Virus record (IMG/VR): IMGVR_UViG_2974555854_000001
Coordinates: 1 to 64,000 of that record
DNA length: 64,000 nucleotides
Strand: one strand, 5' to 3'
DNA from: a virus
Lineage: Duplodnaviria > Caudoviricetes
Every line of letters begins with the position of its first letter. Positions within the stretch are counted from its first letter, which is position 1. Under the pieces are notes generated by a model. It did no database searches. It was not told the DNA's origin and worked only from the letters and a program-made list of their open reading frames with translations. The translations under genes were made by a program, and so were the position numbers. Of the stretch, positions 1 to 64,000 are shown piece by piece.

Positions 1-485
1 CTTCAGGTCGCGCGATCTGTTACCCTAACCGCTACTATAGCCTAAAAAAATGCTTAAAAAAATATGCGTAAATGTTGGGCCATATACGGTCTTATATATG
101 GGCTTCTTATAAGATAACTTATAGGAAATTACTGCAACGGCGGGTACTTTACATTGTTTTTCGTAAAATTTGATAAAAACGTTCCGTACTCCCCGCTAAT
201 TACTATCGGCCAATTTTCCCCTTCGAGTAACTAATTTTTCTCGAATAAATCCCCGAATATTTACGAGTAGTAGCTAAATATGACCAGGAATAGCAGAAGG
301 GGGGTACTTTTACAAATAAGAAATAATCGACTTTTTCTTGATTTATCGGGCTTTTTTTATATTTTTTTGTGACATATAGCGAATAATAGCTTCTTATAAA
401 TGTTCGGTAAAATAGGTTAAGTAATAGAACGAGTAAAATGTGTGTATGATAATAGAAATAACTTACCAGGAAAGGATGATCCGGA

Positions 486-707
486 ATGATGGAAAAATAT
501 TATGTGATTAAGGTAATTAACACTGAATACGCTCCTATAAGACATTGGTATCGAAGAAAAGAAGGGGAACTTTTTATCGTAAGAAAGATACACGATCAGG
601 AACGATATATAACGAATGGATTTATCAATGAAGATTGTGCTCAAGGTGAAATAGATGATTTTTATTGCCAAATAATCACCGAATTCGAAATGAAGGACGA
701 ATATTAA
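486..707 (+). CDS. hypothetical protein
   Basis: 73-aa ORF with AGGA RBS; first gene of the + early cluster. Confidence 0.6.
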   Translation: MMEKYYVIKVINTEYAPIRHWYRRKEGELFIVRKIHDQERYITNGFINEDCAQGEIDDFYCQIITEFEMKDEY

Positions 708-763
708 TCTTTACAACGAGTTATAGGCCGGTTATAATGAAGATAATTCCAATTAGGGGGTAG

Positions 764-1252
764 TTGTTAATGAGCAAACAAGTTAAGTTATCTGAATTGA
801 AGGATTACGCTTTTATCGGTCATGATGGTGAAGTTATCACAAAGGAAAAAGCACTTGAATTATTAAAGCAAGGTAAAGCTGGTGCAATGGTAGCTGTTAG
901 CGATGAATATATCCAGGATGTTCTTACAAAAATCTATAATGACGTTAATGTTGGTATTGAAAAAGAAATGTATTCATCAGATGTACCTTGTGATCCGGTA
1001 GTTATCGATTATCTACCTAAAGAAATTCGTTTTACAGGTGATGCAAGTGATTTATTCGATTACTTTGATCTAACAACAGATAAAACGTACAAAACTATCT
1101 ATAACGATGATATGGACGTAAATATTTTCAGGGATAGCGGCGTTTTAGTGGTGTTAGATGATGCAAATGATGAACACGAGATACTTGTAGGTGATTATGA
1201 TATCTTATCACTGGTAACTGAAGAAGAGGTGAGTAAAACATGGAAGAAATAA
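764..1252 (+). CDS. hypothetical protein
   Basis: 162-aa acidic ORF, GGGGG RBS, genome-typical codon use. Confidence 0.65.
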   Translation: MLMSKQVKLSELKDYAFIGHDGEVITKEKALELLKQGKAGAMVAVSDEYIQDVLTKIYNDVNVGIEKEMYSSDVPCDPVVIDYLPKEIRFTGDASDLFDYFDLTTDKTYKTIYNDDMDVNIFRDSGVLVVLDDANDEHEILVGDYDILSLVTEEEVSKTWKK

Positions 1253-1422
1253 CTTGTCCTCACTGTTCACATGGTTATCATGAATGGTGGGAATTATTAG
1301 ATTTCGAAAAGGATGACCAGCAATTTAATATGCCATGTGATGAATGTGGAAAAGAATTTGGTGTGAAAGTTGAAGTTGTTCGCACGTTTCATACGTCAAA
1401 AGATTTATTGGAAGATGAATAA
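1240..1422 (+). CDS. small zinc-ribbon protein
   Basis: CPHC...CDEC motifs; GAGGTG RBS. Confidence 0.65.
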   Translation: MEEITCPHCSHGYHEWWELLDFEKDDQQFNMPCDECGKEFGVKVEVVRTFHTSKDLLEDE

Positions 1423-1499
1423 TGCTATTCGCTATTGGTATGTTAATCGGAATAGTCATTGGATTAGCAGTTGCGTTATTAATGGATGAATGGGAGTGA
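1422..1499 (+). CDS. 25-aa membrane peptide (not in ORF track)
   Basis: MLFAIGMLIGIVIGLAVALLMDEWE; TAATG stop/start coupling to the upstream gene. Confidence 0.5.
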   Translation: MLFAIGMLIGIVIGLAVALLMDEWE

Positions 1500-1503
1500 T
1501 AAA

Positions 1504-1662
1504 ATGACAGTAAAAGAATTGATCGAAATGTTAAATGAACGCACTTACAATGATGATGACAATGTAGTAATCGAAGCTGGTGCTTATGATTTTGAAATTG
1601 TCGAAGTGTACAAGGATGGTAAAGGTGATATTTGCTTAGTAAAAGGCGGCGATGAATTATGA
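1504..1662 (+). CDS. hypothetical 52-aa protein (not in ORF track)
   Basis: MTVKELIEML... start; GGAGTGA RBS. Confidence 0.6.
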   Translation: MTVKELIEMLNERTYNDDDNVVIEAGAYDFEIVEVYKDGKGDICLVKGGDEL

Positions 1663-1808
1663 GAATGATCGAAAATTTAGAACCTCAAGAATCGTACCTT
1701 ATCGGAAACGGAAATATGTTGAAGATATTCGTTATTCCAATGACAGGGGCGCGATTATTCGTTGTATATGATCCGTACGGCGAAATAAAAGCGGTGACTT
1801 CACAATGA
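1659..1808 (+). CDS. hypothetical 49-aa protein (not in ORF track)
   Basis: ATGA overlap with the previous gene; MRMIENLEPQES... Confidence 0.5.
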   Translation: MRMIENLEPQESYLIGNGNMLKIFVIPMTGARLFVVYDPYGEIKAVTSQ

Positions 1809-1990
1809 GCATAGCAAATATTATATTTTATGTAATCGGTACGTAGTGGTCATTAAATTTTATGTTTAAAGCAGCTAAAGAAGGCAAAGTATTGAAATTA
1901 CTTATATTTTGGTTATGTTCGGTTTGGTTAGTAGCTTGCATATTCTTTGAAATTAAAGGGTGGGACTATTTAGATGTCATCAAAAAGTAA
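1805..1990 (+). pseudogene. small membrane protein interrupted by in-frame TAG (1844-1846)
   Basis: ATGA-coupled start; MSIANIIFYVIGT*WSLNFMFKAAKEGKVLKLLIFWLCSVWLVACIFFEIKGWDYLDVIKK; the hydrophobic frame continues past the stop. Confidence 0.55.
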
Positions 1991-2360
1991 ATTTAAGCCG
2001 TTGGAAGTAGGGGATCGTGTATTTATCGAAAGTAGAAGCTTCTATGATCGACAAAGACCTTCTTTACAGGAAAATATCGTAATTGAAGCAAATAGAAGCA
2101 GCGCTTATATATGTCCAGTATACGGTAACAGACCTAAATATACAGAAAAACGCTTCTGTAAAAGGGTTCAACAGAAAGACGGTAAAGTAATCGCTGTTTT
2201 AGCAGGATATCATGATATTTTGTGGAGATCAGAAGAACAATTTAATCGATATTACATGATGGTTGAACGTAAGAAGCAATACATTCAGCAAGCTACTGAT
2301 AAATTGTACAAAATGTCAATAAAAGAACTAGAAGTATTCTTGGAGGTAAACAATGATTAA
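1974..2360 (+). CDS. hypothetical protein, beta-barrel-like N-terminus
   Basis: LEVGDRVFIE start motif; resembles the next gene. Confidence 0.6.
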   Translation: MSSKSKFKPLEVGDRVFIESRSFYDRQRPSLQENIVIEANRSSAYICPVYGNRPKYTEKRFCKRVQQKDGKVIAVLAGYHDILWRSEEQFNRYYMMVERKKQYIQQATDKLYKMSIKELEVFLEVNND

Positions 2361-2697
2361 ATACGATAGAGAAGAATGGTTATTGTCGCTTAAAGAAGGG
2401 GATTTAGTTGCTTTAGAAAGCGGTGGATGGGGATATAAGCATTTCCAGGTACAGAAAATAGCTAAAATCACTCCAACTAGAAGGTTCAATTTAGAAAGCG
2501 GAAGAAAATTCGATACTAGCGGTTTTTTAATGGGACATAGAGATAATTGGTCATCAAGGCCGGCTATTCGTCCATACGATCAATATGTAAAAGATCATTT
2601 AGAAAGAGAAGGTTTATTACTTACTATATCAAGAATGAATGCAAAAGACCTTCACCTGGATCAGTTAAGAGCTATTGTTAAAATTTTAGAAACATAA
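2353..2697 (+). CDS. hypothetical protein, beta-barrel-like N-terminus
   Basis: LKEGDLVALE...KIAKITPTRR; GGAGG RBS. Confidence 0.6.
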   Translation: MIKYDREEWLLSLKEGDLVALESGGWGYKHFQVQKIAKITPTRRFNLESGRKFDTSGFLMGHRDNWSSRPAIRPYDQYVKDHLEREGLLLTISRMNAKDLHLDQLRAIVKILET

Positions 2698-2698
2698 G

Positions 2699-2725
2699 CA
2701 GCGGATTAATTTCTGCTGTTTTTTT
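2699..2725 (+). terminator. intrinsic terminator
   Basis: CAGCGG-ATTAATTT-CTGCTG followed by a T run. Confidence 0.7.
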
Positions 2726-2787
2726 AATTTGTGTAATAATTGTTTCAAAGGTGGGTATGGTGTTAGTACAAAGGAGAGTGAGTTGTA

Positions 2788-2997
2788 ATGACAAATATTC
2801 AAGACGTTAAACGTGTACATGGTGGTTATATTCAAGGCGAGATCGTAAATAGCCAATTACATGTGCATAAAATTTTCGGATCAAAGTTAGAAGACACTGA
2901 TAATACTCGTTTAGGATTGAATCATGTTAATGGTATGATTAAAGAGCTTGAAATCATTCGTGATGCTATGGATTACAAGAAAAAAGGGGTTTTTTAA
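2788..2997 (+). CDS. hypothetical protein
   Basis: 69 aa, AAGGAG RBS. Confidence 0.6.
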   Translation: MTNIQDVKRVHGGYIQGEIVNSQLHVHKIFGSKLEDTDNTRLGLNHVNGMIKELEIIRDAMDYKKKGVF

Positions 2998-2999
2998 TT

Positions 3000-3242
3000 A
3001 TGAACAAGCCTGACCAGGAAAGAAACTTAGACATTTGTACTGAAATCAATGGTCAAATTGTCTATATCAATGATGTTTTCAAGCACCGCGACGTTGATTC
3101 TTTTATTCAAATCACTGGAATATCACATGATGACGAAATCGTAAATGACACTGAAATTTATTACTTAACACATGATGGTGAATCGGATTGGATGGTACTT
3201 GCTTATCTAATGGAGCATTATGAAAAGGTGGAGAGACTATAA
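3000..3242 (+). CDS. hypothetical protein
   Basis: 80 aa, directly after the previous gene. Confidence 0.6.
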   Translation: MNKPDQERNLDICTEINGQIVYINDVFKHRDVDSFIQITGISHDDEIVNDTEIYYLTHDGESDWMVLAYLMEHYEKVERL

Positions 3243-3383
3243 TGTTTATGGTTAATTGTGATGGGATAGGTTATTGTTCTGTTTATGGCGTTGAACGTAA
3301 AGGATTAGCAACATTCTTCCTTGTTTACGCGGAAAAAGAATGGAAATGGGTACTAGCTAAAGATTGTAGACCAGTTGATTAAA
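3242..3383 (+). pseudogene. small protein broken by a probable one-base insertion at 3299-3302
   Basis: MFMVNCDGIGYCSVYGVERK joins in the +1 frame to GLATFFLVYAEKEWKWVLAKDCRPVD across an AAAA run. Confidence 0.5.
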
Positions 3384-3593
3384 GGAGTGACAAAATTGAA
3401 CATTCTTGAGCATTATATTAAGTCAGTTATCAGCGTTAAGCCTTATACAGCTGAATGGACTAAGGAACATCCACATAACTTCTTGAAAATCACTGTAATT
3501 GCTAATTGTTATGGACGTGAACAAGAATACAATCTGATCCGCACTACTGAAGAGTGGGGCCAAATTGAGAAACAGGGGTATTTCATGGGATGA
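3375..3593 (+). CDS. hypothetical protein
   Basis: 72-aa ORF; true start probably a few codons downstream, after the AAGGAG. Confidence 0.6.
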   Translation: MIKGVTKLNILEHYIKSVISVKPYTAEWTKEHPHNFLKITVIANCYGREQEYNLIRTTEEWGQIEKQGYFMG

Positions 3594-3763
3594 AGAAGCA
3601 AAGATGGAGATTTACAAAAGGGCCGACTCGTAATTGGCAATGGGAATGTGAAGGTTGCGGAAAAAGGGATTGCACCAGCACATTAAGACTTCCTAAAGGG
3701 TGGCATTTCGGCGGTTATGGTATCGTATTTGTTAGTTGCAATTCATGTGGCCCACTAGAATAG
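3590..3763 (+). CDS. 57-aa zinc-finger protein (not in ORF track)
   Basis: MKKQRWRF...CEGCG...CNSCGPLE; ATGA overlap. Confidence 0.6.
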   Translation: MKKQRWRFTKGPTRNWQWECEGCGKRDCTSTLRLPKGWHFGGYGIVFVSCNSCGPLE

Positions 3764-3793
3764 ACATCAGGTGTAATATCCTGGTGTTTTTTT
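3764..3793 (+). terminator. intrinsic terminator
   Basis: ACATCAGG/CCTGGTGT stem plus T run. Confidence 0.7.
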
Positions 3794-3814
3794 CTTGCAA
3801 AGGAAAAGAAATGC

Positions 3815-3843
3815 TTGAAAGGCTTGTCTATAGGGATTATAAT
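3815..3843 (+). promoter_or_regulatory. sigma-A (early) promoter
   Basis: TTGAAA-N17-TATAAT with an A-rich upstream element. Confidence 0.8.
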
Positions 3844-3883
3844 TAATTTATAACCAAATAATCGTTAAGGGGGTTATAGTACC

Positions 3884-4081
3884 ATGAAAATTTTATATTA
3901 TTTGCTAGGTGCTGCTGCATTATTAGTGGGTACTATGTGTTTTGTTGAATCATATCACCACATAATGACAGGTAAATATGAAGCGGCTACAATGGGCATT
4001 TTCGGTGGCGTATTCAACTATTTAGCTTTTGTTGGATGCCTGTTTTTTGCTTCTGATTGTGACAATAGAAAAGAAGAATGA
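3884..4081 (+). CDS. small membrane protein
   Basis: two hydrophobic stretches. Confidence 0.6.
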   Translation: MKILYYLLGAAALLVGTMCFVESYHHIMTGKYEAATMGIFGGVFNYLAFVGCLFFASDCDNRKEE

Positions 4082-4117
4082 TTCATACCTGGTAAGGCTT
4101 ATTGATAGGAGGTTATT

Positions 4118-4357
4118 ATGAAAAGTAAAAATGAATATGGACACGATTTCTTAACACGTCCACGTAAAATGTCAAATGATGTAGTGAAGGTTACTAATTC
4201 ATCTTTTTTATGGCGATTTGACAAAGAAAACAAAGTATTTACGCTTAGTTATCTAGGTGTAGCTAATGGTTTCCTTAATCGAATCAACCTGGAATTATGT
4301 GCTGAAGTTGAAGATGGTCATATAAACAAATATATCCTAAGAAAGAGGGTACGTTAA
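4118..4357 (+). CDS. hypothetical protein
   Basis: AGGAGG RBS, 79 aa. Confidence 0.65.
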   Translation: MKSKNEYGHDFLTRPRKMSNDVVKVTNSSFLWRFDKENKVFTLSYLGVANGFLNRINLELCAEVEDGHINKYILRKRVR

Positions 4358-4358
4358 T

Positions 4359-4535
4359 TTGTTTGATTGGGATTATGTAGTGTTTGCTGTAGTTCGCATG
4401 GCTTTTGTTATGGGTATGGGTTTTTTATTTCATCTTTATTTTTCTGAAAAGGGTTTTTGGAAAAGTGCATTATTCTTAATTTTAGCTTTATTCGTATTAG
4501 ATATCATTATCAGTTTGGAGGACATTAGACCATGA
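4359..4535 (+). CDS. 58-aa membrane protein (not in ORF track)
   Basis: TTG start after AAAGAGG; two hydrophobic segments; ATGA overlap with the next gene. Confidence 0.5.
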   Translation: MFDWDYVVFAVVRMAFVMGMGFLFHLYFSEKGFWKSALFLILALFVLDIIISLEDIRP

Positions 4536-5296
4536 TAAATAGAACTGACAGTGAACGTTTAGAAGTGATTATTGAAAAGTTGGGCCAAATTGTTGATTTA
4601 TTAACGCCTAAAGAAACAAAAATCCAGGTGATGACTGTTGTTGATGCTCCTAGTGGTTTTAATATTGATAGTGATGGTAATGTAGAACTAAACGAAGCAA
4701 AAATAACTGAAATACCAAATACAATTGCTCAAGTAGTTAGAAGTACATTTTCACCTAGACATCCATTACCTAAACAAACACGAAAAAACGTAATCAGGTT
4801 TGCTAAAGATGCTCACCGTGTATTAGCAAGCAACGTGTTTCCAGGAGAAGACGGAATAGTTTATATGTATCGTGTTATGAAAGATGGTCAACGTACACGA
4901 ACTTGTTTAGCTGATTTTATAGTGGTTAAAGAAAAACGAAAAGTTATTTGCTTGTTAAAAGATATTGAAACAGGAAAAGTTGTAGCTAGAGGTATTGCTA
5001 AATGTGATCCGAAAGATGTTTTTAATGTTGATATCGGTTCAGCTATTGCTTTATATCGCGCTTTAGGATTGAACGTGCCGCTTGATTACTTAAATGTTCC
5101 TAATCCTACTGATTTTGAAACAGGCCAAATCGTTGAATGGTGTTCTAATTCAAAAGTAAAACCTAAATACCTAATTAAAAAGAGAGTCGATAACCATTAT
5201 TCGCTGAAGAACACAATAACAGGTGTTTCAGTTGACAACATTCGTTATGATGATGGTTTGAATGCCAATATAATTGAAGATGGAGTTGAAGTGTGA
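4532..5296 (+). CDS. conserved Bacillus-phage hypothetical protein
   Basis: ARGIAKCDPKDVFNVDIGSAIALYRALGL motif, recalled from Bacillus phage proteins. Confidence 0.65.
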   Translation: MINRTDSERLEVIIEKLGQIVDLLTPKETKIQVMTVVDAPSGFNIDSDGNVELNEAKITEIPNTIAQVVRSTFSPRHPLPKQTRKNVIRFAKDAHRVLASNVFPGEDGIVYMYRVMKDGQRTRTCLADFIVVKEKRKVICLLKDIETGKVVARGIAKCDPKDVFNVDIGSAIALYRALGLNVPLDYLNVPNPTDFETGQIVEWCSNSKVKPKYLIKKRVDNHYSLKNTITGVSVDNIRYDDGLNANIIEDGVEV

Positions 5297-5550
5297 TGGA
5301 AATACTTGATTTAACAATTAAAATTCTTGCTGCTGGATTAGCTGTTATTGGCGCTTTAGGTGGAACAGTTTTCTTAACGTATGCGATGAAACATATCAGT
5401 GAGAATAAAGAAGCTTCAGAAACATTCGATCATGATGAAGATATGGGAGCTTGCATTGAATATATCATGTATATGGTAACTTCAATCTTCTTCTATGCTG
5501 CTTCGATAGTTGGCCTGATCCTAATGGTTGCTTTAAAATTATTCATTTGA
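5293..5550 (+). CDS. membrane protein
   Basis: two transmembrane-like segments. Confidence 0.6.
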   Translation: MMEILDLTIKILAAGLAVIGALGGTVFLTYAMKHISENKEASETFDHDEDMGACIEYIMYMVTSIFFYAASIVGLILMVALKLFI

Positions 5551-5629
5551 CAAGTTATAGGAGCTGTATGTACAATGTGTATGTACGGCTCTTTTTATTT
5601 GGCCCTACCGACAAAGAGAGGATGATTAA

Positions 5630-5815
5630 ATGTCATTACAAACGATCTTATTAATTATTTTGCTACTTTATATGATCTACGGCGCTTATATCGGAAGAAG
5701 TTTTTATGAAACCGGTGATAAATCTTGGTCAGAAGTTTTCTATTGTGCTTCTTGTACGTTATTATGGCTACCATACGTTTTATGGTGGACTGCTTTTGAA
5801 AAGAACAAGGACTGA
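5630..5815 (+). CDS. small membrane protein
   Basis: GAGGA RBS; hydrophobic. Confidence 0.6.
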   Translation: MSLQTILLIILLLYMIYGAYIGRSFYETGDKSWSEVFYCASCTLLWLPYVLWWTAFEKNKD

Positions 5816-5834
5816 TTAATTTCAGTCTTTTTTT
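5810..5834 (+). terminator. intrinsic terminator
   Basis: GACTGA-TTAATT-TCAGTC plus T7. Confidence 0.7.
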
Positions 5835-5909
5835 ATTTGCTTAGAAAAAGAAATCCTGGTACATATTTCATGTTGGTTGTATAATGGTTATAACAAAGGA
5901 GGTTGTCCA

Positions 5910-6110
5910 ATGGCTGAAAAAGTTTCTGATGTAATGTATGCTGCTATTCATAAAGAGCTGAAGAAGTTCTTTGTCGGATCAGGCACTAAGGTAGCATTTT
6001 CTAAAAAACATCATCTTAAAACATCAATGACGTATCGAAAAGCTAATCATGATGATTACGAATTTTACGCTATTACTTCTGATGGTATTATGATGAAAGT
6101 AGAAAATTAA
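5910..6110 (+). CDS. hypothetical protein
   Basis: start moved to the ATG after AAAGGAGG (MAEKVSD...); TATAAT at 5880-5885 upstream. Confidence 0.65.
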   Translation: MAEKVSDVMYAAIHKELKKFFVGSGTKVAFSKKHHLKTSMTYRKANHDDYEFYAITSDGIMMKVEN

Positions 6111-6115
6111 TTTTT

Positions 6116-6144
6116 GACATAATTACGGATAAGCTGCATACTAT
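6116..6144 (+). promoter_or_regulatory. candidate mother-cell (sigma-E/K-like) promoter
   Basis: GACATAAT...CATACTAT; -10 fits CATA---T, spacer about 1 nt off consensus. Confidence 0.35.
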
Positions 6145-6165
6145 TTATTAAAGGAGCTGGTAAAG

Positions 6166-6291
6166 ATGAAAAATAACAAGTACGTCAAGAAAACGAAACG
6201 TGTGTTGTGGGACGGATCAATGATTATGTGTTTAGTCATCTTCTTCTTTATGGCAATAGGTGGATTAATATATTTCATTTCGAACCTCTAA
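6166..6291 (+). CDS. 41-aa single-pass membrane micropeptide (not in ORF track)
   Basis: AAAGGAG RBS; MKNNKYVKKTKRVLWDGSMIMCLVIFFFMAIGGLIYFISNL. Confidence 0.65.
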   Translation: MKNNKYVKKTKRVLWDGSMIMCLVIFFFMAIGGLIYFISNL

Positions 6292-6311
6292 TTAATTTTA
6301 GAGGTTTTTTT
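6283..6311 (+). terminator. intrinsic terminator
   Basis: AACCTCTA-ATTAATTT-TAGAGGTT plus T run. Confidence 0.75.
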
Positions 6312-6334
6312 ATTTTACATAGAAAAAGGAACGC

Positions 6335-6363
6335 TTGAACTGTATTACTATCTGTTATAAAAT
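6335..6363 (+). promoter_or_regulatory. sigma-A promoter
   Basis: TTGAAC-N17-TAAAAT, preceded by AGAAAAAGGAACGC, similar to the element before 3815. Confidence 0.65.
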
Positions 6364-6384
6364 AGTAAAAGAGGTGATACAAGG

Positions 6385-7101
6385 ATGGCAAGCCGTAAAA
6401 AACAGGGATTAGATAAGAAAAAATTACTTGCAGCAATGAAAAGATTCATCGGAACGACTCAAAACGATCCGGAATTCACAAAATACTTCAAAGTAGAAAA
6501 TGGTATCCATTATTCCGCAACGGATATGAAGAAGAATAACGCTATTGCAGCTTATATCTTTTTAGAAAACATTGAATTGTGGGAAAAGGGTACAGGGGTT
6601 GATTACTTCGCTAAACCGGAAACAGGTGAGAATATCAAGACAGTCAGTTCTATACCTGGATTTCCTGAAGTAAGGGGATTGTTTAGAGAAGGGTTTTTAA
6701 ACGGTTATAATGAGGTTATACTTAACTTAGATGATCTTGATGATTTCATAAAGCTTCACGAAGCGATGGAAAAGATATCGAAATTAAGCGGTAAAGATTT
6801 TGCTGCTGGATTTCATGTAATGGATTCTGAAGTTTGTTTTTGGAATGTACATTCAGCTGTTGATTTCAGTTACAAGTATAAGACGGATGTTACTTTTAAT
6901 GCTGATCCGAAAGTTCACCATTTCTTTTACGATCCGTTGGTTATGGTTAACATCTTCAAAGCGCTGAAAGATTTAAAAACTCTTACAACTTTAAAGATGC
7001 ATATAAAAGACAACAAAAGTCCGGTGTTCTTTACTGGAAACGATCATGACTACAAGGTTTACATGGCTATTCAAAGAAAAATAGTTAGGGATGGTGAATA
7101 A
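6385..7101 (+). CDS. DNA polymerase III beta-clamp-like protein (short)
   Basis: motifs SATD, GFPEVRGLF, FFYDPLVMVNIFKAL, KSPVFF parallel the clamp motifs ATD, FPDY, FNPKYLLDAL, LSP. Confidence 0.4.
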   Translation: MASRKKQGLDKKKLLAAMKRFIGTTQNDPEFTKYFKVENGIHYSATDMKKNNAIAAYIFLENIELWEKGTGVDYFAKPETGENIKTVSSIPGFPEVRGLFREGFLNGYNEVILNLDDLDDFIKLHEAMEKISKLSGKDFAAGFHVMDSEVCFWNVHSAVDFSYKYKTDVTFNADPKVHHFFYDPLVMVNIFKALKDLKTLTTLKMHIKDNKSPVFFTGNDHDYKVYMAIQRKIVRDGE

Positions 7102-7459
7102 GATGTTAGAAAAATTCATTCCGATGTTCGATATTGGTGAGAAGGTTATAACTGACGATGGTAGAGAAGGAAAGATAGTTGGTTGTAATGGTGATGTTCG
7201 TAAACGAAAGGGCCGCCAATGGGTTAATGAAAAATATATGGTTGAATTCAAAGATGGTTCTGAAAAGTGGATAAAGGTTGATGATCTTGAGCTGCTGATT
7301 GAATCGGATCACGAACCTGTTAAGGGCCTGGATAGTATCAACGGTTTACTGCAAGATTGTTTATTGTTATCAACTAAAGTACCGCTAGATGTCCGAATTA
7401 AGACCATCAAAGAAATGCAAAAAGGCGCTGAAGGTGAGGATTTAACATATGGATTATGA
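7091..7459 (+). CDS. SH3/Tudor-like barrel protein
   Basis: FDIGEKVITDDGREGKIVG...YMVEFKDGSEKWIKVDDLEL. Confidence 0.55.
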   Translation: MVNKMLEKFIPMFDIGEKVITDDGREGKIVGCNGDVRKRKGRQWVNEKYMVEFKDGSEKWIKVDDLELLIESDHEPVKGLDSINGLLQDCLLLSTKVPLDVRIKTIKEMQKGAEGEDLTYGL

Positions 7460-7646
7460 AATGACAGTTACTTACAAGAATGAAGAGGTAGATGTTTTTA
7501 ACGTACCTTTCGGTGCTCACGATTTGTTTCAATTTATTTCGATGGAATTAGATGCAATAATTTTCGATGATGAAGATGGAAAAGAACAAGTGATTTATCA
7601 AAGCGCTATCCAAAAGATTACGTTCCGTGATAAAGATGACGATTAA
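7449..7646 (+). CDS. hypothetical protein
   Basis: overlapping operon gene, 65 aa. Confidence 0.6.
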   Translation: MDYEMTVTYKNEEVDVFNVPFGAHDLFQFISMELDAIIFDDEDGKEQVIYQSAIQKITFRDKDDD

Positions 7647-8346
7647 TGAATTCTTAAATCAGATCGAAGAGTTCAATTCAGTAAATGAAAAGGTTCTCTT
7701 CTGTCAGAGCATCATCGACAACTCTTCAGATAAAGAAGTTGTACAAGCAGCTCAATCTTTCCTAGATTACACTAGGGATTGGGCTGTTTCTATGATCGAA
7801 AAGATCAAAGAAGGCGATGAAAATGCTTTTGACGAATTAATTAACGTTAAGGATATGCGTAATTTCATCCATCATTATGCTTATCACATCGATAAATTCC
7901 ATCACTTTAATTTTGACACAAATGAAATCGTGAATGAAATCATTGTACAAATGTTCTACCACGTTAAAAAGAATTACCGTATCTACCACGAACCGCATGA
8001 ATTAAGCTTGCTTATTGTTAGTATGCGCGGCTGGATCAGACAAAAGGTTTCGAAAATTCTAGTCGATAACAATATAGCTGATGGTCATGAAGAATTCAAT
8101 GAACGATCCGTTTCTGAAAAATGGAGAGACGAATCAGATATTACCCTGGAAGAAGTTTTAGAAAAATGCTTAACTGATGATGAAAGAATCGTTTTTGATT
8201 TACGTTTTCACGATGACTTAACCTTTGTGAAGATGGGCGAACAGTTAGGTAAAAGTAAAGATACCATGCAGCGTAAATATTTAGCAATTATAGATAAAAT
8301 TAAAAATTACTTGGAAAAAGTTAGTGATAAGGAGTGGTTAATGTGA
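7627..8346 (+). CDS. sigma-70-family RNA polymerase sigma factor (candidate late sigma)
   Basis: C-terminal region 4 LTDDERIVFDLRFHDDLTFVKMGEQLGKSKDTMQRK; divergent region-2-like middle. Confidence 0.65.
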   Translation: MIKMTINEFLNQIEEFNSVNEKVLFCQSIIDNSSDKEVVQAAQSFLDYTRDWAVSMIEKIKEGDENAFDELINVKDMRNFIHHYAYHIDKFHHFNFDTNEIVNEIIVQMFYHVKKNYRIYHEPHELSLLIVSMRGWIRQKVSKILVDNNIADGHEEFNERSVSEKWRDESDITLEEVLEKCLTDDERIVFDLRFHDDLTFVKMGEQLGKSKDTMQRKYLAIIDKIKNYLEKVSDKEWLM

Positions 8347-8828
8347 AACTGGAAGAATTATTCGCTTTACAAAGTCAACTAGATGAACATATAATAAAAA
8401 CTAAGGGATTGACTAAAAGTCAACAAATGACTGATAAAAAAGTCATTGCGTTTAAAGTTGAATTTGGTGAATTCTTGAATGAGGTTAAGGACTTCAAGTT
8501 TTGGAGTAACAAACCAATGTCCGAAAAAGAAGTAGTCCTTGAAGAATTTGTAGATGGTATACATTTCTTGCTTACAGTGTCATTGGATAGACAATATGAT
8601 CGTTGGATTAAAGAAGTCGAAGGTGAATACTACGTTAAGACTAAAACGTTGGATCAGCTTTCGATGGAAGTATTCAATAACCGATTAACGTCTGCTGGTG
8701 AAGTAACTGATGCATTCGAAATGATGCTTGCTATTGCACATAAGTTAGGTTTCAGCGAAGAGGATATTCTTGCGGCGTATGATCGTAAGAATGGAATTAA
8801 CCACGACAGACAAGATCAAGGTTACTGA
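8334..8828 (+). CDS. dimeric (all-alpha) dUTPase
   Basis: VEFGEFLNE..FKFWS, LEEFVDGIHFLL, YDRKNGINHDRQ motifs. Confidence 0.85.
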   Translation: MVNVKLEELFALQSQLDEHIIKTKGLTKSQQMTDKKVIAFKVEFGEFLNEVKDFKFWSNKPMSEKEVVLEEFVDGIHFLLTVSLDRQYDRWIKEVEGEYYVKTKTLDQLSMEVFNNRLTSAGEVTDAFEMMLAIAHKLGFSEEDILAAYDRKNGINHDRQDQGY

Positions 8829-8877
8829 AATTGACTAACTAGTGTATACCCTTCTGCAAATTTTTTAAAGCTTGTAT

Positions 8878-8906
8878 GCATATTTCCCCTAAAAAGGGAT
8901 ATATTA
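8878..8906 (+). promoter_or_regulatory. candidate sigma-F-type promoter
   Basis: GCATA-N14-GGATATATTA versus consensus GYATA-N15-GGnnAnAnTA. Confidence 0.45.
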
Positions 8907-8941
8907 TAAACAACTACTAAAATTTGTGGAGGGATTTTTTT

Positions 8942-9562
8942 ATGAATAACACGTTTGAGACTGTGGAGTGGACACACGAAGAGGACTTACAACTAGGCGA
9001 AACAATGTTAGAAGTAATTGCTAATGGCGGCACGGTAAGAGAAGGGTTCGAAAAATATGCCAGTCGGTCAGATGTCAGAACGGTTACAGCTTCTAAATTT
9101 AGATTCTTCAGTGTCGTTAAAAAGTTGGATGGTTACGAAGAGAGATATGAACAAGCTAGAGTTTTGGGAGAAAAGTTAAGAAGAGGGAAAAAGACTAAGA
9201 ATAAAGTCAAACCTTCACAAGTTGAAAAAATGATGAACGAAGATTACGTTGTTTCACCTGAAGATTTCATGGTACTTGCTAGAAAATTCGTTGAGCAGCA
9301 AAAGGAAAACGATGTTGAACTAGCCCTAACCGAAAAGGATAAGGAAATAAATGATCTGAAAGATAAGGTTGAACAACTTCAATATAAATTAAAACAATCT
9401 AATATAGACATCGATGAATTAAAAACTCAACTAGAAGATAAGACAGAACAATTAAAAATAATTTCAACAGCTTTTGGAATGATTAATAATATCCAGGAGA
9501 ATGATAAAGATAATCCTAAACCTTATAAAGTCGATAAACATAGTATGGTGGTAACAAGTTAA
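8942..9562 (+). CDS. rsfA: RsfA/YlbO-family sporulation transcription regulator homologue
   Basis: WTHEEDLQLGETMLEVIANGGTVREGFE...RTVTASKFRFFSVVK matches the RsfA N-terminal domain; coiled-coil C-terminus. Confidence 0.75.
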   Translation: MNNTFETVEWTHEEDLQLGETMLEVIANGGTVREGFEKYASRSDVRTVTASKFRFFSVVKKLDGYEERYEQARVLGEKLRRGKKTKNKVKPSQVEKMMNEDYVVSPEDFMVLARKFVEQQKENDVELALTEKDKEINDLKDKVEQLQYKLKQSNIDIDELKTQLEDKTEQLKIISTAFGMINNIQENDKDNPKPYKVDKHSMVVTS

Positions 9563-9593
9563 GTTCTCTTCCTTCTTGGGAGGGGCTTTTTTT
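9563..9593 (+). terminator. intrinsic terminator
   Basis: purine/pyrimidine hairpin plus T7 after the rsfA-like gene. Confidence 0.55.
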
Positions 9594-9630
9594 GTTTAAT
9601 TACATATAAAGGTACATCACTTTTGTATTA

Positions 9631-9939
9631 ATGGTAGTAACTATTAATGAAAAGGTGGTGTTTGTGGTGGAATGTGAAGTATTTAGAACTGCTGAAGAGG
9701 AATTCAGAGCTTCTTTAAAAAGTTGGGGTGAGGATGATAACAGGCCCTTTATTCGCGTAAAAGAAAACAAACGACAAGATAAGATTCACTATGAATTAAA
9801 ACATAAAAGGATTTTGGAAGAGAAATTGGGAATATCCAGGTTAACAGGAGATAGTCTTGATAACATCAATTTGATTGATGCTTTTGGTGATATGTATTCA
9901 CGTACAGGAAATATTAAAGATTTTAGTGGAGGTTTTTAA
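9631..9939 (+). CDS. hypothetical protein
   Basis: ORF; true start likely a GTG after AAAGGTGGTG. Confidence 0.55.
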   Translation: MVVTINEKVVFVVECEVFRTAEEEFRASLKSWGEDDNRPFIRVKENKRQDKIHYELKHKRILEEKLGISRLTGDSLDNINLIDAFGDMYSRTGNIKDFSGGF

Positions 9940-9940
9940 A

Positions 9941-10699
9941 ATGGAATATCAAGTTGTAAAGTTAGGCAAAGCAAAGCAACACAACGTATTCTTATCCAAT
10001 GATATTCATGTTGGATCAGAAGCACTTGATGAAGAATTTTTAGATCGTTATTTTAAAGAGGTCGAAAAGGATTATGATAATTCATCTATTTTAATCAATG
10101 GTGATATTTTTGAAATGGTTACAAAGAGTTCTAAAGGTGATGTATTTGAGCAAGTGTTAAGCCCTAAAGAACAAGTCGATAGAGCTGTTGAAATCTACCG
10201 GCCCTATAAAGAATTAATCAAGCGTGTAACATCAGGAAACCACGATCAACGCCTTGAGAATGAATGTAGCTTTGATGCAGTAGAAATGTTTTGCCGCTAT
10301 CTAGGAATTGAAGATAAATATGCCGGTACTGAAGGAATCACTGGATTTTCTTTCAACAAAAAGATATATAACGTTCACCAATTCCACGGTGTAGGTGGTG
10401 GATCGACTTTAGCAGCTGTTGAAAACAATCTCAAAAGATATCGTTCAAAATCTCATGCTCATGTAACTTATTGTGGACACTTTCATAAACAATATGCTAA
10501 ACCAATTAAACATTTCGCTATCGATCCATTCAATAAGGTTGTGCGCGAAGAAAAGCATTGGTTAGTGTGCGGTAATACTTGTGTTCAGACAGCTAAGTAC
10601 GCTAAAAAGTTTGGTTATGAAGAATCATTTCCTTCTCAAGCTGTTCTTCGATTAGCTGGTAGAGGTGAAAAACAAATTGATGTAGATTGGATATATTAA
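9941..10699 (+). CDS. calcineurin-like metallophosphoesterase
   Basis: DIH, GD, GNHD, FHG, GHFH motifs; start set at the ATG after GGAGG. Confidence 0.85.
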   Translation: MEYQVVKLGKAKQHNVFLSNDIHVGSEALDEEFLDRYFKEVEKDYDNSSILINGDIFEMVTKSSKGDVFEQVLSPKEQVDRAVEIYRPYKELIKRVTSGNHDQRLENECSFDAVEMFCRYLGIEDKYAGTEGITGFSFNKKIYNVHQFHGVGGGSTLAAVENNLKRYRSKSHAHVTYCGHFHKQYAKPIKHFAIDPFNKVVREEKHWLVCGNTCVQTAKYAKKFGYEESFPSQAVLRLAGRGEKQIDVDWIY

Positions 10700-10738
10700 C
10701 CACGTTTATTAAAGTTATATTACATTTTTGGAAAAACC

Positions 10739-10768
10739 GAGAAATAGGTACAACTTTATGGTATTTTA
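10739..10768 (+). promoter_or_regulatory. phage late promoter
   Basis: GAGAAA-N17-TATTTTA. Confidence 0.6.
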
Positions 10769-10938
10769 ATTATAGATTATTTTTATATTATAATTAATAA
10801 TAATTAAGTTAATAACAATTAGAATTGCATTCAGCAATCGAAAATCAAAGATTTCCGACATAGTTATTAAGTAAATATTATTAAAGTAAATGTTATTAAA
10901 TATATAATAGTCAATAATAACGATAGGGGAAAGACAAC

Positions 10939-11565
10939 ATGAAAAAACTTGCACAAGTCGGTATCATATCGTCTGTACTACTAAGTTTCGGTTTTGCTGC
11001 TAATGCTGAAGCTGCTGAAACGCACACTGTAACAAGTGGTGACACTATGAACAAAATCGCAGCATCAAACGGCATGAGCCTGGATAGCTTAATCGCTAAA
11101 AATCCACAAATTAAAAATCCTAACATGATTTATGTTGGACAAGCTGTAAATGTAGGTGGACAAACTTCTGTTCCTGCTGCTACAACCGCTACGATTTCTT
11201 CTAACGGTATTTCTTCCAGTGATAAGGATTTAATGGCACGTTTGGTTAGAGCTGAAGCACAAGGAGAACCATACGCAGGAAAGGTAGCTGTAGCAACAGT
11301 TATTCTAAATCGTGTATCAAGTCCTGATTTCCCAAATACAATTAGTGCGGTAATTAATCAATCCGGTCAATTCTCACCTGTTAGTAATGGAGAAATAAAC
11401 AAAGCTGCTGATGCAGATTCTATCAGGGCCGTGAATGAAGCTATCACTAATAGAGGTCAAGGTGCTGGATCACTCTTCTTCTATAATCCAAAAACTAGTA
11501 CGAATACATGGATTACACATCGTCCGGTTACAATTGTAATCGCTAACCATACATTCGCTAAATAA
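10939..11565 (+). CDS. secreted LysM + Hydrolase_2 (SleB/CwlJ-type) cell-wall hydrolase
   Basis: signal peptide ending AEA; LysM HTVTSGDTMNKIA...NPNMIYVGQ; LMARLVRAEAQGEPYAGKVAVATVILNRV...QFSPV. Confidence 0.9.
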   Translation: MKKLAQVGIISSVLLSFGFAANAEAAETHTVTSGDTMNKIAASNGMSLDSLIAKNPQIKNPNMIYVGQAVNVGGQTSVPAATTATISSNGISSSDKDLMARLVRAEAQGEPYAGKVAVATVILNRVSSPDFPNTISAVINQSGQFSPVSNGEINKAADADSIRAVNEAITNRGQGAGSLFFYNPKTSTNTWITHRPVTIVIANHTFAK

Positions 11566-11572
11566 TCAACTT

Positions 11573-11602
11573 GATAAAAATTCCCAACGTACAGGTATTA
11601 AT
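11573..11602 (+). promoter_or_regulatory. phage late promoter
   Basis: GATAAA-N17-TATTAAT. Confidence 0.6.
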
Positions 11603-11654
11603 CTTTATAGATTAACGCTTGTGCGTTTTTATTTTGTTCAAAGGAGTGGATTAT

Positions 11655-12524
11655 ATGAGTGATAATAATTTCCAGGAGTATCTTACTAGGGATGATAAGA
11701 TATTCAAAACTAACGTCACGCTAGGTAAAGTAAACACAAAAGATTACGACTTGGAGCTGCTGGAATTAGCTGAACAACGTGTACAAAAAGGCACGAACAA
11801 GTCAGTAGAAACAGCATTAAAAAGCTTAGTCCATCTGAAGAAAGGAAAAGCTTCTATTGGTAGAAAGTCTGATCCTAACGAAATTGAATTAGATGAATAT
11901 GGTCTTCATCCTGATTTGTATACACCTCAACAGATGAATTTGATTAAAAAAATCATTGAATCGTATTATACAACCGCTGATGTTTCTACACCTTTCCAAC
12001 AATCAGGTGTAATTCGTTTAGCCAAACTCGAAGCTAACATTGCTGAAGTTGAAATTCTTGTTGCTAAGAAAAAATTGAAAGAGGATATCGAAAAGCTTGA
12101 GAAATTAAATACAATGCATCTTAAATTATCAGACAGTTTGAAATTAACAACCAAACAAGCTTCTGATGGTGCTAAAGGCGAAGATATTTTATCTAATGCT
12201 TGCATCGCTTTTGAAGAAACGTTCTCTAATGACAAATTCGAATTCCCTAGCATTGAATTAAGGGATCGTTTGCAAGAAATTCTTATCTCGAAAGCTGATC
12301 TTATCGTAAAACTCATTGGTGAGTCAAAAACTTATTATCATTTTAAGAAAGCTTTGATCGAAAATACCGGCCTGGAAATGTCTGATGCAGAAGATATCGG
12401 TGAGTTTACAATTGCTGAATTATTTGATTGTTTCAAGATTTTCGAAGATAGAAAAATGATCGAAGACAAGAATGAAACGACTTATGATGATTCAATCGTT
12501 CACCGTAAAGATGAAGGGTTGTGA
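11655..12524 (+). CDS. putative terminase small subunit
   Basis: directly upstream of the terminase large subunit; helical; SPbeta-like arrangement. Confidence 0.5.
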   Translation: MSDNNFQEYLTRDDKIFKTNVTLGKVNTKDYDLELLELAEQRVQKGTNKSVETALKSLVHLKKGKASIGRKSDPNEIELDEYGLHPDLYTPQQMNLIKKIIESYYTTADVSTPFQQSGVIRLAKLEANIAEVEILVAKKKLKEDIEKLEKLNTMHLKLSDSLKLTTKQASDGAKGEDILSNACIAFEETFSNDKFEFPSIELRDRLQEILISKADLIVKLIGESKTYYHFKKALIENTGLEMSDAEDIGEFTIAELFDCFKIFEDRKMIEDKNETTYDDSIVHRKDEGL

Positions 12525-12528
12525 TTAA

Positions 12529-14175
12529 ATGCGTAGGATAACGATGGACTATAACCCTAGTCCTTTAAATAAGAATCGAAGACAATATATCCGTGACTAT
12601 CGAAAAGGCGTTAGACGAATGCACGTTGACTATATTGATTTAATTTGGTATTACCGCGATCATCCAGTAGAAGCTTGTCAAGATTTACTGAAGATCAATT
12701 TAATGCCATATCAGAAAGAAATCCTTCGTAAAAGTTGGGGTAAAGCTTTCCCATTGTGGGTTATGTCTCGTGGTAGTGGTAAATCATATTTAGCTGCTAT
12801 TGATATGGGCCTTAATGTTTTGTTATTCCCACGTATGCGCGTAGGTATTATTGCGCCTTCTTATCGTCAGTCAAAATTCTTGTTCTTGAAATTTAAAGAA
12901 GAAGTTTATGACCGATCACCACTGATCCGAAAACAATGTGTTAAAGCTCCATCTACAGGTATGGAACAATGTATCGTTCATTTTAAAAATGGTTCTTTCA
13001 TCCAGGCTTTACCGTTTGGTGCAAATAGTGGCGGTGCTAACATCCGTGGTCAACGTTATAACCTTGTTTATGTAGATGAATATGCAGCGATTGACGAACA
13101 CATTGTACGTCTAGTTGTAGAACCAATGTTAACAGTTAAACGTAACTTCGATCCTAACAATCCTGAAGCTTCAGATTCAAACAGAATCGTTATTTTCTCT
13201 TCAGCATACTATACGTTCAATCACTTCTATAACACGACACAGCGCTATTTAAACCGTGTTAAACAGGGCGATGATGACTACTATGTTGCTATCGTGGATT
13301 ACCGTATGCCGTTGAAGTATGGATTGTATGATGAAAAAGCTATTGCAAAAGCAAAGCGCGATAATACTGAAGGAGATTTCTTAATGGAGTACGCTTCTGT
13401 ATTCCAATCTGAATCAATGGGTACGTGGATACCTACCTCATTATTTGACCGTAAGATTGTATTCGATCAGAACCTTGAACCTATGACTGAAGGTGATCCA
13501 AATAAAAAGTATTGGCTACTTTGTGACTTCTCTATCTCAAAAGCTGATACAGCTGATAATACAACATTCCTAGTTGCTGAATATGATCCTGCTGGACAAG
13601 CAAAGATCGTTAGTCTTAAAGCACAAAAAGGTATGGAGCTTCACGAAATCCATGCTGAAATCCGTGACATTTACAGACGTTTTAATTTAACTAATGTAAC
13701 AATGGACGGTGAGAAATTAGGTCTAGCGATTAAAGGTTACTTGACTCAACCTTACATTTGCCCAAAAACAAATATCGAAATGCCGCCTATGATCGATGTA
13801 GAAGATGCTAAACATCAACCTGATATCGTTGGTGATAAAATCCTTCACTTAATTAGACATAGCAGCGAATTGAACCACATCTTAGGTTTATCTTCTAAAC
13901 GTATGGTGGAGCAAGGTAAAATCATTATGCCTGTTCTTCAAGATCGTCACGAAGAAACAGAAATTGAAATGATGTTCCTGGATATGATAGCTCTCAAGAA
14001 AGAGGTAACAAACATCAAAGCTGTTCCTAATGGAATGTATTACAAATTCGAACAAGAAAAGAATTCAGGTCTTAAACGTGATAGATGGACGGTCTTTTCT
14101 TACCTTTGTAAAACACTTGAAGACCATATGAACAAAGAAGATGAAGAATTTTTCTACTTAGATGTTATTTCTTGA
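12529..14175 (+). CDS. terL: terminase large subunit
   Basis: Walker A SRGSGKS, Walker B VYVDEY, nuclease LLCD...DN and DRW. Confidence 0.9.
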   Translation: MRRITMDYNPSPLNKNRRQYIRDYRKGVRRMHVDYIDLIWYYRDHPVEACQDLLKINLMPYQKEILRKSWGKAFPLWVMSRGSGKSYLAAIDMGLNVLLFPRMRVGIIAPSYRQSKFLFLKFKEEVYDRSPLIRKQCVKAPSTGMEQCIVHFKNGSFIQALPFGANSGGANIRGQRYNLVYVDEYAAIDEHIVRLVVEPMLTVKRNFDPNNPEASDSNRIVIFSSAYYTFNHFYNTTQRYLNRVKQGDDDYYVAIVDYRMPLKYGLYDEKAIAKAKRDNTEGDFLMEYASVFQSESMGTWIPTSLFDRKIVFDQNLEPMTEGDPNKKYWLLCDFSISKADTADNTTFLVAEYDPAGQAKIVSLKAQKGMELHEIHAEIRDIYRRFNLTNVTMDGEKLGLAIKGYLTQPYICPKTNIEMPPMIDVEDAKHQPDIVGDKILHLIRHSSELNHILGLSSKRMVEQGKIIMPVLQDRHEETEIEMMFLDMIALKKEVTNIKAVPNGMYYKFEQEKNSGLKRDRWTVFSYLCKTLEDHMNKEDEEFFYLDVIS

Positions 14176-14203
14176 GAAATTTGGTACAAACGTCTGTATT
14201 AAT
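14174..14203 (+). promoter_or_regulatory. phage late promoter
   Basis: GAGAAA-N17-TATTAAT. Confidence 0.75.
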
Positions 14204-14239
14204 GACTGTAGTTAAGCGAATAGAAGGGAGGTTAGATGT

Positions 14240-15592
14240 TTGGAAGAAGAATTAGCAAATGGAAGTTATAAACCCAAACTACCTGATACAATCGCTTCGC
14301 ATGACAAAGAAGGCTATGATCGAATTGCTTCAGTTTCCAATGTGAAATTTGAAAGTAATGAATTGTTAGCTGACTATCAAAACAATTTCAAGAAGATTGT
14401 TCAATTGGCCCATTTCTACACCGATAAGGTAGGGGTAATCAAATCAGCTATTCGTGTTTATGTGACGTTTACCGCTGGTGACATCGTTTTAGATGGTGGG
14501 CAAAAGAAAAACCTGGAATTTATAGAAGAATTCAATAAGAAGGTTAAAATGAATAAGGTTGTTCGTCAATCTACTCAAGACCTTTACAAAACAGGAAATT
14601 TCTTTTGGTATCGTGAGACTGAAGGAACTGAAACCGTTTGGATTCATCAATTCTCACCAATCGATACCAATTTAAAGGGCCATCGCAGAGATCGTCCGAT
14701 TATGACCGTTAATTTAGACACTGATCCGGAAACTATACCACCAGGACTTACACGTAATGCTTTAGGTGAGTATAGCGTACCAATCGATAAAGCTTACCAT
14801 TGTGCTATTGATCGTGAAGCCTATACACGATACGGAAAAACAATTCTAACTCCCACATTTGAACCTGTACAACATATACAAGATTTAATGGATATGGAGA
14901 AAGAAACTGTAAAGGAAGTTGTTGAATTCTTAATCATCTTTACATTAGGTGACAAAGATCGTCCTGCTGGTGAGAAACAATTGCAAGCATTGAGCGATAA
15001 AGTTAAGAATTTGAAATCGACTTCACGTTTAGTTGGTAATCATACGTTGAAAGCTGAAGCAATTAAACCTGATTTAGCTGTCTTCAATCCTGAAAAGTAT
15101 GAAGTGCCAATGCAAATGTTACTACAGTCACTAGGAATTGTCCCTTCCATTTTCACCGGTGAAGGCTCATACGCAACTAGTTCTGTTGGTATGCAGAGCG
15201 CTAAACAGACAATGGAATCAGCAAGGAAAGAAATTGTTGAAGCATTGACTGATTTATATAGAGACGTTGCGAAAGAAGCAGGATTAAACCCTGATAAAAA
15301 CCCGACTGTTTCTCTAGGATCAATCGCACTAAATGACGAAAAAATTAAACATGCTATTCTTCGTGATCTATACCTTGATGGTATCATTTCTGCTGAAACA
15401 TACGCAGCTGAAAGTGGTTACGATTTAGAACATGAGCAAATGGAAATTAAAGATGAAAACAGCAAGTTTGACATTCAACCACGTCAAATGTCTTCTACAT
15501 TATCTAATAAAGACGGTGGAAGACCTGAAGAAGATGGTGAGGTTAACAAGCCTGACCAAAGCAAGAAACCTTCATCTGATGGTATGGACTAA
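14240..15592 (+). CDS. portal protein
   Basis: 450 aa after terL; GVIKSAIRVYVTF, LYKTGNFFWY, LGIVPSI, GIISAETY pattern. Confidence 0.8.
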   Translation: MEEELANGSYKPKLPDTIASHDKEGYDRIASVSNVKFESNELLADYQNNFKKIVQLAHFYTDKVGVIKSAIRVYVTFTAGDIVLDGGQKKNLEFIEEFNKKVKMNKVVRQSTQDLYKTGNFFWYRETEGTETVWIHQFSPIDTNLKGHRRDRPIMTVNLDTDPETIPPGLTRNALGEYSVPIDKAYHCAIDREAYTRYGKTILTPTFEPVQHIQDLMDMEKETVKEVVEFLIIFTLGDKDRPAGEKQLQALSDKVKNLKSTSRLVGNHTLKAEAIKPDLAVFNPEKYEVPMQMLLQSLGIVPSIFTGEGSYATSSVGMQSAKQTMESARKEIVEALTDLYRDVAKEAGLNPDKNPTVSLGSIALNDEKIKHAILRDLYLDGIISAETYAAESGYDLEHEQMEIKDENSKFDIQPRQMSSTLSNKDGGRPEEDGEVNKPDQSKKPSSDGMD

Positions 15593-15611
15593 TGAAGGGA
15601 GGTGAACGAAA

Positions 15612-16634
15612 TTGAAAGTGTTTCGTAATAAGGTTAATAAGTTTGAATTGGCAAATAACAAAGAGCACATTGACATCAAATATATTTTAGCTAGTTCTAT
15701 TCCTAACTTTAACGGTGCTTTGTTCACTGAAGAAGAATTAGAAGCAGCTGAAAAGTCGATTGTTAATGAACCGCTTATTATCGTTCCTTCCTTCATCAAT
15801 TTACCTACTGGACATTCTGTAACAGATTTTCCAAAGTTAGGTGATGATGCAAAAATCATCGGTACACATATCGCTTCAGAACTTCAAAAAGATGGTGATG
15901 TCACTCACCTAGTAACTACTGCTAGGGTTTGGAAAATTCGTCATCCTGAAATTGCTCAAGAAATGGAGCAGCTACATGATAACGGTGAATTAACATTCAG
16001 TATGGAATGCCATTATAACCATTCTGAAGTTGCTGAAGGTGGAGTTAGAGCTTTAAAAGGAGTTAAGTTTATCGGAAGTGCCGTGGTTGATGATCCAGCA
16101 AATCCGTTTTCTTATTCTTTAGAAGTCGCTAACAAACATAAACAAGGAGGTCATGGGAAAATGACATTAGAAGAAGCCCTACAAAAAATCGGTCAAATGG
16201 AAGCAGCTGCTAAAACTCAATCTGAAGAATTGAAGAAAGTTGTAGCTGATCTTGAAGTAGCTCAAAAAGCGAAAAAAGAATTAGAAGCAGCTAAAGCTAC
16301 TTTAACAGAAACATTAGAAACTGCTAATAAAAATCTTGAAGCTGCTACTGAACAAGTAAAAGCATTCGAGACTGAAAAAGCAGAAAAAGAAAAAGCTGAA
16401 TTAGCTGAAAAACGTTTTACTGAAATGGCTCAATTCGTGAAATTCGAAGAAGCTGAAGTTGCTGCTAAGAAAGAAAGTTTCGCTGGTATGTCTGAAGATA
16501 TTTTTGCTTTAGTTCTTGAAACAGCTAAACGTTCTCAACCAGCAGGAAATAGTGAATTCGCTGGTATCACATCAGACACTAAAATTGATCTGTCAGGTTC
16601 TAAAGGTTTCCTTGACGGAATCGAAAACGACTAA
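15612..16634 (+). CDS. prohead protease/scaffold fusion
   Basis: PNFNG...FSMEC...FIGSAVVDDPANP protease-like half plus an Ala/Glu/Lys coiled-coil C-terminus. Confidence 0.75.
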   Translation: MKVFRNKVNKFELANNKEHIDIKYILASSIPNFNGALFTEEELEAAEKSIVNEPLIIVPSFINLPTGHSVTDFPKLGDDAKIIGTHIASELQKDGDVTHLVTTARVWKIRHPEIAQEMEQLHDNGELTFSMECHYNHSEVAEGGVRALKGVKFIGSAVVDDPANPFSYSLEVANKHKQGGHGKMTLEEALQKIGQMEAAAKTQSEELKKVVADLEVAQKAKKELEAAKATLTETLETANKNLEAATEQVKAFETEKAEKEKAELAEKRFTEMAQFVKFEEAEVAAKKESFAGMSEDIFALVLETAKRSQPAGNSEFAGITSDTKIDLSGSKGFLDGIEND

Positions 16635-16652
16635 TCAGGAGGTTAAAAAATT

Positions 16653-17066
16653 ATGGCTACAAATAAAGTTTCTTTTTACTACCGTAAAGATTTAAACGTA
16701 ACTAAACACGGTGAATATAAAGCCGCTGCTGCAATGCCATTTGGTACTGCTGTTAAACGTAATGACGTAACACTTGAAGCTGAAGTTGCTGCTAATAGTG
16801 CTGAATTCGAAGGTGTTGTTGACAAAGTAATCTTCAACGTACAAGGCCCTGATGACCTTACTATCGCTGCTAAAGAACGTTGCCGCGTAGGTGTTGGTAA
16901 AGATTATGAAATCGTTCTTATGAAAGATAAACTTGGATCAACTGTTGCTGTCGGTGATGCTATCGAAGTAAAAGCTGGTAAATTCCAAAAGAAAACAACT
17001 GATACTGCTGTAGGTAAAGTAGTAGCTATTTTCCCAAATGGCGAAACTGTACTTCGCATTAACTAA
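16653..17066 (+). CDS. head decoration/cement protein
   Basis: 137 aa between scaffold and capsid; high-expression codons. Confidence 0.6.
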   Translation: MATNKVSFYYRKDLNVTKHGEYKAAAAMPFGTAVKRNDVTLEAEVAANSAEFEGVVDKVIFNVQGPDDLTIAAKERCRVGVGKDYEIVLMKDKLGSTVAVGDAIEVKAGKFQKKTTDTAVGKVVAIFPNGETVLRIN

Positions 17067-17083
17067 TAGGAGGTTAACAAGAT

Positions 17084-18022
17084 ATGCCATCATATACTAA
17101 AGCTCAACGCGATAAATTTATTGAACAAGTTCGTAAATATGCAAATGCTACACGTTTAGATGAAGCTGGTAAAAAACTAGAGAAGCGTATTGCTGCAATG
17201 GCTAAAACACCTCAAGGTATGAATGAGTTAGCACAACTTATCACTGAAAACCTTGAAGAAGAAATGCAAGCATATGATTTACGTCCTCTATTATTCGAAA
17301 CTAAACCACGTAAACTTTTAGAAGTGGTTGAATACAAACGTAAAGGTAAATTCCGTGCTTACCGTACAACTCGCGGTGGTTACGTTCCTAAGTCTCAAGT
17401 ATTCCAGGATACAGTAAAAGCACAACCTGAAGAGTTCTCAGTACGTCCAGCTTGTCACTTACTACAATTAGAAACAGGCCGTATCTCTTCTGTTAACGAT
17501 CTTATTACAGGTGCTCGTGAAGCTCTATTAACTGAATATGCTCGTTATTTCTACGCTACACTTGAAGCTGTTAATGCTAGTGATACAACTGGAACACTTA
17601 AAGCTCAAGTAACAGGCGAAGTTGACAAAACAACTTTAGATAAAATGTTACACGCTGCTTCTGCAAAAGGTGGACAAGTATCTATCGTAGGTACTCACAC
17701 TTCATTAGCTCCAATCCTTGATTTCGAAGGTTTCACTGATACTCAAAAAGATGAAATCATGCGTACAGGTGATTTAGGTGTTTACCGTGGTGCTAACCTA
17801 GTTAAGTTAGAAGAATTCCTTGATGCTGATGATTTAGAAGTAATCAAACACGATACTATCTTTATCGTTACTCGTAAAGCTGGATATGTTGATGATTTCG
17901 GTGAAATTCGTTCTCGTGAAATTATCGATGCTGAACATGACGAATTCTCTATCTTAATGCGTAAAGAGTGGGGCTTCACTGTACTTTACCCTGAATACGT
18001 TCGTATGATTAAGATTGTCTAA
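17084..18022 (+). CDS. major capsid protein
   Basis: 312 aa, strongest codon bias, position, GDLGVYRGANLV motif, downstream hairpin. Confidence 0.85.
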   Translation: MPSYTKAQRDKFIEQVRKYANATRLDEAGKKLEKRIAAMAKTPQGMNELAQLITENLEEEMQAYDLRPLLFETKPRKLLEVVEYKRKGKFRAYRTTRGGYVPKSQVFQDTVKAQPEEFSVRPACHLLQLETGRISSVNDLITGAREALLTEYARYFYATLEAVNASDTTGTLKAQVTGEVDKTTLDKMLHAASAKGGQVSIVGTHTSLAPILDFEGFTDTQKDEIMRTGDLGVYRGANLVKLEEFLDADDLEVIKHDTIFIVTRKAGYVDDFGEIRSREIIDAEHDEFSILMRKEWGFTVLYPEYVRMIKIV

Positions 18023-18032
18023 TAAAATATCG

Positions 18033-18051
18033 GAGGGGTTAAATCCCCTTC
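18033..18051 (+). terminator. hairpin after the capsid gene
   Basis: GAGGGG-TTAAAT-CCCCTT. Confidence 0.5.
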
Positions 18052-18075
18052 TTATCTTTAAAGGAGTGGAATGGA

Positions 18076-18465
18076 ATGGCTGAAAAAGAAATCGTTTTAA
18101 TCAATAATGCTGGTCAACTTTTTACAATTAACTTTATGGGTGCTTTCCCTGTCAACAAGTGGGCTAATCCAGGTGGTAAATATTATTTATCTCAAAAAGA
18201 ATACGACTTCGTTAAATCGAATTATAGTCATATTTTAGGTAAGCAACTTGTACATGAAGGTGAAGAAGCTGAAGCCTATAACCAAATTGATGAAGTTTCT
18301 CCTGAAGCATTTTTCACAATGCATCACACGAAACAAAAAGCAGCGATTAAAGAAATGTCTGATGAAAAATTGCAGCAACTTCTTGATTACGCTGACTTAA
18401 ATGAAATCAATAAGAAAATTGTGAAAGAGATCGAAGACCAATACCTACAGAACGAAGGTGAATGA
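18076..18465 (+). CDS. hypothetical virion-associated protein
   Basis: head module position; AAGGAG RBS. Confidence 0.6.
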   Translation: MAEKEIVLINNAGQLFTINFMGAFPVNKWANPGGKYYLSQKEYDFVKSNYSHILGKQLVHEGEEAEAYNQIDEVSPEAFFTMHHTKQKAAIKEMSDEKLQQLLDYADLNEINKKIVKEIEDQYLQNEGE

Positions 18466-18821
18466 CAATGATCGATTTCGAGACATTGATCCCTAAACTT
18501 CGTACTAGGATTGATGATTTAGATACCGCTGATTTTGAATACAACGATGGAGAATTAACGGATCATCTGCAAAACTCATTAGATAAATATAATATGCAAT
18601 TGCCATTAGATAAACCTTCAGACGGTCAATTAATTATCGTTGAAGCTATGATTGCAATTGTGACTGCTTTAAAAATGTGGGCCGATGGAGAAAGTTATTC
18701 TTATAAGAACGATGCTGTTCAAATGACACGCGGATTGATGTCTAAACATTACCTGGATACACTTAAACAACTTCGTATCGAAAGAAACGATATCTTGGAA
18801 GGGAATGGAGGGGTTTACTAA
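18462..18821 (+). CDS. head-tail adaptor (connector)
   Basis: LIPKLRTRIDD...FEYNDGELTDHL helical adaptor pattern. Confidence 0.6.
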   Translation: MTMIDFETLIPKLRTRIDDLDTADFEYNDGELTDHLQNSLDKYNMQLPLDKPSDGQLIIVEAMIAIVTALKMWADGESYSYKNDAVQMTRGLMSKHYLDTLKQLRIERNDILEGNGGVY

Positions 18822-18991
18822 TGCGTAAGGATGAAAAAGAAATCACGAACGCTTATTTATGGAAATCCCACGTTTTAATTTTAGATTTAGTTGATTTAGT
18901 CAGTGACGATAAGTTGCGACAAAAGATTAAGACTAAAGTTTTAGATGTGGCCCATGAGACACAAGAATTTTTAAAAAATGATGAAAAGTGA
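18821..18991 (+). CDS. hypothetical 56-aa protein (not in ORF track)
   Basis: TAATG coupling, GGAGGGG RBS; MRKDEKEITNAYLWKSH... Confidence 0.6.
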   Translation: MRKDEKEITNAYLWKSHVLILDLVDLVSDDKLRQKIKTKVLDVAHETQEFLKNDEK

Positions 18992-19002
18992 GGTTTTAAA
19001 CT

Positions 19003-19509
19003 ATGCCATTCACAGGTAAAGAAGAAATCTATAATGGTTATAACCGAAAATTATATTTCACAGACGGTACGCCAAACGCGAAACCAACTGATACAAGTCC
19101 TACTTACACTTGGACAGAATTAGGCTATGACGATTCTTTCTCTTTCAATGAGAACGAAAACGAAGCGCAAAAGTACAACAAGCGTGAGAAATCTCACAAG
19201 AAAAAAGGCCGTCAAGAATACACATTCGATATCTCTCAACTTTACAGCGGTGTTGAATACTCTATCTTCATGTTCAAAGGCAAAACAGGAACATTGAAAC
19301 AAGTAACTGAAAATGATGCTGGTGACATTGTAGAAGTTAACTACTTCCACAACGCTGACATTAACTCTCCACAATTTTCAGGTGGTGGCGATGACGGTGA
19401 TGATTCTGTTTCTGCTTCAGGTTCTTACTCTAAGCGTTTATTATACGATGGACAAGCAACAGGTTCTACTTTACTGTTCGCTACTGATGGAAGTCACGAG
19501 ACTCCCTAA
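19003..19509 (+). CDS. major tail (tube) protein
   Basis: WTELGYDDSFSFNE...YTFDISQLY...SVSASGS tube-like pattern; high-expression codons. Confidence 0.7.
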   Translation: MPFTGKEEIYNGYNRKLYFTDGTPNAKPTDTSPTYTWTELGYDDSFSFNENENEAQKYNKREKSHKKKGRQEYTFDISQLYSGVEYSIFMFKGKTGTLKQVTENDAGDIVEVNYFHNADINSPQFSGGGDDGDDSVSASGSYSKRLLYDGQATGSTLLFATDGSHETP

Positions 19510-19572
19510 TAGCGCCCTTGATTTAGGGGGCTTATCGTATTAGATCGTCTTAGGTACGATATAGTTGAAAAG

Positions 19573-19601
19573 AGCACATCTATTAAGTTAGGTGTGCTTT
19601 T
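19573..19601 (+). terminator. intrinsic terminator
   Basis: AGCACATCTA/TAGGTGTGCT stem plus TTTT. Confidence 0.65.
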
Positions 19602-19643
19602 ATTTGTATCGCGTGAGTTTTCATCGGTCAAGGCCATTTGTAA

Positions 19644-19673
19644 GAGAAAAAACTTTTATTTAAAGATATTAAT
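19644..19673 (+). promoter_or_regulatory. phage late promoter
   Basis: GAGAAA-N17-TATTAAT. Confidence 0.75.
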
Positions 19674-19705
19674 GACAATGTAACTATAATCAAGGAGGTT
19701 AAAAC

Positions 19706-20233
19706 ATGACTTCATATTTATATGATGATGGTAATGGTCTTCGCACATCAGCTCGTGTCGAACCCACAACAGGGAAACCAATCACAGACGTTTCCAATAT
19801 GGTTAAAACTAAAAGTGGTCTATGGATACCACAAACAGGTACAGAAGATGGCGCTGCTAATATTCAAGTAGCTGGATCAGACGTTATGTTACCTACACAA
19901 ATGCAAAGCAAACTTTCAACAGTTATTCAAACACATGTGAACACCGTTGTTGCTTTAAGTGCAAATAACACAAGTTCTTATCAAGATGTTAGTGCATGGT
20001 CAGATATCACTATGTCTTTCCTTAATTCAGCTACAGCTACTTGTCAAGTTGATATCATGTGGTCACATGACGGGGTTTCTGCTTTCTTTACTGAAAATGC
20101 ACTTGCTTCTGCTTCTCGTGTAAATGGTTTTTACCAATTTAAAACAAAAGCTAAATATGCAGCTGTTAAAGTTACTAATGGTGATGGTACAGCAGCTAAA
20201 ACGATGAACTCATGGTTATTCTTATCACTATAA
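19706..20233 (+). CDS. putative fibre/appendage protein
   Basis: Thr/Ser/Ala-rich, beta-sandwich-like C-terminus; late cassette. Confidence 0.5.
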   Translation: MTSYLYDDGNGLRTSARVEPTTGKPITDVSNMVKTKSGLWIPQTGTEDGAANIQVAGSDVMLPTQMQSKLSTVIQTHVNTVVALSANNTSSYQDVSAWSDITMSFLNSATATCQVDIMWSHDGVSAFFTENALASASRVNGFYQFKTKAKYAAVKVTNGDGTAAKTMNSWLFLSL

Positions 20234-20247
20234 GGAGGTAAAAAAAT

Positions 20248-20646
20248 ATGCCATTCAATGCAAACAATACTACACAACCGCCATTTCAACCTGGATGTAT
20301 GACATTAACGAACGATGAAGTTATTAAAGTCCAGGATAAATGTGCGGAATTAGAAGCAACATTCGAACCAAATGATTTTCAACCTGTCATTAACGACAAT
20401 TGGATTATCGCTCGTTATAACGAGTCTAACAACTATACTGAAGCTGTTAACGGTGATACTTATAATGTTATCAAAGGTTATAATCGTGATGTTAACACTC
20501 AAGGTATCGGACAAGATGCAGAAGGTAACGGAATTATTATTCCTGAACCTGAACAACCAACAGAAGAACCTACTGAAGAAGCTCCTGTTGAAGAACAACC
20601 TGTAGAACAACCTACAGAAGAGAAAGAACCAACTGAAGAGGTGTAA
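20248..20646 (+). CDS. hypothetical protein with acidic EQPTEE repeats
   Basis: low-complexity Pro/Glu C-terminal tail. Confidence 0.6.
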   Translation: MPFNANNTTQPPFQPGCMTLTNDEVIKVQDKCAELEATFEPNDFQPVINDNWIIARYNESNNYTEAVNGDTYNVIKGYNRDVNTQGIGQDAEGNGIIIPEPEQPTEEPTEEAPVEEQPVEQPTEEKEPTEEV

Positions 20647-20675
20647 CAACCTCTTCTTTTATTAAGGAGGTCAAT

Positions 20676-23117
20676 ATGTTATATCCACAAAAGAACTTAA
20701 TCAAACCACTAACTGATACAAGTATGTGGACTGTTGCTGGTGCTGCTAGTATCATTGATGCTTATTCATTTAAGTTAGTTGCTTTAGCTTCATATCAAGG
20801 TACACCAGCTATAGTCGATGTAGAGCCAAATACAACATATACTTTTTCTTTCGAATGGGAAAGTGATGCTTATTCAGTTACACCAAACATTATGTCTTAT
20901 ACTGAAGCTCTCGTCTATGTTGCTCCTGTTTTTAATAATAGTGTCACAAATAAAAAATGGTCAATCACTTTCACAACAGCGGCCAATGTGAAAAAAATAA
21001 AATTCTTGATGCAAAATTCAAGCAACACAGGGACTTTTATTTTTAAAAATTTCCAATTAGAATTAGGTTCTGTAGCTACAACATTTGAACCTTATAAGTT
21101 AGGGAATAAACCTGTAGCTCAAAAAGGTTTATTTTTTGATGGAAGTTCAGGTGACTACGTTTATTTTGGAGGGATAGCTAAAATTCCTTTTGGACTCACT
21201 GACAATTACAGTGTACATGCTAGAATTAAAACAGGAGATATCAAAAATCAATATTATGGTATTTTCTCAACCTTCGAAGCGTCAAAAGGTTTCGAATTAA
21301 ACATAGATGGTGGCGGTCTTTTCAGACTCGAAAACAATTTACCTTCAGGTGGTTCTATGAGGGCCAATCTATCAGGTTTAAGAGTTATGCCTAATACAAC
21401 CTACGATGTAATAGCGATTAGAAAAGGAAAAGATGTTATCTTTTATGTGAATGGTGTTTTAGCTAGTACGAGTTATCTTGATCCACAAACAACAGAATTA
21501 ACCGGAACAGGTTCTAATATGATTCGTATTGGTTCACGCGCTAACCAAATGCAATTCTTAGGAGAAATTCGTAGAGTTGACTTATTTAACAAGGTATTAA
21601 CAGCTGAAGAAGCGTTGTTACTTTCAAAGGATATCGATGTTAAAAGTGGTTTAGTTGCGAAATACGACTTTAGAAAACCTATTCAAAAAGGTGTAGCTAA
21701 AGATTTAAGTGGAAATGGTATTGATGGTGTTATCGTGGGAACAAAACCTGGTATGCAAACCCCTTCATCCTTAGTGCCGAAAAAGAATTTATTTAATGTT
21801 AATGGTGGTGCGATTGTAAATAAATCAGGAACTACTACAGGTAGACATTATTCCACTTATGCAACTGATAATCCAAATAGAGCACTTTATTATTGGCAAA
21901 CACCTGTAAAACCCGATAAAGCTCATTTTATTTCGTGGACGAAACAAGGGTATTCAGTAGCGTTATGGGAATTAGATGGAGCTGGAATAGTCAACTATGA
22001 TACAGGTTGGAAGAACAGCGCTTTCGGTTGGACTATGCGAAGTGATACAAAAAGTGTGATGTTTGTTGTGAGGAAGCTCCCTGATCCTTCAGCGACTTCA
22101 GCTAACGATATTAAAGATTTAGGTTTGCAAATCGAAGAAGGGACTTCTGTTACACCTTTCGAACCGTATAAAGATATTAATCCGAAACCTATGTTTCAAC
22201 CTAAGAAGAATTTAATATCACCAATTACTTCTTATGATTTGACTAAAGCAGGAAGTACGTATACTGTTCCTGCAGATTTTTATTTCTTATCAGGATTCAA
22301 CGCTTCTGCTACTGATTATGTGACTGTTATAGGTGATTACTGGATTGAAACTACTGTCACAGCTAACAATAGGGATGTGGTTGTTTTAATTCCTGCTAAA
22401 CCTAATACTATTTATCGTCCATCTTGTGATACGAACGGTGATGTGCATTTAATGTATTATGATTCAGCTAGAGCCAAGATAACACAAACTTATAATACAA
22501 TAAGTGCAAACGTAACAGGAACAACACCAGCGAATTGTGCATTCATCGGTTTTGTTTTAACAAATAGAGGTTTAGGCCCAGGTAAGTATTACTTTAAGAA
22601 TTGGCAACTTGAGGAAGTGGGATCAACAAGCGCTCCTGCTACTCCTTTCGAAAAGTACAAGCCTGTTAACAAACCAGCTGTTAGATATCCTAAGAAGAAT
22701 TTGTTTGATCTTGATAATTTCATCAAAAATGCAACTAATTACAATGTCACTTTAGAACGTATCGATGACGGTCTAAAAGTTACAACTACAGGTTCTAACA
22801 CTTACGCTAGGGCATCAGTTAATATGCAACTTAAATCTAACACAAAGTATTCTGTTTCTGCTTTGTTTGGGTTGAATATTTCGAGCGATCTAGTGACAAT
22901 TAGATTTTTAGGTGGTGGTGTTGATGTTTATTTTAGGTCAATCGATGCACCTAACAAAACATTCACAACTGGAACTGTAACAGGTGAAACAGCTATCATC
23001 TTTTATGTAACTTTTACTTCAGCAGCTATGGGCTATGTTAACTTTACAAAAGTTCAATTAGTTGAAGGTGATCCATCAACTTACGAACCATACAAACTAG
23101 TCAACAAACCACTTTAA
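20676..23117 (+). CDS. modular carbohydrate-binding (receptor-binding-like) protein with a LamG domain
   Basis: four modules bounded by P(K/Q)KNL...FE(P/K)YK..N(K/P); LamG-like GLFFDG...YDVIAIR...FYVNG...FLGEIRRVDLFNKVLT. Confidence 0.7.
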   Translation: MLYPQKNLIKPLTDTSMWTVAGAASIIDAYSFKLVALASYQGTPAIVDVEPNTTYTFSFEWESDAYSVTPNIMSYTEALVYVAPVFNNSVTNKKWSITFTTAANVKKIKFLMQNSSNTGTFIFKNFQLELGSVATTFEPYKLGNKPVAQKGLFFDGSSGDYVYFGGIAKIPFGLTDNYSVHARIKTGDIKNQYYGIFSTFEASKGFELNIDGGGLFRLENNLPSGGSMRANLSGLRVMPNTTYDVIAIRKGKDVIFYVNGVLASTSYLDPQTTELTGTGSNMIRIGSRANQMQFLGEIRRVDLFNKVLTAEEALLLSKDIDVKSGLVAKYDFRKPIQKGVAKDLSGNGIDGVIVGTKPGMQTPSSLVPKKNLFNVNGGAIVNKSGTTTGRHYSTYATDNPNRALYYWQTPVKPDKAHFISWTKQGYSVALWELDGAGIVNYDTGWKNSAFGWTMRSDTKSVMFVVRKLPDPSATSANDIKDLGLQIEEGTSVTPFEPYKDINPKPMFQPKKNLISPITSYDLTKAGSTYTVPADFYFLSGFNASATDYVTVIGDYWIETTVTANNRDVVVLIPAKPNTIYRPSCDTNGDVHLMYYDSARAKITQTYNTISANVTGTTPANCAFIGFVLTNRGLGPGKYYFKNWQLEEVGSTSAPATPFEKYKPVNKPAVRYPKKNLFDLDNFIKNATNYNVTLERIDDGLKVTTTGSNTYARASVNMQLKSNTKYSVSALFGLNISSDLVTIRFLGGGVDVYFRSIDAPNKTFTTGTVTGETAIIFYVTFTSAAMGYVNFTKVQLVEGDPSTYEPYKLVNKPL

Positions 23118-23147
23118 GAGAAAAAGGTTTACACTAATTACATTAAT
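23118..23147 (+). promoter_or_regulatory. phage late promoter
   Basis: GAGAAA-N17-CATTAAT. Confidence 0.6.
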
Positions 23148-23170
23148 TAATATGTAAAATAAAGGAGGGG

Positions 23171-23368
23171 TTGAAAATGGATTTAATCGTTTATCTAAAT
23201 GACGGAACTAATTTTGAAGTTCGCATTGAAAATTATGATCCGATTGCTGTTGCCGAACAATTAAACGATGCAACTAAATCGATGATCGTATTTGGATATT
23301 ATGTTGTGCAACGTTATTCAGTAGTCAAGGTAATGCCAAAACCGACTACAGAAATTGCAGAACAATAA
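23171..23368 (+). CDS. hypothetical protein
   Basis: 65 aa, with its own promoter and terminator. Confidence 0.65.
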   Translation: MKMDLIVYLNDGTNFEVRIENYDPIAVAEQLNDATKSMIVFGYYVVQRYSVVKVMPKPTTEIAEQ

Positions 23369-23395
23369 GGAGGGGCCAATGCTCCTTCTTTTTTT
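23367..23395 (+). terminator. intrinsic terminator
   Basis: AAGGAGGGGC-CAAT-GCTCCTTC plus T run. Confidence 0.6.
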
Positions 23396-23398
23396 GTG

Positions 23399-23428
23399 GA
23401 GAAAAAACATGCGAAAAATGATATTTAT
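23399..23428 (+). promoter_or_regulatory. phage late promoter
   Basis: GAGAAA-N17-TATTTAT. Confidence 0.65.
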
Positions 23429-23460
23429 AACTGTAGACAGGTCATACAAGGAGGTACAAA

Positions 23461-26055
23461 ATGAGTGTAGTCAAAAGCTTTCAAATCAATCTTGACATAT
23501 CAAAAGACATTAAAAACAATCACTTTTCATTCAATCAAAACGATACAAACACCGCTAAGATCATTGTGAATTTGACTAACAATAAAACACCTATTGTTTT
23601 AACAGGTGCAACAGTACGTTTCGCATTTTTAAAAGCTGACGGAAAAAGAGTTTATCAAAATGCAACGATAACTAATCCAACAGCAGGAGTAGTTGAAGCA
23701 TTATTAAGTTCGCAAGTTCTAGCCGTACCGAAAAGAGTCAAAGCAGAAGTAGAAATTTATTTCGATGGTACACAACAAAATACCGTTACTAAGCCATTCG
23801 AATTTACAGTAGAACGATCCATCTTGAGTACAGAAGCTATTCAAAGTTCTGATGAATTCCCTATTATCAATACTTTACACCAAAAATTAGCTGATGTAAT
23901 GAATATCGATTTAACTCAATTAGCTGATGTTGGCGCTTCAATGAATAGTATTCGATCAGACGTTACAACCCTGGATCGTAAAACGGATTGGATTGATGTA
24001 CGTGATTACGGTGTTAAAGGTGATGGAACAGGTGATGATGCTGTAGGTATTATTGCAGCACTAGCGATGACCGAAACATTAAAACGCAAAAGGGTTATTG
24101 TACCTGATGGACTTTATAATATTGGTCAGACTATTGTTGTTCCACGAAGAATACACCTTGATTTAAGTAAAAGTACATTTTTACGGCCCATTAATGATGT
24201 TAATGTGATCCAGTTAAAACCTGAAGCTCAATTAACAAGTGGCGTAATCGATACAAGACGTTTCACTGGAAGAACATTTACAGATTTCACAAAGGCTTGT
24301 ATTTATCTTGATGGTAATGACGTATTCTCACTTTACAACGAATTGCATCAAATCAACGGAATTATGATGTTAGGTGAAGATCATTATTACACAGATCAGA
24401 AATGGACAGGGACAGGGATTAGATTCTATTCCGGTAAGGGCGCTAATGGAGAAGCTAAATTTATTTCATTTGTCAACAGTTCACAATTAGGTATCTTTAA
24501 CTTCCAAAAAGGTATTCATTTAGATGTAGATGCTACTATCAAAACTGAAGATGAATGGGCTTGGGTAACAGGTTGTACGTTTGACCAAATAAATATGATG
24601 AACTGTACACAATCAATTGTATTGAATGGTGATCGTACTGTTCCGCGTGATGTAGGTGGAAATATCTTCACAAACCTTCAAATCCAAATTGAACCTAATT
24701 CAGATTATGCTATTTATTGCGAAGGTAGTTTTAATCGATTTGAAGGCTTATTTTGGGATTTACAGAAGAACCCTAACCCTAGTATTCGATTTGCTAAAAG
24801 CTCTCGTTTTAACGTAATTAAATGCGCTCACGGCTATGATTCACCACAACACTTTTTGGATGAAGGTTATGACAATACTATTGAAAGTTCAACTAACCAC
24901 ACTCCACATAAACGTAACATGGCTTATCCTTTAACGACTCCTTTCAACCCTAGCATGTTAGGAAATCAGGATGATTATATGGTTCGCGGTGATTTACGTG
25001 GATATACTTTCTCTCAAACATCTAGTCATCCGATTAAATACGGCGGTAATATGAAAGAGCTTCTAACACTCGAAATGGAAGTTGGTTGTACATGGGATGC
25101 AACAAACGCCACTTATGAAAATCCTATTGTATTTGAGATTGATCTTTCTTCTGATCCGATTTGGTACGCTCATTTCATTGGTGTGATTGGGGCCTGGAAA
25201 ACAAATCCTAAAGGAGTTAGAATTGAAGCTTTTGATGCTATAGCTAATGAATGGATGTGGTGTCATGAAGTCGATAAGAATAGCAGCTATCCTTTTGTTG
25301 TTTGTGCGCCGTGGGTAGGAATAAGTAAATGTACAAAGATAAGAATTACAATGTGGGGTACAAACGATCCAACAGGAAAAGATGTTCAACTAAGCCGCGT
25401 GTTTGCAATTAGTGGAAAGAACGAAGGTAAAGCTTGGATGCCGAAAGCAGGAGGAAACTTTGATGGAAAAGTTTATACTGTTGGTGGACTTGTTTTAGAT
25501 AAACGTACAAGTGATCCTGCTGATGCTGTTGAAGGTCAAGTTTGGTATAGAACAGATTCAAGTAAAGCTCCTGTTCGTGTTATGACTTCAGAAGGCGTTA
25601 AATCGTTCACAATGCAGTCGATTCCAAATGAATACCTTAACATTGCTGGTGCTGTTAAAAACGGTACAACAGCTGTTATAGCCGAAAATACCGCTGATTA
25701 TTTTAGAGTCACATGTAAAAACAATTCAGACGGTTTAATCATCCCAATGACTAGTGCTGTTGTTGGAAAAACCTATACACTTGTTTTAGATGTGATGTTA
25801 CTGAATACAGTAGATGATGTTATACAGGTTCGTTTATATAACAGAACAAAGGCCACTTATTACAATTTGAACTTAGCTGTAACGACAACGGCCCTTAACG
25901 TCAAACAACGCATAACTAAAAACTTCACGTTCGCAACAGGAACGACTTTCGCCGCTGGTGATGCAATAGAATTATGGATCGTACAATCATGGAAGAATAG
26001 CACTCACGATACCTTTGAGTACAAAGTGTTCAAAGATACGCTTGCTATTTATTAG
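23461..26055 (+). CDS. BppU-anchored tail spike with pectate-lyase-like beta-helix (candidate depolymerase)
   Basis: FNQNDTNTAKIIV...LTGATVRFAFLKADG (BppU-like N-terminus); IDVRDYGVKGDGTGDD beta-helix cap. Confidence 0.75.
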   Translation: MSVVKSFQINLDISKDIKNNHFSFNQNDTNTAKIIVNLTNNKTPIVLTGATVRFAFLKADGKRVYQNATITNPTAGVVEALLSSQVLAVPKRVKAEVEIYFDGTQQNTVTKPFEFTVERSILSTEAIQSSDEFPIINTLHQKLADVMNIDLTQLADVGASMNSIRSDVTTLDRKTDWIDVRDYGVKGDGTGDDAVGIIAALAMTETLKRKRVIVPDGLYNIGQTIVVPRRIHLDLSKSTFLRPINDVNVIQLKPEAQLTSGVIDTRRFTGRTFTDFTKACIYLDGNDVFSLYNELHQINGIMMLGEDHYYTDQKWTGTGIRFYSGKGANGEAKFISFVNSSQLGIFNFQKGIHLDVDATIKTEDEWAWVTGCTFDQINMMNCTQSIVLNGDRTVPRDVGGNIFTNLQIQIEPNSDYAIYCEGSFNRFEGLFWDLQKNPNPSIRFAKSSRFNVIKCAHGYDSPQHFLDEGYDNTIESSTNHTPHKRNMAYPLTTPFNPSMLGNQDDYMVRGDLRGYTFSQTSSHPIKYGGNMKELLTLEMEVGCTWDATNATYENPIVFEIDLSSDPIWYAHFIGVIGAWKTNPKGVRIEAFDAIANEWMWCHEVDKNSSYPFVVCAPWVGISKCTKIRITMWGTNDPTGKDVQLSRVFAISGKNEGKAWMPKAGGNFDGKVYTVGGLVLDKRTSDPADAVEGQVWYRTDSSKAPVRVMTSEGVKSFTMQSIPNEYLNIAGAVKNGTTAVIAENTADYFRVTCKNNSDGLIIPMTSAVVGKTYTLVLDVMLLNTVDDVIQVRLYNRTKATYYNLNLAVTTTALNVKQRITKNFTFATGTTFAAGDAIELWIVQSWKNSTHDTFEYKVFKDTLAIY

Positions 26056-26066
26056 GAGGGAAAAGG

Positions 26067-26774
26067 ATGTTAACTTTAGTCCACGAAGATATTTGCGTTT
26101 ATTTGGATTATATGATTTCGCAAAGTCTCAAGAAGACAGGTAAAAATTTGTCATTCATCAATGATTCAATTGAAGGGATAGCGAATTTAGGTAGGTTTGA
26201 AATCGAAGTGACTCAAGGTTCTTTTGCAAGATTTACGATCACTATTGAATCTCAAATTGTCACATTCAATGTTCCTATGACTGTTGGTGATAAAATAAGC
26301 CTTGACTTAGACAAGAACATTTTTAAAAAGAACGGATCACTGATCTTTACTGACAGCGTTCTTACACTTGAAGACAATTCTTATGTCAATGTGAATCTTG
26401 ATTTTGTTGGTGATGGTATCGCTGCTGCAACTTATTTCTACAAATATTATGAGAAGAGAACTGATGATCTTATGTTCGTTGATAGCCTTTCTTATGATAG
26501 AAGTGTAGAGTATGCTAGTCGTACAAATATCAAAAACCAAAAGAAACGTATTGGAAAGTCCAGGGATACATTTAGTTTCTCTATAAGTTTGATTTGGAAT
26601 GAAGATCAAGCTGAACTGATCGATGATGAATTCCGTTTACGTCTTATTGATGAAGAAGGTTATCCAATCGAAACAATGGCTGGATGTGTTATAACTTCCG
26701 AACGCAAAGGTTCTTCTTCAAATGGTGGAGATTTCACTTACGAAATTTCAGGAAGTTTTGAAAAAATTTATTAA
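26067..26774 (+). CDS. tail-tube-like paralogue with an N-terminal extension
   Basis: C-terminal ~100 aa aligns by eye with 19003-19509. Confidence 0.45.
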   Translation: MLTLVHEDICVYLDYMISQSLKKTGKNLSFINDSIEGIANLGRFEIEVTQGSFARFTITIESQIVTFNVPMTVGDKISLDLDKNIFKKNGSLIFTDSVLTLEDNSYVNVNLDFVGDGIAAATYFYKYYEKRTDDLMFVDSLSYDRSVEYASRTNIKNQKKRIGKSRDTFSFSISLIWNEDQAELIDDEFRLRLIDEEGYPIETMAGCVITSERKGSSSNGGDFTYEISGSFEKIY

Positions 26775-26781
26775 ATAAAAT

Positions 26782-26811
26782 GAGAAATGCATTCCAAACC
26801 CTTGTATTAAT
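26782..26811 (+). promoter_or_regulatory. phage late promoter
   Basis: GAGAAA-N17-TATTAAT. Confidence 0.75.
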
Positions 26812-26863
26812 GGATTCAGAACGGAAAAGTTCAATATTTTTTTAATTAATGGAGGGTTTTGGA

Positions 26864-27322
26864 ATGGCAAAGGTTAATAAATTCGCAAGCAAGGTAAAGA
26901 AATTAAAACGTACAGGTAAGGTACACTTCAATACTGATGAAGGTGAAGTGTTGGAATTCGCTATCGAATCACGTAAAAGTGAAGATATCGATACAATTAA
27001 CGGAATTTATGATGCTAAAAAACCAAAAGTACCAACTCGCAAATTACCATCTGCAAAAGGTTTCAAAGTTGTGGAGCAGCATGACGATCCGGAATACAAG
27101 AAAGAACTTGGTGTTATTCAACGCCGCAACCTAGCACATCTAGCTTTAATGTTTTTAGCTGAAGATGAAAGACCTGAAGGCGAAGTTGAAGAACAAGTTC
27201 AACAAATTTTAGACATTGAACTAGCTGGATTCATCGGTAAAATTGTTAACAAAGGTCTTGAGATTTCAGGTCTTGGTGGCGATGACGAAGAAGAAGAGTT
27301 AGTTGAAGTAAAAAACGACTAG
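26864..27322 (+). CDS. tail assembly chaperone (G-like)
   Basis: ends in slippery A-AAA-AAC; typical size and acidic tail. Confidence 0.75.
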   Translation: MAKVNKFASKVKKLKRTGKVHFNTDEGEVLEFAIESRKSEDIDTINGIYDAKKPKVPTRKLPSAKGFKVVEQHDDPEYKKELGVIQRRNLAHLALMFLAEDERPEGEVEEQVQQILDIELAGFIGKIVNKGLEISGLGGDDEEEELVEVKND

Positions 27323-27513
27323 CAGTAGGAGGGAAATTGAAAGAGGGCGTTTATGACGATTACATTTACTTAGATATTTGTGAAAAGTACGGAATGAACC
27401 CACTCACTGAATTCGATCCCCTACCTGATGACATAAAAATAATGATGAAAGCCAAATGGTTAATTGACCAGGAACACAATTCTGAAATGGCTAAGAAACA
27501 AAGTGAGGGGTAG
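27310..27513 (+). CDS. -1 frameshift extension of the tail chaperone (GT-like)
   Basis: open -1 frame KRLAVGGKLKEGVYDDYIYLDICEKYGMNPLTEFDPLPDDIK...EG*; terminator hairpin follows. Confidence 0.75.
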   Translation, partial: KKRLAVGGKLKEGVYDDYIYLDICEKYGMNPLTEFDPLPDDIKIMMKAKWLIDQEHNSEMAKKQSEG

Positions 27514-27558
27514 GGCTTATGTCTTACCTCTCATTTTTTATTTATAGGAGGTGCTTTT

Positions 27559-28017
27559 ATGAGTCTAAGAAGAAAGAAATCCACCTTACAATTATTCCGC
27601 GATGACATTAGACAAAATATCGAACGTGAAGGATCAGCTGTTGTTTTTGAATGGACTGAAGTAACCGGCGCTGTTTGGAATGATGTTTATGAGGTTTGGG
27701 AGGGTGGAGAAGAAACGAAGCAATTCTATCACGAAAGAGGAATAGGTAAGATCATCGATTACAAAGAAGACATTATGGAATCAGAATTTGCACGTTACAA
27801 CGTAGGTGAGTGTATTGTTCGTTTCGTTTATGATTCTCCTATATTTGACGTTTTAAGTGGAAAGAGTGATGTAACATTCATCTATCAAGGACAACGCTTT
27901 AAAATCGATTCTCCGATGTATACAGGTGATATGATCGACAACGGATACTACGCTTTAACTATTCGTGGTGTCAAGGATTACGATGGAGCTGTTAGTCATG
28001 ATACGAATGAAGCTTGA
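27559..28017 (+). CDS. putative head closure (stopper) protein
   Basis: FIYQGQRFKID C-terminal motif; position. Confidence 0.5.
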   Translation: MSLRRKKSTLQLFRDDIRQNIEREGSAVVFEWTEVTGAVWNDVYEVWEGGEETKQFYHERGIGKIIDYKEDIMESEFARYNVGECIVRFVYDSPIFDVLSGKSDVTFIYQGQRFKIDSPMYTGDMIDNGYYALTIRGVKDYDGAVSHDTNEA

Positions 28018-28474
28018 TACAAAAGCAACTGAAAACCTTGTCCAAAAATTAAAGCTGCTGCAAAAAGAAATTCTTCAGGAAACAAACAGTGTTGTTAATG
28101 ACCTGGATCGTAACCTTGCTGAAACGTATGAACGTTCAGTAGACGAATTAGTTTATGACCAATACACTCCTGAAAAATATCAACGAACACTTCATTTACG
28201 TGGTGCTCATGGTGCTTTACAAAGGGACATTCAATTAGTTGGTTATAAAAAGAATTACACATTTCGTATTGATGGTAGTAGTCGCGATCCGATTGATGGT
28301 GAAACATGGGATACAAAAGCTTATAACGTTGAACATGGCACAACTGAAATGAGTGTAGGTTTCAATCGTCCTTTCATTGCTCCTACTCAAACAAAATTAG
28401 AATTCGAAACTGAACGATTACGGAAATATTACATTGAACGTATTCGCGGTTTTGTTAGAAAGGCGGCGAAATAA
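27998..28474 (+). CDS. putative tail completion protein (HK97 gp10-like)
   Basis: YAYNVEHGT-like AYNVEHGT...RPFIAPT motif. Confidence 0.55.
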   Translation: MIRMKLDTKATENLVQKLKLLQKEILQETNSVVNDLDRNLAETYERSVDELVYDQYTPEKYQRTLHLRGAHGALQRDIQLVGYKKNYTFRIDGSSRDPIDGETWDTKAYNVEHGTTEMSVGFNRPFIAPTQTKLEFETERLRKYYIERIRGFVRKAAK

Positions 28475-28935
28475 TGGCAACGTTTGACCAGGAAAAATAT
28501 ATCGAAAGTGTTAAAGCGGTAATAATCGGTTATCTGAAAGGTCTGTTTCCGGATTATAAAATCGCAACTGCTTTTCCTGATGTTGAAGGTACTGACTTAG
28601 ATTTAAGTAAACCTATGCTTTACGTTGAATTTGAACGTGAATCAAACATCGAAAGAAGAAGGGGAAAATGGGTAGGTGATGACAGCTATCAACGAAGAGT
28701 GACGGTTGTTTATTCTATCCAGGTTTTTACAAGTGGTGATGGTAAGGGTGTATTAGCTAGAGATCGTACTATTCAGACATTAAAAGTCGATGTACCTAGA
28801 AATGAAAGAGTTTTCGCTGGTCAGGGCTTACGTAAAGTTGATATGCGTTTCATGGGTTCTTATCGATTAAGAGAGCGAATTCATCTAGCTAGGATGGAAG
28901 TTTTTACACAAGTAACAATGACTACAATCATGTAA
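28474..28935 (+). CDS. putative tail terminator protein
   Basis: FPDYKIATAFP...PMLYVEF...YSIQVFT pattern. Confidence 0.5.
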   Translation: MATFDQEKYIESVKAVIIGYLKGLFPDYKIATAFPDVEGTDLDLSKPMLYVEFERESNIERRRGKWVGDDSYQRRVTVVYSIQVFTSGDGKGVLARDRTIQTLKVDVPRNERVFAGQGLRKVDMRFMGSYRLRERIHLARMEVFTQVTMTTIM

Positions 28936-28950
28936 AGGTTGGTGGATTAG

Positions 28951-31900
28951 GTGTCGGATCAAATTAAAATTAGTTTTGAAGTTGATGGTGAGGAACTAAA
29001 GCAGATAACACAAGCTATGAACATTTTGGACAAGTTTAACAAACAAGCAAAAACTGTTGTTGATGGTCTAAATGGTATGGGTACATCAATGAATGGTGTT
29101 GGTCAATCCGCTAAGAATCAAAAGAACTCCATCGAAAATTTAGATGCTGCAATGCAATCGTGGTCTAATAAAATTAAGGGCCAACAAAAAGAAATGCTGC
29201 AACATTCACAAACAGCTAAAAGAATGGCTAACACTTTAAATCAATTAGGTTCTGATGCTAAAGTAACTGCTGATTCTGCTGGACGTTTATCTGCAACTTT
29301 CAAAGATATGAATGGTAATACAGTTAAGATGTCCGGTACTGTTCAACAATTGAATAGTCAGATCGGACAAATGAAAACAACAATCACCGCTACTTCTTCT
29401 GCTGTAACTGATTCAAATAAACGTTTAGCTGCAATGAATAAAGAACAACAACAACTAGCTAAAGCTATGGCTGATGGACGTTCTAAATTCGATAATCAAT
29501 CGAAAGCTGTAAGTAAATTAGCTCAAGATTACGATAAGCTTCACACTGGAACTCGTGACTTATCTAGGGTTTTAGCTGATAACAAAGGTAAGTTCGATGT
29601 CTATAATAACGCATTGCAAAAAGGTAGTCAAATCATGAAAGCTTCAATTGATGCTCATGGTAAGTTCTCTCAAACGTTGAAGAATGAACAGGGCCAATTA
29701 ACGACTATTTCAGGTTATTATGACAAGAACAATCAACGGATCACTGAATACAATCGTAGCATTGTGAAATCTGCTGATGCAATGGGCCGTGCAAGTAAAT
29801 CAGCTAATAAATATCAAGCTGAATTGATGGGCCTTAATAAACAAGCAAAAAGTTTCGGTGAGTCACTTGAACATTCAGCTACTAAGATGGTTGAGTGGGG
29901 CGCTGCTGGTGCTGTAGTATTTGGTATCCAGGATGCTTTCAGAGGTCTAGGCGCAACTATCCTAGAAGTAGATACCCAAATGACTTCATTACGCCGTGTG
30001 CTTGACGATGATGTTGATATGGGTAAATTGTTCGATGGTGCTGTTCGTAATGCTAGTATCTTAGGTATCAAATTAACTGACATTAATGAAGCTATGATTG
30101 AGTTCGGAAGACAAGGTTTCGATGATAGTGAAATTGAAAAGTTAGTTAAAGCAACAGGTATGATGAAAAACGTTGCTGATATGGATATGGGTATGGCTTC
30201 TGAAAACATGACTGCTTTCCTCGCTACATTCAAACGTGGTGTAGATGACACAATGGAATATGTTGACAAATTGAATGAAGTTGATAACAAGTACGCTGTA
30301 AGTGTAGACCAGCTATCTAACTCTATTCGAAAAGCCGGCGGTACTGCAAATGCTTTCGGTGTTTCTATGGATATGGTAATCGGTTATACAACAGCTATCG
30401 GTGAAGCGACTCGTGAAAGTGGTCAACAGATCGGTAATGCCCTAAAGACAATTTTTTCCAGGGTTACAACATTAGGCGGTGCTGAAAAAGTATTAAACAA
30501 TGTTGGTATCGCTGTTAAGAATCAGGCCGGTGAAGCTCGTAAAGCTGAAGATATTTTCGGTGATCTTCATAAGGTATGGGGCGATTTAACGAATGCTGAA
30601 AGACAAAACATCGCGTTAAAAGTTGCCGGTACTCACCAGGTCAATAGATTTCTTGTTATGATGCAAAACTACGATCAAGCTTTAAAAGCGGCTAAAACTG
30701 CTGAAAACTCATGGGGATCAGCTCAACGTGAAAATGCTAAGTACATGGAATCATTACAAGCTAAATTAAACAACTTATGGTCTTCATTACAATTAGCTGC
30801 TGTAGCTGCTGGTGATGCAGGATTAACTAAAGCGTTTAAAGTCCTTATTGAAACGACTAATACTTTAGTACAAGGTGTGCTAGGTATGGGAAAAGCAATG
30901 GGAGATTTTGCTTTATTATTACCGGTGATTGCCACTGGATTAGGCTTGTTCACATTTAACCTTATGAAAATGAAAACTAATGCTGATCTTGCTGTAATTA
31001 GTTTAAACACTGTTGGTACTGCAACACAACAAATGGCCCTTAAAATGGGAGCTTCTACAACTGCTGCAACTATTCTAGGTGGTGCTGTTGGACGTATTAC
31101 CGGTGGTATTAAAGCAATGACATTAGCATTAGCAACAAACCCTTTCGCTATTCTATTAACTGCTGCTTCTGCAATTGCATATTTCGTTGGTCAATCTAAA
31201 CAGATGGACGATCAACTTAAATCTATGCAAGGTGGATTTAAAGATGCTACTAAGGAATTCAAAGCATTCCAGGAAGCAATTGCCAATAAAACTGTAGATG
31301 AATATTCTGTTAACAAATACAAGACTCAAGTAGATATGTTAAAGGATTCAACAGTTCTATTGAATGGTGTTATGAAAGATGGAGTTAAGGTATATGAGCA
31401 ACAAAATAACAGTATGGTTGCAATGAAAGCCGGTACTGAAACAATGGGTATGAGTCAGGCCCAAATGAAGAAGCATTATGCTGAAACTACACTAGCTCGT
31501 AAAGCCCTTTCCGAAGAAGAAATGACATCACTTACAACGTTAGGTATTTCAATCAAGAAGAATACAACGTTAGCTGATGTTGTTAATCAAGTTAAGAATC
31601 GTCAATTGGATGTTTCCGGTGCTGTAAAAGATGCTGGCGATGCAATGAAGAAAGCTGATAAAGAAGCTATCACTCCTGCTATTGATGCTTATGGTGACTT
31701 AAATGATGAACTAGATAAAAACGCTACTCTAATGGAGAATGCTATTGGTTTCTCGAATAAGTATATCAAATCCATCAAAGAACAGATTGGTGTAGTTGAA
31801 TTATTATCAGGTCAAGAAAATTTAAGTAAGGCCCAAAAAGACCTTCTTGAAATGTCTACTCGTAACTTAACTGAAGCGTTTGGAGATCAGAATGATACAA

Positions 31901-34900
31901 CTGCTGAAGTAATCCAAAAAGCTAAAGGTCAAGTTAAGAGTATGGATGAATTGATGGAACTTTCAGGCAAATTAGCTGATGGTACTGCTACTAACGAAGA
32001 GAAGAAACGTGCTCAATATCTTCTTACACAACAAGCAACATATGAGAACACTCGTGTAGCTCAACAAGAAGCTGAAAAGGTTAAGAAGGCTAAACAACAA
32101 GAAGCTAAAGAACACAACTATACAGCTGGTCAAGCATTCCAGGCTAGTATTAAAACAAATAAAGCTTCTTCTAGCATTTCAACTACGACTGTTCAAAAGA
32201 TGGGTATTGTCAGAGGTGAATTGAATACAACAGGAACTAAACACGCTGAACACGCTAAATCAGCTCAAGATTCATCTAAGAAAGTACAATTAGCCGGTAG
32301 TGAAATGTTCAAAGCTTCTAAACGAGATTTCAGTAAAACACGAGATCAAGTTGACCAAACAAAGAAAGAATACAATAAGTTAGAAGATGAAGCTAAAAAC
32401 ATTCCTAAAGGTATCGCTAAAGGTATCATCAATGCTATTTCTGATCCTGAAAAAGCTATCGCGAAATTAGCAGAAAGTCTTGTTAAGAAATTTAAAAAGG
32501 CTTTAGGTATCAAATCACCTTCTCGTGTATTCATGGCTTTAGGTGGACACGTTATCGATGGTTTAGTTAATGGTTTAGATATCGGTAACTTAAAAGCTTT
32601 AGGTCAGAACGCATTTAAAGATTTCGCTGATGGAGCTTTCACAACTTTAGATGACATTAAAATGTTCTTAGGTGGCGGTGGTAACTTCAAGAATCCTGGT
32701 GGTGGTGGAGCTGGATGGAAGTCTATGATTTATGCTGCTGCTGCTCAAATGGGTATTTCGGTCACTCCTTCAGAAGTAAATGGTATTATTGCCCAAATAA
32801 ATAGGGAATCCGGAGGAAACCAAAACATCGTCCAATCTAGTGCTGTACGTGACATTAATACTAGAAATGGAAATCCGGCTAGAGGACTTTTGCAGTATAT
32901 ACCCCAAACATTTAATGCGTATAAAGTCCCAGGACATAACAATATATATTCCGGTTATGACCAACTTTTGGCCTTCTTTAATAACACAACTTGGAGACGT
33001 GATTTGCCATATGGTAAGAGAGGTTGGGGGCCTAGAGGTGGTACACTGTTCGCAAACGGCGGTATTACAGGATCGATGTACCAACAGGCACAAAGTAACG
33101 GTAATGTGCCGAATGGAGGATTTATCGATAAACCTCATTTCGTAGATGGTGGACGTGGTATTGCAGGAGAAGCAGGAGCAGAAGCTATCATTCCTTTGTC
33201 CAACAGCAGAAGAAGTCGTGCTTTAGACCTATATTCTCAAGTTGGAAACATCTTAGGAGTTCACGCTTATGCTAATGGTGGAGTAACCAAAAAGTTAAAT
33301 TACACTGTTCAATCAGGTAACACGCTTTCAGGTATCGCTACACTATTCAAAACTTCTGTTGATGCACTTAAAAAGATCAACACTAGCCTAGCTAAAACTG
33401 CAAGCAGTAAAGCGTTAACAGCTGGTATGAAGGTTAATGTAACAGGTTTGATTAAAGATGATGATTCATTCAGATCAAACAGTTTACTTGATCCTAACCG
33501 CAAAAAGCCTGGATATGTTCAAGCTGAAGACGGATCATGGGTTAAGAAAACTATGTATAACGATCCTTCTTATGCAGCATCACAAAAAGCTGGTAAACCT
33601 GTAGCTGCTAAACCACCGGCAAAAACGTATGCTACTAAATACGGTCATGTAACAGCTGTCGAAGGTGATTATAGCGAAATGATGTCTACAATTGGATACT
33701 TGCAAAACAATGGTATCTATAACGATTCTCAAGCATTATACGCTATGAAATCTCAAGTTCGTCCTCAAACAAGAGGAACACAAGACCGCCGTGCTTACAA
33801 TGATGCTCAAATCGATATCATTTCTAAAATGGATAACGTTAAGAAAGCTTCAGAATGGTTCAGAAGTGCTAACTTATTCTTATCCGGTGATGATTGGAAG
33901 AAAGCGTACAATCAAACTATGGAAATGGTTAAGGCTAATGCAGAAGCGAAAGCACAAGCTGAAAATGATTCTAAGTTAGCGAACCGACAAGCGACACTAT
34001 CTCGTGAACAGACTTTAGGATTAGCTACAGACTCACGTACTTCTTCTTATTTACGTGATAATATCCGTGCTTATTCTAAGACTGATGAACAGAAGTTAGC
34101 TTATAACACGGCTCAAATGGACGTATTCAAGGGTATGGAAAACGTCAAAACGTTCAGTCAATGGTTCGATCAAGCTAAATTGTTTGGTACTGCTGCTGAA
34201 ATCAAACAAATCAAAGAAAACTTGACTGAAATCGTTAAAACAAATGCTATCGCCGGTGTAACTAATGCAACAAACGCATGGTTCGATACATTTGACAAAC
34301 GTACTCCTGCTGTAATCAAGAACCTGGAACGTACTGTTAACACAATCGATTCAATCAAAACAGCTCAAGAAGATGCAGTATTGAACAGTAAGATTGATTC
34401 TTATATCGCTGATCGTCAAGCAGCTCTAGGTTTCGATAACCGTACTGATATTGAGAAAAAGCAGTCTAAAATGGATTCTATTAAGAGTCAAATTGATACA
34501 GCTATTCAGCAAAACGCTGAACTCAAATTTAAGACGGATGGTTCAGATATCGATGCTAGACTGAAACAACTTCAAGCAGATAAGGAAAAGTTGAATCAAG
34601 GTATGAAGGAAACTAGTGACTATGGTAAATCTAAAGGTTTATCAGATAAGGACATTAACGATTCTCTTCAACGCTATAAAGATCAACTTGCAGCTATTCA
34701 GGAAGAAACAACTAAGCTGATCCAGCAGAAGAAAGATTCTGTTGATATGTTCAACTCGAACGAAGCGGCTATTGGTTCATTAACTGAAGAGTACAAGAAA
34801 TTAGAACGTGAAATGGAAGAAACGCAACGTAAAGCTGATGTGCTTCAGAAGATCAAGGATAAAGTTAACTCTATTTTTGATTGGGATACAAGCAGCGTGT

Positions 34901-35682
34901 TAACTGAAAAGACTGACCAGTTCGGAAATACAGTTCGTGATATTGAAGGTAATGTTCAGAAAGTCCTAGACGTTCAGAAAGCTATCCAGGATATTACAGC
35001 TGATATTTACAGCAACATCGGTAAAACAGTCGATGAAATGGTTACAGAAATTATCTCTTCTCAATTACCGTCTATCGGTGATTTGATGGGTAGCGATACT
35101 GATTATGCATCTATTTCTTCAGGTATCAACGGCGCGATTGATTCAGTTAAGCCAACATGGGATGCAACATTATCTTATATGGCTCAATCAACTTCTCAAA
35201 TGTTCAGTTCTCAAAATTGGCAAGCTGTTTCTCAAGGATGGATTCAAAGCATGGGTTCTACTATTCAATCTCTTCAACCGCTGTTTGAACAGATGATGGT
35301 AACGATGCCTGAAACGATGGGTAAAATGTTTGAAAACCTACCTTCACTTGTATCTACTGCAATGCAGAACATTACAACAGGTATTTTCAACACTGTTATT
35401 CAAATCCTTAATCAAATGGTTGCAACGGTTAATCAGATCGTTCCTGCTGCTCAACGTATTCCTGCTTTTGAGTCAATGCAATACGCGACTCCAACGTACA
35501 CGCAAAATAACGACAATAGCTCTACAGAAGAGAAGAAAGTATACTCTGCTGATACTAATGTAGTTAGAAACGTAACGTATGTTGTACAAGCCGGTGTAGT
35601 TGTCGGAACGCAAAGTGAAATGAAAGAATTCGCTATGATGATTAAAGAATTGATTGATGAAGAAGAAGGGCGTGGTAATTAA
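28951..35682 (+). CDS. tape measure protein with lytic transglycosylase and LysM domains
   Basis: 2243 aa helical; TP901-type block LNEVDNKYAV...GNALKTIFSR; SLT INRESGG...ARGLLQYIPQTF; LysM YTVQSGNTLSGIA. Confidence 0.92.
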   Translation: MSDQIKISFEVDGEELKQITQAMNILDKFNKQAKTVVDGLNGMGTSMNGVGQSAKNQKNSIENLDAAMQSWSNKIKGQQKEMLQHSQTAKRMANTLNQLGSDAKVTADSAGRLSATFKDMNGNTVKMSGTVQQLNSQIGQMKTTITATSSAVTDSNKRLAAMNKEQQQLAKAMADGRSKFDNQSKAVSKLAQDYDKLHTGTRDLSRVLADNKGKFDVYNNALQKGSQIMKASIDAHGKFSQTLKNEQGQLTTISGYYDKNNQRITEYNRSIVKSADAMGRASKSANKYQAELMGLNKQAKSFGESLEHSATKMVEWGAAGAVVFGIQDAFRGLGATILEVDTQMTSLRRVLDDDVDMGKLFDGAVRNASILGIKLTDINEAMIEFGRQGFDDSEIEKLVKATGMMKNVADMDMGMASENMTAFLATFKRGVDDTMEYVDKLNEVDNKYAVSVDQLSNSIRKAGGTANAFGVSMDMVIGYTTAIGEATRESGQQIGNALKTIFSRVTTLGGAEKVLNNVGIAVKNQAGEARKAEDIFGDLHKVWGDLTNAERQNIALKVAGTHQVNRFLVMMQNYDQALKAAKTAENSWGSAQRENAKYMESLQAKLNNLWSSLQLAAVAAGDAGLTKAFKVLIETTNTLVQGVLGMGKAMGDFALLLPVIATGLGLFTFNLMKMKTNADLAVISLNTVGTATQQMALKMGASTTAATILGGAVGRITGGIKAMTLALATNPFAILLTAASAIAYFVGQSKQMDDQLKSMQGGFKDATKEFKAFQEAIANKTVDEYSVNKYKTQVDMLKDSTVLLNGVMKDGVKVYEQQNNSMVAMKAGTETMGMSQAQMKKHYAETTLARKALSEEEMTSLTTLGISIKKNTTLADVVNQVKNRQLDVSGAVKDAGDAMKKADKEAITPAIDAYGDLNDELDKNATLMENAIGFSNKYIKSIKEQIGVVELLSGQENLSKAQKDLLEMSTRNLTEAFGDQNDTTAEVIQKAKGQVKSMDELMELSGKLADGTATNEEKKRAQYLLTQQATYENTRVAQQEAEKVKKAKQQEAKEHNYTAGQAFQASIKTNKASSSISTTTVQKMGIVRGELNTTGTKHAEHAKSAQDSSKKVQLAGSEMFKASKRDFSKTRDQVDQTKKEYNKLEDEAKNIPKGIAKGIINAISDPEKAIAKLAESLVKKFKKALGIKSPSRVFMALGGHVIDGLVNGLDIGNLKALGQNAFKDFADGAFTTLDDIKMFLGGGGNFKNPGGGGAGWKSMIYAAAAQMGISVTPSEVNGIIAQINRESGGNQNIVQSSAVRDINTRNGNPARGLLQYIPQTFNAYKVPGHNNIYSGYDQLLAFFNNTTWRRDLPYGKRGWGPRGGTLFANGGITGSMYQQAQSNGNVPNGGFIDKPHFVDGGRGIAGEAGAEAIIPLSNSRRSRALDLYSQVGNILGVHAYANGGVTKKLNYTVQSGNTLSGIATLFKTSVDALKKINTSLAKTASSKALTAGMKVNVTGLIKDDDSFRSNSLLDPNRKKPGYVQAEDGSWVKKTMYNDPSYAASQKAGKPVAAKPPAKTYATKYGHVTAVEGDYSEMMSTIGYLQNNGIYNDSQALYAMKSQVRPQTRGTQDRRAYNDAQIDIISKMDNVKKASEWFRSANLFLSGDDWKKAYNQTMEMVKANAEAKAQAENDSKLANRQATLSREQTLGLATDSRTSSYLRDNIRAYSKTDEQKLAYNTAQMDVFKGMENVKTFSQWFDQAKLFGTAAEIKQIKENLTEIVKTNAIAGVTNATNAWFDTFDKRTPAVIKNLERTVNTIDSIKTAQEDAVLNSKIDSYIADRQAALGFDNRTDIEKKQSKMDSIKSQIDTAIQQNAELKFKTDGSDIDARLKQLQADKEKLNQGMKETSDYGKSKGLSDKDINDSLQRYKDQLAAIQEETTKLIQQKKDSVDMFNSNEAAIGSLTEEYKKLEREMEETQRKADVLQKIKDKVNSIFDWDTSSVLTEKTDQFGNTVRDIEGNVQKVLDVQKAIQDITADIYSNIGKTVDEMVTEIISSQLPSIGDLMGSDTDYASISSGINGAIDSVKPTWDATLSYMAQSTSQMFSSQNWQAVSQGWIQSMGSTIQSLQPLFEQMMVTMPETMGKMFENLPSLVSTAMQNITTGIFNTVIQILNQMVATVNQIVPAAQRIPAFESMQYATPTYTQNNDNSSTEEKKVYSADTNVVRNVTYVVQAGVVVGTQSEMKEFAMMIKELIDEEEGRGN

Positions 35683-36047
35683 TGGATCACTTTAGATTAG
35701 GAGTCAAAGGAGAGGGCTATGCCTTCTTCTTTCCTGATTCTTTTAACAAAGACACAAAAATAATCGGTGGACAAATCAGAAGATCAATTAGCGGTAAAGC
35801 GAAAAGGGATATTACCACCACTAAGAAAGTATTTTCAATGGGTTTCACTTATCTTTCAGCTGATGAAGTTGCTGCTATTTACGAACAATTCCTAAAGAAT
35901 ATTGAGGATGGAAAGGATTTAACCTTTATTGATGATGAAGGGAATGAATTTATTGTAATGTTCAGTGGTGACAATTTTGGAATTAGTGATCGTCAAGCTG
36001 ATGAAGACATTTATTGGTCAGGGACTATTAACTTGGAAGAGGTGTAA
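35682..36047 (+). CDS. distal tail (Dit-like) protein
   Basis: 121 aa directly after the tape measure gene. Confidence 0.5.
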   Translation: MDHFRLGVKGEGYAFFFPDSFNKDTKIIGGQIRRSISGKAKRDITTTKKVFSMGFTYLSADEVAAIYEQFLKNIEDGKDLTFIDDEGNEFIVMFSGDNFGISDRQADEDIYWSGTINLEEV

Positions 36048-36050
36048 AGG

Positions 36051-39000
36051 ATGGAAGGAAGATTAAAACAAACAATCAGACATCCTAAAATGGAGGTCTT
36101 AGTTGATTTTAATGGTTTGGGCCTGGATAGAATTAATGAGTGGGAGAATATCACTGATTACGTCCTAGATATTTCAGGTAGTAAAGAGAAAGCAACTGAA
36201 TCCGTGGGCGGTGTTACTAGTGATATTGTTACATTTGCAACAGATAATAAAGGTAATGTATTTTCAAATACTAATCCTAAAAGCCCTTTTTACCAAAAGG
36301 TAAAGTCAAACACGAAGTTCGTATTAAAAACAGGATTCAAAGGTGAAGAATTAAAAATTTATGCTGCTGGTATCATTACTAAGTTCGCTCCTTCATGGAA
36401 CGACAAAAAGTATAATGTTAGCGCTGAAGATTTCTTTTATTTGCTTAAAAATACTGATGCTCCTAAAACAGCTTATCAAGATATTTCGTTAGAAGAACTA
36501 GTGAACGTCCTTTTGGATACAGCTGAAATTCCTTCACAAATTAATCGGATCATACCGAAAACGGAATTCAATTTTCAGTATTTTAAATTTGAAGAACCTG
36601 ATTGTTTTAGTGCGTTGAAGAAGCTCATGGAGATTTCTGTCGGTCAGGCATACTTTGAGGGGCTTAATTTTGTATTTGAAACAAAGTTAGCATTGGATTA
36701 TGAATTAGATTTAACCGTGAAACACACGATTGAAGAAGATGACATTTTTACCTTTGACGAAACTGTTGAAGATTCGGATATCATCAATGCTGTTTCGATT
36801 ATCTCTAATCCTAAAACGATTTACCCTAAAGAATTAGTATTCCAAACACCTGAAAATATTGTACAAGTAAATGAAGAACCTGTTACATTTGGTACTGGAA
36901 CTTCTTTTTATATCGACAATACTCACTTACCAATCATCAACAATGCTGAAAATCCTATTTCAGTTAAGAACTTGACTCAAGGCCGCACAATCAATATTAA
37001 TAGCGTTGATATTAACACAGGTAAAATCACAATCCATCCTGAAAGTTTAGCTTATGTTGCTCAAGGTGACTTGTTAGTTGTTTCTTATTCTTATCAGCAG
37101 CTAGTTTTACTTCCAGGTCAAACAAGAACTTACTCACTTAGTTTGTCAGGTGAAGTACACGCTTTAACAGACGTTGATGTAGCTGTTTGGGATGCAACAG
37201 GACAATTACCTAGAGAATACTCAACAACGCCAAATAAAGCAAATACAGTGTCGTTAAACCAATTCACTTTCAATCAAACTTCAGGTTTGGTTACTGTTGT
37301 TTTGAAAAATAATTACGCTGAAGGTATCACAATTTCTACGCTGCAATTACGTGGTAATCCAATTAAAAGTGCTAATCCTTTAGAGATTTATGTTCGTGAT
37401 CTTCCTTCTATTGACGAATACAAGAAGCAAGAATTACAAATTACGAATAACTATTTCACAAACACTAAATTAGCTCAAAAGATTGCACAATTCATTGTTG
37501 ATAATCGTTCTATCACTAGAAAGAAAATCGGTGTGGATATGGATGGTTACACTGAATTAGAACTTAATGACATCGCTAAAGTAATCGAAAATGAAAGTGG
37601 AACTAACCACACATTCTATGCTGATCGTATTGATTACTCATTTTCTTCTGATGGTGGATGGTCTGCAAAAGTAACATTCACTCAAACAGAAACGGAACAA
37701 TGGGTTTATGAATCATTCAAAGGTGAATCATGGGAGAAAACAAATCCTGGAAATCCTATTGATGACTTCATTTTCGAAATCAACGCTAACATGGTTAAGA
37801 ATGGTGGAGCTGAACTTCATACTGGAATTGCTGATTATGTAGATGCTGGTGCTGTTGGTTCTGCTCATTACGTTCCGGATTATTGGAGATTCACACGTTC
37901 AACAGGTAATGCTTCAGCTAGAATTCGTACCGGTGGAGAATTAGCTTTACATGCGGATCAATCTTTTGAAATTACAACATCAAATAGCGGTTCAGGTTAT
38001 TACGAACAAACATTAACAGGTGTTGTTCCTAGTAAGACTCATTCAGTATCGTTTATAGCACGTTTAGATGGGTGTAGCGGCGTTTTTATTGTTGAGCAAT
38101 ACGAAGGTTCAACACTACTAAAAACTCTTTCGTATGACCTTCCTGAAGGCTTAAAAGAGTATGAATTCCAATTCGCTTCTGAATCTACAGCTGACCAATT
38201 TATCATTAAGTTCAAAAAGAACGCTGGTACAAAAGGTTCTGAATCAATGATCTTTGACAAAGTAAAAGTTGAAGAAGCAGAAAAGGCTAGTCTTTATTTA
38301 GAAGCTAATGAAACTCAAACTGTTCAAGCTGGACAAAAGTATGATAATTCAGTTATAATCGGTAATAACTACGGTGTATCGGTTTATGATGCTAATAATA
38401 ATCAACGTGTTCGTATGGGCCAATATGCACCAGGAAAGTACGGTATGCGTATTGACAATGGAGCACTTGAAATTGTTAACGGATTATTATATGAGCAACT
38501 AGCTACTGATGTAGGTAAGAAATTAAACATCAGTGAAAATAACGCTATCACAAGTTTAGCTACTAGTATGTCAGGGATTGACGGTGAATTAGGTACAATT
38601 TCAGGTACAATCGAAAGCCATGCAAGCCTTATCCAGCAGAACTCTATAGCTATTTCACAAAGGGTTTTAACAACAACTTACACTACTGACAAAAACGGGA
38701 TCTTACAACGTTTAAGTGATGCTGAAACTGCTATCGACCAAACCGCTGAAAACATTACACTATTAGCAACTCAAGAATCTTTTAATGAACTAGGTGAGAT
38801 CATAGAAGCTAATACAGCTGCGATAAATGTGAATGCTCAAGCTATTACTCAACGAGTTACAACATCAACATTCAATCAGGCTATTACTGACACAAAAAAG
38901 TATGCTGATGATTCTGCTACTGCTAAAGCTGGTACTGCTGAAGCAAATGCTAAAGCTGCTTCTGAAAAGAACATTTGGATCGGAACATCAGCACCTACAG

Positions 39001-41921
39001 ATACAACTAGAAAATGGTTAGATACAAATACAACTATTCCTATCTTGAAGTATTATACAGGTGGTGCATGGAAGAAACTGATCCCAACAGCTGCTTCAGA
39101 AGTCGGTGCTGAAACGCCAACAGGAGCACAAACTAAAGCAACAGCAGCAGAAAAGAACGCTAAAGATTATATGGATGGAATGAACGCAACTATCCAGGAG
39201 CAATTTACAGCTCAATCTTCTAGTATTAGTGTGCTTGCAGGGAAGATCGATAGCAAAGTTGAATCGACAACTTACACTCAAGGTATCGCTGATGCTAAAT
39301 CTTATGCTGATGGTAAAGCTGCTACTGCTGAATCGAACGCTAAAGGTTACGCTGATGGTAAAGATGCTGTAATCGTTGAACGTGTCGAAACAAATGAATC
39401 ATTAATCAGTCAACAAGCGGATAAAATTCTTTCTATGGTTACTAAAACTGAATTCAACAGTTTAAAAATCGGTGGTCAGAACAAAGTAACCGGAACTGAT
39501 CTTAAAGATATTTCAGGGTGGACTAGATGGAATGTTGGTACGCTTACATTAGGTACAGCTGATTCAAGTATTCCTAAGAACTATCTGAAAGTTGAAACGA
39601 AAGATGCTTCAGGTAATAACTTAACTGTTGCAAGTGGTCAAGCGATTGGCATTCAGCATAGTGGACGTACTTTTAAAGTTATTGCTGGTCAAAAGTATAC
39701 AGCTTCTATGATAATCGCTACTAGTGAATTAGGTGGTATATTAGATTACCTTTACATGATTCATAAAGATGGACAAGGTAACATGAGATTGAATAACGTT
39801 GATACAAGTCAGTTTGTAACTATTCATCCTGCTTATAGCGGCGCTCCTTCTTCTTATGATTTCAAACTAGTCTACTTCACATTTACAGCAGATCGTACAG
39901 ATGATGTTTACTTGCTAATCGGTGGTACAACAAAGAGAGCTTTAGGTTCTACTGCTTATGCCTGGATTCGTTTTTATGACTTCAAGGTTGAAGATGGCGA
40001 TAAAGCTACTGCTTGGACTCCTTCAACGGAAGATGTTAAACAAGATATCAGCACTTTGTCTACTGCAATCAAACAAACAGCTGAAGATATTGAACTTAAT
40101 GTAGTTAAAAACAATAAAGTGTTAACATCTATCAATGCTTCTTCTGAAGGTGTTAAGATTAAAGCTGATCGACTTGATATCACTGGATTAGTAACGTTTA
40201 ACGTTCTTAATTCCGATATGCAAAGTAGAATCTCCAATGCGGATCAAGCTTATGCTGATACTGCTAGATGGAAGTTACCAAACACAACTTTAATCAATGG
40301 TGGCTTAATTGCTGCTGATACAGTAACCGCTAGTCAGATTTTAGTTGGATCGTGGGAAAACTTATTCCAAAATGGTAACTTCGAAAAGAAAACCGCTGGA
40401 TGGAAAGATGCTTCTGCTTGGTCAGTAGTTAATTCACCTAATACAGCTTATAACGGAAATTATCATGCTAAAGGTACGTGGGGTTCTTCTTCTTCAATCA
40501 GTTACTATGATGACCGTGAAATAACGGTTCGTGGTGGAGAAACTTATTACTTTGAAGGTTATTTCCGTACTGATATAGCAACAACGACTCCTACTCGTAC
40601 AATGTTAATCCTGATGAACGATAAATTAGGGAACAGAACTTATATTATCAAAGAGGAAACGTTAACTACTTCCTGGAAGAAGTTTTCTTACACTTTTGAC
40701 ATTCCTTCAGATATTGTTTCAATTCAGATCGGATTAAGTGTTAAAAGTGGTCAACCTTCAGGATACGCTACTTATGTAGATAACTTATTCTGCAAAAAGA
40801 TGGTTGATGGATCGTTAATCGTTGATGGTTCTATTACAGCAAGTATGATTAAATCACTTAATGGCCTGAATGTTGGTGGAGGTCAATTCGTAGTCGATGG
40901 AACAGGAAATGTTGTAATCGGTGCTGGCGCAACGTTAAAAGCTGCTAAATTCGAAGGTCTAAGAGGTAACACTATCTCTTTCGGTGATTATGGAGCTAAG
41001 ATTGATACATCTATCGCTGGTGTTATCAAACGTACGCGTTTTGCGACAAACGACAGCACATATTTAGCCATTGATGATGATGGACGTTTCAACTTCGTTA
41101 CAAACACAAACTTCGATTGTTATGTAGCTCCTGCAAGTGGCGGCCACTACGTACTTAAACTAGGTTCTGCTATGATTAAAGGTTTAGGTACAGGTGGGAC
41201 GATGCAAGTTCGAAACTATGATGATAGCTTGTATGGTGATTTAGCTGCTAAAGATTTGACTGCAACCGGAAACCTAGATGTTTGGGGTAGAGGAACATTA
41301 AAAGGTACTGATCTAACTATCCAGGGAACAACAGGTGGTATGCTTAAATTGAAAGGTTCTCCATACGCATACACTGAATTCTATGCTAACGGAACACAAG
41401 TTGGATTCATTGGTTTAGAAGCAGCTTCAGGTCAAAATAACGTGATGCTTCAGAATAATAACGGTGGAGAAGTATTGATTAAAACTGCTGCTGTTCGTGT
41501 TAAATTTGACCGATCTGTTGGGCAAGTTGTTTTCAAAGATCAAAACGATAATGGTTACGTCAATGTTGTCGGTAAAGAATTTGTTCCTAACTCTTTAAGA
41601 GAACGTAAAAAAGATATTAAACCTTTCACATTGACATCTACAGGAAAGACAGCTTTAGAAGAACTTTGTGAGACAACAATATTTAATTACCGTTTCCTTG
41701 AAGAAACAGACGTTGATCCGCTAAGAATGGGTTTAATTTACGATTCAGCACCTTTTGAAGTTGTTGATATCACTGGACAAGGTATCAGTTTGTACGGTAT
41801 GGCTGCATTTAATTTCCAGGCTACAAAAGAATTAAACGCCAAACTTGAAGAAAAAATTAATGTTTTAGAAACAACTATTGATTCTTTAGCTGCTAGAATC
41901 GCTGTTTTAGAAGGTAAATAA
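36051..41921 (+). CDS. tail tip / central fibre protein with carbohydrate-binding modules and a C-terminal S74 chaperone
   Basis: hub-like N-terminus; NL..NG.FE and KVEDGDKATAWTP modules; SLRERKKDIKPF...YRF...MGLIYD intramolecular chaperone. Confidence 0.85.
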   Translation: MEGRLKQTIRHPKMEVLVDFNGLGLDRINEWENITDYVLDISGSKEKATESVGGVTSDIVTFATDNKGNVFSNTNPKSPFYQKVKSNTKFVLKTGFKGEELKIYAAGIITKFAPSWNDKKYNVSAEDFFYLLKNTDAPKTAYQDISLEELVNVLLDTAEIPSQINRIIPKTEFNFQYFKFEEPDCFSALKKLMEISVGQAYFEGLNFVFETKLALDYELDLTVKHTIEEDDIFTFDETVEDSDIINAVSIISNPKTIYPKELVFQTPENIVQVNEEPVTFGTGTSFYIDNTHLPIINNAENPISVKNLTQGRTININSVDINTGKITIHPESLAYVAQGDLLVVSYSYQQLVLLPGQTRTYSLSLSGEVHALTDVDVAVWDATGQLPREYSTTPNKANTVSLNQFTFNQTSGLVTVVLKNNYAEGITISTLQLRGNPIKSANPLEIYVRDLPSIDEYKKQELQITNNYFTNTKLAQKIAQFIVDNRSITRKKIGVDMDGYTELELNDIAKVIENESGTNHTFYADRIDYSFSSDGGWSAKVTFTQTETEQWVYESFKGESWEKTNPGNPIDDFIFEINANMVKNGGAELHTGIADYVDAGAVGSAHYVPDYWRFTRSTGNASARIRTGGELALHADQSFEITTSNSGSGYYEQTLTGVVPSKTHSVSFIARLDGCSGVFIVEQYEGSTLLKTLSYDLPEGLKEYEFQFASESTADQFIIKFKKNAGTKGSESMIFDKVKVEEAEKASLYLEANETQTVQAGQKYDNSVIIGNNYGVSVYDANNNQRVRMGQYAPGKYGMRIDNGALEIVNGLLYEQLATDVGKKLNISENNAITSLATSMSGIDGELGTISGTIESHASLIQQNSIAISQRVLTTTYTTDKNGILQRLSDAETAIDQTAENITLLATQESFNELGEIIEANTAAINVNAQAITQRVTTSTFNQAITDTKKYADDSATAKAGTAEANAKAASEKNIWIGTSAPTDTTRKWLDTNTTIPILKYYTGGAWKKLIPTAASEVGAETPTGAQTKATAAEKNAKDYMDGMNATIQEQFTAQSSSISVLAGKIDSKVESTTYTQGIADAKSYADGKAATAESNAKGYADGKDAVIVERVETNESLISQQADKILSMVTKTEFNSLKIGGQNKVTGTDLKDISGWTRWNVGTLTLGTADSSIPKNYLKVETKDASGNNLTVASGQAIGIQHSGRTFKVIAGQKYTASMIIATSELGGILDYLYMIHKDGQGNMRLNNVDTSQFVTIHPAYSGAPSSYDFKLVYFTFTADRTDDVYLLIGGTTKRALGSTAYAWIRFYDFKVEDGDKATAWTPSTEDVKQDISTLSTAIKQTAEDIELNVVKNNKVLTSINASSEGVKIKADRLDITGLVTFNVLNSDMQSRISNADQAYADTARWKLPNTTLINGGLIAADTVTASQILVGSWENLFQNGNFEKKTAGWKDASAWSVVNSPNTAYNGNYHAKGTWGSSSSISYYDDREITVRGGETYYFEGYFRTDIATTTPTRTMLILMNDKLGNRTYIIKEETLTTSWKKFSYTFDIPSDIVSIQIGLSVKSGQPSGYATYVDNLFCKKMVDGSLIVDGSITASMIKSLNGLNVGGGQFVVDGTGNVVIGAGATLKAAKFEGLRGNTISFGDYGAKIDTSIAGVIKRTRFATNDSTYLAIDDDGRFNFVTNTNFDCYVAPASGGHYVLKLGSAMIKGLGTGGTMQVRNYDDSLYGDLAAKDLTATGNLDVWGRGTLKGTDLTIQGTTGGMLKLKGSPYAYTEFYANGTQVGFIGLEAASGQNNVMLQNNNGGEVLIKTAAVRVKFDRSVGQVVFKDQNDNGYVNVVGKEFVPNSLRERKKDIKPFTLTSTGKTALEELCETTIFNYRFLEETDVDPLRMGLIYDSAPFEVVDITGQGISLYGMAAFNFQATKELNAKLEEKINVLETTIDSLAARIAVLEGK

Positions 41922-41937
41922 GATCAAGGTAAAAATT

Positions 41938-41970
41938 GGGATGGTTTTTATAACCATTCCTTTCTTTTTT
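41938..41970 (+). terminator. intrinsic terminator
   Basis: GGGATGGTT/AACCATTCC stem plus T-rich tail. Confidence 0.65.
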
Positions 41971-41972
41971 GT

Positions 41973-42002
41973 GAGATTTTGTATTTTAATATCTGTATTA
42001 AT
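41973..42002 (+). promoter_or_regulatory. phage late promoter (lysis cassette)
   Basis: GAGATT-N17-TATTAAT. Confidence 0.7.
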
Positions 42003-42025
42003 GGTACATGAGACAATTTTAGGAG

Positions 42026-42211
42026 GTGTTCGGAATGGACAAACAACAATTACAACCAACATTTGAAGATGTGGTTAAAGAATTAAAGGCTAGAATCGGT
42101 GATTTAGAAGTAGAAAAAGCTATTGCTGTTTCTGCAAACGCTAAAAAAGATGCTTATATCGCTGAATTAGAAGCTAAATTACCTCAAGAAGAACCAAAAG
42201 AAGAAAAATAA
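42026..42211 (+). CDS. small coiled-coil protein
   Basis: AGGAGG RBS. Confidence 0.6.
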   Translation: MFGMDKQQLQPTFEDVVKELKARIGDLEVEKAIAVSANAKKDAYIAELEAKLPQEEPKEEK

Positions 42212-42224
42212 GGAGTGAAAACAG

Positions 42225-42674
42225 ATGGTTTCTGAAATCACTAAGACCGCTTCAGAATTAGCTGGTTCACAGTTTGTTTTCGGAATCCTTTTCATTCTTC
42301 TTTTGGTTGCTGTTTTGTGGAGTGTTCATAAAGCTTTTACTCAAGTGCAACAGAATAATATCGCTCAAGGAAATAAAATGGACGATATGCACTTACAACG
42401 ACAAGCTCAACTAATGGAAATATTACAAGAAAACAAGTCCGAAAGCAAAGAACGCGAAGAAAAGTTATATGCAGAACGAGAAAAACTAGTTCTAACTATT
42501 GATCGTTATAATGACCAATTAGAAGCTATCAGCGATACACAAGCGAATACAAACGAAACACTCACAAAAATGCAGGACAACTTAGAGAATCTTCAGTCAA
42601 GTTTTACTGAAATGAATTACAGTGTAAGGGTATTGAATGATCGTGTAGATCGTATTGAACGAAAAAAGGATTAA
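42225..42674 (+). CDS. BhlA/UviB-like holin with a long coiled coil
   Basis: SQFVFGILFILLLVAVLW single transmembrane segment, upstream of the endolysin. Confidence 0.65.
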   Translation: MVSEITKTASELAGSQFVFGILFILLLVAVLWSVHKAFTQVQQNNIAQGNKMDDMHLQRQAQLMEILQENKSESKEREEKLYAEREKLVLTIDRYNDQLEAISDTQANTNETLTKMQDNLENLQSSFTEMNYSVRVLNDRVDRIERKKD

Positions 42675-42677
42675 GGA

Positions 42678-43865
42678 GTGGTAAATATGGCTTATTCATT
42701 AGATGATTTATTGAAGAAAGCGCAACCCAAATTAGAAGGTGTTCATCCATCGGTTCAGGCATGTGCTCTACAATTAATTACAAAAGCTTATGCTAAAGGT
42801 TATAAATTGATTATCACACAAGGACTTCGTACAATCGCTGAACAAAACAAGTTATATGCAAAGGGCCGCACAACAGCACAATTAAGAGCTGTAGGAATCA
42901 CTGGAATCGCTGGTAATCCTTCTGCTGCAATTGTTACTCGTGCAAAAGGCGGTACATCTTATCATAACTACGGTTTAGCTTTTGACATCGGTATTTTACG
43001 AACAGATGAAAAAGATGTTGATTGGACTGATTCAAAATATCGTCCTATCGGTGCTTTAGGAAAGGAATTAGGTTTAGAATGGGGTGGAGATTTCAAATCA
43101 ATTAAAGATACTCCACACTATCAATTATCTTTCGGCCTTTCTATTGCTGATCTTCAAGCCGGTAAACGTCCAAAAGGTTCAACTGTTTCTGTTCATCCAG
43201 GAGTTCAAGTTGTTAAATTGGGTTCTGAAGGCGCATTAGTTAAAGATGTACAAATCAAACTTAATAAATTAGGTTTTGATTGTGGTGATCCGGATGGAAT
43301 CGCCGGTAAGAAAACTGTAGCTGCTATCGAAGACTTCCAGGCTAAATTTGGTCTTTCTAAAGATGGAATTGCTGGACGTGACACTTTAGCGAAACTAAAC
43401 GAATTAGCTGCTGAAAAAGCTGAAGAAGTTAAAGAAGAAGCTGAAAAGAAAGATTTACCTAAAGTTGAATCGTTCGGCGGTACTCCAATTCGTGTAACTA
43501 CTATCACTGATGCAGGAGTTTATGCACACGCTGACATTTCCGGAAAGTCTCGTACAATCAAAAAAGGTACAACTTTTAGAGTATATGGAAACACTTATGC
43601 AGCATGGGCCGTTAATGATGGTTTTGTTCAAATGAAAGATGTTGAACCTCAACCAATGACAATTCATACCGGCGGCGTTAACATCGCTATGCAAACTGAA
43701 TTGAAGCGTTTTATGTCAGGTCTTAACAAAGATACTGTATTAATCTTCAAATCAGAAGGTGGTAATCCTTACGCTGAAATTACTGCTAAAGGCTTAGTTT
43801 TAGTTGAGATTCTTCGTTACCTAAAAGCTAACAAATGGTATTACAAAGAAGCTCCAAAAGCTTAA
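42678..43865 (+). CDS. endolysin: M15 L-Ala-D-Glu peptidase + peptidoglycan-binding domain
   Basis: GLRTIAEQNKLYA, SYHNYGLAFD, WGGDF...DTPHYQL; PG-binding VKDVQIKLNKLGF...DGIAG. Confidence 0.9.
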   Translation: MVNMAYSLDDLLKKAQPKLEGVHPSVQACALQLITKAYAKGYKLIITQGLRTIAEQNKLYAKGRTTAQLRAVGITGIAGNPSAAIVTRAKGGTSYHNYGLAFDIGILRTDEKDVDWTDSKYRPIGALGKELGLEWGGDFKSIKDTPHYQLSFGLSIADLQAGKRPKGSTVSVHPGVQVVKLGSEGALVKDVQIKLNKLGFDCGDPDGIAGKKTVAAIEDFQAKFGLSKDGIAGRDTLAKLNELAAEKAEEVKEEAEKKDLPKVESFGGTPIRVTTITDAGVYAHADISGKSRTIKKGTTFRVYGNTYAAWAVNDGFVQMKDVEPQPMTIHTGGVNIAMQTELKRFMSGLNKDTVLIFKSEGGNPYAEITAKGLVLVEILRYLKANKWYYKEAPKA

Positions 43866-43875
43866 TTTCTAGGAG

Positions 43876-44145
43876 GTGATACAGATGGACAAAGGTACTT
43901 TAATTCGCACGGTGCTTTTAGTAGTGGCCCTGATTAACCAAACGTTAATTATGGTGGGTAAACCTGTTTTACCTGTTGATGAACACCAATTAACAAACCT
44001 AATCGACAACGCTTACTTATGGGGATCGACTGCTTATTCAATCGTTATGATCCTGGTAGCGTGGTATAAGAATAATTTCGTTACTAAGAAAGGTAAGGCT
44101 CAAAAAGAAGTTCTGAAGAAGCACGGTCTTACTAAAGCAAAATAA
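43876..44145 (+). CDS. SPP1-type holin
   Basis: DKGTLIRTVLLVVALINQ...AWYKNNFVTKKG. Confidence 0.85.
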   Translation: MIQMDKGTLIRTVLLVVALINQTLIMVGKPVLPVDEHQLTNLIDNAYLWGSTAYSIVMILVAWYKNNFVTKKGKAQKEVLKKHGLTKAK

Positions 44146-44178
44146 AAAAAGGAGGGCATAATAGCCTTCCTTTTATTT
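44144..44178. terminator. bidirectional terminator between the convergent late and replication arms
   Basis: A7-GGAGGGC-ATAATA-GCCTTCC-TTTT. Confidence 0.8.
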
Positions 44179-44286
44179 GTATTTGTATGAAAGTAATTTC
44201 ATCGCTGTTCTTTTGAATCTTAATTTCCACACTCTTTTCCAGTAAAAAGGACTCAATTTGTTTAGCTGCTTTAACAAGATGTTCAT
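44173..44286 (-). CDS. 37-aa highly basic peptide (not in ORF track)
   Basis: AAGGAGG RBS; MNILLKQLNKLSPFYWKRVWKLRFKRTAMKLLSYKYK. Confidence 0.6.
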   Translation of the reverse strand: MNILLKQLNKLSPFYWKRVWKLRFKRTAMKLLSYKYK

Positions 44287-44306
44287 AACAAACCTCCTTG
44301 AGCTTA

Positions 44307-44852
44307 TTATATCCTAACAAACCGGTTATAATCCATCATCGGAAAGATATGATATTCAATCTTATTCGCTTCAATCATTTCTGCTAAAAATCCAGCTATA
44401 TCATTTCCGATAACATTGCAATATCCATCTTTCAGGAAGTTATCGAACATTTTATCTACAACTAGCTTTTTGCGTTTTGTTTCCATTTCTTCTTTCCTCA
44501 TTAGAAAGTATTCAGCGGCATGTCCACTTAATTTAATTCCCTGATCCGTACGTTCAACTTCAGGAGCTTTAAATTGTTTATTTTGGAATTCTTCGATCCT
44601 TCCTTGCAATTCATATAACCTTTCTTGCAAATTATTGAAATTAGCGCCAAAAATATCAGCAATTTTGATGCAATCTACAACTGATACGTTCACGGCTTCG
44701 AAATAGCCTTCTGAAGACTTATGATAACCTTGAGAGTAATTGTATTCCGATATGGTGAAAAGACCATTAGACTGCAATCTGAAGCTAAGAAAATCACGCT
44801 TTGAACTCCTTTCGATGGAAGCTCCTGGAAAAGTTGTAATTCTTTTGTTCAT
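44307..44852 (-). CDS. hypothetical protein
   Basis: 181 aa, GGGGG RBS. Confidence 0.65.
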   Translation of the reverse strand: MNKRITTFPGASIERSSKRDFLSFRLQSNGLFTISEYNYSQGYHKSSEGYFEAVNVSVVDCIKIADIFGANFNNLQERLYELQGRIEEFQNKQFKAPEVERTDQGIKLSGHAAEYFLMRKEEMETKRKKLVVDKMFDNFLKDGYCNVIGNDIAGFLAEMIEANKIEYHIFPMMDYNRFVRI

Positions 44853-44873
44853 TTGTAAATTCCCCCTATAAAA

Positions 44874-45044
44874 TTATAATGCTAAAGCTTGTCCTGCTGT
44901 AATTTTCTTCAAATGTCTAAGAACTACTTCTGTAACTTCTAAATACTCTTTATCACCAAAAATCTTGAATAATTCCATGTAGTCGTTGTAAACATCCAAA
45001 AGCCCATCAATGATTTCTTTTCTTGATAATTCTTTTTGTTCCAT
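44874..45044 (-). CDS. hypothetical 56-aa protein (not in ORF track)
   Basis: AGGAGG RBS; MEQKELSRKEIIDGLL... Confidence 0.65.
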   Translation of the reverse strand: MEQKELSRKEIIDGLLDVYNDYMELFKIFGDKEYLEVTEVVLRHLKKITAGQALAL

Positions 45045-45105
45045 TATAAATACCTCCTATTCAATTGGTTAACCTTATTATAAATGGTAAATTCCTATAA
45101 GTCAA

Positions 45106-45618
45106 TTATAATTTTGGTAAAAGCTTATTATCGATCAACCACTGAATGCCTATACCGACTGAATCACTTTCATCATCTGTTCTAAAAACTAGCGGTTTTC
45201 TACCCCAAATTCTTGATTTGTATTTCAATACTTCAGCTTCAACCTCTTCTTTCTTAGCTCTCCCATTTCCTGTAAATTCCCTTTTGAAAGATGAATTGTT
45301 TACTTCTTGGATGGGCATAACATGACTGAATACTTTTTCTACTAAACCGTGCGGCATAGCTGTCTTGTAACCACTTCCAGGTGAATAAACCCATTCTTCC
45401 TTAATTACATTGTGCGGATAGAAGTTAAATTTAAGTACATTCAGCACCGCTTCAATATGAGCTAATTTCTTTCCGAATTCCGCTACTTCATAATGACGAT
45501 TATAAACATGACCATAAGTAATTAATTTCGGTTTCTCTTTCAGATCAAACACGGCCCATCCTGTACAGTTAGGTGATGGATCAATGACGATCAGATAGCG
45601 CCAATCTCTTTCTTCCAT
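45106..45618 (-). CDS. ruvC: RuvC-like Holliday junction resolvase
   Basis: VIDPSPNCTGWA, IKEE, FTGNGRAKKEEV, DDESDS. Confidence 0.85.
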   Translation of the reverse strand: MEERDWRYLIVIDPSPNCTGWAVFDLKEKPKLITYGHVYNRHYEVAEFGKKLAHIEAVLNVLKFNFYPHNVIKEEWVYSPGSGYKTAMPHGLVEKVFSHVMPIQEVNNSSFKREFTGNGRAKKEEVEAEVLKYKSRIWGRKPLVFRTDDESDSVGIGIQWLIDNKLLPKL

Positions 45619-45677
45619 AAAAAAACACCCTTTCGTATTTTATATAAACATTAATACAAAAGAGTGTTTCCTTTTTA

Positions 45678-46082
45678 TTATTTCTTATTTTCTAAATGTA
45701 TATAAATACATGGTTCTACTTTAACTTCATAACGCTCTCTGAACACTTTCAGATTATCACAAGTGATCGAAGTAGGTTTAGCTTTTTGATGACCTTGTGG
45801 CCACCTTTTAACGTCCTCTTCATCGATAAACTTCCAAATGAACCATTCGCTCAATGGATTTTCTATATCATTATCATCTGAATGATGGTCATACCAAACG
45901 CTTTCTAGGAATATTTTTAACTCACGCTCATTTTTAAAAACATAAGCCATATCCATATCATCTTTATTGTAAGCAAAGAAAGGACTAATGTACTTGAAAT
46001 CGCCACCGAACCACGATTCAAAGTGTCTAACTAAATCTTTGTAATTTTCAATTAACCCACATTCTAATACTGTTTCACTCAT
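45678..46082 (-). CDS. hypothetical protein
   Basis: start set at the ATG after AAGGAG. Confidence 0.6.
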   Translation of the reverse strand: MSETVLECGLIENYKDLVRHFESWFGGDFKYISPFFAYNKDDMDMAYVFKNERELKIFLESVWYDHHSDDNDIENPLSEWFIWKFIDEEDVKRWPQGHQKAKPTSITCDNLKVFRERYEVKVEPCIYIHLENKK

Positions 46083-46462
46083 GCTCTCGACAACTCCTTT
46101 ATCCATCCTGCTCCTTTAAGGTTCTCTAACCAAACGTCATCTTTTGTATCCATAGCTAAATCAATGAACATTCGGCGTAAACCTTCAGCACCAAATTCAT
46201 CCAGGTTTGAATCTCTTCTTCCTTTACGTTGATCCCAAAAATCAATGCGATACAATGTAAACGAATTAACTGAATGTTTTAACGGTGGTTCGAATTCTCT
46301 CATAAAGCTATTCGTTTCTAAATCATATCTAGTATGGATTTCAAAGGAAATTCTATCGCTTGATACTGCTGTAATTGTACATCTGAACAACTTCTTCTCT
46401 TCAAGCTCCACATACCTAATTACATCACCAACAGCAAAGTCATTGAAATTTAATTCTCCCAC
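46079..46462 (-). CDS. hypothetical protein
   Basis: DFAVGDVIRY barrel-like start. Confidence 0.6.
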   Translation of the reverse strand: MGELNFNDFAVGDVIRYVELEEKKLFRCTITAVSSDRISFEIHTRYDLETNSFMREFEPPLKHSVNSFTLYRIDFWDQRKGRRDSNLDEFGAEGLRRMFIDLAMDTKDDVWLENLKGAGWIKELSRA

Positions 46463-46482
46463 TTTAAAACCCCCTTTTAATT

Positions 46483-47400
46483 TTAAACAGCGATATCTTC
46501 AAATTTAATCGGATCACCTGATTCATAATCAAGCAATTTGAAGTCATCAATTGTAAAATCATAGAAGTTTTTGACTTCAGGATTTACCCACAATGTAGGT
46601 GTTTTGAATTGTGGACGTTTAATCATTTCCAACATCTGTTCTTCGTGACGATCATAAATGTGTGCATTATCAATGTTAAGAACTAATGTCCCTACTTCCA
46701 TCCCAACTACTTGAGCTATCATACGTTGCAGAACATAATACTGGAAAGCGTTAAACGGATTACCTAAAGGCATATCATTCGAACGAATATTCACTGTTAG
46801 ATGAAGTTTTTCGTCCCATGTTTGCCAATGAGTTTCATAAACACAAGGCGGTAAAGCCATTTCAGGAATATCTTCTACACACCAAAATGTTGTTTTAATT
46901 TGGTTAGAGTAGCGGTTATGGATTAAAGATTGAATAACATAATCAACTTGATCTAATTCAAGGAAAAGACCTTTTTCGTTATGGAATCCTCTTTTGAACC
47001 CTTTACCTAATTGACTATGATCGATGTCTTTAACATGCATAGGTCGCTTCTTGTTGCGTAATTGCCATCCATAAGCTTTCCCTATCGTTCCGTCTTCACG
47101 TTCCCACTGATCCCAAACTGTCTTATCAGTACCATTTAATTTACGAAGATCAGAAACATCGTTTGACTTCAATAACCAAAACCAAAACATTTCACGAATA
47201 GGCGTTTTGTAACCTAGTTTTCTTAATGTTGGGAATGGACATTCACCATTGAAAACCATACGTTCATTCAAAACTGATCTAGCATATGCTGGTGATCCGT
47301 CAGAATCCCATCTAGCGCGAATTGGCTTACCTTCATTGCTCTTACCATTCTTAAAGATATTTTCTGTAATTCTAACGATCTGTTCATCATACGTTGACAT
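46483..47400 (-). CDS. thyA: thymidylate synthase
   Basis: GKAYGWQ, ALPPC, IRSNDMPLGNPFN, NAHIYDRH. Confidence 0.95.
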   Translation of the reverse strand: MSTYDEQIVRITENIFKNGKSNEGKPIRARWDSDGSPAYARSVLNERMVFNGECPFPTLRKLGYKTPIREMFWFWLLKSNDVSDLRKLNGTDKTVWDQWEREDGTIGKAYGWQLRNKKRPMHVKDIDHSQLGKGFKRGFHNEKGLFLELDQVDYVIQSLIHNRYSNQIKTTFWCVEDIPEMALPPCVYETHWQTWDEKLHLTVNIRSNDMPLGNPFNAFQYYVLQRMIAQVVGMEVGTLVLNIDNAHIYDRHEEQMLEMIKRPQFKTPTLWVNPEVKNFYDFTIDDFKLLDYESGDPIKFEDIAV

Positions 47401-47553
47401 TCATTCACTCTCCTGGACTTCAAAATAATAGTTATTAGCGGCTACATAAAAGCCATTCATAAATGCTGTATATAAATCAAATGGATTTTGAACTGTTGTT
47501 ACAGCTAGCAATCCATTGAGATAACCACGTTTAAAAGCAATCATATCGTACAT
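47401..47553 (-). CDS. hypothetical 50-aa protein (not in ORF track)
   Basis: TGATG coupling on both sides; MYDMIAFKRGYLNG... Confidence 0.5.
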   Translation of the reverse strand: MYDMIAFKRGYLNGLLAVTTVQNPFDLYTAFMNGFYVAANNYYFEVQESE

Positions 47554-48254
47554 CATGCTATCACCAAATCAAAATGTGCTGCTGCTTTTGGTCTGATTCT
47601 TTTCTTGATGATACGACTAACATGTGCTTGACTGATGCCTAATCCTGCTGCAATTTCCTTCTGACCTTTATCCTGGATAAGTTGCTCAATTATGTACTTC
47701 TCGTTGTCAGGTAAAGTATCGAAGAATGCGTTAACTTCAACCATTGAATAGTCTTGTTTGAATCCGAAAAACGTTGATAAAAGATCATCTTCACTATCAT
47801 CAGCGAATACCGGCTTGTCCAAACTTTTAACAGTCATATTCAACGAATAATTAATTGCATCGTTAACTTCTTTTTCAGTTAACTTTGTGTCTTGCATAAT
47901 TTCTTTAACTTCTTTTTCGAAAGAACTTTCTCTATTGATTTTAGAAAAATGTTCTCTTACGTGACGTGGGTAGCGGATAGAAGTTGTTCTCTCCCTAGCC
48001 CAATGAAACCATTCGCCCATCATAACCTGAACAGCGTATGTTGAAAATTTAACGTCCGGTTTTTTGATCGGATCAAATCTAGCACAAGCGTTTAATAAAC
48101 CGATGCACACAACTTGCTCAATGTCTTCCTTTGAGTAGTTAGTGTGATTTTCGTCCTTAATCCAATATCCAGCTAATTTTTCATTCATTACGAAACCAAC
48201 TAGACCTTTGTTTTCTGCAAATAAAGCGTTTCTTTCCTCAATTGATCTTAACAT
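47553..48254 (-). CDS. SigF/SigG-like sporulation sigma factor homologue
   Basis: EDIEQVVCIGLLNACARFDP...FSTYAVQVMMGE...SIRYPR, SLDKPV, QKEIAAGLGISQAHVSRI. Confidence 0.88.
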   Translation of the reverse strand: MLRSIEERNALFAENKGLVGFVMNEKLAGYWIKDENHTNYSKEDIEQVVCIGLLNACARFDPIKKPDVKFSTYAVQVMMGEWFHWARERTTSIRYPRHVREHFSKINRESSFEKEVKEIMQDTKLTEKEVNDAINYSLNMTVKSLDKPVFADDSEDDLLSTFFGFKQDYSMVEVNAFFDTLPDNEKYIIEQLIQDKGQKEIAAGLGISQAHVSRIIKKRIRPKAAAHFDLVIA

Positions 48255-48369
48255 AATTTAAGTTCCCCCTTAAATTTTGGTTATAAAGTTAATACGTGTT
48301 GCATACCCTATGTGATGTAAGTTAATTATATACCGGTTTTTTTCAAATTTCAAGAATTATTTTCTAATT

Positions 48370-49098
48370 TTATGAATTTTTTTTGAGATAAACCGGACAA
48401 ATTGAACGCATGGTACAAAAAGCATTGCAGAAGAAAGGACTGTACTTCGCTTGGAAGGTGCTGTTCTTAATTTTGTTCCATGCACCTATAACTTTTAACT
48501 TCGCTAACTCCATGAAAACATCATCTATAACAAATGCATGTTGTTGGTCATAAAGAGGAAAGTCGAATTCAAACTTATAAGGCATTTCACCATATTTGGC
48601 CTGGACTGCAAGCGCGTATACATATGGTTGAACTTTCTTTTTCAAAGCGGATTTTTCAAATGGCTTAGATTTTTTGTAATCGCGGATCACGATACCTCTT
48701 CCATCATGGTAAATAAAATCGACAAAACCGTGAATAGGTGGAATTCCGAACTGAATTGTATGTGTAAATTCCATTTCAACGTCCAGGACATTTAATTGAC
48801 TGATCTCATTAGCCTTTCTTTCTATTCCGTCTAGGGCCAAATGATATAAGTTCTGATGTTCTTCTTCAGGAACATAACAATAAGCGTAATTGTTAGTGAA
48901 ATGATTCTTCGCTTGTTCTACTCCATATTCACGTTTAGCTATCTTTTCCATGATTTCATGAATAAGCGAACCTAAATCAGCATGCCAATCTACAGTAGCA
49001 TCAAGATCATCCATCTTTTCTATATACTTAAATCCGAAATATAAAGGGCATTGCTCATGAAGTTCGATTCTGCTTGATGATAAATATTCCATTACCAC
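48370..49098 (-). CDS. PD-(D/E)xK exonuclease (AddB/Cas4-like, Fe-S cysteines)
   Basis: QCP, LGSLIHE, HGFVD, IRDYK, FCNAFC...IC. Confidence 0.8.
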   Translation of the reverse strand: MVMEYLSSSRIELHEQCPLYFGFKYIEKMDDLDATVDWHADLGSLIHEIMEKIAKREYGVEQAKNHFTNNYAYCYVPEEEHQNLYHLALDGIERKANEISQLNVLDVEMEFTHTIQFGIPPIHGFVDFIYHDGRGIVIRDYKKSKPFEKSALKKKVQPYVYALAVQAKYGEMPYKFEFDFPLYDQQHAFVIDDVFMELAKLKVIGAWNKIKNSTFQAKYSPFFCNAFCTMRSICPVYLKKNS

Positions 49099-49355
49099 AA
49101 CTCCTTGTAAACACTGACTTGATCCGGTGTGATAGCTTCTACTATTTTAAGGCCGCAAATGACGTTACTTTCAAGCATTTTGTCAGAGGTGAATGTACAT
49201 GTTTTCAAATATTCTTTAATAGCTTGGCGTTGAATAGCTCCTAAAGCAACAGTATCCGGTTTATGACCATTGACAGCTATAAAAGTTTTTGTTTCTTCTT
49301 TGATTGTATCGATAATTGTTTTCATGTTAATCATACGCATATTAACTACCTCCAA
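49092..49355 (-). CDS. hypothetical protein
   Basis: 87 aa, GGAGG RBS. Confidence 0.55.
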   Translation of the reverse strand: MEVVNMRMINMKTIIDTIKEETKTFIAVNGHKPDTVALGAIQRQAIKEYLKTCTFTSDKMLESNVICGLKIVEAITPDQVSVYKELW

Positions 49356-49395
49356 TAATATAAAGCCCTACCGAATGGACAGCAGGGCCAATAGT

Positions 49396-49692
49396 TTACT
49401 TATTTTCTTTGTTTACCTGGACTTTATTATACCATTCAACGGCTTGTGTACGAGTCATTTTAGTCATATGCAAGAAAGCAGCTAATAAATCTGAATCATC
49501 AACATCTTCACCGCGACAAAAGTTACAAGAAATTGTTTCATGATTTCTTTCTTCATCGACAATGTGTTCATAACCATCACCTTCAGCACAATCATCAGAA
49601 CACCAATGATGACCGCATTCACAACTCACATGATAACCACAATCAGGAAAAGTATCTTCACAAGATTTACAAGCATAATAATCTACACCCAT
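49396..49692 (-). CDS. Cys-rich zinc-finger protein
   Basis: CKSC, CECGHHWC...C, CNFC. Confidence 0.65.
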   Translation of the reverse strand: MGVDYYACKSCEDTFPDCGYHVSCECGHHWCSDDCAEGDGYEHIVDEERNHETISCNFCRGEDVDDSDLLAAFLHMTKMTRTQAVEWYNKVQVNKENK

Positions 49693-50042
49693 TACTCAAC
49701 ACCATCACTTTCAGCTAGTCTTTTTAAGGCATCACCATTTTTAGCAACAGCTTTTTCAAATGACTTTCTGACATCTGATTTAACTTTATCACTTAATTCA
49801 TTCCAACAACCTGTACATAATCCTTTTTCAAATGCTTCACTTTTAACATTTACCCACTTGAATTCTTGACAAGATGGACAAGGAATATAATGTTTCGTTT
49901 GACCGCCGCGAACTTTGCTTACGTTACGTTGCGTTTCAATTGTGCTACCATTTACCAGGGTAATCATAACCGTGTCCTTCTGTACTCTCTTTCTTCCATT
50001 TCCTTTTCTTTTTCCCATATCTTCATCTGTTCCTCTCTGCAT
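49692..50042 (-). CDS. zinc-finger protein
   Basis: CPSC...CTGC; true start may be 49967. Confidence 0.6.
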   Translation of the reverse strand: MQRGTDEDMGKRKGNGRKRVQKDTVMITLVNGSTIETQRNVSKVRGGQTKHYIPCPSCQEFKWVNVKSEAFEKGLCTGCWNELSDKVKSDVRKSFEKAVAKNGDALKRLAESDGVE

Positions 50043-50116
50043 TTATCACATAAACGATAAATATAAGCATTTATTTTCTTACCACAATATTCACAAGGTT
50101 GAATATCACTTAACAC
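49964..50116 (-). CDS. 50-aa zinc-finger protein (not in ORF track)
   Basis: GTG start; CEYC...CDKC followed by a charged helix. Confidence 0.5.
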   Translation of the reverse strand: MLSDIQPCEYCGKKINAYIYRLCDKCREEQMKIWEKEKEMEEREYRRTRL

Positions 50117-50285
50117 TGTCCCACTTCCTAGTCTCTTCTCGACTCATTCTCAATAGATACGATAGGTAGCGAAGATATTCAGGATCATTCTCTACTTTAC
50201 CTTCAAGAATAACCATCATAGCTGTTACGATTTCTTGTTCAAAATTTAGAATATTTTCGTTTGCTTGTACGATATTTTCACTCAT
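50106..50285 (-). CDS. hypothetical 59-aa protein (not in ORF track)
   Basis: ATGA overlap with the primase stop; MSENIVQANE... Confidence 0.55.
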   Translation of the reverse strand: MSENIVQANENILNFEQEIVTAMMVILEGKVENDPEYLRYLSYLLRMSREETRKWDSVK

Positions 50286-51316
50286 TGTTGAACCCCCTTA
50301 AATTCTTGAGCCATTTTTAAACTAAGCATGAAACTGTCTTTCACTAAATCCGCAGGATCAAAACCTAAAATAGAAGGCATTGTTAACCAAACATTTTTAC
50401 CTCTTTGTTTCAATTCTTGGGCCAATTTAACAGCTGAAGCTTGACTTGCTTGTGTAGCATCATTATCAGCAAATATCACAATATTATCAACACCCATACC
50501 ACAAAGTAATTGTACTTGTTCAGGTGTTGTAGTATTGCTTAATGTAGCAACAAAATTTCCATAGTCGTATTGTACAGCTCTCCATACAGAAGGAGCACCC
50601 TCAACGACTCCCACCCACCCACGAGACATAGCGTGAACCTTTGCTACACGATAATTATAAAGTGTTCTTTTTGCTAAATATCCTTGTTCTGTTGATCCGA
50701 ATAGATATTTAGGGAACGTTTCATTATCAGCAGCGCGGCCCTGGAATGCTATGATCTTCATATTTTCATCTAAAATCGGTATAGTAAGACGATCTTTGAG
50801 CAAATTATTAAGGTTACAGTATCCCAATTGAAACATTTTCGCTATTTCAGGTGTATAACCTCTTCCTTGCCAATAAACGTGTAATTTCCCACTATTAAAA
50901 GCTTCTAAAGTTGTCTTATCAAAATATGTAGGAACAACAGTTTGTGGTTCTAATTCAATTTTTTCAGCTGCTTGTACACCATTTTCATTACCTGAAGCGA
51001 ATACCATTACATCAATTGCTTTCCTAAAACTGTATCCCATATGTGCGGTTAAGAAATCAACCGTATCGATATTTCCAAATGTTCTATGTGTAAAGTCTGA
51101 CCAGCGCCACTTACTTTCATTGGGATAAAAAGTAATTCCTAAAGCAGAAGGATTATCACCTCCACGAAAGAAAGCATTGATTCGCCAATCGATAACGATG
51201 CCTTTATTAGTTTTTTTATGCGGTTTTAAATTCTCTATAGGAGCACCAATGAACGTCATTAAAGCTCCAATATCTAAACCACGATTCAATTCTTTCATTT
51301 CAGTGGAAGTAATCAT
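50282..51316 (-). CDS. dnaG: DNA primase (DnaG-type TOPRIM)
   Basis: RLTIPI...FQGR...PKY, VVEG, IFADND. Confidence 0.85.
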   Translation of the reverse strand: MITSTEMKELNRGLDIGALMTFIGAPIENLKPHKKTNKGIVIDWRINAFFRGGDNPSALGITFYPNESKWRWSDFTHRTFGNIDTVDFLTAHMGYSFRKAIDVMVFASGNENGVQAAEKIELEPQTVVPTYFDKTTLEAFNSGKLHVYWQGRGYTPEIAKMFQLGYCNLNNLLKDRLTIPILDENMKIIAFQGRAADNETFPKYLFGSTEQGYLAKRTLYNYRVAKVHAMSRGWVGVVEGAPSVWRAVQYDYGNFVATLSNTTTPEQVQLLCGMGVDNIVIFADNDATQASQASAVKLAQELKQRGKNVWLTMPSILGFDPADLVKDSFMLSLKMAQEFKGVQQ

Positions 51317-51318
51317 AA

Positions 51319-52689
51319 CTATAGCTCCTTTATTCTATGGAAATCGTTGAACCATAAGTCAACAGTTTTTCCTTCATCTTTACGATCAATTTTACGGCCC
51401 ATTACAAGCTCAAGATAATGTGTTCCTTGATGTTGGTGTGAGTTTTCATAGCCTGGACGATTCTTTCTTAATACAAAGATAACGTCACCTAACTTAGTGA
51501 AGTGAGAAGTTTCAGCAAATCTAGCTTTACCTTTTTCATCTACCCACATCTGACCGCTTGTAATAACAGGAATATCACATTGCTTTGCAATTTTCTCTTT
51601 AAGTGTATCAATTTTAGCGGCTAATAACAAATCGGTACGGCCCTTTTCTACTTCATGAGACTGAATTTTAACATAGTCATAAGTGAAAAGCTCAATACCT
51701 TCCTGCATTTGCAGCAGCTTAACTTTACTTTCAAGTTCTGAATTGGTCATTTCGTTCGCGTTAAAATGAAAAAACGGTGTCATTTCAATCACGTCATATG
51801 CATCTATTAGCGCTTGTTTTTGCTTATCTGTTAAGAAAGGCTCACCATTCGGTTTAATGTCTTCTGATGCCATTATCTGTTCTTCGGTAAGGCCGGCTTC
51901 TTTCGCTAATAATCGCATTAAAACTTCTTCATCGAACATTTCTGTATCCGCATAAGCTGTTGGTATCCCTAAATTTCTAGCAACATACCAGGAGATATCA
52001 AGCATAACAGATGACTTACCAATCTTTTCTTCAGCACCGATAACATACAATGCTTTTTTACGAAGATTTTTCATTAGTTTGTTCATCTTAGGATACTTAC
52101 CGCCGATATTGATGCCTTCAATTTCTTTATTCTTAATCTTCTCTTTGATCCGGTCTAACTTTGAACCGATTTTAGTTATCTTCTCGTGAGTTCTGATTGA
52201 ATCAGCAAGAAAATAAGTAGCAGTTTTGATGTGAGTGTCCATTTCTTCAAGGTCTTCAAACTGCTTATTACCTTCATCGGTGTTAGTTATAGCAAATGTA
52301 CGAATTTTAGCTGAAAGATCAATACATTTACGGCGATAAGATAAACTTTTTAATGTTTTCATTTGTTCTGTTACAGCTGGTGATTCAGGTAGTGTATCAT
52401 CTATAAGGCTTCTTACAGCTTGTACACCACCAATACCCATAAGACAGTCATACCCTTCCTTGTTTGTGTTCTCAAGGAGTGTCATAATACCTTCAGGAGT
52501 TACATCACCATCAGCAGCAAGGCGTTTGATAGCACCAAATGTAAATCTACAGTAAGGAAAGAAAAAGTCATCAGCTTTTAATTCCTGACCAATTATTGTA
52601 ATCATAGCAGGTCTTGTCATCAAAACCTTCAAGATATATGTTTCTGTTGAATTTGAGCTTAACGCTGCTTTAGGATCACTAACTGTCAT
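51319..52689 (-). CDS. dnaB: replicative helicase (DnaB-like)
   Basis: N-terminal ETYILKVLM domain; EKIGKS Walker A; YDY; VITSGQ. Confidence 0.85.
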   Translation of the reverse strand: MTVSDPKAALSSNSTETYILKVLMTRPAMITIIGQELKADDFFFPYCRFTFGAIKRLAADGDVTPEGIMTLLENTNKEGYDCLMGIGGVQAVRSLIDDTLPESPAVTEQMKTLKSLSYRRKCIDLSAKIRTFAITNTDEGNKQFEDLEEMDTHIKTATYFLADSIRTHEKITKIGSKLDRIKEKIKNKEIEGINIGGKYPKMNKLMKNLRKKALYVIGAEEKIGKSSVMLDISWYVARNLGIPTAYADTEMFDEEVLMRLLAKEAGLTEEQIMASEDIKPNGEPFLTDKQKQALIDAYDVIEMTPFFHFNANEMTNSELESKVKLLQMQEGIELFTYDYVKIQSHEVEKGRTDLLLAAKIDTLKEKIAKQCDIPVITSGQMWVDEKGKARFAETSHFTKLGDVIFVLRKNRPGYENSHQHQGTHYLELVMGRKIDRKDEGKTVDLWFNDFHRIKEL

Positions 52690-52695
52690 TGCTAA

Positions 52696-53241
52696 TTACC
52701 TCCAAATCTTAACCCACCGTACAATATGAATAGGTGCATAAAACAAATCGCACAAATTGTTATTTCTAATTTTTTTATCATAATCAATAAACTGGAAAGC
52801 TTTTCTATCGTGCCAAATGCGTTGACAAGCATGTTTGAAACCACGATCTTTACGCATACGTCTAAATCTTTTCCATAATGATGATTCAATGTAGATGACC
52901 ATTATGTTTTCTCTTCCTACTTTTTCAGAAAGGAATTCAACACCAGCTGGATCAATAACATAAATATCGTTTTCAACCATTTGGTCAAGTGTAGCGAAAT
53001 AATCATGACCATCAAAGCGTGTATAAGCAATTATTTCTTCATTATGAACCATTACGGTACTTTGAACAGGTGTTACGAATTCGTGAGTATCTTCGCCTTC
53101 GAAACGCGGTTCACGAGAAGTATAACTTTTTAATTCAGATAAACCATAACGTTCTAAATCTTTAGCGATTGTCGATTTCCCTGTCCCGCTTTTACCAACA
53201 AGACAGACTATTCTATCTTGACCTTTTAGAAATGTAGTCAT
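52696..53241 (-). CDS. gmk: guanylate kinase-like protein
   Basis: VGKSGTGKST, SYTSREPR. Confidence 0.8.
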   Translation of the reverse strand: MTTFLKGQDRIVCLVGKSGTGKSTIAKDLERYGLSELKSYTSREPRFEGEDTHEFVTPVQSTVMVHNEEIIAYTRFDGHDYFATLDQMVENDIYVIDPAGVEFLSEKVGRENIMVIYIESSLWKRFRRMRKDRGFKHACQRIWHDRKAFQFIDYDKKIRNNNLCDLFYAPIHIVRWVKIWR

Positions 53242-53419
53242 TGATTTCCTCCTTAGTCATTTCAACATGCACTACTTCGCCACTTAAAGAAGACCAATCT
53301 GTAAAATCATTTGGCATTCTACAATTATGTTTGTCATAAACGGTGATGTTATTTGTATCCTGCTCTTTCCATTTCTTGTTTAATTCCTGCATCGACACAC
53401 CGCGTTTTACTCTAGGCAT
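53213..53419 (-). CDS. hypothetical protein
   Basis: operon gene; true start probably MQELNKK. Confidence 0.5.
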   Translation of the reverse strand: MPRVKRGVSMQELNKKWKEQDTNNITVYDKHNCRMPNDFTDWSSLSGEVVHVEMTKEEINDYISKRSR

Positions 53420-53762
53420 ACTTCACTAACCCCTCATTCTTCCACCAATTATCACGCTTACCTTGTAATTGACAACTGATAATGATATATTTGTTACTAG
53501 CTGTTTTACGACAAATGAACTGCATTCTTTCGTTCATCGAACCGGCTACTTCATAACGTCTTTCTCTACTTCCTGGTAAGAAAGCGGCTAATTTTGTATT
53601 CCTGAACTTTCTAATGATTTGAGTTCTAGTTGCATCGATATCTAAGCCTTCAACTTCAAGGTTCTGTCTTTCTACAAAACGAATAACAGCGTGATCCGAC
53701 ATAAACACTTTAATATCTCCAATATAATTACGTCTAACTCGATTTTTATAATGGTTTGCCAC
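53412..53762 (-). CDS. hypothetical protein
   Basis: SDHAVIRFVER motif; AGGAGG RBS. Confidence 0.6.
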   Translation of the reverse strand: MANHYKNRVRRNYIGDIKVFMSDHAVIRFVERQNLEVEGLDIDATRTQIIRKFRNTKLAAFLPGSRERRYEVAGSMNERMQFICRKTASNKYIIISCQLQGKRDNWWKNEGLVKYA

Positions 53763-53777
53763 GTTAATACCTCCTTA

Positions 53778-54218
53778 TCACCATTCTTCTGTATCAAGCC
53801 AATTTAATTTCTTTTTCTTATTTTTATTATAACCATTAGAACCAATATTTTCAACGTTTTCTTTTTGTTTAGGGCTATAAATATCTAAATCATTTGAAGA
53901 TTCTTTTTCATGCGACTTGATTTCTTCAGCGATTGCACGGCCTTTCCAATATCCAATGCTTTCAGGTAGAACATCATAACCTAAACTACCAATCGATCTG
54001 AAACGTTTGCCGGTCATTTGAGCATATTTAATTGCATTTACGATGATTTCGTTTGTTGAAAGTTCTGTTTCGATGTTGTTTTCTTCCAGGTACTTAGCGA
54101 CTGTTTTACGAAGTTGAGCCATCATAATACCCATGCGGCGCTTTTCTGAAGGTGTGAATGGTTGACCGTGTTCAAAAGTTTTAATAAATAAATCGGTTAC
54201 ATCTTTATTTTTAATCAT
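53778..54218 (-). CDS. hypothetical protein, possible replication initiator or helicase loader
   Basis: lies upstream of helicase/primase; acidic-aromatic tail NWLDTEEW. Confidence 0.4.
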   Translation of the reverse strand: MIKNKDVTDLFIKTFEHGQPFTPSEKRRMGIMMAQLRKTVAKYLEENNIETELSTNEIIVNAIKYAQMTGKRFRSIGSLGYDVLPESIGYWKGRAIAEEIKSHEKESSNDLDIYSPKQKENVENIGSNGYNKNKKKKLNWLDTEEW

Positions 54219-54251
54219 AATTAATCTCTCCTTGTCTTTTTCAGAAATACA

Positions 54252-54339
54252 AAATGTCTAAAATGTTGCCACGAACACGGAAACAAACCCCCATGTTGCC
54301 ATAAAAAGTGCAACAGAATTCCGTTGTATATAGACATTT
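54252..54339. repeat. intergenic repeat element
   Basis: ATGTTGCCA twice (54263, 54293) enclosed by inverted repeat AAATGTCTA/TAGACATTT. Confidence 0.6.
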
Positions 54340-54387
54340 AGACAAAAATAAATAGGGATGCTATTAAACACCCCTATATTTAATTAC

Positions 54388-55170
54388 TTACCATAAATCA
54401 GCGAACATTTGAGCTACATCACCGCGTTCTGACTTCTGCATTTCAACTAGCCCTACCAGCGAAGGCCACTTCTTGTTTTCAAATGCCTTAACTCCATTCA
54501 GAAGACCATTTTTTTCACCGCGATATTTATAATCGAACGCTTGTTTGTAATCTCCTGCAAATACGATCTGACTTTTAAATCCTACCCTAGAACCTAACAT
54601 TTGAAACAAGTCATTACAAAGCATTTGAGCTTCTTCAACAATAACAAATGTCTTTTCCCATGTGATCCCCTGTTGATAAGCAGGAGTATCGAATTCAATA
54701 GCAGACATTACATCGTAAGCTTCATCACCGCAAAGGTTAGTGATTGTCTTGATCCAGGGCGCTAATTTTTCCTCTTTTGTTCCTGGTAATAGACCTAAAT
54801 CCTTTCCGACTGTAGCAGGATTACGTAAAATTAAGATTTTTTCAATCGGATTGTGATAATCAAGCAGCTTTTTTAAAGCGAATTCGAAAGCCATTCTTGT
54901 TTTACCACCACCGGCAACACCGGTTAACAGTTTTACAGGGACTAAATCGTTATCAAGTAGATCGAAAGCCATTTTTTGTTCATCATTTCTAGGCTTGATA
55001 CTTTTAATCTCATATTTCAATGGGACTAATTCTGTACCATTAAAGCGGCTAATGTCACCATCGATGATAACGTATTGATTATTTCTAAAAGGGTATTCAG
55101 TACCACCTACTTCTAGGTACTCGTTTAATTCTTCGCTTGTATAATGTATAAACCCTTTGTAGATTTCCAT
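54388..55170 (-). CDS. phoH: PhoH-family ATPase
   Basis: PRNDEQ, GVAGGGKT, LGLLPGTKEEKLAPW, IVEEAQ, GDYKQ. Confidence 0.9.
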   Translation of the reverse strand: MEIYKGFIHYTSEELNEYLEVGGTEYPFRNNQYVIIDGDISRFNGTELVPLKYEIKSIKPRNDEQKMAFDLLDNDLVPVKLLTGVAGGGKTRMAFEFALKKLLDYHNPIEKILILRNPATVGKDLGLLPGTKEEKLAPWIKTITNLCGDEAYDVMSAIEFDTPAYQQGITWEKTFVIVEEAQMLCNDLFQMLGSRVGFKSQIVFAGDYKQAFDYKYRGEKNGLLNGVKAFENKKWPSLVGLVEMQKSERGDVAQMFADLW

Positions 55171-55187
55171 GTAAAAACCTCTTTCTG

Positions 55188-55790
55188 TTAGTTGATTGGA
55201 TTACCTTCTGTATCAATAACTGTAGCGTTTTCAGGAACGAATAATAATTCTCTAGTTGGGAATTTCATCATCGTGTTCATCAGGATTTCGTGGCCCTGTT
55301 CTTTATGATGCTTCAATACTTCGATTGTAGCTTTAATGTCATGGTACGCGTCATGGTGATTGTCAAGTTTGATACCTAGACGTTCACATGTTGGTTTTAA
55401 TGATGAATTTTCATCAGGATAATGATACTGATTCAATGTTTTGGTACAAATAAATGCACCTAAATTTAATTTCAAACATGGGTCACCTTGATTTAAGAAA
55501 GCTAAATCGAATGAAGCGAATTGAGCTACAGTGATCGTATCTTTTAACAAATCACTAATCATATAAATTGCATCTTCTTCTTTAAGGCCATATAACAAAT
55601 CATCTTTAGTCACTTTAAGCAACTCTTGAATGAAAGGCGTTAACTGTTTACCTCTATGAAGCTTAACTTTGAAATTAACTTCTCCAACGATGTTGAAATC
55701 ATCGTCTGTACGGATCAGCGCGGCCTGGATGATTTGATCTGCTCCTGGAATTAAACCTGTTGTTTCTAAATCGATAAATGAATATGTCAT
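55188..55790 (-). CDS. DEDDh 3'-5' exonuclease (DnaQ-like)
   Basis: IDLETTGL, FDLAFL, HDAYHD. Confidence 0.85.
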   Translation of the reverse strand: MTYSFIDLETTGLIPGADQIIQAALIRTDDDFNIVGEVNFKVKLHRGKQLTPFIQELLKVTKDDLLYGLKEEDAIYMISDLLKDTITVAQFASFDLAFLNQGDPCLKLNLGAFICTKTLNQYHYPDENSSLKPTCERLGIKLDNHHDAYHDIKATIEVLKHHKEQGHEILMNTMMKFPTRELLFVPENATVIDTEGNPIN

Positions 55791-55806
55791 TTTTTCTCCA
55801 CCTTTT

Positions 55807-56301
55807 TTATTTAATCATTTCCCAATTGACCTTTAATACTTTCTTGTCCTCTTTGTACCATTCGGTGTTGCATTTAGTACAAAAAGCGTGATTAGTTTTT
55901 TCATCTGCTGACTGTAAATTATGTACACCTAATCTACGAACATGTTTTATGTCTTTACAAGTAGGGCAACGGTCAAAGTTTCTCCACTTAATGACTTCGT
56001 ATTTGAATCGTCTTTTAGTAGAAACATTCCGACTTTTTATGAAATTAGACACTGTACTAGTTGGTAATGCTGTATCCTGGACGATTGAATAGATACTATA
56101 ACCATTTTGAAAGCGGTCAGTAATAACATCCTTAACTTCTTCAGTAAATAAGAAGCGTTTACCATTACCGATATAATTTTTATTCAAATCAAGATAGTTA
56201 CGAAGCTCATGTTTCACGCTTTCGATATCTTCTAAATCTAAATCAACCATGATTTCCTTTAAACTATCACCATCTGCATACAATTGAGCTAATTTTATCA
56301 T
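55807..56301 (-). CDS. HTH/zinc-ribbon protein
   Basis: helix-turn-helix-like segment plus CPTC...CTKC. Confidence 0.55.
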   Translation of the reverse strand: MIKLAQLYADGDSLKEIMVDLDLEDIESVKHELRNYLDLNKNYIGNGKRFLFTEEVKDVITDRFQNGYSIYSIVQDTALPTSTVSNFIKSRNVSTKRRFKYEVIKWRNFDRCPTCKDIKHVRRLGVHNLQSADEKTNHAFCTKCNTEWYKEDKKVLKVNWEMIK

Positions 56302-56330
56302 AATAGTTCCCCCTTAAAATCCAGGGGAGG

Positions 56331-57323
56331 TTATTCTTCCCCTGAACTATTCATTTCTTCCATCATCAGACGTAATCGATTTAAGACCATTCTAGCTTGT
56401 TCCTTTGTGAGTTCTGTCGGATTGGCTATTTTACTATTGGTTGCTTCTTGCATTACCTGTACAGCACGTTCAGACGAAAGTTGCAGCTGATTGTTAACCA
56501 TATCGATGATATCATCAATTAGTTTTGCTAATTCACCGTCTGTTTTGATGACGTTAGCTTGTCCAATCTTTTCTTTTGCGAAACCTTCATCCTTTTGTGA
56601 CATTTCAATAATCATTTGTACGATTGTACGGTTATCGAAGTTATCAATCACATCAGGTAGCAAGCTGTTTCCTTTTGAATCCTTCAGACGATTCTTTTTC
56701 AATTGGGCCGTAAACACACCTTTTGATTTTTCTGAAAGGATGTAGTGAACATCTAGCTCGTGGATCAGGCGTTTATCACAATCAGCTTTGATCGGATTAA
56801 CTGCATCGATCTTCATGAATGTACCTTTTAGGTAGTTATCAGAAGCATGAGCTGTTACAAATAAGTGAACATCCAGCTCTTTCAGATTTTCGATGATCTC
56901 ATAAAATTCATCTTTAGGTGTTTCATATTCAGTAGGTTCAAGCTTTGTTTTACCCCACTGTTTCTTCCAATAGCTTTTAATCTTATTGTACAATACTGTA
57001 CCTGATTCTAAAGCGATTGATTTGAATGGCAGCTGTTGACCTGAACGTTTGAACGCTAACAGCTGTTGAGTAAGAGCTAAAACTTCTTGTGGATTAGATG
57101 TCTTATACACCTTAATTCCACTTACTTCTTTAGCTAATTGACTAAAACCACTACGTTCCATATCGATAGCCCACAAAGGCTTAGGAGCACCGTAAGCGAT
57201 AGAAGATGTTTTACCACTACCTGAAGGGCCTGTTAGTAAAACTTTAACCGGTTCAGCACCTTGAGCAGCTGCATCCTGGAAATTATTCATAAGGTTAAAT
57301 TGCTGCATGTTCATTTGATCCAT
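56331..57323 (-). CDS. AAA ATPase (Sak4/AAA_24-like recombinase)
   Basis: VLLTGPSGSGKT, AIDME, FVTAH. Confidence 0.75.
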   Translation of the reverse strand: MDQMNMQQFNLMNNFQDAAAQGAEPVKVLLTGPSGSGKTSSIAYGAPKPLWAIDMERSGFSQLAKEVSGIKVYKTSNPQEVLALTQQLLAFKRSGQQLPFKSIALESGTVLYNKIKSYWKKQWGKTKLEPTEYETPKDEFYEIIENLKELDVHLFVTAHASDNYLKGTFMKIDAVNPIKADCDKRLIHELDVHYILSEKSKGVFTAQLKKNRLKDSKGNSLLPDVIDNFDNRTIVQMIIEMSQKDEGFAKEKIGQANVIKTDGELAKLIDDIIDMVNNQLQLSSERAVQVMQEATNSKIANPTELTKEQARMVLNRLRLMMEEMNSSGEE

Positions 57324-57547
57324 TATTCAACACCAACTTCTTTTAATAATTTGTCATACACCTTTTTTATTTCCATATCGAAATCATCAATTGGGAAATC
57401 ACACGCTTCGATATTAAAGTGCTTTCTTACTGCATTTTCGAAATACTCACATTGTTTAGTTGTTGGAGAACCGATAACATTAGCATCCATCAACATCTGA
57501 TTCATAGCAGTAATTACCAATAAAAGTTCTTTTTCGTTTAATTCCAT
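57323..57547 (-). CDS. hypothetical protein
   Basis: GGAGG RBS; TAATG coupling. Confidence 0.6.
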   Translation of the reverse strand: MELNEKELLLVITAMNQMLMDANVIGSPTTKQCEYFENAVRKHFNIEACDFPIDDFDMEIKKVYDKLLKEVGVE

Positions 57548-57591
57548 CTTATTACCTCCGTTTTTTTAGAAGGGGATCAAACCCCTTTCAA

Positions 57592-58611
57592 TTAGTTACC
57601 GAAAGGGAATTGACCGTTATATCCAGTGTCTTGACCAGGGAATTGTTGACCACCTTGACCAAATCCTTGACCGCCTTGTTGATTAAAACCTTGTTGTTGG
57701 TCAAAACCAGCTTGTCCACCGAACGTTTGTTGTTGGAAATCGTTAGCTTGCTGTTGGTTGAATTGTGTTTCATTACCGTTAGCAAAACCGCCGTTTTCAT
57801 TTGGTGGGTTAAATCCTGGTGGTGGCCCTTGTTGTTGGTTTTGCTGCTGATTTTGGAAACCGTTTTGTTGTTGGAATCCTTGTTGACCAGCGAAACCATT
57901 TGAGAAACCGCCGCCTTCAGGAGCTTTTAACATCTTGAACTTTTTAACTTCAATGCGTTCAATTTTTTCACCTGAACCTTCAGCCATTCCAAATTCATCA
58001 TAAGTTACATCGTCTTTATTGATGTAATAATAACCGATATCAACGTTAGCACCATCAGGAGTGTTAGCGATTTGTTGAACGATTGCTGGATCAGTAGCTT
58101 CTAATGTAAGAACATTAACATCGATGAAGTCACCATTTGCTCGTGTTGCACGTTGTTTTTTATTTTTACGATCCGTAGCATAGAAAGCTAATTTGAATTG
58201 AATACCGTCTTTCGACTGCTGCTTACCGAAAATTTCACCTGATAAACGGCCCGAAACTTTATCTTCCATTTCTTCACCTTTAACAGTGATTGGTTTCTCT
58301 AACTCAACGAATGATGTGAAGTTAGTGAATGTTTTCCCTGTTGTTGTAACGAACTGACTGATTTGAGCTAATCCAGCACGTACACGCGGTTTAGGTTCAG
58401 CGATTGGGAATTGATTGATACTAGCTTGTGCTTTGTCCAACATTGGAATGCGTAGGTTAACTGAACCGAAACCTGTTGCATTTAGCAGGAAGTCCCAACC
58501 GTATTCTGTTTGATCTTGACGTAAAGCCGGTGTGCCGTAAACTAATTTGCCGACTACCATTCCTAAGTTGTTATAAGCGAAATTTGGGTTAAATTGTGGT
58601 ACTTGATTCAT
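57592..58611 (-). CDS. ssb: single-stranded DNA-binding protein with a long Q/G/N/F tail
   Basis: tandem OB-like beta regions; low-complexity C-terminus; adjacent to the AAA recombinase; start set after GGAGG. Confidence 0.7.
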   Translation of the reverse strand: MNQVPQFNPNFAYNNLGMVVGKLVYGTPALRQDQTEYGWDFLLNATGFGSVNLRIPMLDKAQASINQFPIAEPKPRVRAGLAQISQFVTTTGKTFTNFTSFVELEKPITVKGEEMEDKVSGRLSGEIFGKQQSKDGIQFKLAFYATDRKNKKQRATRANGDFIDVNVLTLEATDPAIVQQIANTPDGANVDIGYYYINKDDVTYDEFGMAEGSGEKIERIEVKKFKMLKAPEGGGFSNGFAGQQGFQQQNGFQNQQQNQQQGPPPGFNPPNENGGFANGNETQFNQQQANDFQQQTFGGQAGFDQQQGFNQQGGQGFGQGGQQFPGQDTGYNGQFPFGN

Positions 58612-58721
58612 AATTTTTTTACCTCCTGATTGGTTAACTACTTTCTGATATAAATATATCATGGATAGTTTTGGTTCGTCAATAATTATTTTTCCATTTA
58701 GTTATAAAAAGTTATAGACGG

Positions 58722-58994
58722 TTATATACTAGTAAGTTCGATCTCGAAACAACGACTTAAAATGTTTGATAATTGTGATTGAGTCTTGTAAGCTTGCATA
58801 CCATTTTTAGTTACGTTAATAGTTAATACATCTGAAGCGTATGTTCCACTCCTACCACGGCCTGAATGTGACATAAACATCTGAAATTCTAAGATGTCAC
58901 CTACTTCAACGTGTTCGAAGAAGTAAGCTTTTGTTTTTGCCTTAATTTCAGTTACTTTGTACTGTTGACTGATTAAAGGTATAGAATCCATCAA
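58722..58994 (-). CDS. hypothetical protein
   Basis: GAGGTG RBS. Confidence 0.6.
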   Translation of the reverse strand: MMDSIPLISQQYKVTEIKAKTKAYFFEHVEVGDILEFQMFMSHSGRGRSGTYASDVLTINVTKNGMQAYKTQSQLSNILSRCFEIELTSI

Positions 58995-59008
58995 ATCACC
59001 TCATAATT

Positions 59009-60043
59009 TTATAGTTCATCAAAACCGTTACTTGATCCAGCTTTCTTGTAATCATCCGGTTTACGTTCGAAGAAGTCAGTTTTCTTAGAACCTTCTGTTT
59101 CGTAAAATTGAATCCAACGTAGCGGATTTGAACGATAACCTTCAAAAATGCGTTCTTTACCAAATCCTAATTCATTTACACGTTTGTTTGCCATGAATTT
59201 AACGTAGTCCTGAACTTCAACAACGTTAAGCCCTTCAATTTTGTTGCCAATGATGTATGAAGCCCAATTAATTTCTAATTCAGCTGCTTTTGTAAAAGTA
59301 TTAATAACAAACTGCTCCATCTTTTTCTTATCAATTTGCGGATTTTCTTCTAAAACTGCTTTAAACAAGTCGCAGAAGAAACCTACGTGAATTTGTTCAT
59401 CACGATTGATAAAGTTAATCATCTTAGCAGTAGCTAACATCTTTTTGTTTCTTGCTAAATTGTAGAAAAATGCAAATCCACTGTAGAAGAATAGCCCTTC
59501 CAGGATAACGTCATAAACCATTGACTCAAGGAAATTTTCTACTGTCTTGTCATCAGTGAACTTTTCATAACCTTTTGCTAGGAAATCATTTCGTTCACGT
59601 AAAACTTCATCTGTACGCCAATAATCGAATGTTTTATCTTGTACAGCGCGGTTAACTAGTGATGATAAAACGTAAGTATAAGATTCATTATGAACAACTT
59701 CCTGGAAAGCAAGTGTGATTAATGTTGCATTTAGTGATGAATCAGTCACATAATCAGCAATACGGCCCACATAATCCGATTGTACAGAATCTAAAAATGC
59801 AAGCAAACCGATAATTTTAAGGAAAGCTTCTTGTTCGTGATCCGTCAAATGAGGAAATTGTTTAATATCGGTGCTCATATCGACTTCATCAGCGAACCAT
59901 GTGTTACTAATCATTTTCTTATATTTCGTACGTGCGAATTGATAACGGATATCTGACCAATTCAGAATGTTTGAGCTTTCACCGTTTACAATTCCTGTTG
60001 ATTTATTAGGAGCACTTACATCGTACAATTTACGTTCTTTCAT
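59009..60043 (-). CDS. nrdB: class I ribonucleotide reductase beta subunit
   Basis: FLDSVQ, EVVHNESY, LEGLFFYSGF, RDEQIH. Confidence 0.92.
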   Translation of the reverse strand: MKERKLYDVSAPNKSTGIVNGESSNILNWSDIRYQFARTKYKKMISNTWFADEVDMSTDIKQFPHLTDHEQEAFLKIIGLLAFLDSVQSDYVGRIADYVTDSSLNATLITLAFQEVVHNESYTYVLSSLVNRAVQDKTFDYWRTDEVLRERNDFLAKGYEKFTDDKTVENFLESMVYDVILEGLFFYSGFAFFYNLARNKKMLATAKMINFINRDEQIHVGFFCDLFKAVLEENPQIDKKKMEQFVINTFTKAAELEINWASYIIGNKIEGLNVVEVQDYVKFMANKRVNELGFGKERIFEGYRSNPLRWIQFYETEGSKKTDFFERKPDDYKKAGSSNGFDEL

Positions 60044-60094
60044 TTAACTCTTCCTCTCTTTTTCAAAAATAAGAAGGGGAATTACCCCCTCCTG

Positions 60095-62425
60095 TTAACT
60101 ATGACAAGATTCACATTCATCAATTACTTCTTGTGATTGACTTCGTACATAATAAGTTGTCTTCAGTCTTTCTCTCCATGCTGTCATGTGTAAGTCAAGC
60201 AGCTCTTTAGCTTTGATTTCACTTGGAACATAAAGGTTGAATGAAACAGCTTGGTCAATATGTTTTTGACGTGCTGCATTCTGTAAGATGCTCCAATTTT
60301 GGTCAATTACATAAGCTGTTTTGTAATACCATTGGTTAGTAGGGTTAATTCCTGGTGCTGTTCTAACCACACGGTATTTACCTTTCTCTTCTTGATACAC
60401 TTTACGGAACACTGGATCAATACTAGCTGTCGTTCCTGCAATGATAGCTGTTGAAGAGTTAGGAGCTACCGCCATTAGGTAAGCATTTCGAATACCGTAT
60501 GTTGATACATCAAGTGCTAAATGATCCCAACGAGTAGGATATTCTTCACTGATATCATCATTCAAAATGTAACCTTTACGAGCGAAGTAATCTCCTGTAT
60601 GCCATTCAGAACCTTCGAATAATGGGTATTCATCTTTTTCTTTTGCTAAATTCATACTAGCTTTGATTGTATAATAAGCAATATCTTCGTACAAACTATC
60701 ATTAAAGTCTACTGCTTCTTGACTTTCCCATCTGATCTTCTTCTGAACAAGCAGATCATGTAGACCGTATGTTCCTAAACCAATAGCACGGTAACGATGG
60801 TTAGTATATTTTGCAACAGCTAAAGGCAAGTCGTTAAGATCGATAACGTTATCCAGCATACGAACCTGGATGTTAATTAATCGTTCTAACACGTCATCAG
60901 TAACAGCACGAGCTAAGTTAATGGAAGACAAGTTACATACTACCATATCACCTAACACTTTTTCTTGAGTCGAACGGCCTGTTTTCAGGTCTAATTTTTC
61001 ATCAAGGTAATAAGTTTGTGATTGATTTTGTGTAATTTCTGTACATAAGTTAGAACAATAAATCATACCTTCGTGTTTCTGTGAATTCTCACGGTTAACT
61101 TGGTCACGATAAAACATATATGGTGTACCTGTTTCCAATTGAGAACGCATGATACCTTTCATGATATCAATAGCAGGAACAACACGCTTATCAAGTTCGT
61201 TGTTATTCACACATTCATAATAGAATTCGCGGAATGAACCACTGATCTTACGATTACCTTCTGCATCAAACTCTTCAACTTCATCATAAAAATCTTCAAT
61301 TCGTTTCCCTGTTACTTTATAGACCTGGTGAGGATCGAATAAATACCAATCTCCACGAGCATCAACTTTCTCCATGAATAAATCAGGGATACAAACGCCG
61401 GTGAAAATGTCACGAGCACGTTTTCTTTCATCACCTGTATTTAATCGAAGATCAAGGAAAGAAAAAATGTCTTGATGCCATACGTCCAAATAGACCGCCA
61501 TTGCACCTTGACGTTGCCCTAACTGATCCACACTGATAGCAGTTTCGTTGATAAGTTTAGTCCACGGTACTGTTCCGCCACAAACACCTTTGAATCCTTT
61601 GATATCTGAACCTAATGAACGAACATGGCCCATATAAACCCCGATACCGCCGCCGTTTTTACTTAATTGAGCAATATTATCAAGCGTTCCGTAGATAGCT
61701 TTAAGATCATCGCCCATTGTATCGATAAAGCAGCTTGATAACTGACCATAACTCTTACCAGCGTTAGCTAATGTTGGTGTAGCAACGGTCATATACAGGC
61801 TAGATAAGGCCCAATATGCTTCTTGCACCAACGCGACACGTTTTTCAGGCTTTTCCATAACCATTAATGTCATTGCAATAATCATAAAACGTTCTTGTGG
61901 TAATTCAAACTTATTTTTCGCATGGTCAGTAGCTAAATATTTATCTTCTAAAGCTAATAATCCTGCATAAGTGAAAAGCTTGTCCATATCAGGATTAATC
62001 ATATCACTGAAGCGGTTAATCTCTTCTTCTGTATATTCAGCTAGAAGACCTTTGTTATAAATACCTTCTTGAGCTAACTTTTTAATCAAGGTATATAACG
62101 AACCGTACTTCTCTTTAGGATCGTAACAACGATTTTTAGCAGCTTTCTTATAAAGATCACGTAAAAAGAATTCAGCTGATAAATATGTCCAGTCAGGTTC
62201 TTCTACTGAAGTGTTCTCACTACTAACCATAAGCAGCAAGTTAGTGATTTGATCTGCTGTATATTCTTCTTTAAACTGAATGCTACCAATAACACTTGCT
62301 TTGAAACGTCTTAACGAAGCATCAGGAATATCAATACCTTCAGCAGCACTATCGATATATCTTTCTAAGCGGTACGGATCAAACGGTAAGCTACGAGCGC
62401 CGTTATCTTTAATGATTTGTGTCAT
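60095..62425 (-). CDS. nrdA: class I ribonucleotide reductase alpha subunit with an ATP-cone-like N-terminus
   Basis: ATPTLAN, QLSSCF, SNLCTE, APNSST, TTYY, C-terminal CESC. Confidence 0.95.
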   Translation of the reverse strand: MTQIIKDNGARSLPFDPYRLERYIDSAAEGIDIPDASLRRFKASVIGSIQFKEEYTADQITNLLLMVSSENTSVEEPDWTYLSAEFFLRDLYKKAAKNRCYDPKEKYGSLYTLIKKLAQEGIYNKGLLAEYTEEEINRFSDMINPDMDKLFTYAGLLALEDKYLATDHAKNKFELPQERFMIIAMTLMVMEKPEKRVALVQEAYWALSSLYMTVATPTLANAGKSYGQLSSCFIDTMGDDLKAIYGTLDNIAQLSKNGGGIGVYMGHVRSLGSDIKGFKGVCGGTVPWTKLINETAISVDQLGQRQGAMAVYLDVWHQDIFSFLDLRLNTGDERKRARDIFTGVCIPDLFMEKVDARGDWYLFDPHQVYKVTGKRIEDFYDEVEEFDAEGNRKISGSFREFYYECVNNNELDKRVVPAIDIMKGIMRSQLETGTPYMFYRDQVNRENSQKHEGMIYCSNLCTEITQNQSQTYYLDEKLDLKTGRSTQEKVLGDMVVCNLSSINLARAVTDDVLERLINIQVRMLDNVIDLNDLPLAVAKYTNHRYRAIGLGTYGLHDLLVQKKIRWESQEAVDFNDSLYEDIAYYTIKASMNLAKEKDEYPLFEGSEWHTGDYFARKGYILNDDISEEYPTRWDHLALDVSTYGIRNAYLMAVAPNSSTAIIAGTTASIDPVFRKVYQEEKGKYRVVRTAPGINPTNQWYYKTAYVIDQNWSILQNAARQKHIDQAVSFNLYVPSEIKAKELLDLHMTAWRERLKTTYYVRSQSQEVIDECESCHS

Positions 62426-62436
62426 AATGACCTCCA

Positions 62437-62820
62437 TTATTTCGTTTTTAAATAAGAAGACGGTTTGATTTCAATGTGTTCATATACCTCTTCTTCAGTT
62501 AACTTTCCTGCATCAATCAATGTTTGAACTTTGTTCAGATCAACGTCATCGTTACGGCACAAGTCGAGAAGTCCACGATCTTTAAGGAAAAACTTCAGCG
62601 ATTCTTTCTGCTTCTTCGTTTCCATATCAATAACCTGGACTCCACCGTAATTAGTTTTGGCATACTCACCGATTGACTGTACTTCGGTCAGGGCCGACTT
62701 CTTGTGCTTTTCTTTTAACTTCTTAGCTGCTGATTCAAGTGATGAATAAAAGCGCCATGCTTCAGTATTATTACTGAATTGCATTTGGTTAATCAATTGA
62801 AGAATTTCTCTTCCATCCAT
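62437..62820 (-). CDS. hypothetical protein
   Basis: GGAGG RBS, 127 aa. Confidence 0.65.
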   Translation of the reverse strand: MDGREILQLINQMQFSNNTEAWRFYSSLESAAKKLKEKHKKSALTEVQSIGEYAKTNYGGVQVIDMETKKQKESLKFFLKDRGLLDLCRNDDVDLNKVQTLIDAGKLTEEEVYEHIEIKPSSYLKTK

Positions 62821-62866
62821 ATAAAAACCTCCATATAAAAGAGCTTATATGAAGATTTTACATGAT

Positions 62867-63055
62867 TTACTTAGATTTTACCAGCTTTTCTTCTTGCATT
62901 TTAGCGATTATTTCACTCAAATTCTTAGAACCTGAACATTGACCTGAACGGTATCCATAATAATATGTAATTACCGCGATAATTTCTCGTAAGGTTTCTT
63001 CATTTTCCCCTTCTAATAAACCACGTAATTCATCAGAAGTGCTGTTCTTTTTCAA
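62867..63055 (-). CDS. hypothetical protein
   Basis: TTG start after AGGGGG; first gene of the - arm. Confidence 0.55.
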   Translation of the reverse strand: MKKNSTSDELRGLLEGENEETLREIIAVITYYYGYRSGQCSGSKNLSEIIAKMQEEKLVKSK

Positions 63056-63097
63056 TAAGGTTTCCCCCCTTTGTTCGTTACTAAAAGTTACTTTATC

Positions 63098-63126
63098 ATT
63101 ATAATACAGAATTGAAATAAAACAAG
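63098..63126 (-). promoter_or_regulatory. sigma-A promoter for the replication arm
   Basis: TATAAT with a TTGTTT/CTTGTT -35 at 16-17 nt spacing. Confidence 0.55.
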
Positions 63127-63278
63127 CCCCTTTATCACATTTGTATTAATTTTGAAATATTTCTCGATTTTTTGTAATGGTACGTGCAATATTTAGATTA
63201 TCGCCCATATATTAGGATTATGAAAAGGAGTTATTAACTACTTAACAACTTCTTCTCACCTACTTAATAAGAAATGGA

Positions 63279-63554
63279 GTGATTAGCTTGTCTAGCAAGT
63301 ACATCCGAAAACCTGTAGTGTTCAATCGTGAATCAGCTTGGCATATGAACATCCTGGAACGTATTGAAGGTGAATCGAACAACTTTTCCGGTTATGTAAT
63401 GTCTATCCTTAAAGAACACTTTGACAGAAAGTTGCCACTTGAGCCAATTATTAAATCTGATCCAGTAAAAACAGAAAAAGAGCAACCGAAATCAGCTGCT
63501 CCTTCCTTCCAAAAACCTGTTAATAACACACCGCCAAAATTATTTGGAAAATGA
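63279..63554 (+). CDS. ribbon-helix-helix-like DNA-binding protein (partition adaptor-like)
   Basis: KPVVFN...NFSGYVMSILKEHF followed by a disordered tail. Confidence 0.5.
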   Translation: MISLSSKYIRKPVVFNRESAWHMNILERIEGESNNFSGYVMSILKEHFDRKLPLEPIIKSDPVKTEKEQPKSAAPSFQKPVNNTPPKLFGK

Positions 63555-63652
63555 ATCGTGGTACTTGCAATTTTTGAATATGAGTAGCATAAACTGTTTG
63601 TGTAACTGAACTTGTGAATGGAGCAAACAGTTTAAATACCACTTCATAGTCA

Positions 63653-63718
63653 TTAAAACGGCCATAACCCCACTAATAAGCCTGTTAACCCAATGCTAAT
63701 TAAGATTGCTTCTACCAT
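63653..63718 (-). CDS. 21-aa hydrophobic micropeptide (not in ORF track)
   Basis: AAGGGAGTGA RBS; MVEAILISIGLTGLLVGLWPF. Confidence 0.55.
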   Translation of the reverse strand: MVEAILISIGLTGLLVGLWPF

Positions 63719-63750
63719 CTTTAAATCACTCCCTTAATTGTTGTTGAACT

Positions 63751-63780
63751 TAGTATGTACGCCTTGTTCAAATCCTATTC
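63751..63780 (-). promoter_or_regulatory. sigma-G-type promoter
   Basis: GAATA-N18-CATACTA, matching the sigma-G consensus including spacing. Confidence 0.6.
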
Positions 63781-63799
63781 ATGAAAAGGAGAATGACAA

Positions 63800-63904
63800 A
63801 TGTTTTCATTTTTGAGTGTCGCTGGTATGTGGATTGTGTGGCATACTGTTGGAATTCCTGCTTACATCAAATACATTAAAAAATTGGAGGAAAACAAAAA
63901 ATGA
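63800..63904 (+). CDS. 34-aa membrane peptide (not in ORF track)
   Basis: AAAGGAG RBS; MFSFLSVAGMWIVWHTVGIPAYIKYIKKLEENKK. Confidence 0.6.
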   Translation: MFSFLSVAGMWIVWHTVGIPAYIKYIKKLEENKK

Positions 63905-64000
63905 AAAAATATGAAGTGATCCCATTCAATCAGTTTATGACAGGTGAATATATGGAGCTTGAAGCTATTGTGAAAAACCAATATACAGAAAAAACAATCA
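63901..64000 (+). CDS. truncated ORF at the window edge
   Basis: ATGA overlap; MKKYEVIPFNQFMTGEY... Confidence 0.55.
   Translation, partial: MKKYEVIPFNQFMTGEYMELEAIVKNQYTEKTI

Follow-up and report, generated by a model that had tools for sequence, protein, structure and literature searches.

Homologues of the sporulation sigma factors SigF and SigG are found in phages of spore formers such as Eldridge, SP-10 and Goe3, which the phage analyzed here resembles in this respect (PMC9429907). Schwartz et al. 2022 assayed effects on host genes and on spore yield but described no cognate promoters within the phages; how well a phage sigma factor mimics SigF can be predicted from its similarity to SigF (PMC9429907). 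The SigF-like sigma factor of the Bacillus anthracis phage Fah guides the RNA polymerase of the host to a promoter in the phage genome and remains subject to SpoIIAB, the anti-sigma factor of host sporulation (Minakhin et al. 2005, as summarized in PMC4113786). The present phage would be like Fah in having a sigma-F-related factor for a promoter in its own genome, for which Fah provides a precedent in vegetative cells (PMC4113786). It differs from Fah in that its SigF-like domain carries a fused C-terminal extension of about 395 aa, in the addition of a diverged SigB/F/G-type and an ECF-like sigma factor, and in its candidate targets, which are an RsfA/GerR-like regulator together with a 21-aa peptide, whereas the Fah target is a late structural promoter.

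The regulator and the peptide call for other comparisons. The host's own rsfA gene is read by sigma-F and sigma-G. Examples of type I toxins that are very short and hydrophobic are Ibs/Sib of E. coli and those of the type I systems carried by B. subtilis prophages. The 21-aa peptide is like them in being about 20 aa long and almost wholly hydrophobic, in lying on a mobile element and in its possible convergent or antisense transcription, but its unit showed no Rfam match, no match to known antitoxin RNA families was obtained, and its promoter is of the forespore type.

The window, i.e. the whole 64-kb stretch analyzed, is the first part of the 80.8-kb genome of a Slashvirus-like Bacillus megaterium siphophage of the Slash group. 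Its gene set matches that of Slash, Staley and Stahl (reference records GenBank KF669661, KF669663 and KP696447) at about 85% nucleotide identity. Those genomes already annotate an 'RsfA family transcription factor', a 'SleB-like' amidase, three sigma factors and a LysM/SCP protein (PMC3861416, PMC3853053), and the SleB-like protein of the group has been described (PMC3861416). The 21-aa gene is unannotated and the promoters are unnamed in these records. The gene annotations are already public; what is new is the support that comparison with relatives gives to the promoters and the peptide family.

An earlier note on this DNA had suggested that five sporulation-type parts make up one circuit, which would sense or steer host dormancy. 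All five exist, and the phage does carry sporulation-derived parts; a single circuit is not formed by them, and most of what had been proposed as a programme amounts to the usual early and late gene control of a phage. It is reasonable to propose a sub-circuit in which a sigma factor would control a regulator together with a micropeptide. We put at about 50% the probability that the phage has three promoter classes, one of them a two-member forespore-type class served by its own SigF-derived sigma factor.

Two other explanations were weighed, both of which we consider unlikely. According to the first, an integrated sporulation programme operates in sporulating infected or lysogenic cells, where mainly host sigma-F and sigma-G read the forespore-type promoters and sigma-E or sigma-K a 41-aa peptide unit; the regulator would act jointly with the micropeptides, with the secreted SleB-like and YkwD-like proteins and with the phage sigma factors, and the outcome would be an altered spore yield, a phage genome trapped in the spore or an exit timed at germination. 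According to the second, no forespore-type regulon exists and all sigma-family proteins serve the lytic early-middle-late cascade alone. The RsfA-like gene would then be a core phage regulator under sigma-A promoters, the elements of the 21-aa gene would serve some other control, e.g. a type I toxin-antitoxin-like pair, or the peptide would be an antisense-regulated subunit of the adjoining membrane machine, and the SleB-like protein would be an auxiliary endolysin.

The first forespore-type unit comprises the regulator and its promoter, preceded by a sigma-family gene that the earlier note did not list:

7627..8346, plus strand: ECF-like sigma-family protein, 239 aa
8878..8905, plus strand: sigma-F-type promoter, (T)GCATA-N14-GGATATATT, with GCATA at 8878 and GGATATATT at 8897
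8942-9562, plus strand: RsfA/GerR-family transcription regulator, 206 aa, Myb-like N-terminus and coiled coil

The regulator had been called an RsfA homologue, which holds at family level. In profile searches it matched GerR (E=1.5e-10) and the RsfA family (E=6e-8), both short of the curated cut-offs (33 bits against 126 for the RsfA/GerR family TIGR02894), and it matches phrog_16084. The link runs transitively through a MaeS protein (E=8e-12), which itself matches GerR with 78.6 bits; the homologues in Basilisk and PBC4 reach 58.7 and 66.6 bits, and the Slash record labels the counterpart 'RsfA family'. The protein shares with B. subtilis RsfA/GerR a Myb-like N-terminal DNA-binding region and a coiled-coil C-terminal part, but belongs to a phage clade always adjoining an ECF-like sigma and a dUTPase gene.

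The start codon lies 37 nt beyond the sigma-F-type promoter, whose pattern GCATA-N14-GGATATATT occurs once in the genome (1.6 expected genome-wide). As the earlier note had proposed, this promoter is present, and it is conserved in relatives: Slash and the metagenomic relatives L017 and L018 retain both the -35 and the -10 at the 14-nt spacing, with varying spacer sequence, even where the proteins are only 49–51% identical, and Basilisk, PBC4 and MaeS likewise have the -10 element G[GA]wTATAwT. A 14-nt spacing is likewise conserved in the host sigG promoter (PMC5942855), which is in keeping with a sporulation programme. Several observations suit a gene without any forespore-type control. The -10 includes a sigma-A-like TATAwT, which together with TGCATA at 17 nt makes an alternative weak sigma-A promoter (8/12), and the terminator scan found none between the dUTPase and RsfA-like genes, so that read-through from upstream early promoters may reach the latter. 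The order ECF-like sigma, dUTPase, RsfA-like gene is kept in Basilisk, PBC4, MaeS, L017 and L018 and among cluster J phages from both B. cereus and B. megaterium (PMC6145125), pointing to a core regulatory role of the RsfA-like gene. Sigma-A, however, needs neither the GG of the -10 nor the TGCATA -35 at 14-nt spacing, and both are conserved.

The second unit lies near the end of the window:

63751..63780, minus strand: sigma-G-type promoter, GAATA-N18-CATACTA, read at the equivalent place in 7 lineages
63653..63718, minus strand: gene of a 21-aa hydrophobic membrane peptide, MVEAILISIGLTGLLVGLWPF, from its ORF and conservation
63591..63633, minus strand: hairpin after the 21-aa ORF, then UUUAUG, from covariation

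The sigma-G consensus promoter and membrane peptide claimed here received strong support from relatives. Promoter geometry, 21-codon ORF and covarying hairpin recur in seven phage lineages, the promoter as G[AT]AT[AG]-N18-[Ca]A[Ta]nnTA with a spacing of exactly 18 between spacers that cannot be aligned. Compared with the Slash group the gene shows 9 synonymous and 0 non-synonymous differences, and the peptide is under purifying selection; 21-codon homologues were found in MaeS and four metagenomic lineages, and no deposited record carries a feature annotation at the site. Of the 10 pairs of the hairpin 4 show compensatory changes, 94% of cells are paired, and none of 500 shuffles was as good (slid controls, 32–57%); this hairpin is probably a terminator.

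The likeness of the peptide to very short hydrophobic type I toxins would favor a control other than a forespore-type regulon, as would its position convergent with a plus-strand operon, where any transcript entering the operon would overlap all of the gene; the lack of a match among known antitoxin RNA families speaks against it. Scored as sigma-A, moreover, the promoter reaches only about 7/12, yet the sigma-G-defining G-AT-N18-CA..TA positions are kept in all seven lineages. The unit stands antisense inside a membrane/ATPase cassette, a setting that a sporulation programme would accommodate.

Three sigma-family proteins are encoded, the ECF-like one listed above (40.4 bits to the sigma70-ECF superfamily, just below the 42.9-bit cut-off; phrog_1740 at 5e-58) and the following two:

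48325..48353, minus strand: sigma-A-type promoter, TTGAAA-N17-TATAAT (11/12 match), of the gene for the 233-aa sigma factor
47553..48254, minus strand: 233-aa sigma factor of the SigB/F/G subfamily, regions 2 and 4 found, recognition helices diverged
69593-71455 of the genome, outside the window: 620-aa SigF-like sigma fusion, from profile and structure matches

The 233-aa protein, termed SigF/G-like in the earlier note, is a real sigma-70 family protein. The label is not specifically supported, because its profile scores are generic (SigBFG subfamily 113 bits with a cut-off of 234, spore_sigF 78, SigB 75, SigG 63–69) and a 256-aa sigma factor, 8x6g_H, is the best solved structure with 59 bits, ahead of SigF 1l0o_C with 49. 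Region 2.4 reads GEWFHW against GEIQRF in SigF, and region 4.2 SQAHVSR. The gene, 71% identical to Slash in nucleotides, is the least conserved of eleven stretches compared. Both these non-SigF helices and the identity to SigF of about 25–30% tell against a sporulation programme, the latter placing the protein in the low-similarity class for which sporulation genes were almost unaffected and spore yield changed little or not at all (PMC9429907).

Judged by its sequence, the truly SigF-like factor is the 620-aa fusion and not the 233-aa protein. It scores 201.7 bits with the SigF/SigG subfamily, 189 with spore_sigF and 96 with SigB; it matches Geobacillus SigF 1l0o_C with 191 bits and about 51% identity, in regions 2.4 and 4.2 it agrees almost completely with SigF (common GEIQRF and ISQVQxSR), and its N-terminus is 43.9% identical to an Eldridge sigma factor annotated as SigF. 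MaeS has both forespore promoter types and a SigF-like sigma factor (143 bits against 55 for SigB) encoded at the genome position of the 233-aa sigma gene. Basilisk and PBC4 are not among the 45 SigF-like tblastn matches listed, beyond which there were 117 further records, even though both retain the -10 ahead of the RsfA-like gene; this counts against a SigF-like reader of that promoter. Because the metagenomic relatives are short contigs, sigma factor and promoters could be checked together only in the Slash group and MaeS. Phage sigma factors are common temporal switches (PMC6145125), which would suit a purely lytic cascade, but a SigF-type factor with intact recognition helices in the Slash group and MaeS does not.

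The remaining two parts are best assigned to other promoter classes. The hydrolase and the late promoters are as follows:

10739..10768, plus strand: late-class promoter, GAGAAA-N17-TATTTTA, at the head of the SleB-like gene's long AT-rich leader
10939-11565, plus strand: SleB/CwlJ-family cell-wall hydrolase, N-terminal LysM (Hydrolase_2 103.7 bits, LysM 45.6 bits)
11573..11602, plus strand: late-class promoter, GATAAA-N17-TATTAAT, ahead of a 301-aa gene (11619-12524)
14174, 19644, 23118, 23399, 26782 and 41973, plus strand: other promoters of the GAGAAA-N17-TATTAAT class
45679, minus strand: another promoter of this class
41973..42002, plus strand: extent of the late-class promoter before the lysis cassette
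42678-43865 and 43876-44145: endolysin and holin of the lysis cassette, as annotated in Slash

The family assignment of the hydrolase proved correct: apart from its domains, it matches the SleB structures 4fet/4f55 (94 bits) with the catalytic Glu aligned and kept, and scores 147 bits against the SleB equivalog cut-off of 236. The gene is absent from L017, where the counterpart of its promoter reads GAGAAT-N17-TATTTAA; its leader is 96.7% identical to Slash (85% genome-wide). The late-class promoters from 11573 on have a fixed 17-nt spacing and all lie 30–60 nt ahead of late cistrons, and the 301-aa gene precedes the large terminase gene. GTATTAAT occurs 11 times in the genome, 8 of these being intergenic and in sense orientation. 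From these comparisons the SleB-like gene is accessory and placed under what appears to be the phage's own late promoter class. Such a position, and its dispensability in L017, fit a sporulation programme poorly; SleB/CwlJ-type cell-wall hydrolases may be reused as lysins (PMC10294663).

The 41-aa unit lies in the early region:

6114..6142, plus strand: promoter, TTGACA-N17-CATACT, 10/12 of the sigma-A consensus, -35 perfect
6166..6291, plus strand: gene of a 41-aa single-pass membrane peptide with a good RBS
6282..6307, plus strand: intrinsic terminator, from the terminator scan, retained in L017

ORF and terminator of this unit (6116-6291 in the earlier note) are real. The peptide, annotated as hypothetical in Staley and Stahl, is 100% identical across Slash, Staley and Stahl, the genes showing 2 synonymous changes, and its L017 homologue is 67.5% identical. 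A sigma-E/K promoter is not supported, given the 10/12 sigma-A match and the absence from L017 of CATAC, in whose place an extended -10 TGgTATAAA is found; an early gene under sigma-A is the best reading of the unit. Two stand-alone units, those of the RsfA-like regulator and the 21-aa peptide, have promoters of the forespore type that are well supported by comparison.

A joint sporulation programme has several further points in its favor. Both forespore-type promoters fit the host sigma-F and sigma-G consensus at all specified positions, the RsfA/GerR, SleB and YkwD families are tied to endospore formers (the YkwD-like secreted protein reaches 205 bits, above the 171-bit cut-off), the encoded integrase and antirepressor suggest a temperate life style (PMC3861416), and spore yield can drop with phage SigF/G homologues (PMC9429907). 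Against it, an asporogenous host was used to propagate Stahl, and sigma-E and sigma-K matches, as well as those for sigma-F and for sigma-G, stay at chance level genome-wide. Only the placement and conservation of the two forespore-type matches are above chance, these being the only two such matches in the genome that are intergenic and on the sense strand.

In the three-class arrangement that we prefer, host sigma-A promoters would drive early and replication genes, among them the 41-aa unit and those for two phage proteins of the sigma family. The late GAGAAA-N17-TATTAAT promoters, presumably recognized with the help of one of the sigma-family proteins encoded in the window, would drive the SleB-like gene and the packaging, structural and lysis operons. 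The forespore-type class would have two members only, TGCATA-N14-GGATATATT ahead of the RsfA/GerR-family regulator and GAATA-N18-CATACTA ahead of the 21-aa membrane peptide. Assignment of sigma factors to classes, and timing, we infer; the most likely reader of the forespore-type class is the 620-aa SigF-derived sigma factor. For a dedicated sigma factor with a 395-aa extension, two promoters would make a small regulon, which counts against this reading.

If the phage factor reads this class, the Fah precedent suggests that the sub-circuit leading from the SigF-like sigma factor to the RsfA-like regulator and the micropeptide would be self-contained and workable in vegetative infected cells. 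Because of its sporulation ancestry, host sigma-F or sigma-G could likewise fire it in the forespore, and the host anti-sigma factor SpoIIAB might hold the phage SigF-derived factor. By analogy, and with any effect on sporulation itself inferred, the two-promoter regulon of the phage could cross-talk with host sporulation.

The 64-kb window constitutes the left four fifths of a phage genome of 80,798 bp with direct terminal repeats. The Bacillus megaterium siphophage Slash is about 85% identical to the window over 84% of its length, the phages Staley and Stahl are similarly close, and all three belong to the genus Slashvirus. The following names stand in the deposited annotations of this group, given here with the corresponding window positions where they fall within it:

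7627-8346: 'ECF subfamily sigma'
8942-9562: 'RsfA family transcription factor'
10939-11565: 'SleB-like' secreted amidase
47553-48254: 'sigma factor SigB'
no window position: an 'RNA polymerase sigma factor' of about 600 aa
no window position: a LysM/SCP protein

As the announcement of the Slash genome also listed four sigma or transcription factors and a SleB homologue and suggested a temperate life style (PMC3861416), the finding at the level of genes is already public, and sporulation-type sigma factors of phages are established. What is new is the comparative sequence evidence, which indicates that two promoters of forespore type and a family of 21-aa peptides persist across the phage group. 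Also new are corrections concerning the identity of the SigF-like sigma factor, the sigma-A reading of a 41-aa unit, and the SleB-like gene, which is wired to the late class and dispensable.

Run on the intergenic segments, a home-made EM search returned AT-rich, unspecific motifs only, and promoters were found by direct inspection and targeted scans in its place. The phage possesses three promoter classes, namely early promoters read by host sigma-A, late promoters of its own and a forespore type, with the sporulation flavour concentrated in the smallest, the last; wherever a sigma factor is assigned to a promoter, the assignment is inferred. The early promoters form a family with near-consensus sigma-A hexamers and a common TTATAGG in the spacer (TTGAC(T/A)..TTATAGG..TATAAT):

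window 710-738: early promoter
window 5547-5576: early promoter
window 45045-45105, minus strand: early promoter region
genome 79148-79358, minus strand: early promoter region
genome 79587-79653, minus strand: early promoter region

The forespore type has two members, the first of which precedes the RsfA-like gene. The encoded protein matches GerR (NF010535, E=1.5e-10, residues 15-180, covering both conserved regions) and the RsfA family (TIGR02894, E=6e-8, residues 16-166), with 41 bits and 33 bits far under the curated cut-offs of 257 and 126.45, respectively. Homologues in more distant phages reach stronger family scores, namely 58.7 bits in Basilisk, 66.6 bits in PBC4 and, to GerR, 78.6 bits in MaeS, and the MaeS protein matches that of the window with E=8e-12. 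In these three phages and in two metagenomic contigs the gene occupies the same slot behind the genes for an ECF-like sigma factor and a dUTPase, a neighbourhood noted before for Basilisk-like phages (PMC6145125). As a word-indexed protein search returned phage-like relatives only and no bacterial RsfA or GerR, membership in the RsfA family rests on the NCBIfam profiles.

The sigma-F consensus of B. subtilis is GCATA-N14/15-GGnnAnAnT. Upstream of the RsfA-like gene we found TGCATA-N14-GGATATATT, the element ending 37 nt from the start codon. It is the sole occurrence of the sigma-F-type pattern in the genome, 1.6 being expected. Relative to the Slash group its -35 and -10 are identical and all four substitutions lie in the spacer. 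L017 and L018, two metagenomic relatives whose RsfA-like proteins are 49-51% identical, have TGCATA-N14-GGTTATATT with equal spacing and a different spacer sequence; the window, Slash and both of these share TGCATA-N14-GG(A/T)TATATT. The -10 is kept further in Basilisk and PBC4 (GTATC-N15-GAATATACT) and in MaeS (GGTTATAAT). The 14/15-nt spacing has support in a publication, according to which the host sigG promoter, read by sigma-F, likewise conserves 14 nt (PMC5942855). Elements, spacing, placement and conservation all fit the sigma-F type, confirming the proposal of the earlier note that an RsfA homologue stands behind a promoter of this type.

The second member belongs to a unit encoding a 21-aa membrane peptide:

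63780-63751, minus strand: promoter GAATA-N18-CATACTA, 32 nt upstream of the ATG
63718, minus strand: ATG of the 21 codons, preceded by AAGGGAG
63633-63591, minus strand: hairpin

The sigma-G consensus of B. subtilis is GnATr-N17/18-CATnnTA; read as a sigma-A promoter, the sequence here reaches only about 7/12. Nine differences separate the ORF from its Slash-group counterparts, all of them synonymous, and tblastn revealed a 71% identical ORF in MaeS, unannotated there too, which has the promoter GTATA-N18-CATATTA at the same distance from its start codon. Degenerate-pattern scans for the ORF reached just Staley and Stahl in viral_contigs, with no match in genome_contigs or metagenome_contigs. 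Homologues of the neighbouring 156-aa membrane protein led instead to four more metagenomic lineages. All four have a 21-codon ORF lying antisense at the same place (M[VI]E[VAI][IV]LIS[IAT]GLT..L[VI]...P[FW]), preceded by G[AT]AT[AG], exactly 18 unalignable nt and then CATAATA, AATAATA or CAAGATA. The geometry recurs in 7 lineages, and the sigma-G consensus promoter that had been claimed for this peptide proved right in its elements, spacing and placement.

The hairpin 3' of the ORF occurs with three distinct stem sequences, both sides being changed in 4 of 10 pairs, and 94% of cells are paired, a value reached by none of 500 shuffles and set against 32-57% in slid controls. Folding of the whole transcript is no better than that of shuffled sequence (z = -0.9), support being limited to the terminal hairpin. 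Judged by this conservation, we regard the unit as a genuine mini-gene that is autonomous; the positions kept in its promoter are exactly the sigma-G-defining ones, and its peptide family is annotated in no deposited record. In the whole genome, the promoters of the RsfA-like gene and the 21-aa unit are the only forespore-type promoters that are intergenic and in sense orientation.

That both promoters might merely resemble forespore promoters and have no sigma-F or sigma-G meaning at all seems improbable to us: the RsfA-like promoter may also be read as a weak sigma-A one (TGCATA-N17-TATATT, 8/12), but the latter reading leaves the conserved GG unexplained, and the sigma-G-type geometry recurs as described.

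Opposite the 21-aa gene, a block GGTAC-TTGCAA-N17-CATAAAC (window 63555-63595, plus strand) persists as far as MaeS. Possibly it is the promoter of the plus-strand operon, in which case the transcript would be antisense to the entire 21-aa gene; alternatively, it may be the mere tail of the 21-aa terminator. The operon divergent from the 21-aa gene encodes a 34-aa membrane peptide, the 156-aa membrane protein (phrog_13699), a 46-aa peptide and an 829-aa protein:

window 63800-63904 and genome 63901-67002: divergent operon, its 829-aa protein being phrog_5156 without a Pfam match

The 21-aa unit lies within a membrane/ATPase cassette, which is kept in every relative compared and adjoins a serine recombinase gene in two metagenomic contigs; the cassette matches PHROGs of unknown or general function only and no Pfam family. 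Type I toxin-antitoxin systems pair a small hydrophobic peptide with an overlapping antisense RNA; the 21-aa peptide would fit the former, the block on the opposite strand may be a promoter, and Rfam families have no match anywhere in the genome.

The 233-aa sigma factor at 47553-48254 had been regarded as SigF/G-like, which we could not uphold. Regions 2 and 4 of the sigma-70 family are present (PF04542 26.4 bits, PF04545 24.6 bits, both just over cut-off), but the protein misses the curated SigBFG, SigF and SigG cut-offs (113 bits against 234 for the SigBFG subfamily) and shows no clear preference for SigF/G over SigB, with 78 bits for SigF, 75 for SigB and 63-69 for SigG. The solved structure that it matches best is a 256-aa sigma factor (8x6g_H, 59 bits), followed by 49 bits for Geobacillus SigF (1l0o_C). 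When aligned with SigF-like proteins, it has GEWFHW in region 2.4 in place of the GEIQRF of SigF, and its recognition helix in region 4.2 reads SQAHVSR in place of SQVQxSR. The gene has its own sigma-A promoter (TTGAAA-N17-TATAAT) and lies in the replication module, flanked by genes for a RecB-like nuclease and thymidylate synthase. By these profile and motif comparisons the protein is a genuine member of the sigma-70 family, but SigF/G-like in no specific sense.

Searched with the SigBFG model, the complete genome yielded a truly SigF-like protein that lies beyond the window (genome 69593-71455, minus strand; L010:6593-8455, minus strand). Roughly the first 225 of its 620 residues score 201.7 bits with the SigF/SigG subfamily, 189 with spore_sigF and 96 with SigB, all SigF/G scores being under the equivalog cut-offs of 311-321; an extension of about 395 residues follows. 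Compared with SigF in PDB 1l0o (1l0o_C), the N-terminal part reaches 191 bits at about 51% identity, with nearly identical regions 2.4 and 4.2 and the recognition helices GEIQRF and SQVQ(V/M)SR in common, so that a clear preference for SigF/G over SigB goes together with kept recognition helices. Its 480-aa counterpart in MaeS, which lies at the slot of the window's 233-aa gene, has 143 bits against 55 for SigB, and GEIQRF and SQVQVSR are present. Schwartz et al. found that likeness to SigF predicts mimicry by a phage sigma factor: a 61.6% identical protein mimicked SigF, and proteins 24-32% identical scarcely affected sporulation genes (PMC9429907). By this yardstick the 620-aa fusion, and not the 233-aa protein, is the candidate SigF mimic.

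The regulators diverge from Slash faster than the 85% genome average, with nucleotide identities of 71% for the 233-aa sigma gene (the lowest of eleven stretches compared; 65% at the amino-acid level), 78% for the SigF fusion and 80% for the RsfA-like gene; the promoters of the three regulators and the micropeptide units are conserved above this average. A third sigma-family gene lies in the early region (window 7627-8346, ECF-like, 239 aa, phrog_1740), and its order relative to the neighbouring dUTPase and RsfA-like genes is unchanged in all five distant relatives named for that slot; its product is a candidate for the factor reading the late promoters.

A further micropeptide unit, for which a sigma-E/K-like promoter had been proposed, is real as a gene: the 41-aa ORF (6166-6291) with its terminator encodes a protein 100% conserved within the Slash group, and L017 has a 67.5% identical 41-aa homologue with the same terminator; the ESM Atlas gave no useful result for the peptide. 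Its promoter, TTGACA-N17-CATACT, matches sigma-A in 10/12 positions with a perfect -35 and is surrounded by an early region rich in sigma-A promoter-terminator units. On paper the promoter can also be read as sigma-E-like. As a sigma-K promoter the spacing would be 18 instead of 16-17, and regular-expression counts of the sigma-E and sigma-K consensus are at chance level without a well-placed match. Since L017 has an extended -10 (TGgTATAAA) in place of CATAC(T), the sigma-E/K reading is unsupported and was dropped in favour of sigma-A.

Concerning the SleB/CwlJ-family hydrolase, the family assignment holds and a part in a sporulation programme is unsupported. The protein combines LysM with Hydrolase_2 (PF07486, 103.7 bits against a cut-off of 27), and in alignment with the catalytic domains of SleB (4fet, 4f55) its AEAQGEP stands opposite GESRGEP, the catalytic Glu being retained. 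It remains under the SleB equivalog cut-off (TIGR02869, 147 bits against 236.5), and its N-terminal LysM differs from the make-up of SleB, which has a peptidoglycan-binding domain there. A canonical lysis cassette of L-Ala-D-Glu peptidase and holin is located separately at 42678-44145.

Eight of 11 occurrences of GTATTAAT are intergenic, in sense and 40-200 nt upstream of start codons, positions of the intergenic sense kind making up about 5% of the sequence. Extended by its upstream half, the motif becomes GAGAAA-N17-TATTAAT, which from its placement may be the consensus of late promoters in the phage group:

upstream of gene 11619-12524, which precedes the large terminase
upstream of the 450-aa gene at 14240
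upstream of the genes starting at 19706, 23171, 23461 and 26849
upstream of the lysis cassette

A weaker copy at 10739 (GAGAAA-N17-TATTTTA) heads the 170-nt, AT-rich, 96.7%-conserved leader of the SleB-like gene. In L017 leader and late-type promoter are retained, and other sequence with a 61-aa ORF takes the place of the gene, from which we conclude that the SleB-like gene is an accessory insert behind a late promoter and is not wired to a sporulation sigma factor. The replacing sequence (L017:12040-12160) is about 120 nt of G+C-richer DNA that looks structured.

The leader also contains the 9-mer TATAATTAA as an inverted pair (window 10766 and 10797). Outside the window six copies lie within about 110 nt (genome 72188-72296), in an AT-rich region, at least 97% identical to Slash, between the divergent SigF-fusion and antirepressor/YkwD-like operons; this may be an operator array. 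The LysM-CAP gene placed after the antirepressor gene (L010:10328-10930, plus strand; genome 73328-73930) encodes a protein that, with 205 bits, passes the curated cut-off of 171 for YkwD, a family of spore formers, and a PAPS-reductase-like protein is a further sporulation-flavoured part of the genome. The MaeS record (MT362618) is titled 'Microcystis phage MaeS'; as its gene order, RsfA/GerR-like protein, SigF-like sigma factor and 21-aa unit are common to Bacillus phages, the recorded host looks doubtful.

Taken together, we favour, with a probability of about one half, a self-contained sub-circuit in which the SigF-derived sigma factor of the phage would switch on two targets, the RsfA/GerR-like regulator and the peptide of 21 aa, since both promoter types and the SigF-like sigma factor occur together in MaeS, which alone among the distant relatives is represented by a full genome. 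The closest precedent is the Bacillus anthracis phage Fah, whose SigF-like sigma factor directs RNA polymerase to a viral promoter. This sub-circuit may also cross-talk with sigma-F, sigma-G and SpoIIAB of the host. The wider sporulation programme of the earlier note is unlikely: the two forespore-type promoters speak for it, whereas the 233-aa sigma factor, the 41-aa peptide and the SleB-like gene fall into an ordinary early/late cascade.

Beyond the sub-circuit, it is a quite speculative idea, less probable than the alternatives already weighed, that phages of the Slash/MaeS type maintain an expression channel reserved for the forespore, leading to spore-carried dormancy or an exit timed at germination. 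Here sporulation of an infected or lysogenic cell would be the trigger, enclosing the phage genome in the forespore, where host sigma-F and then sigma-G, or the SigF-like fusion escaping SpoIIAB, would activate both promoters. The products would be the RsfA/GerR-like regulator and the 21-aa membrane peptide, whose gene lies antisense in the membrane/ATPase cassette.

Targets of phage sporulation sigma factors within the phage itself are known for hardly any phage, Fah being the only case found. The Bacillus megaterium phages studied here are a tractable group with two short, deeply conserved forespore-type promoters, one of them in front of a regulator whose family is otherwise tied to endospore formers. 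If true, a forespore channel would give the 'spore hitch-hiking' of phages its first defined cis-regulatory basis, and both promoters are clonable targets for asking whether a phage senses being inside a developing spore.
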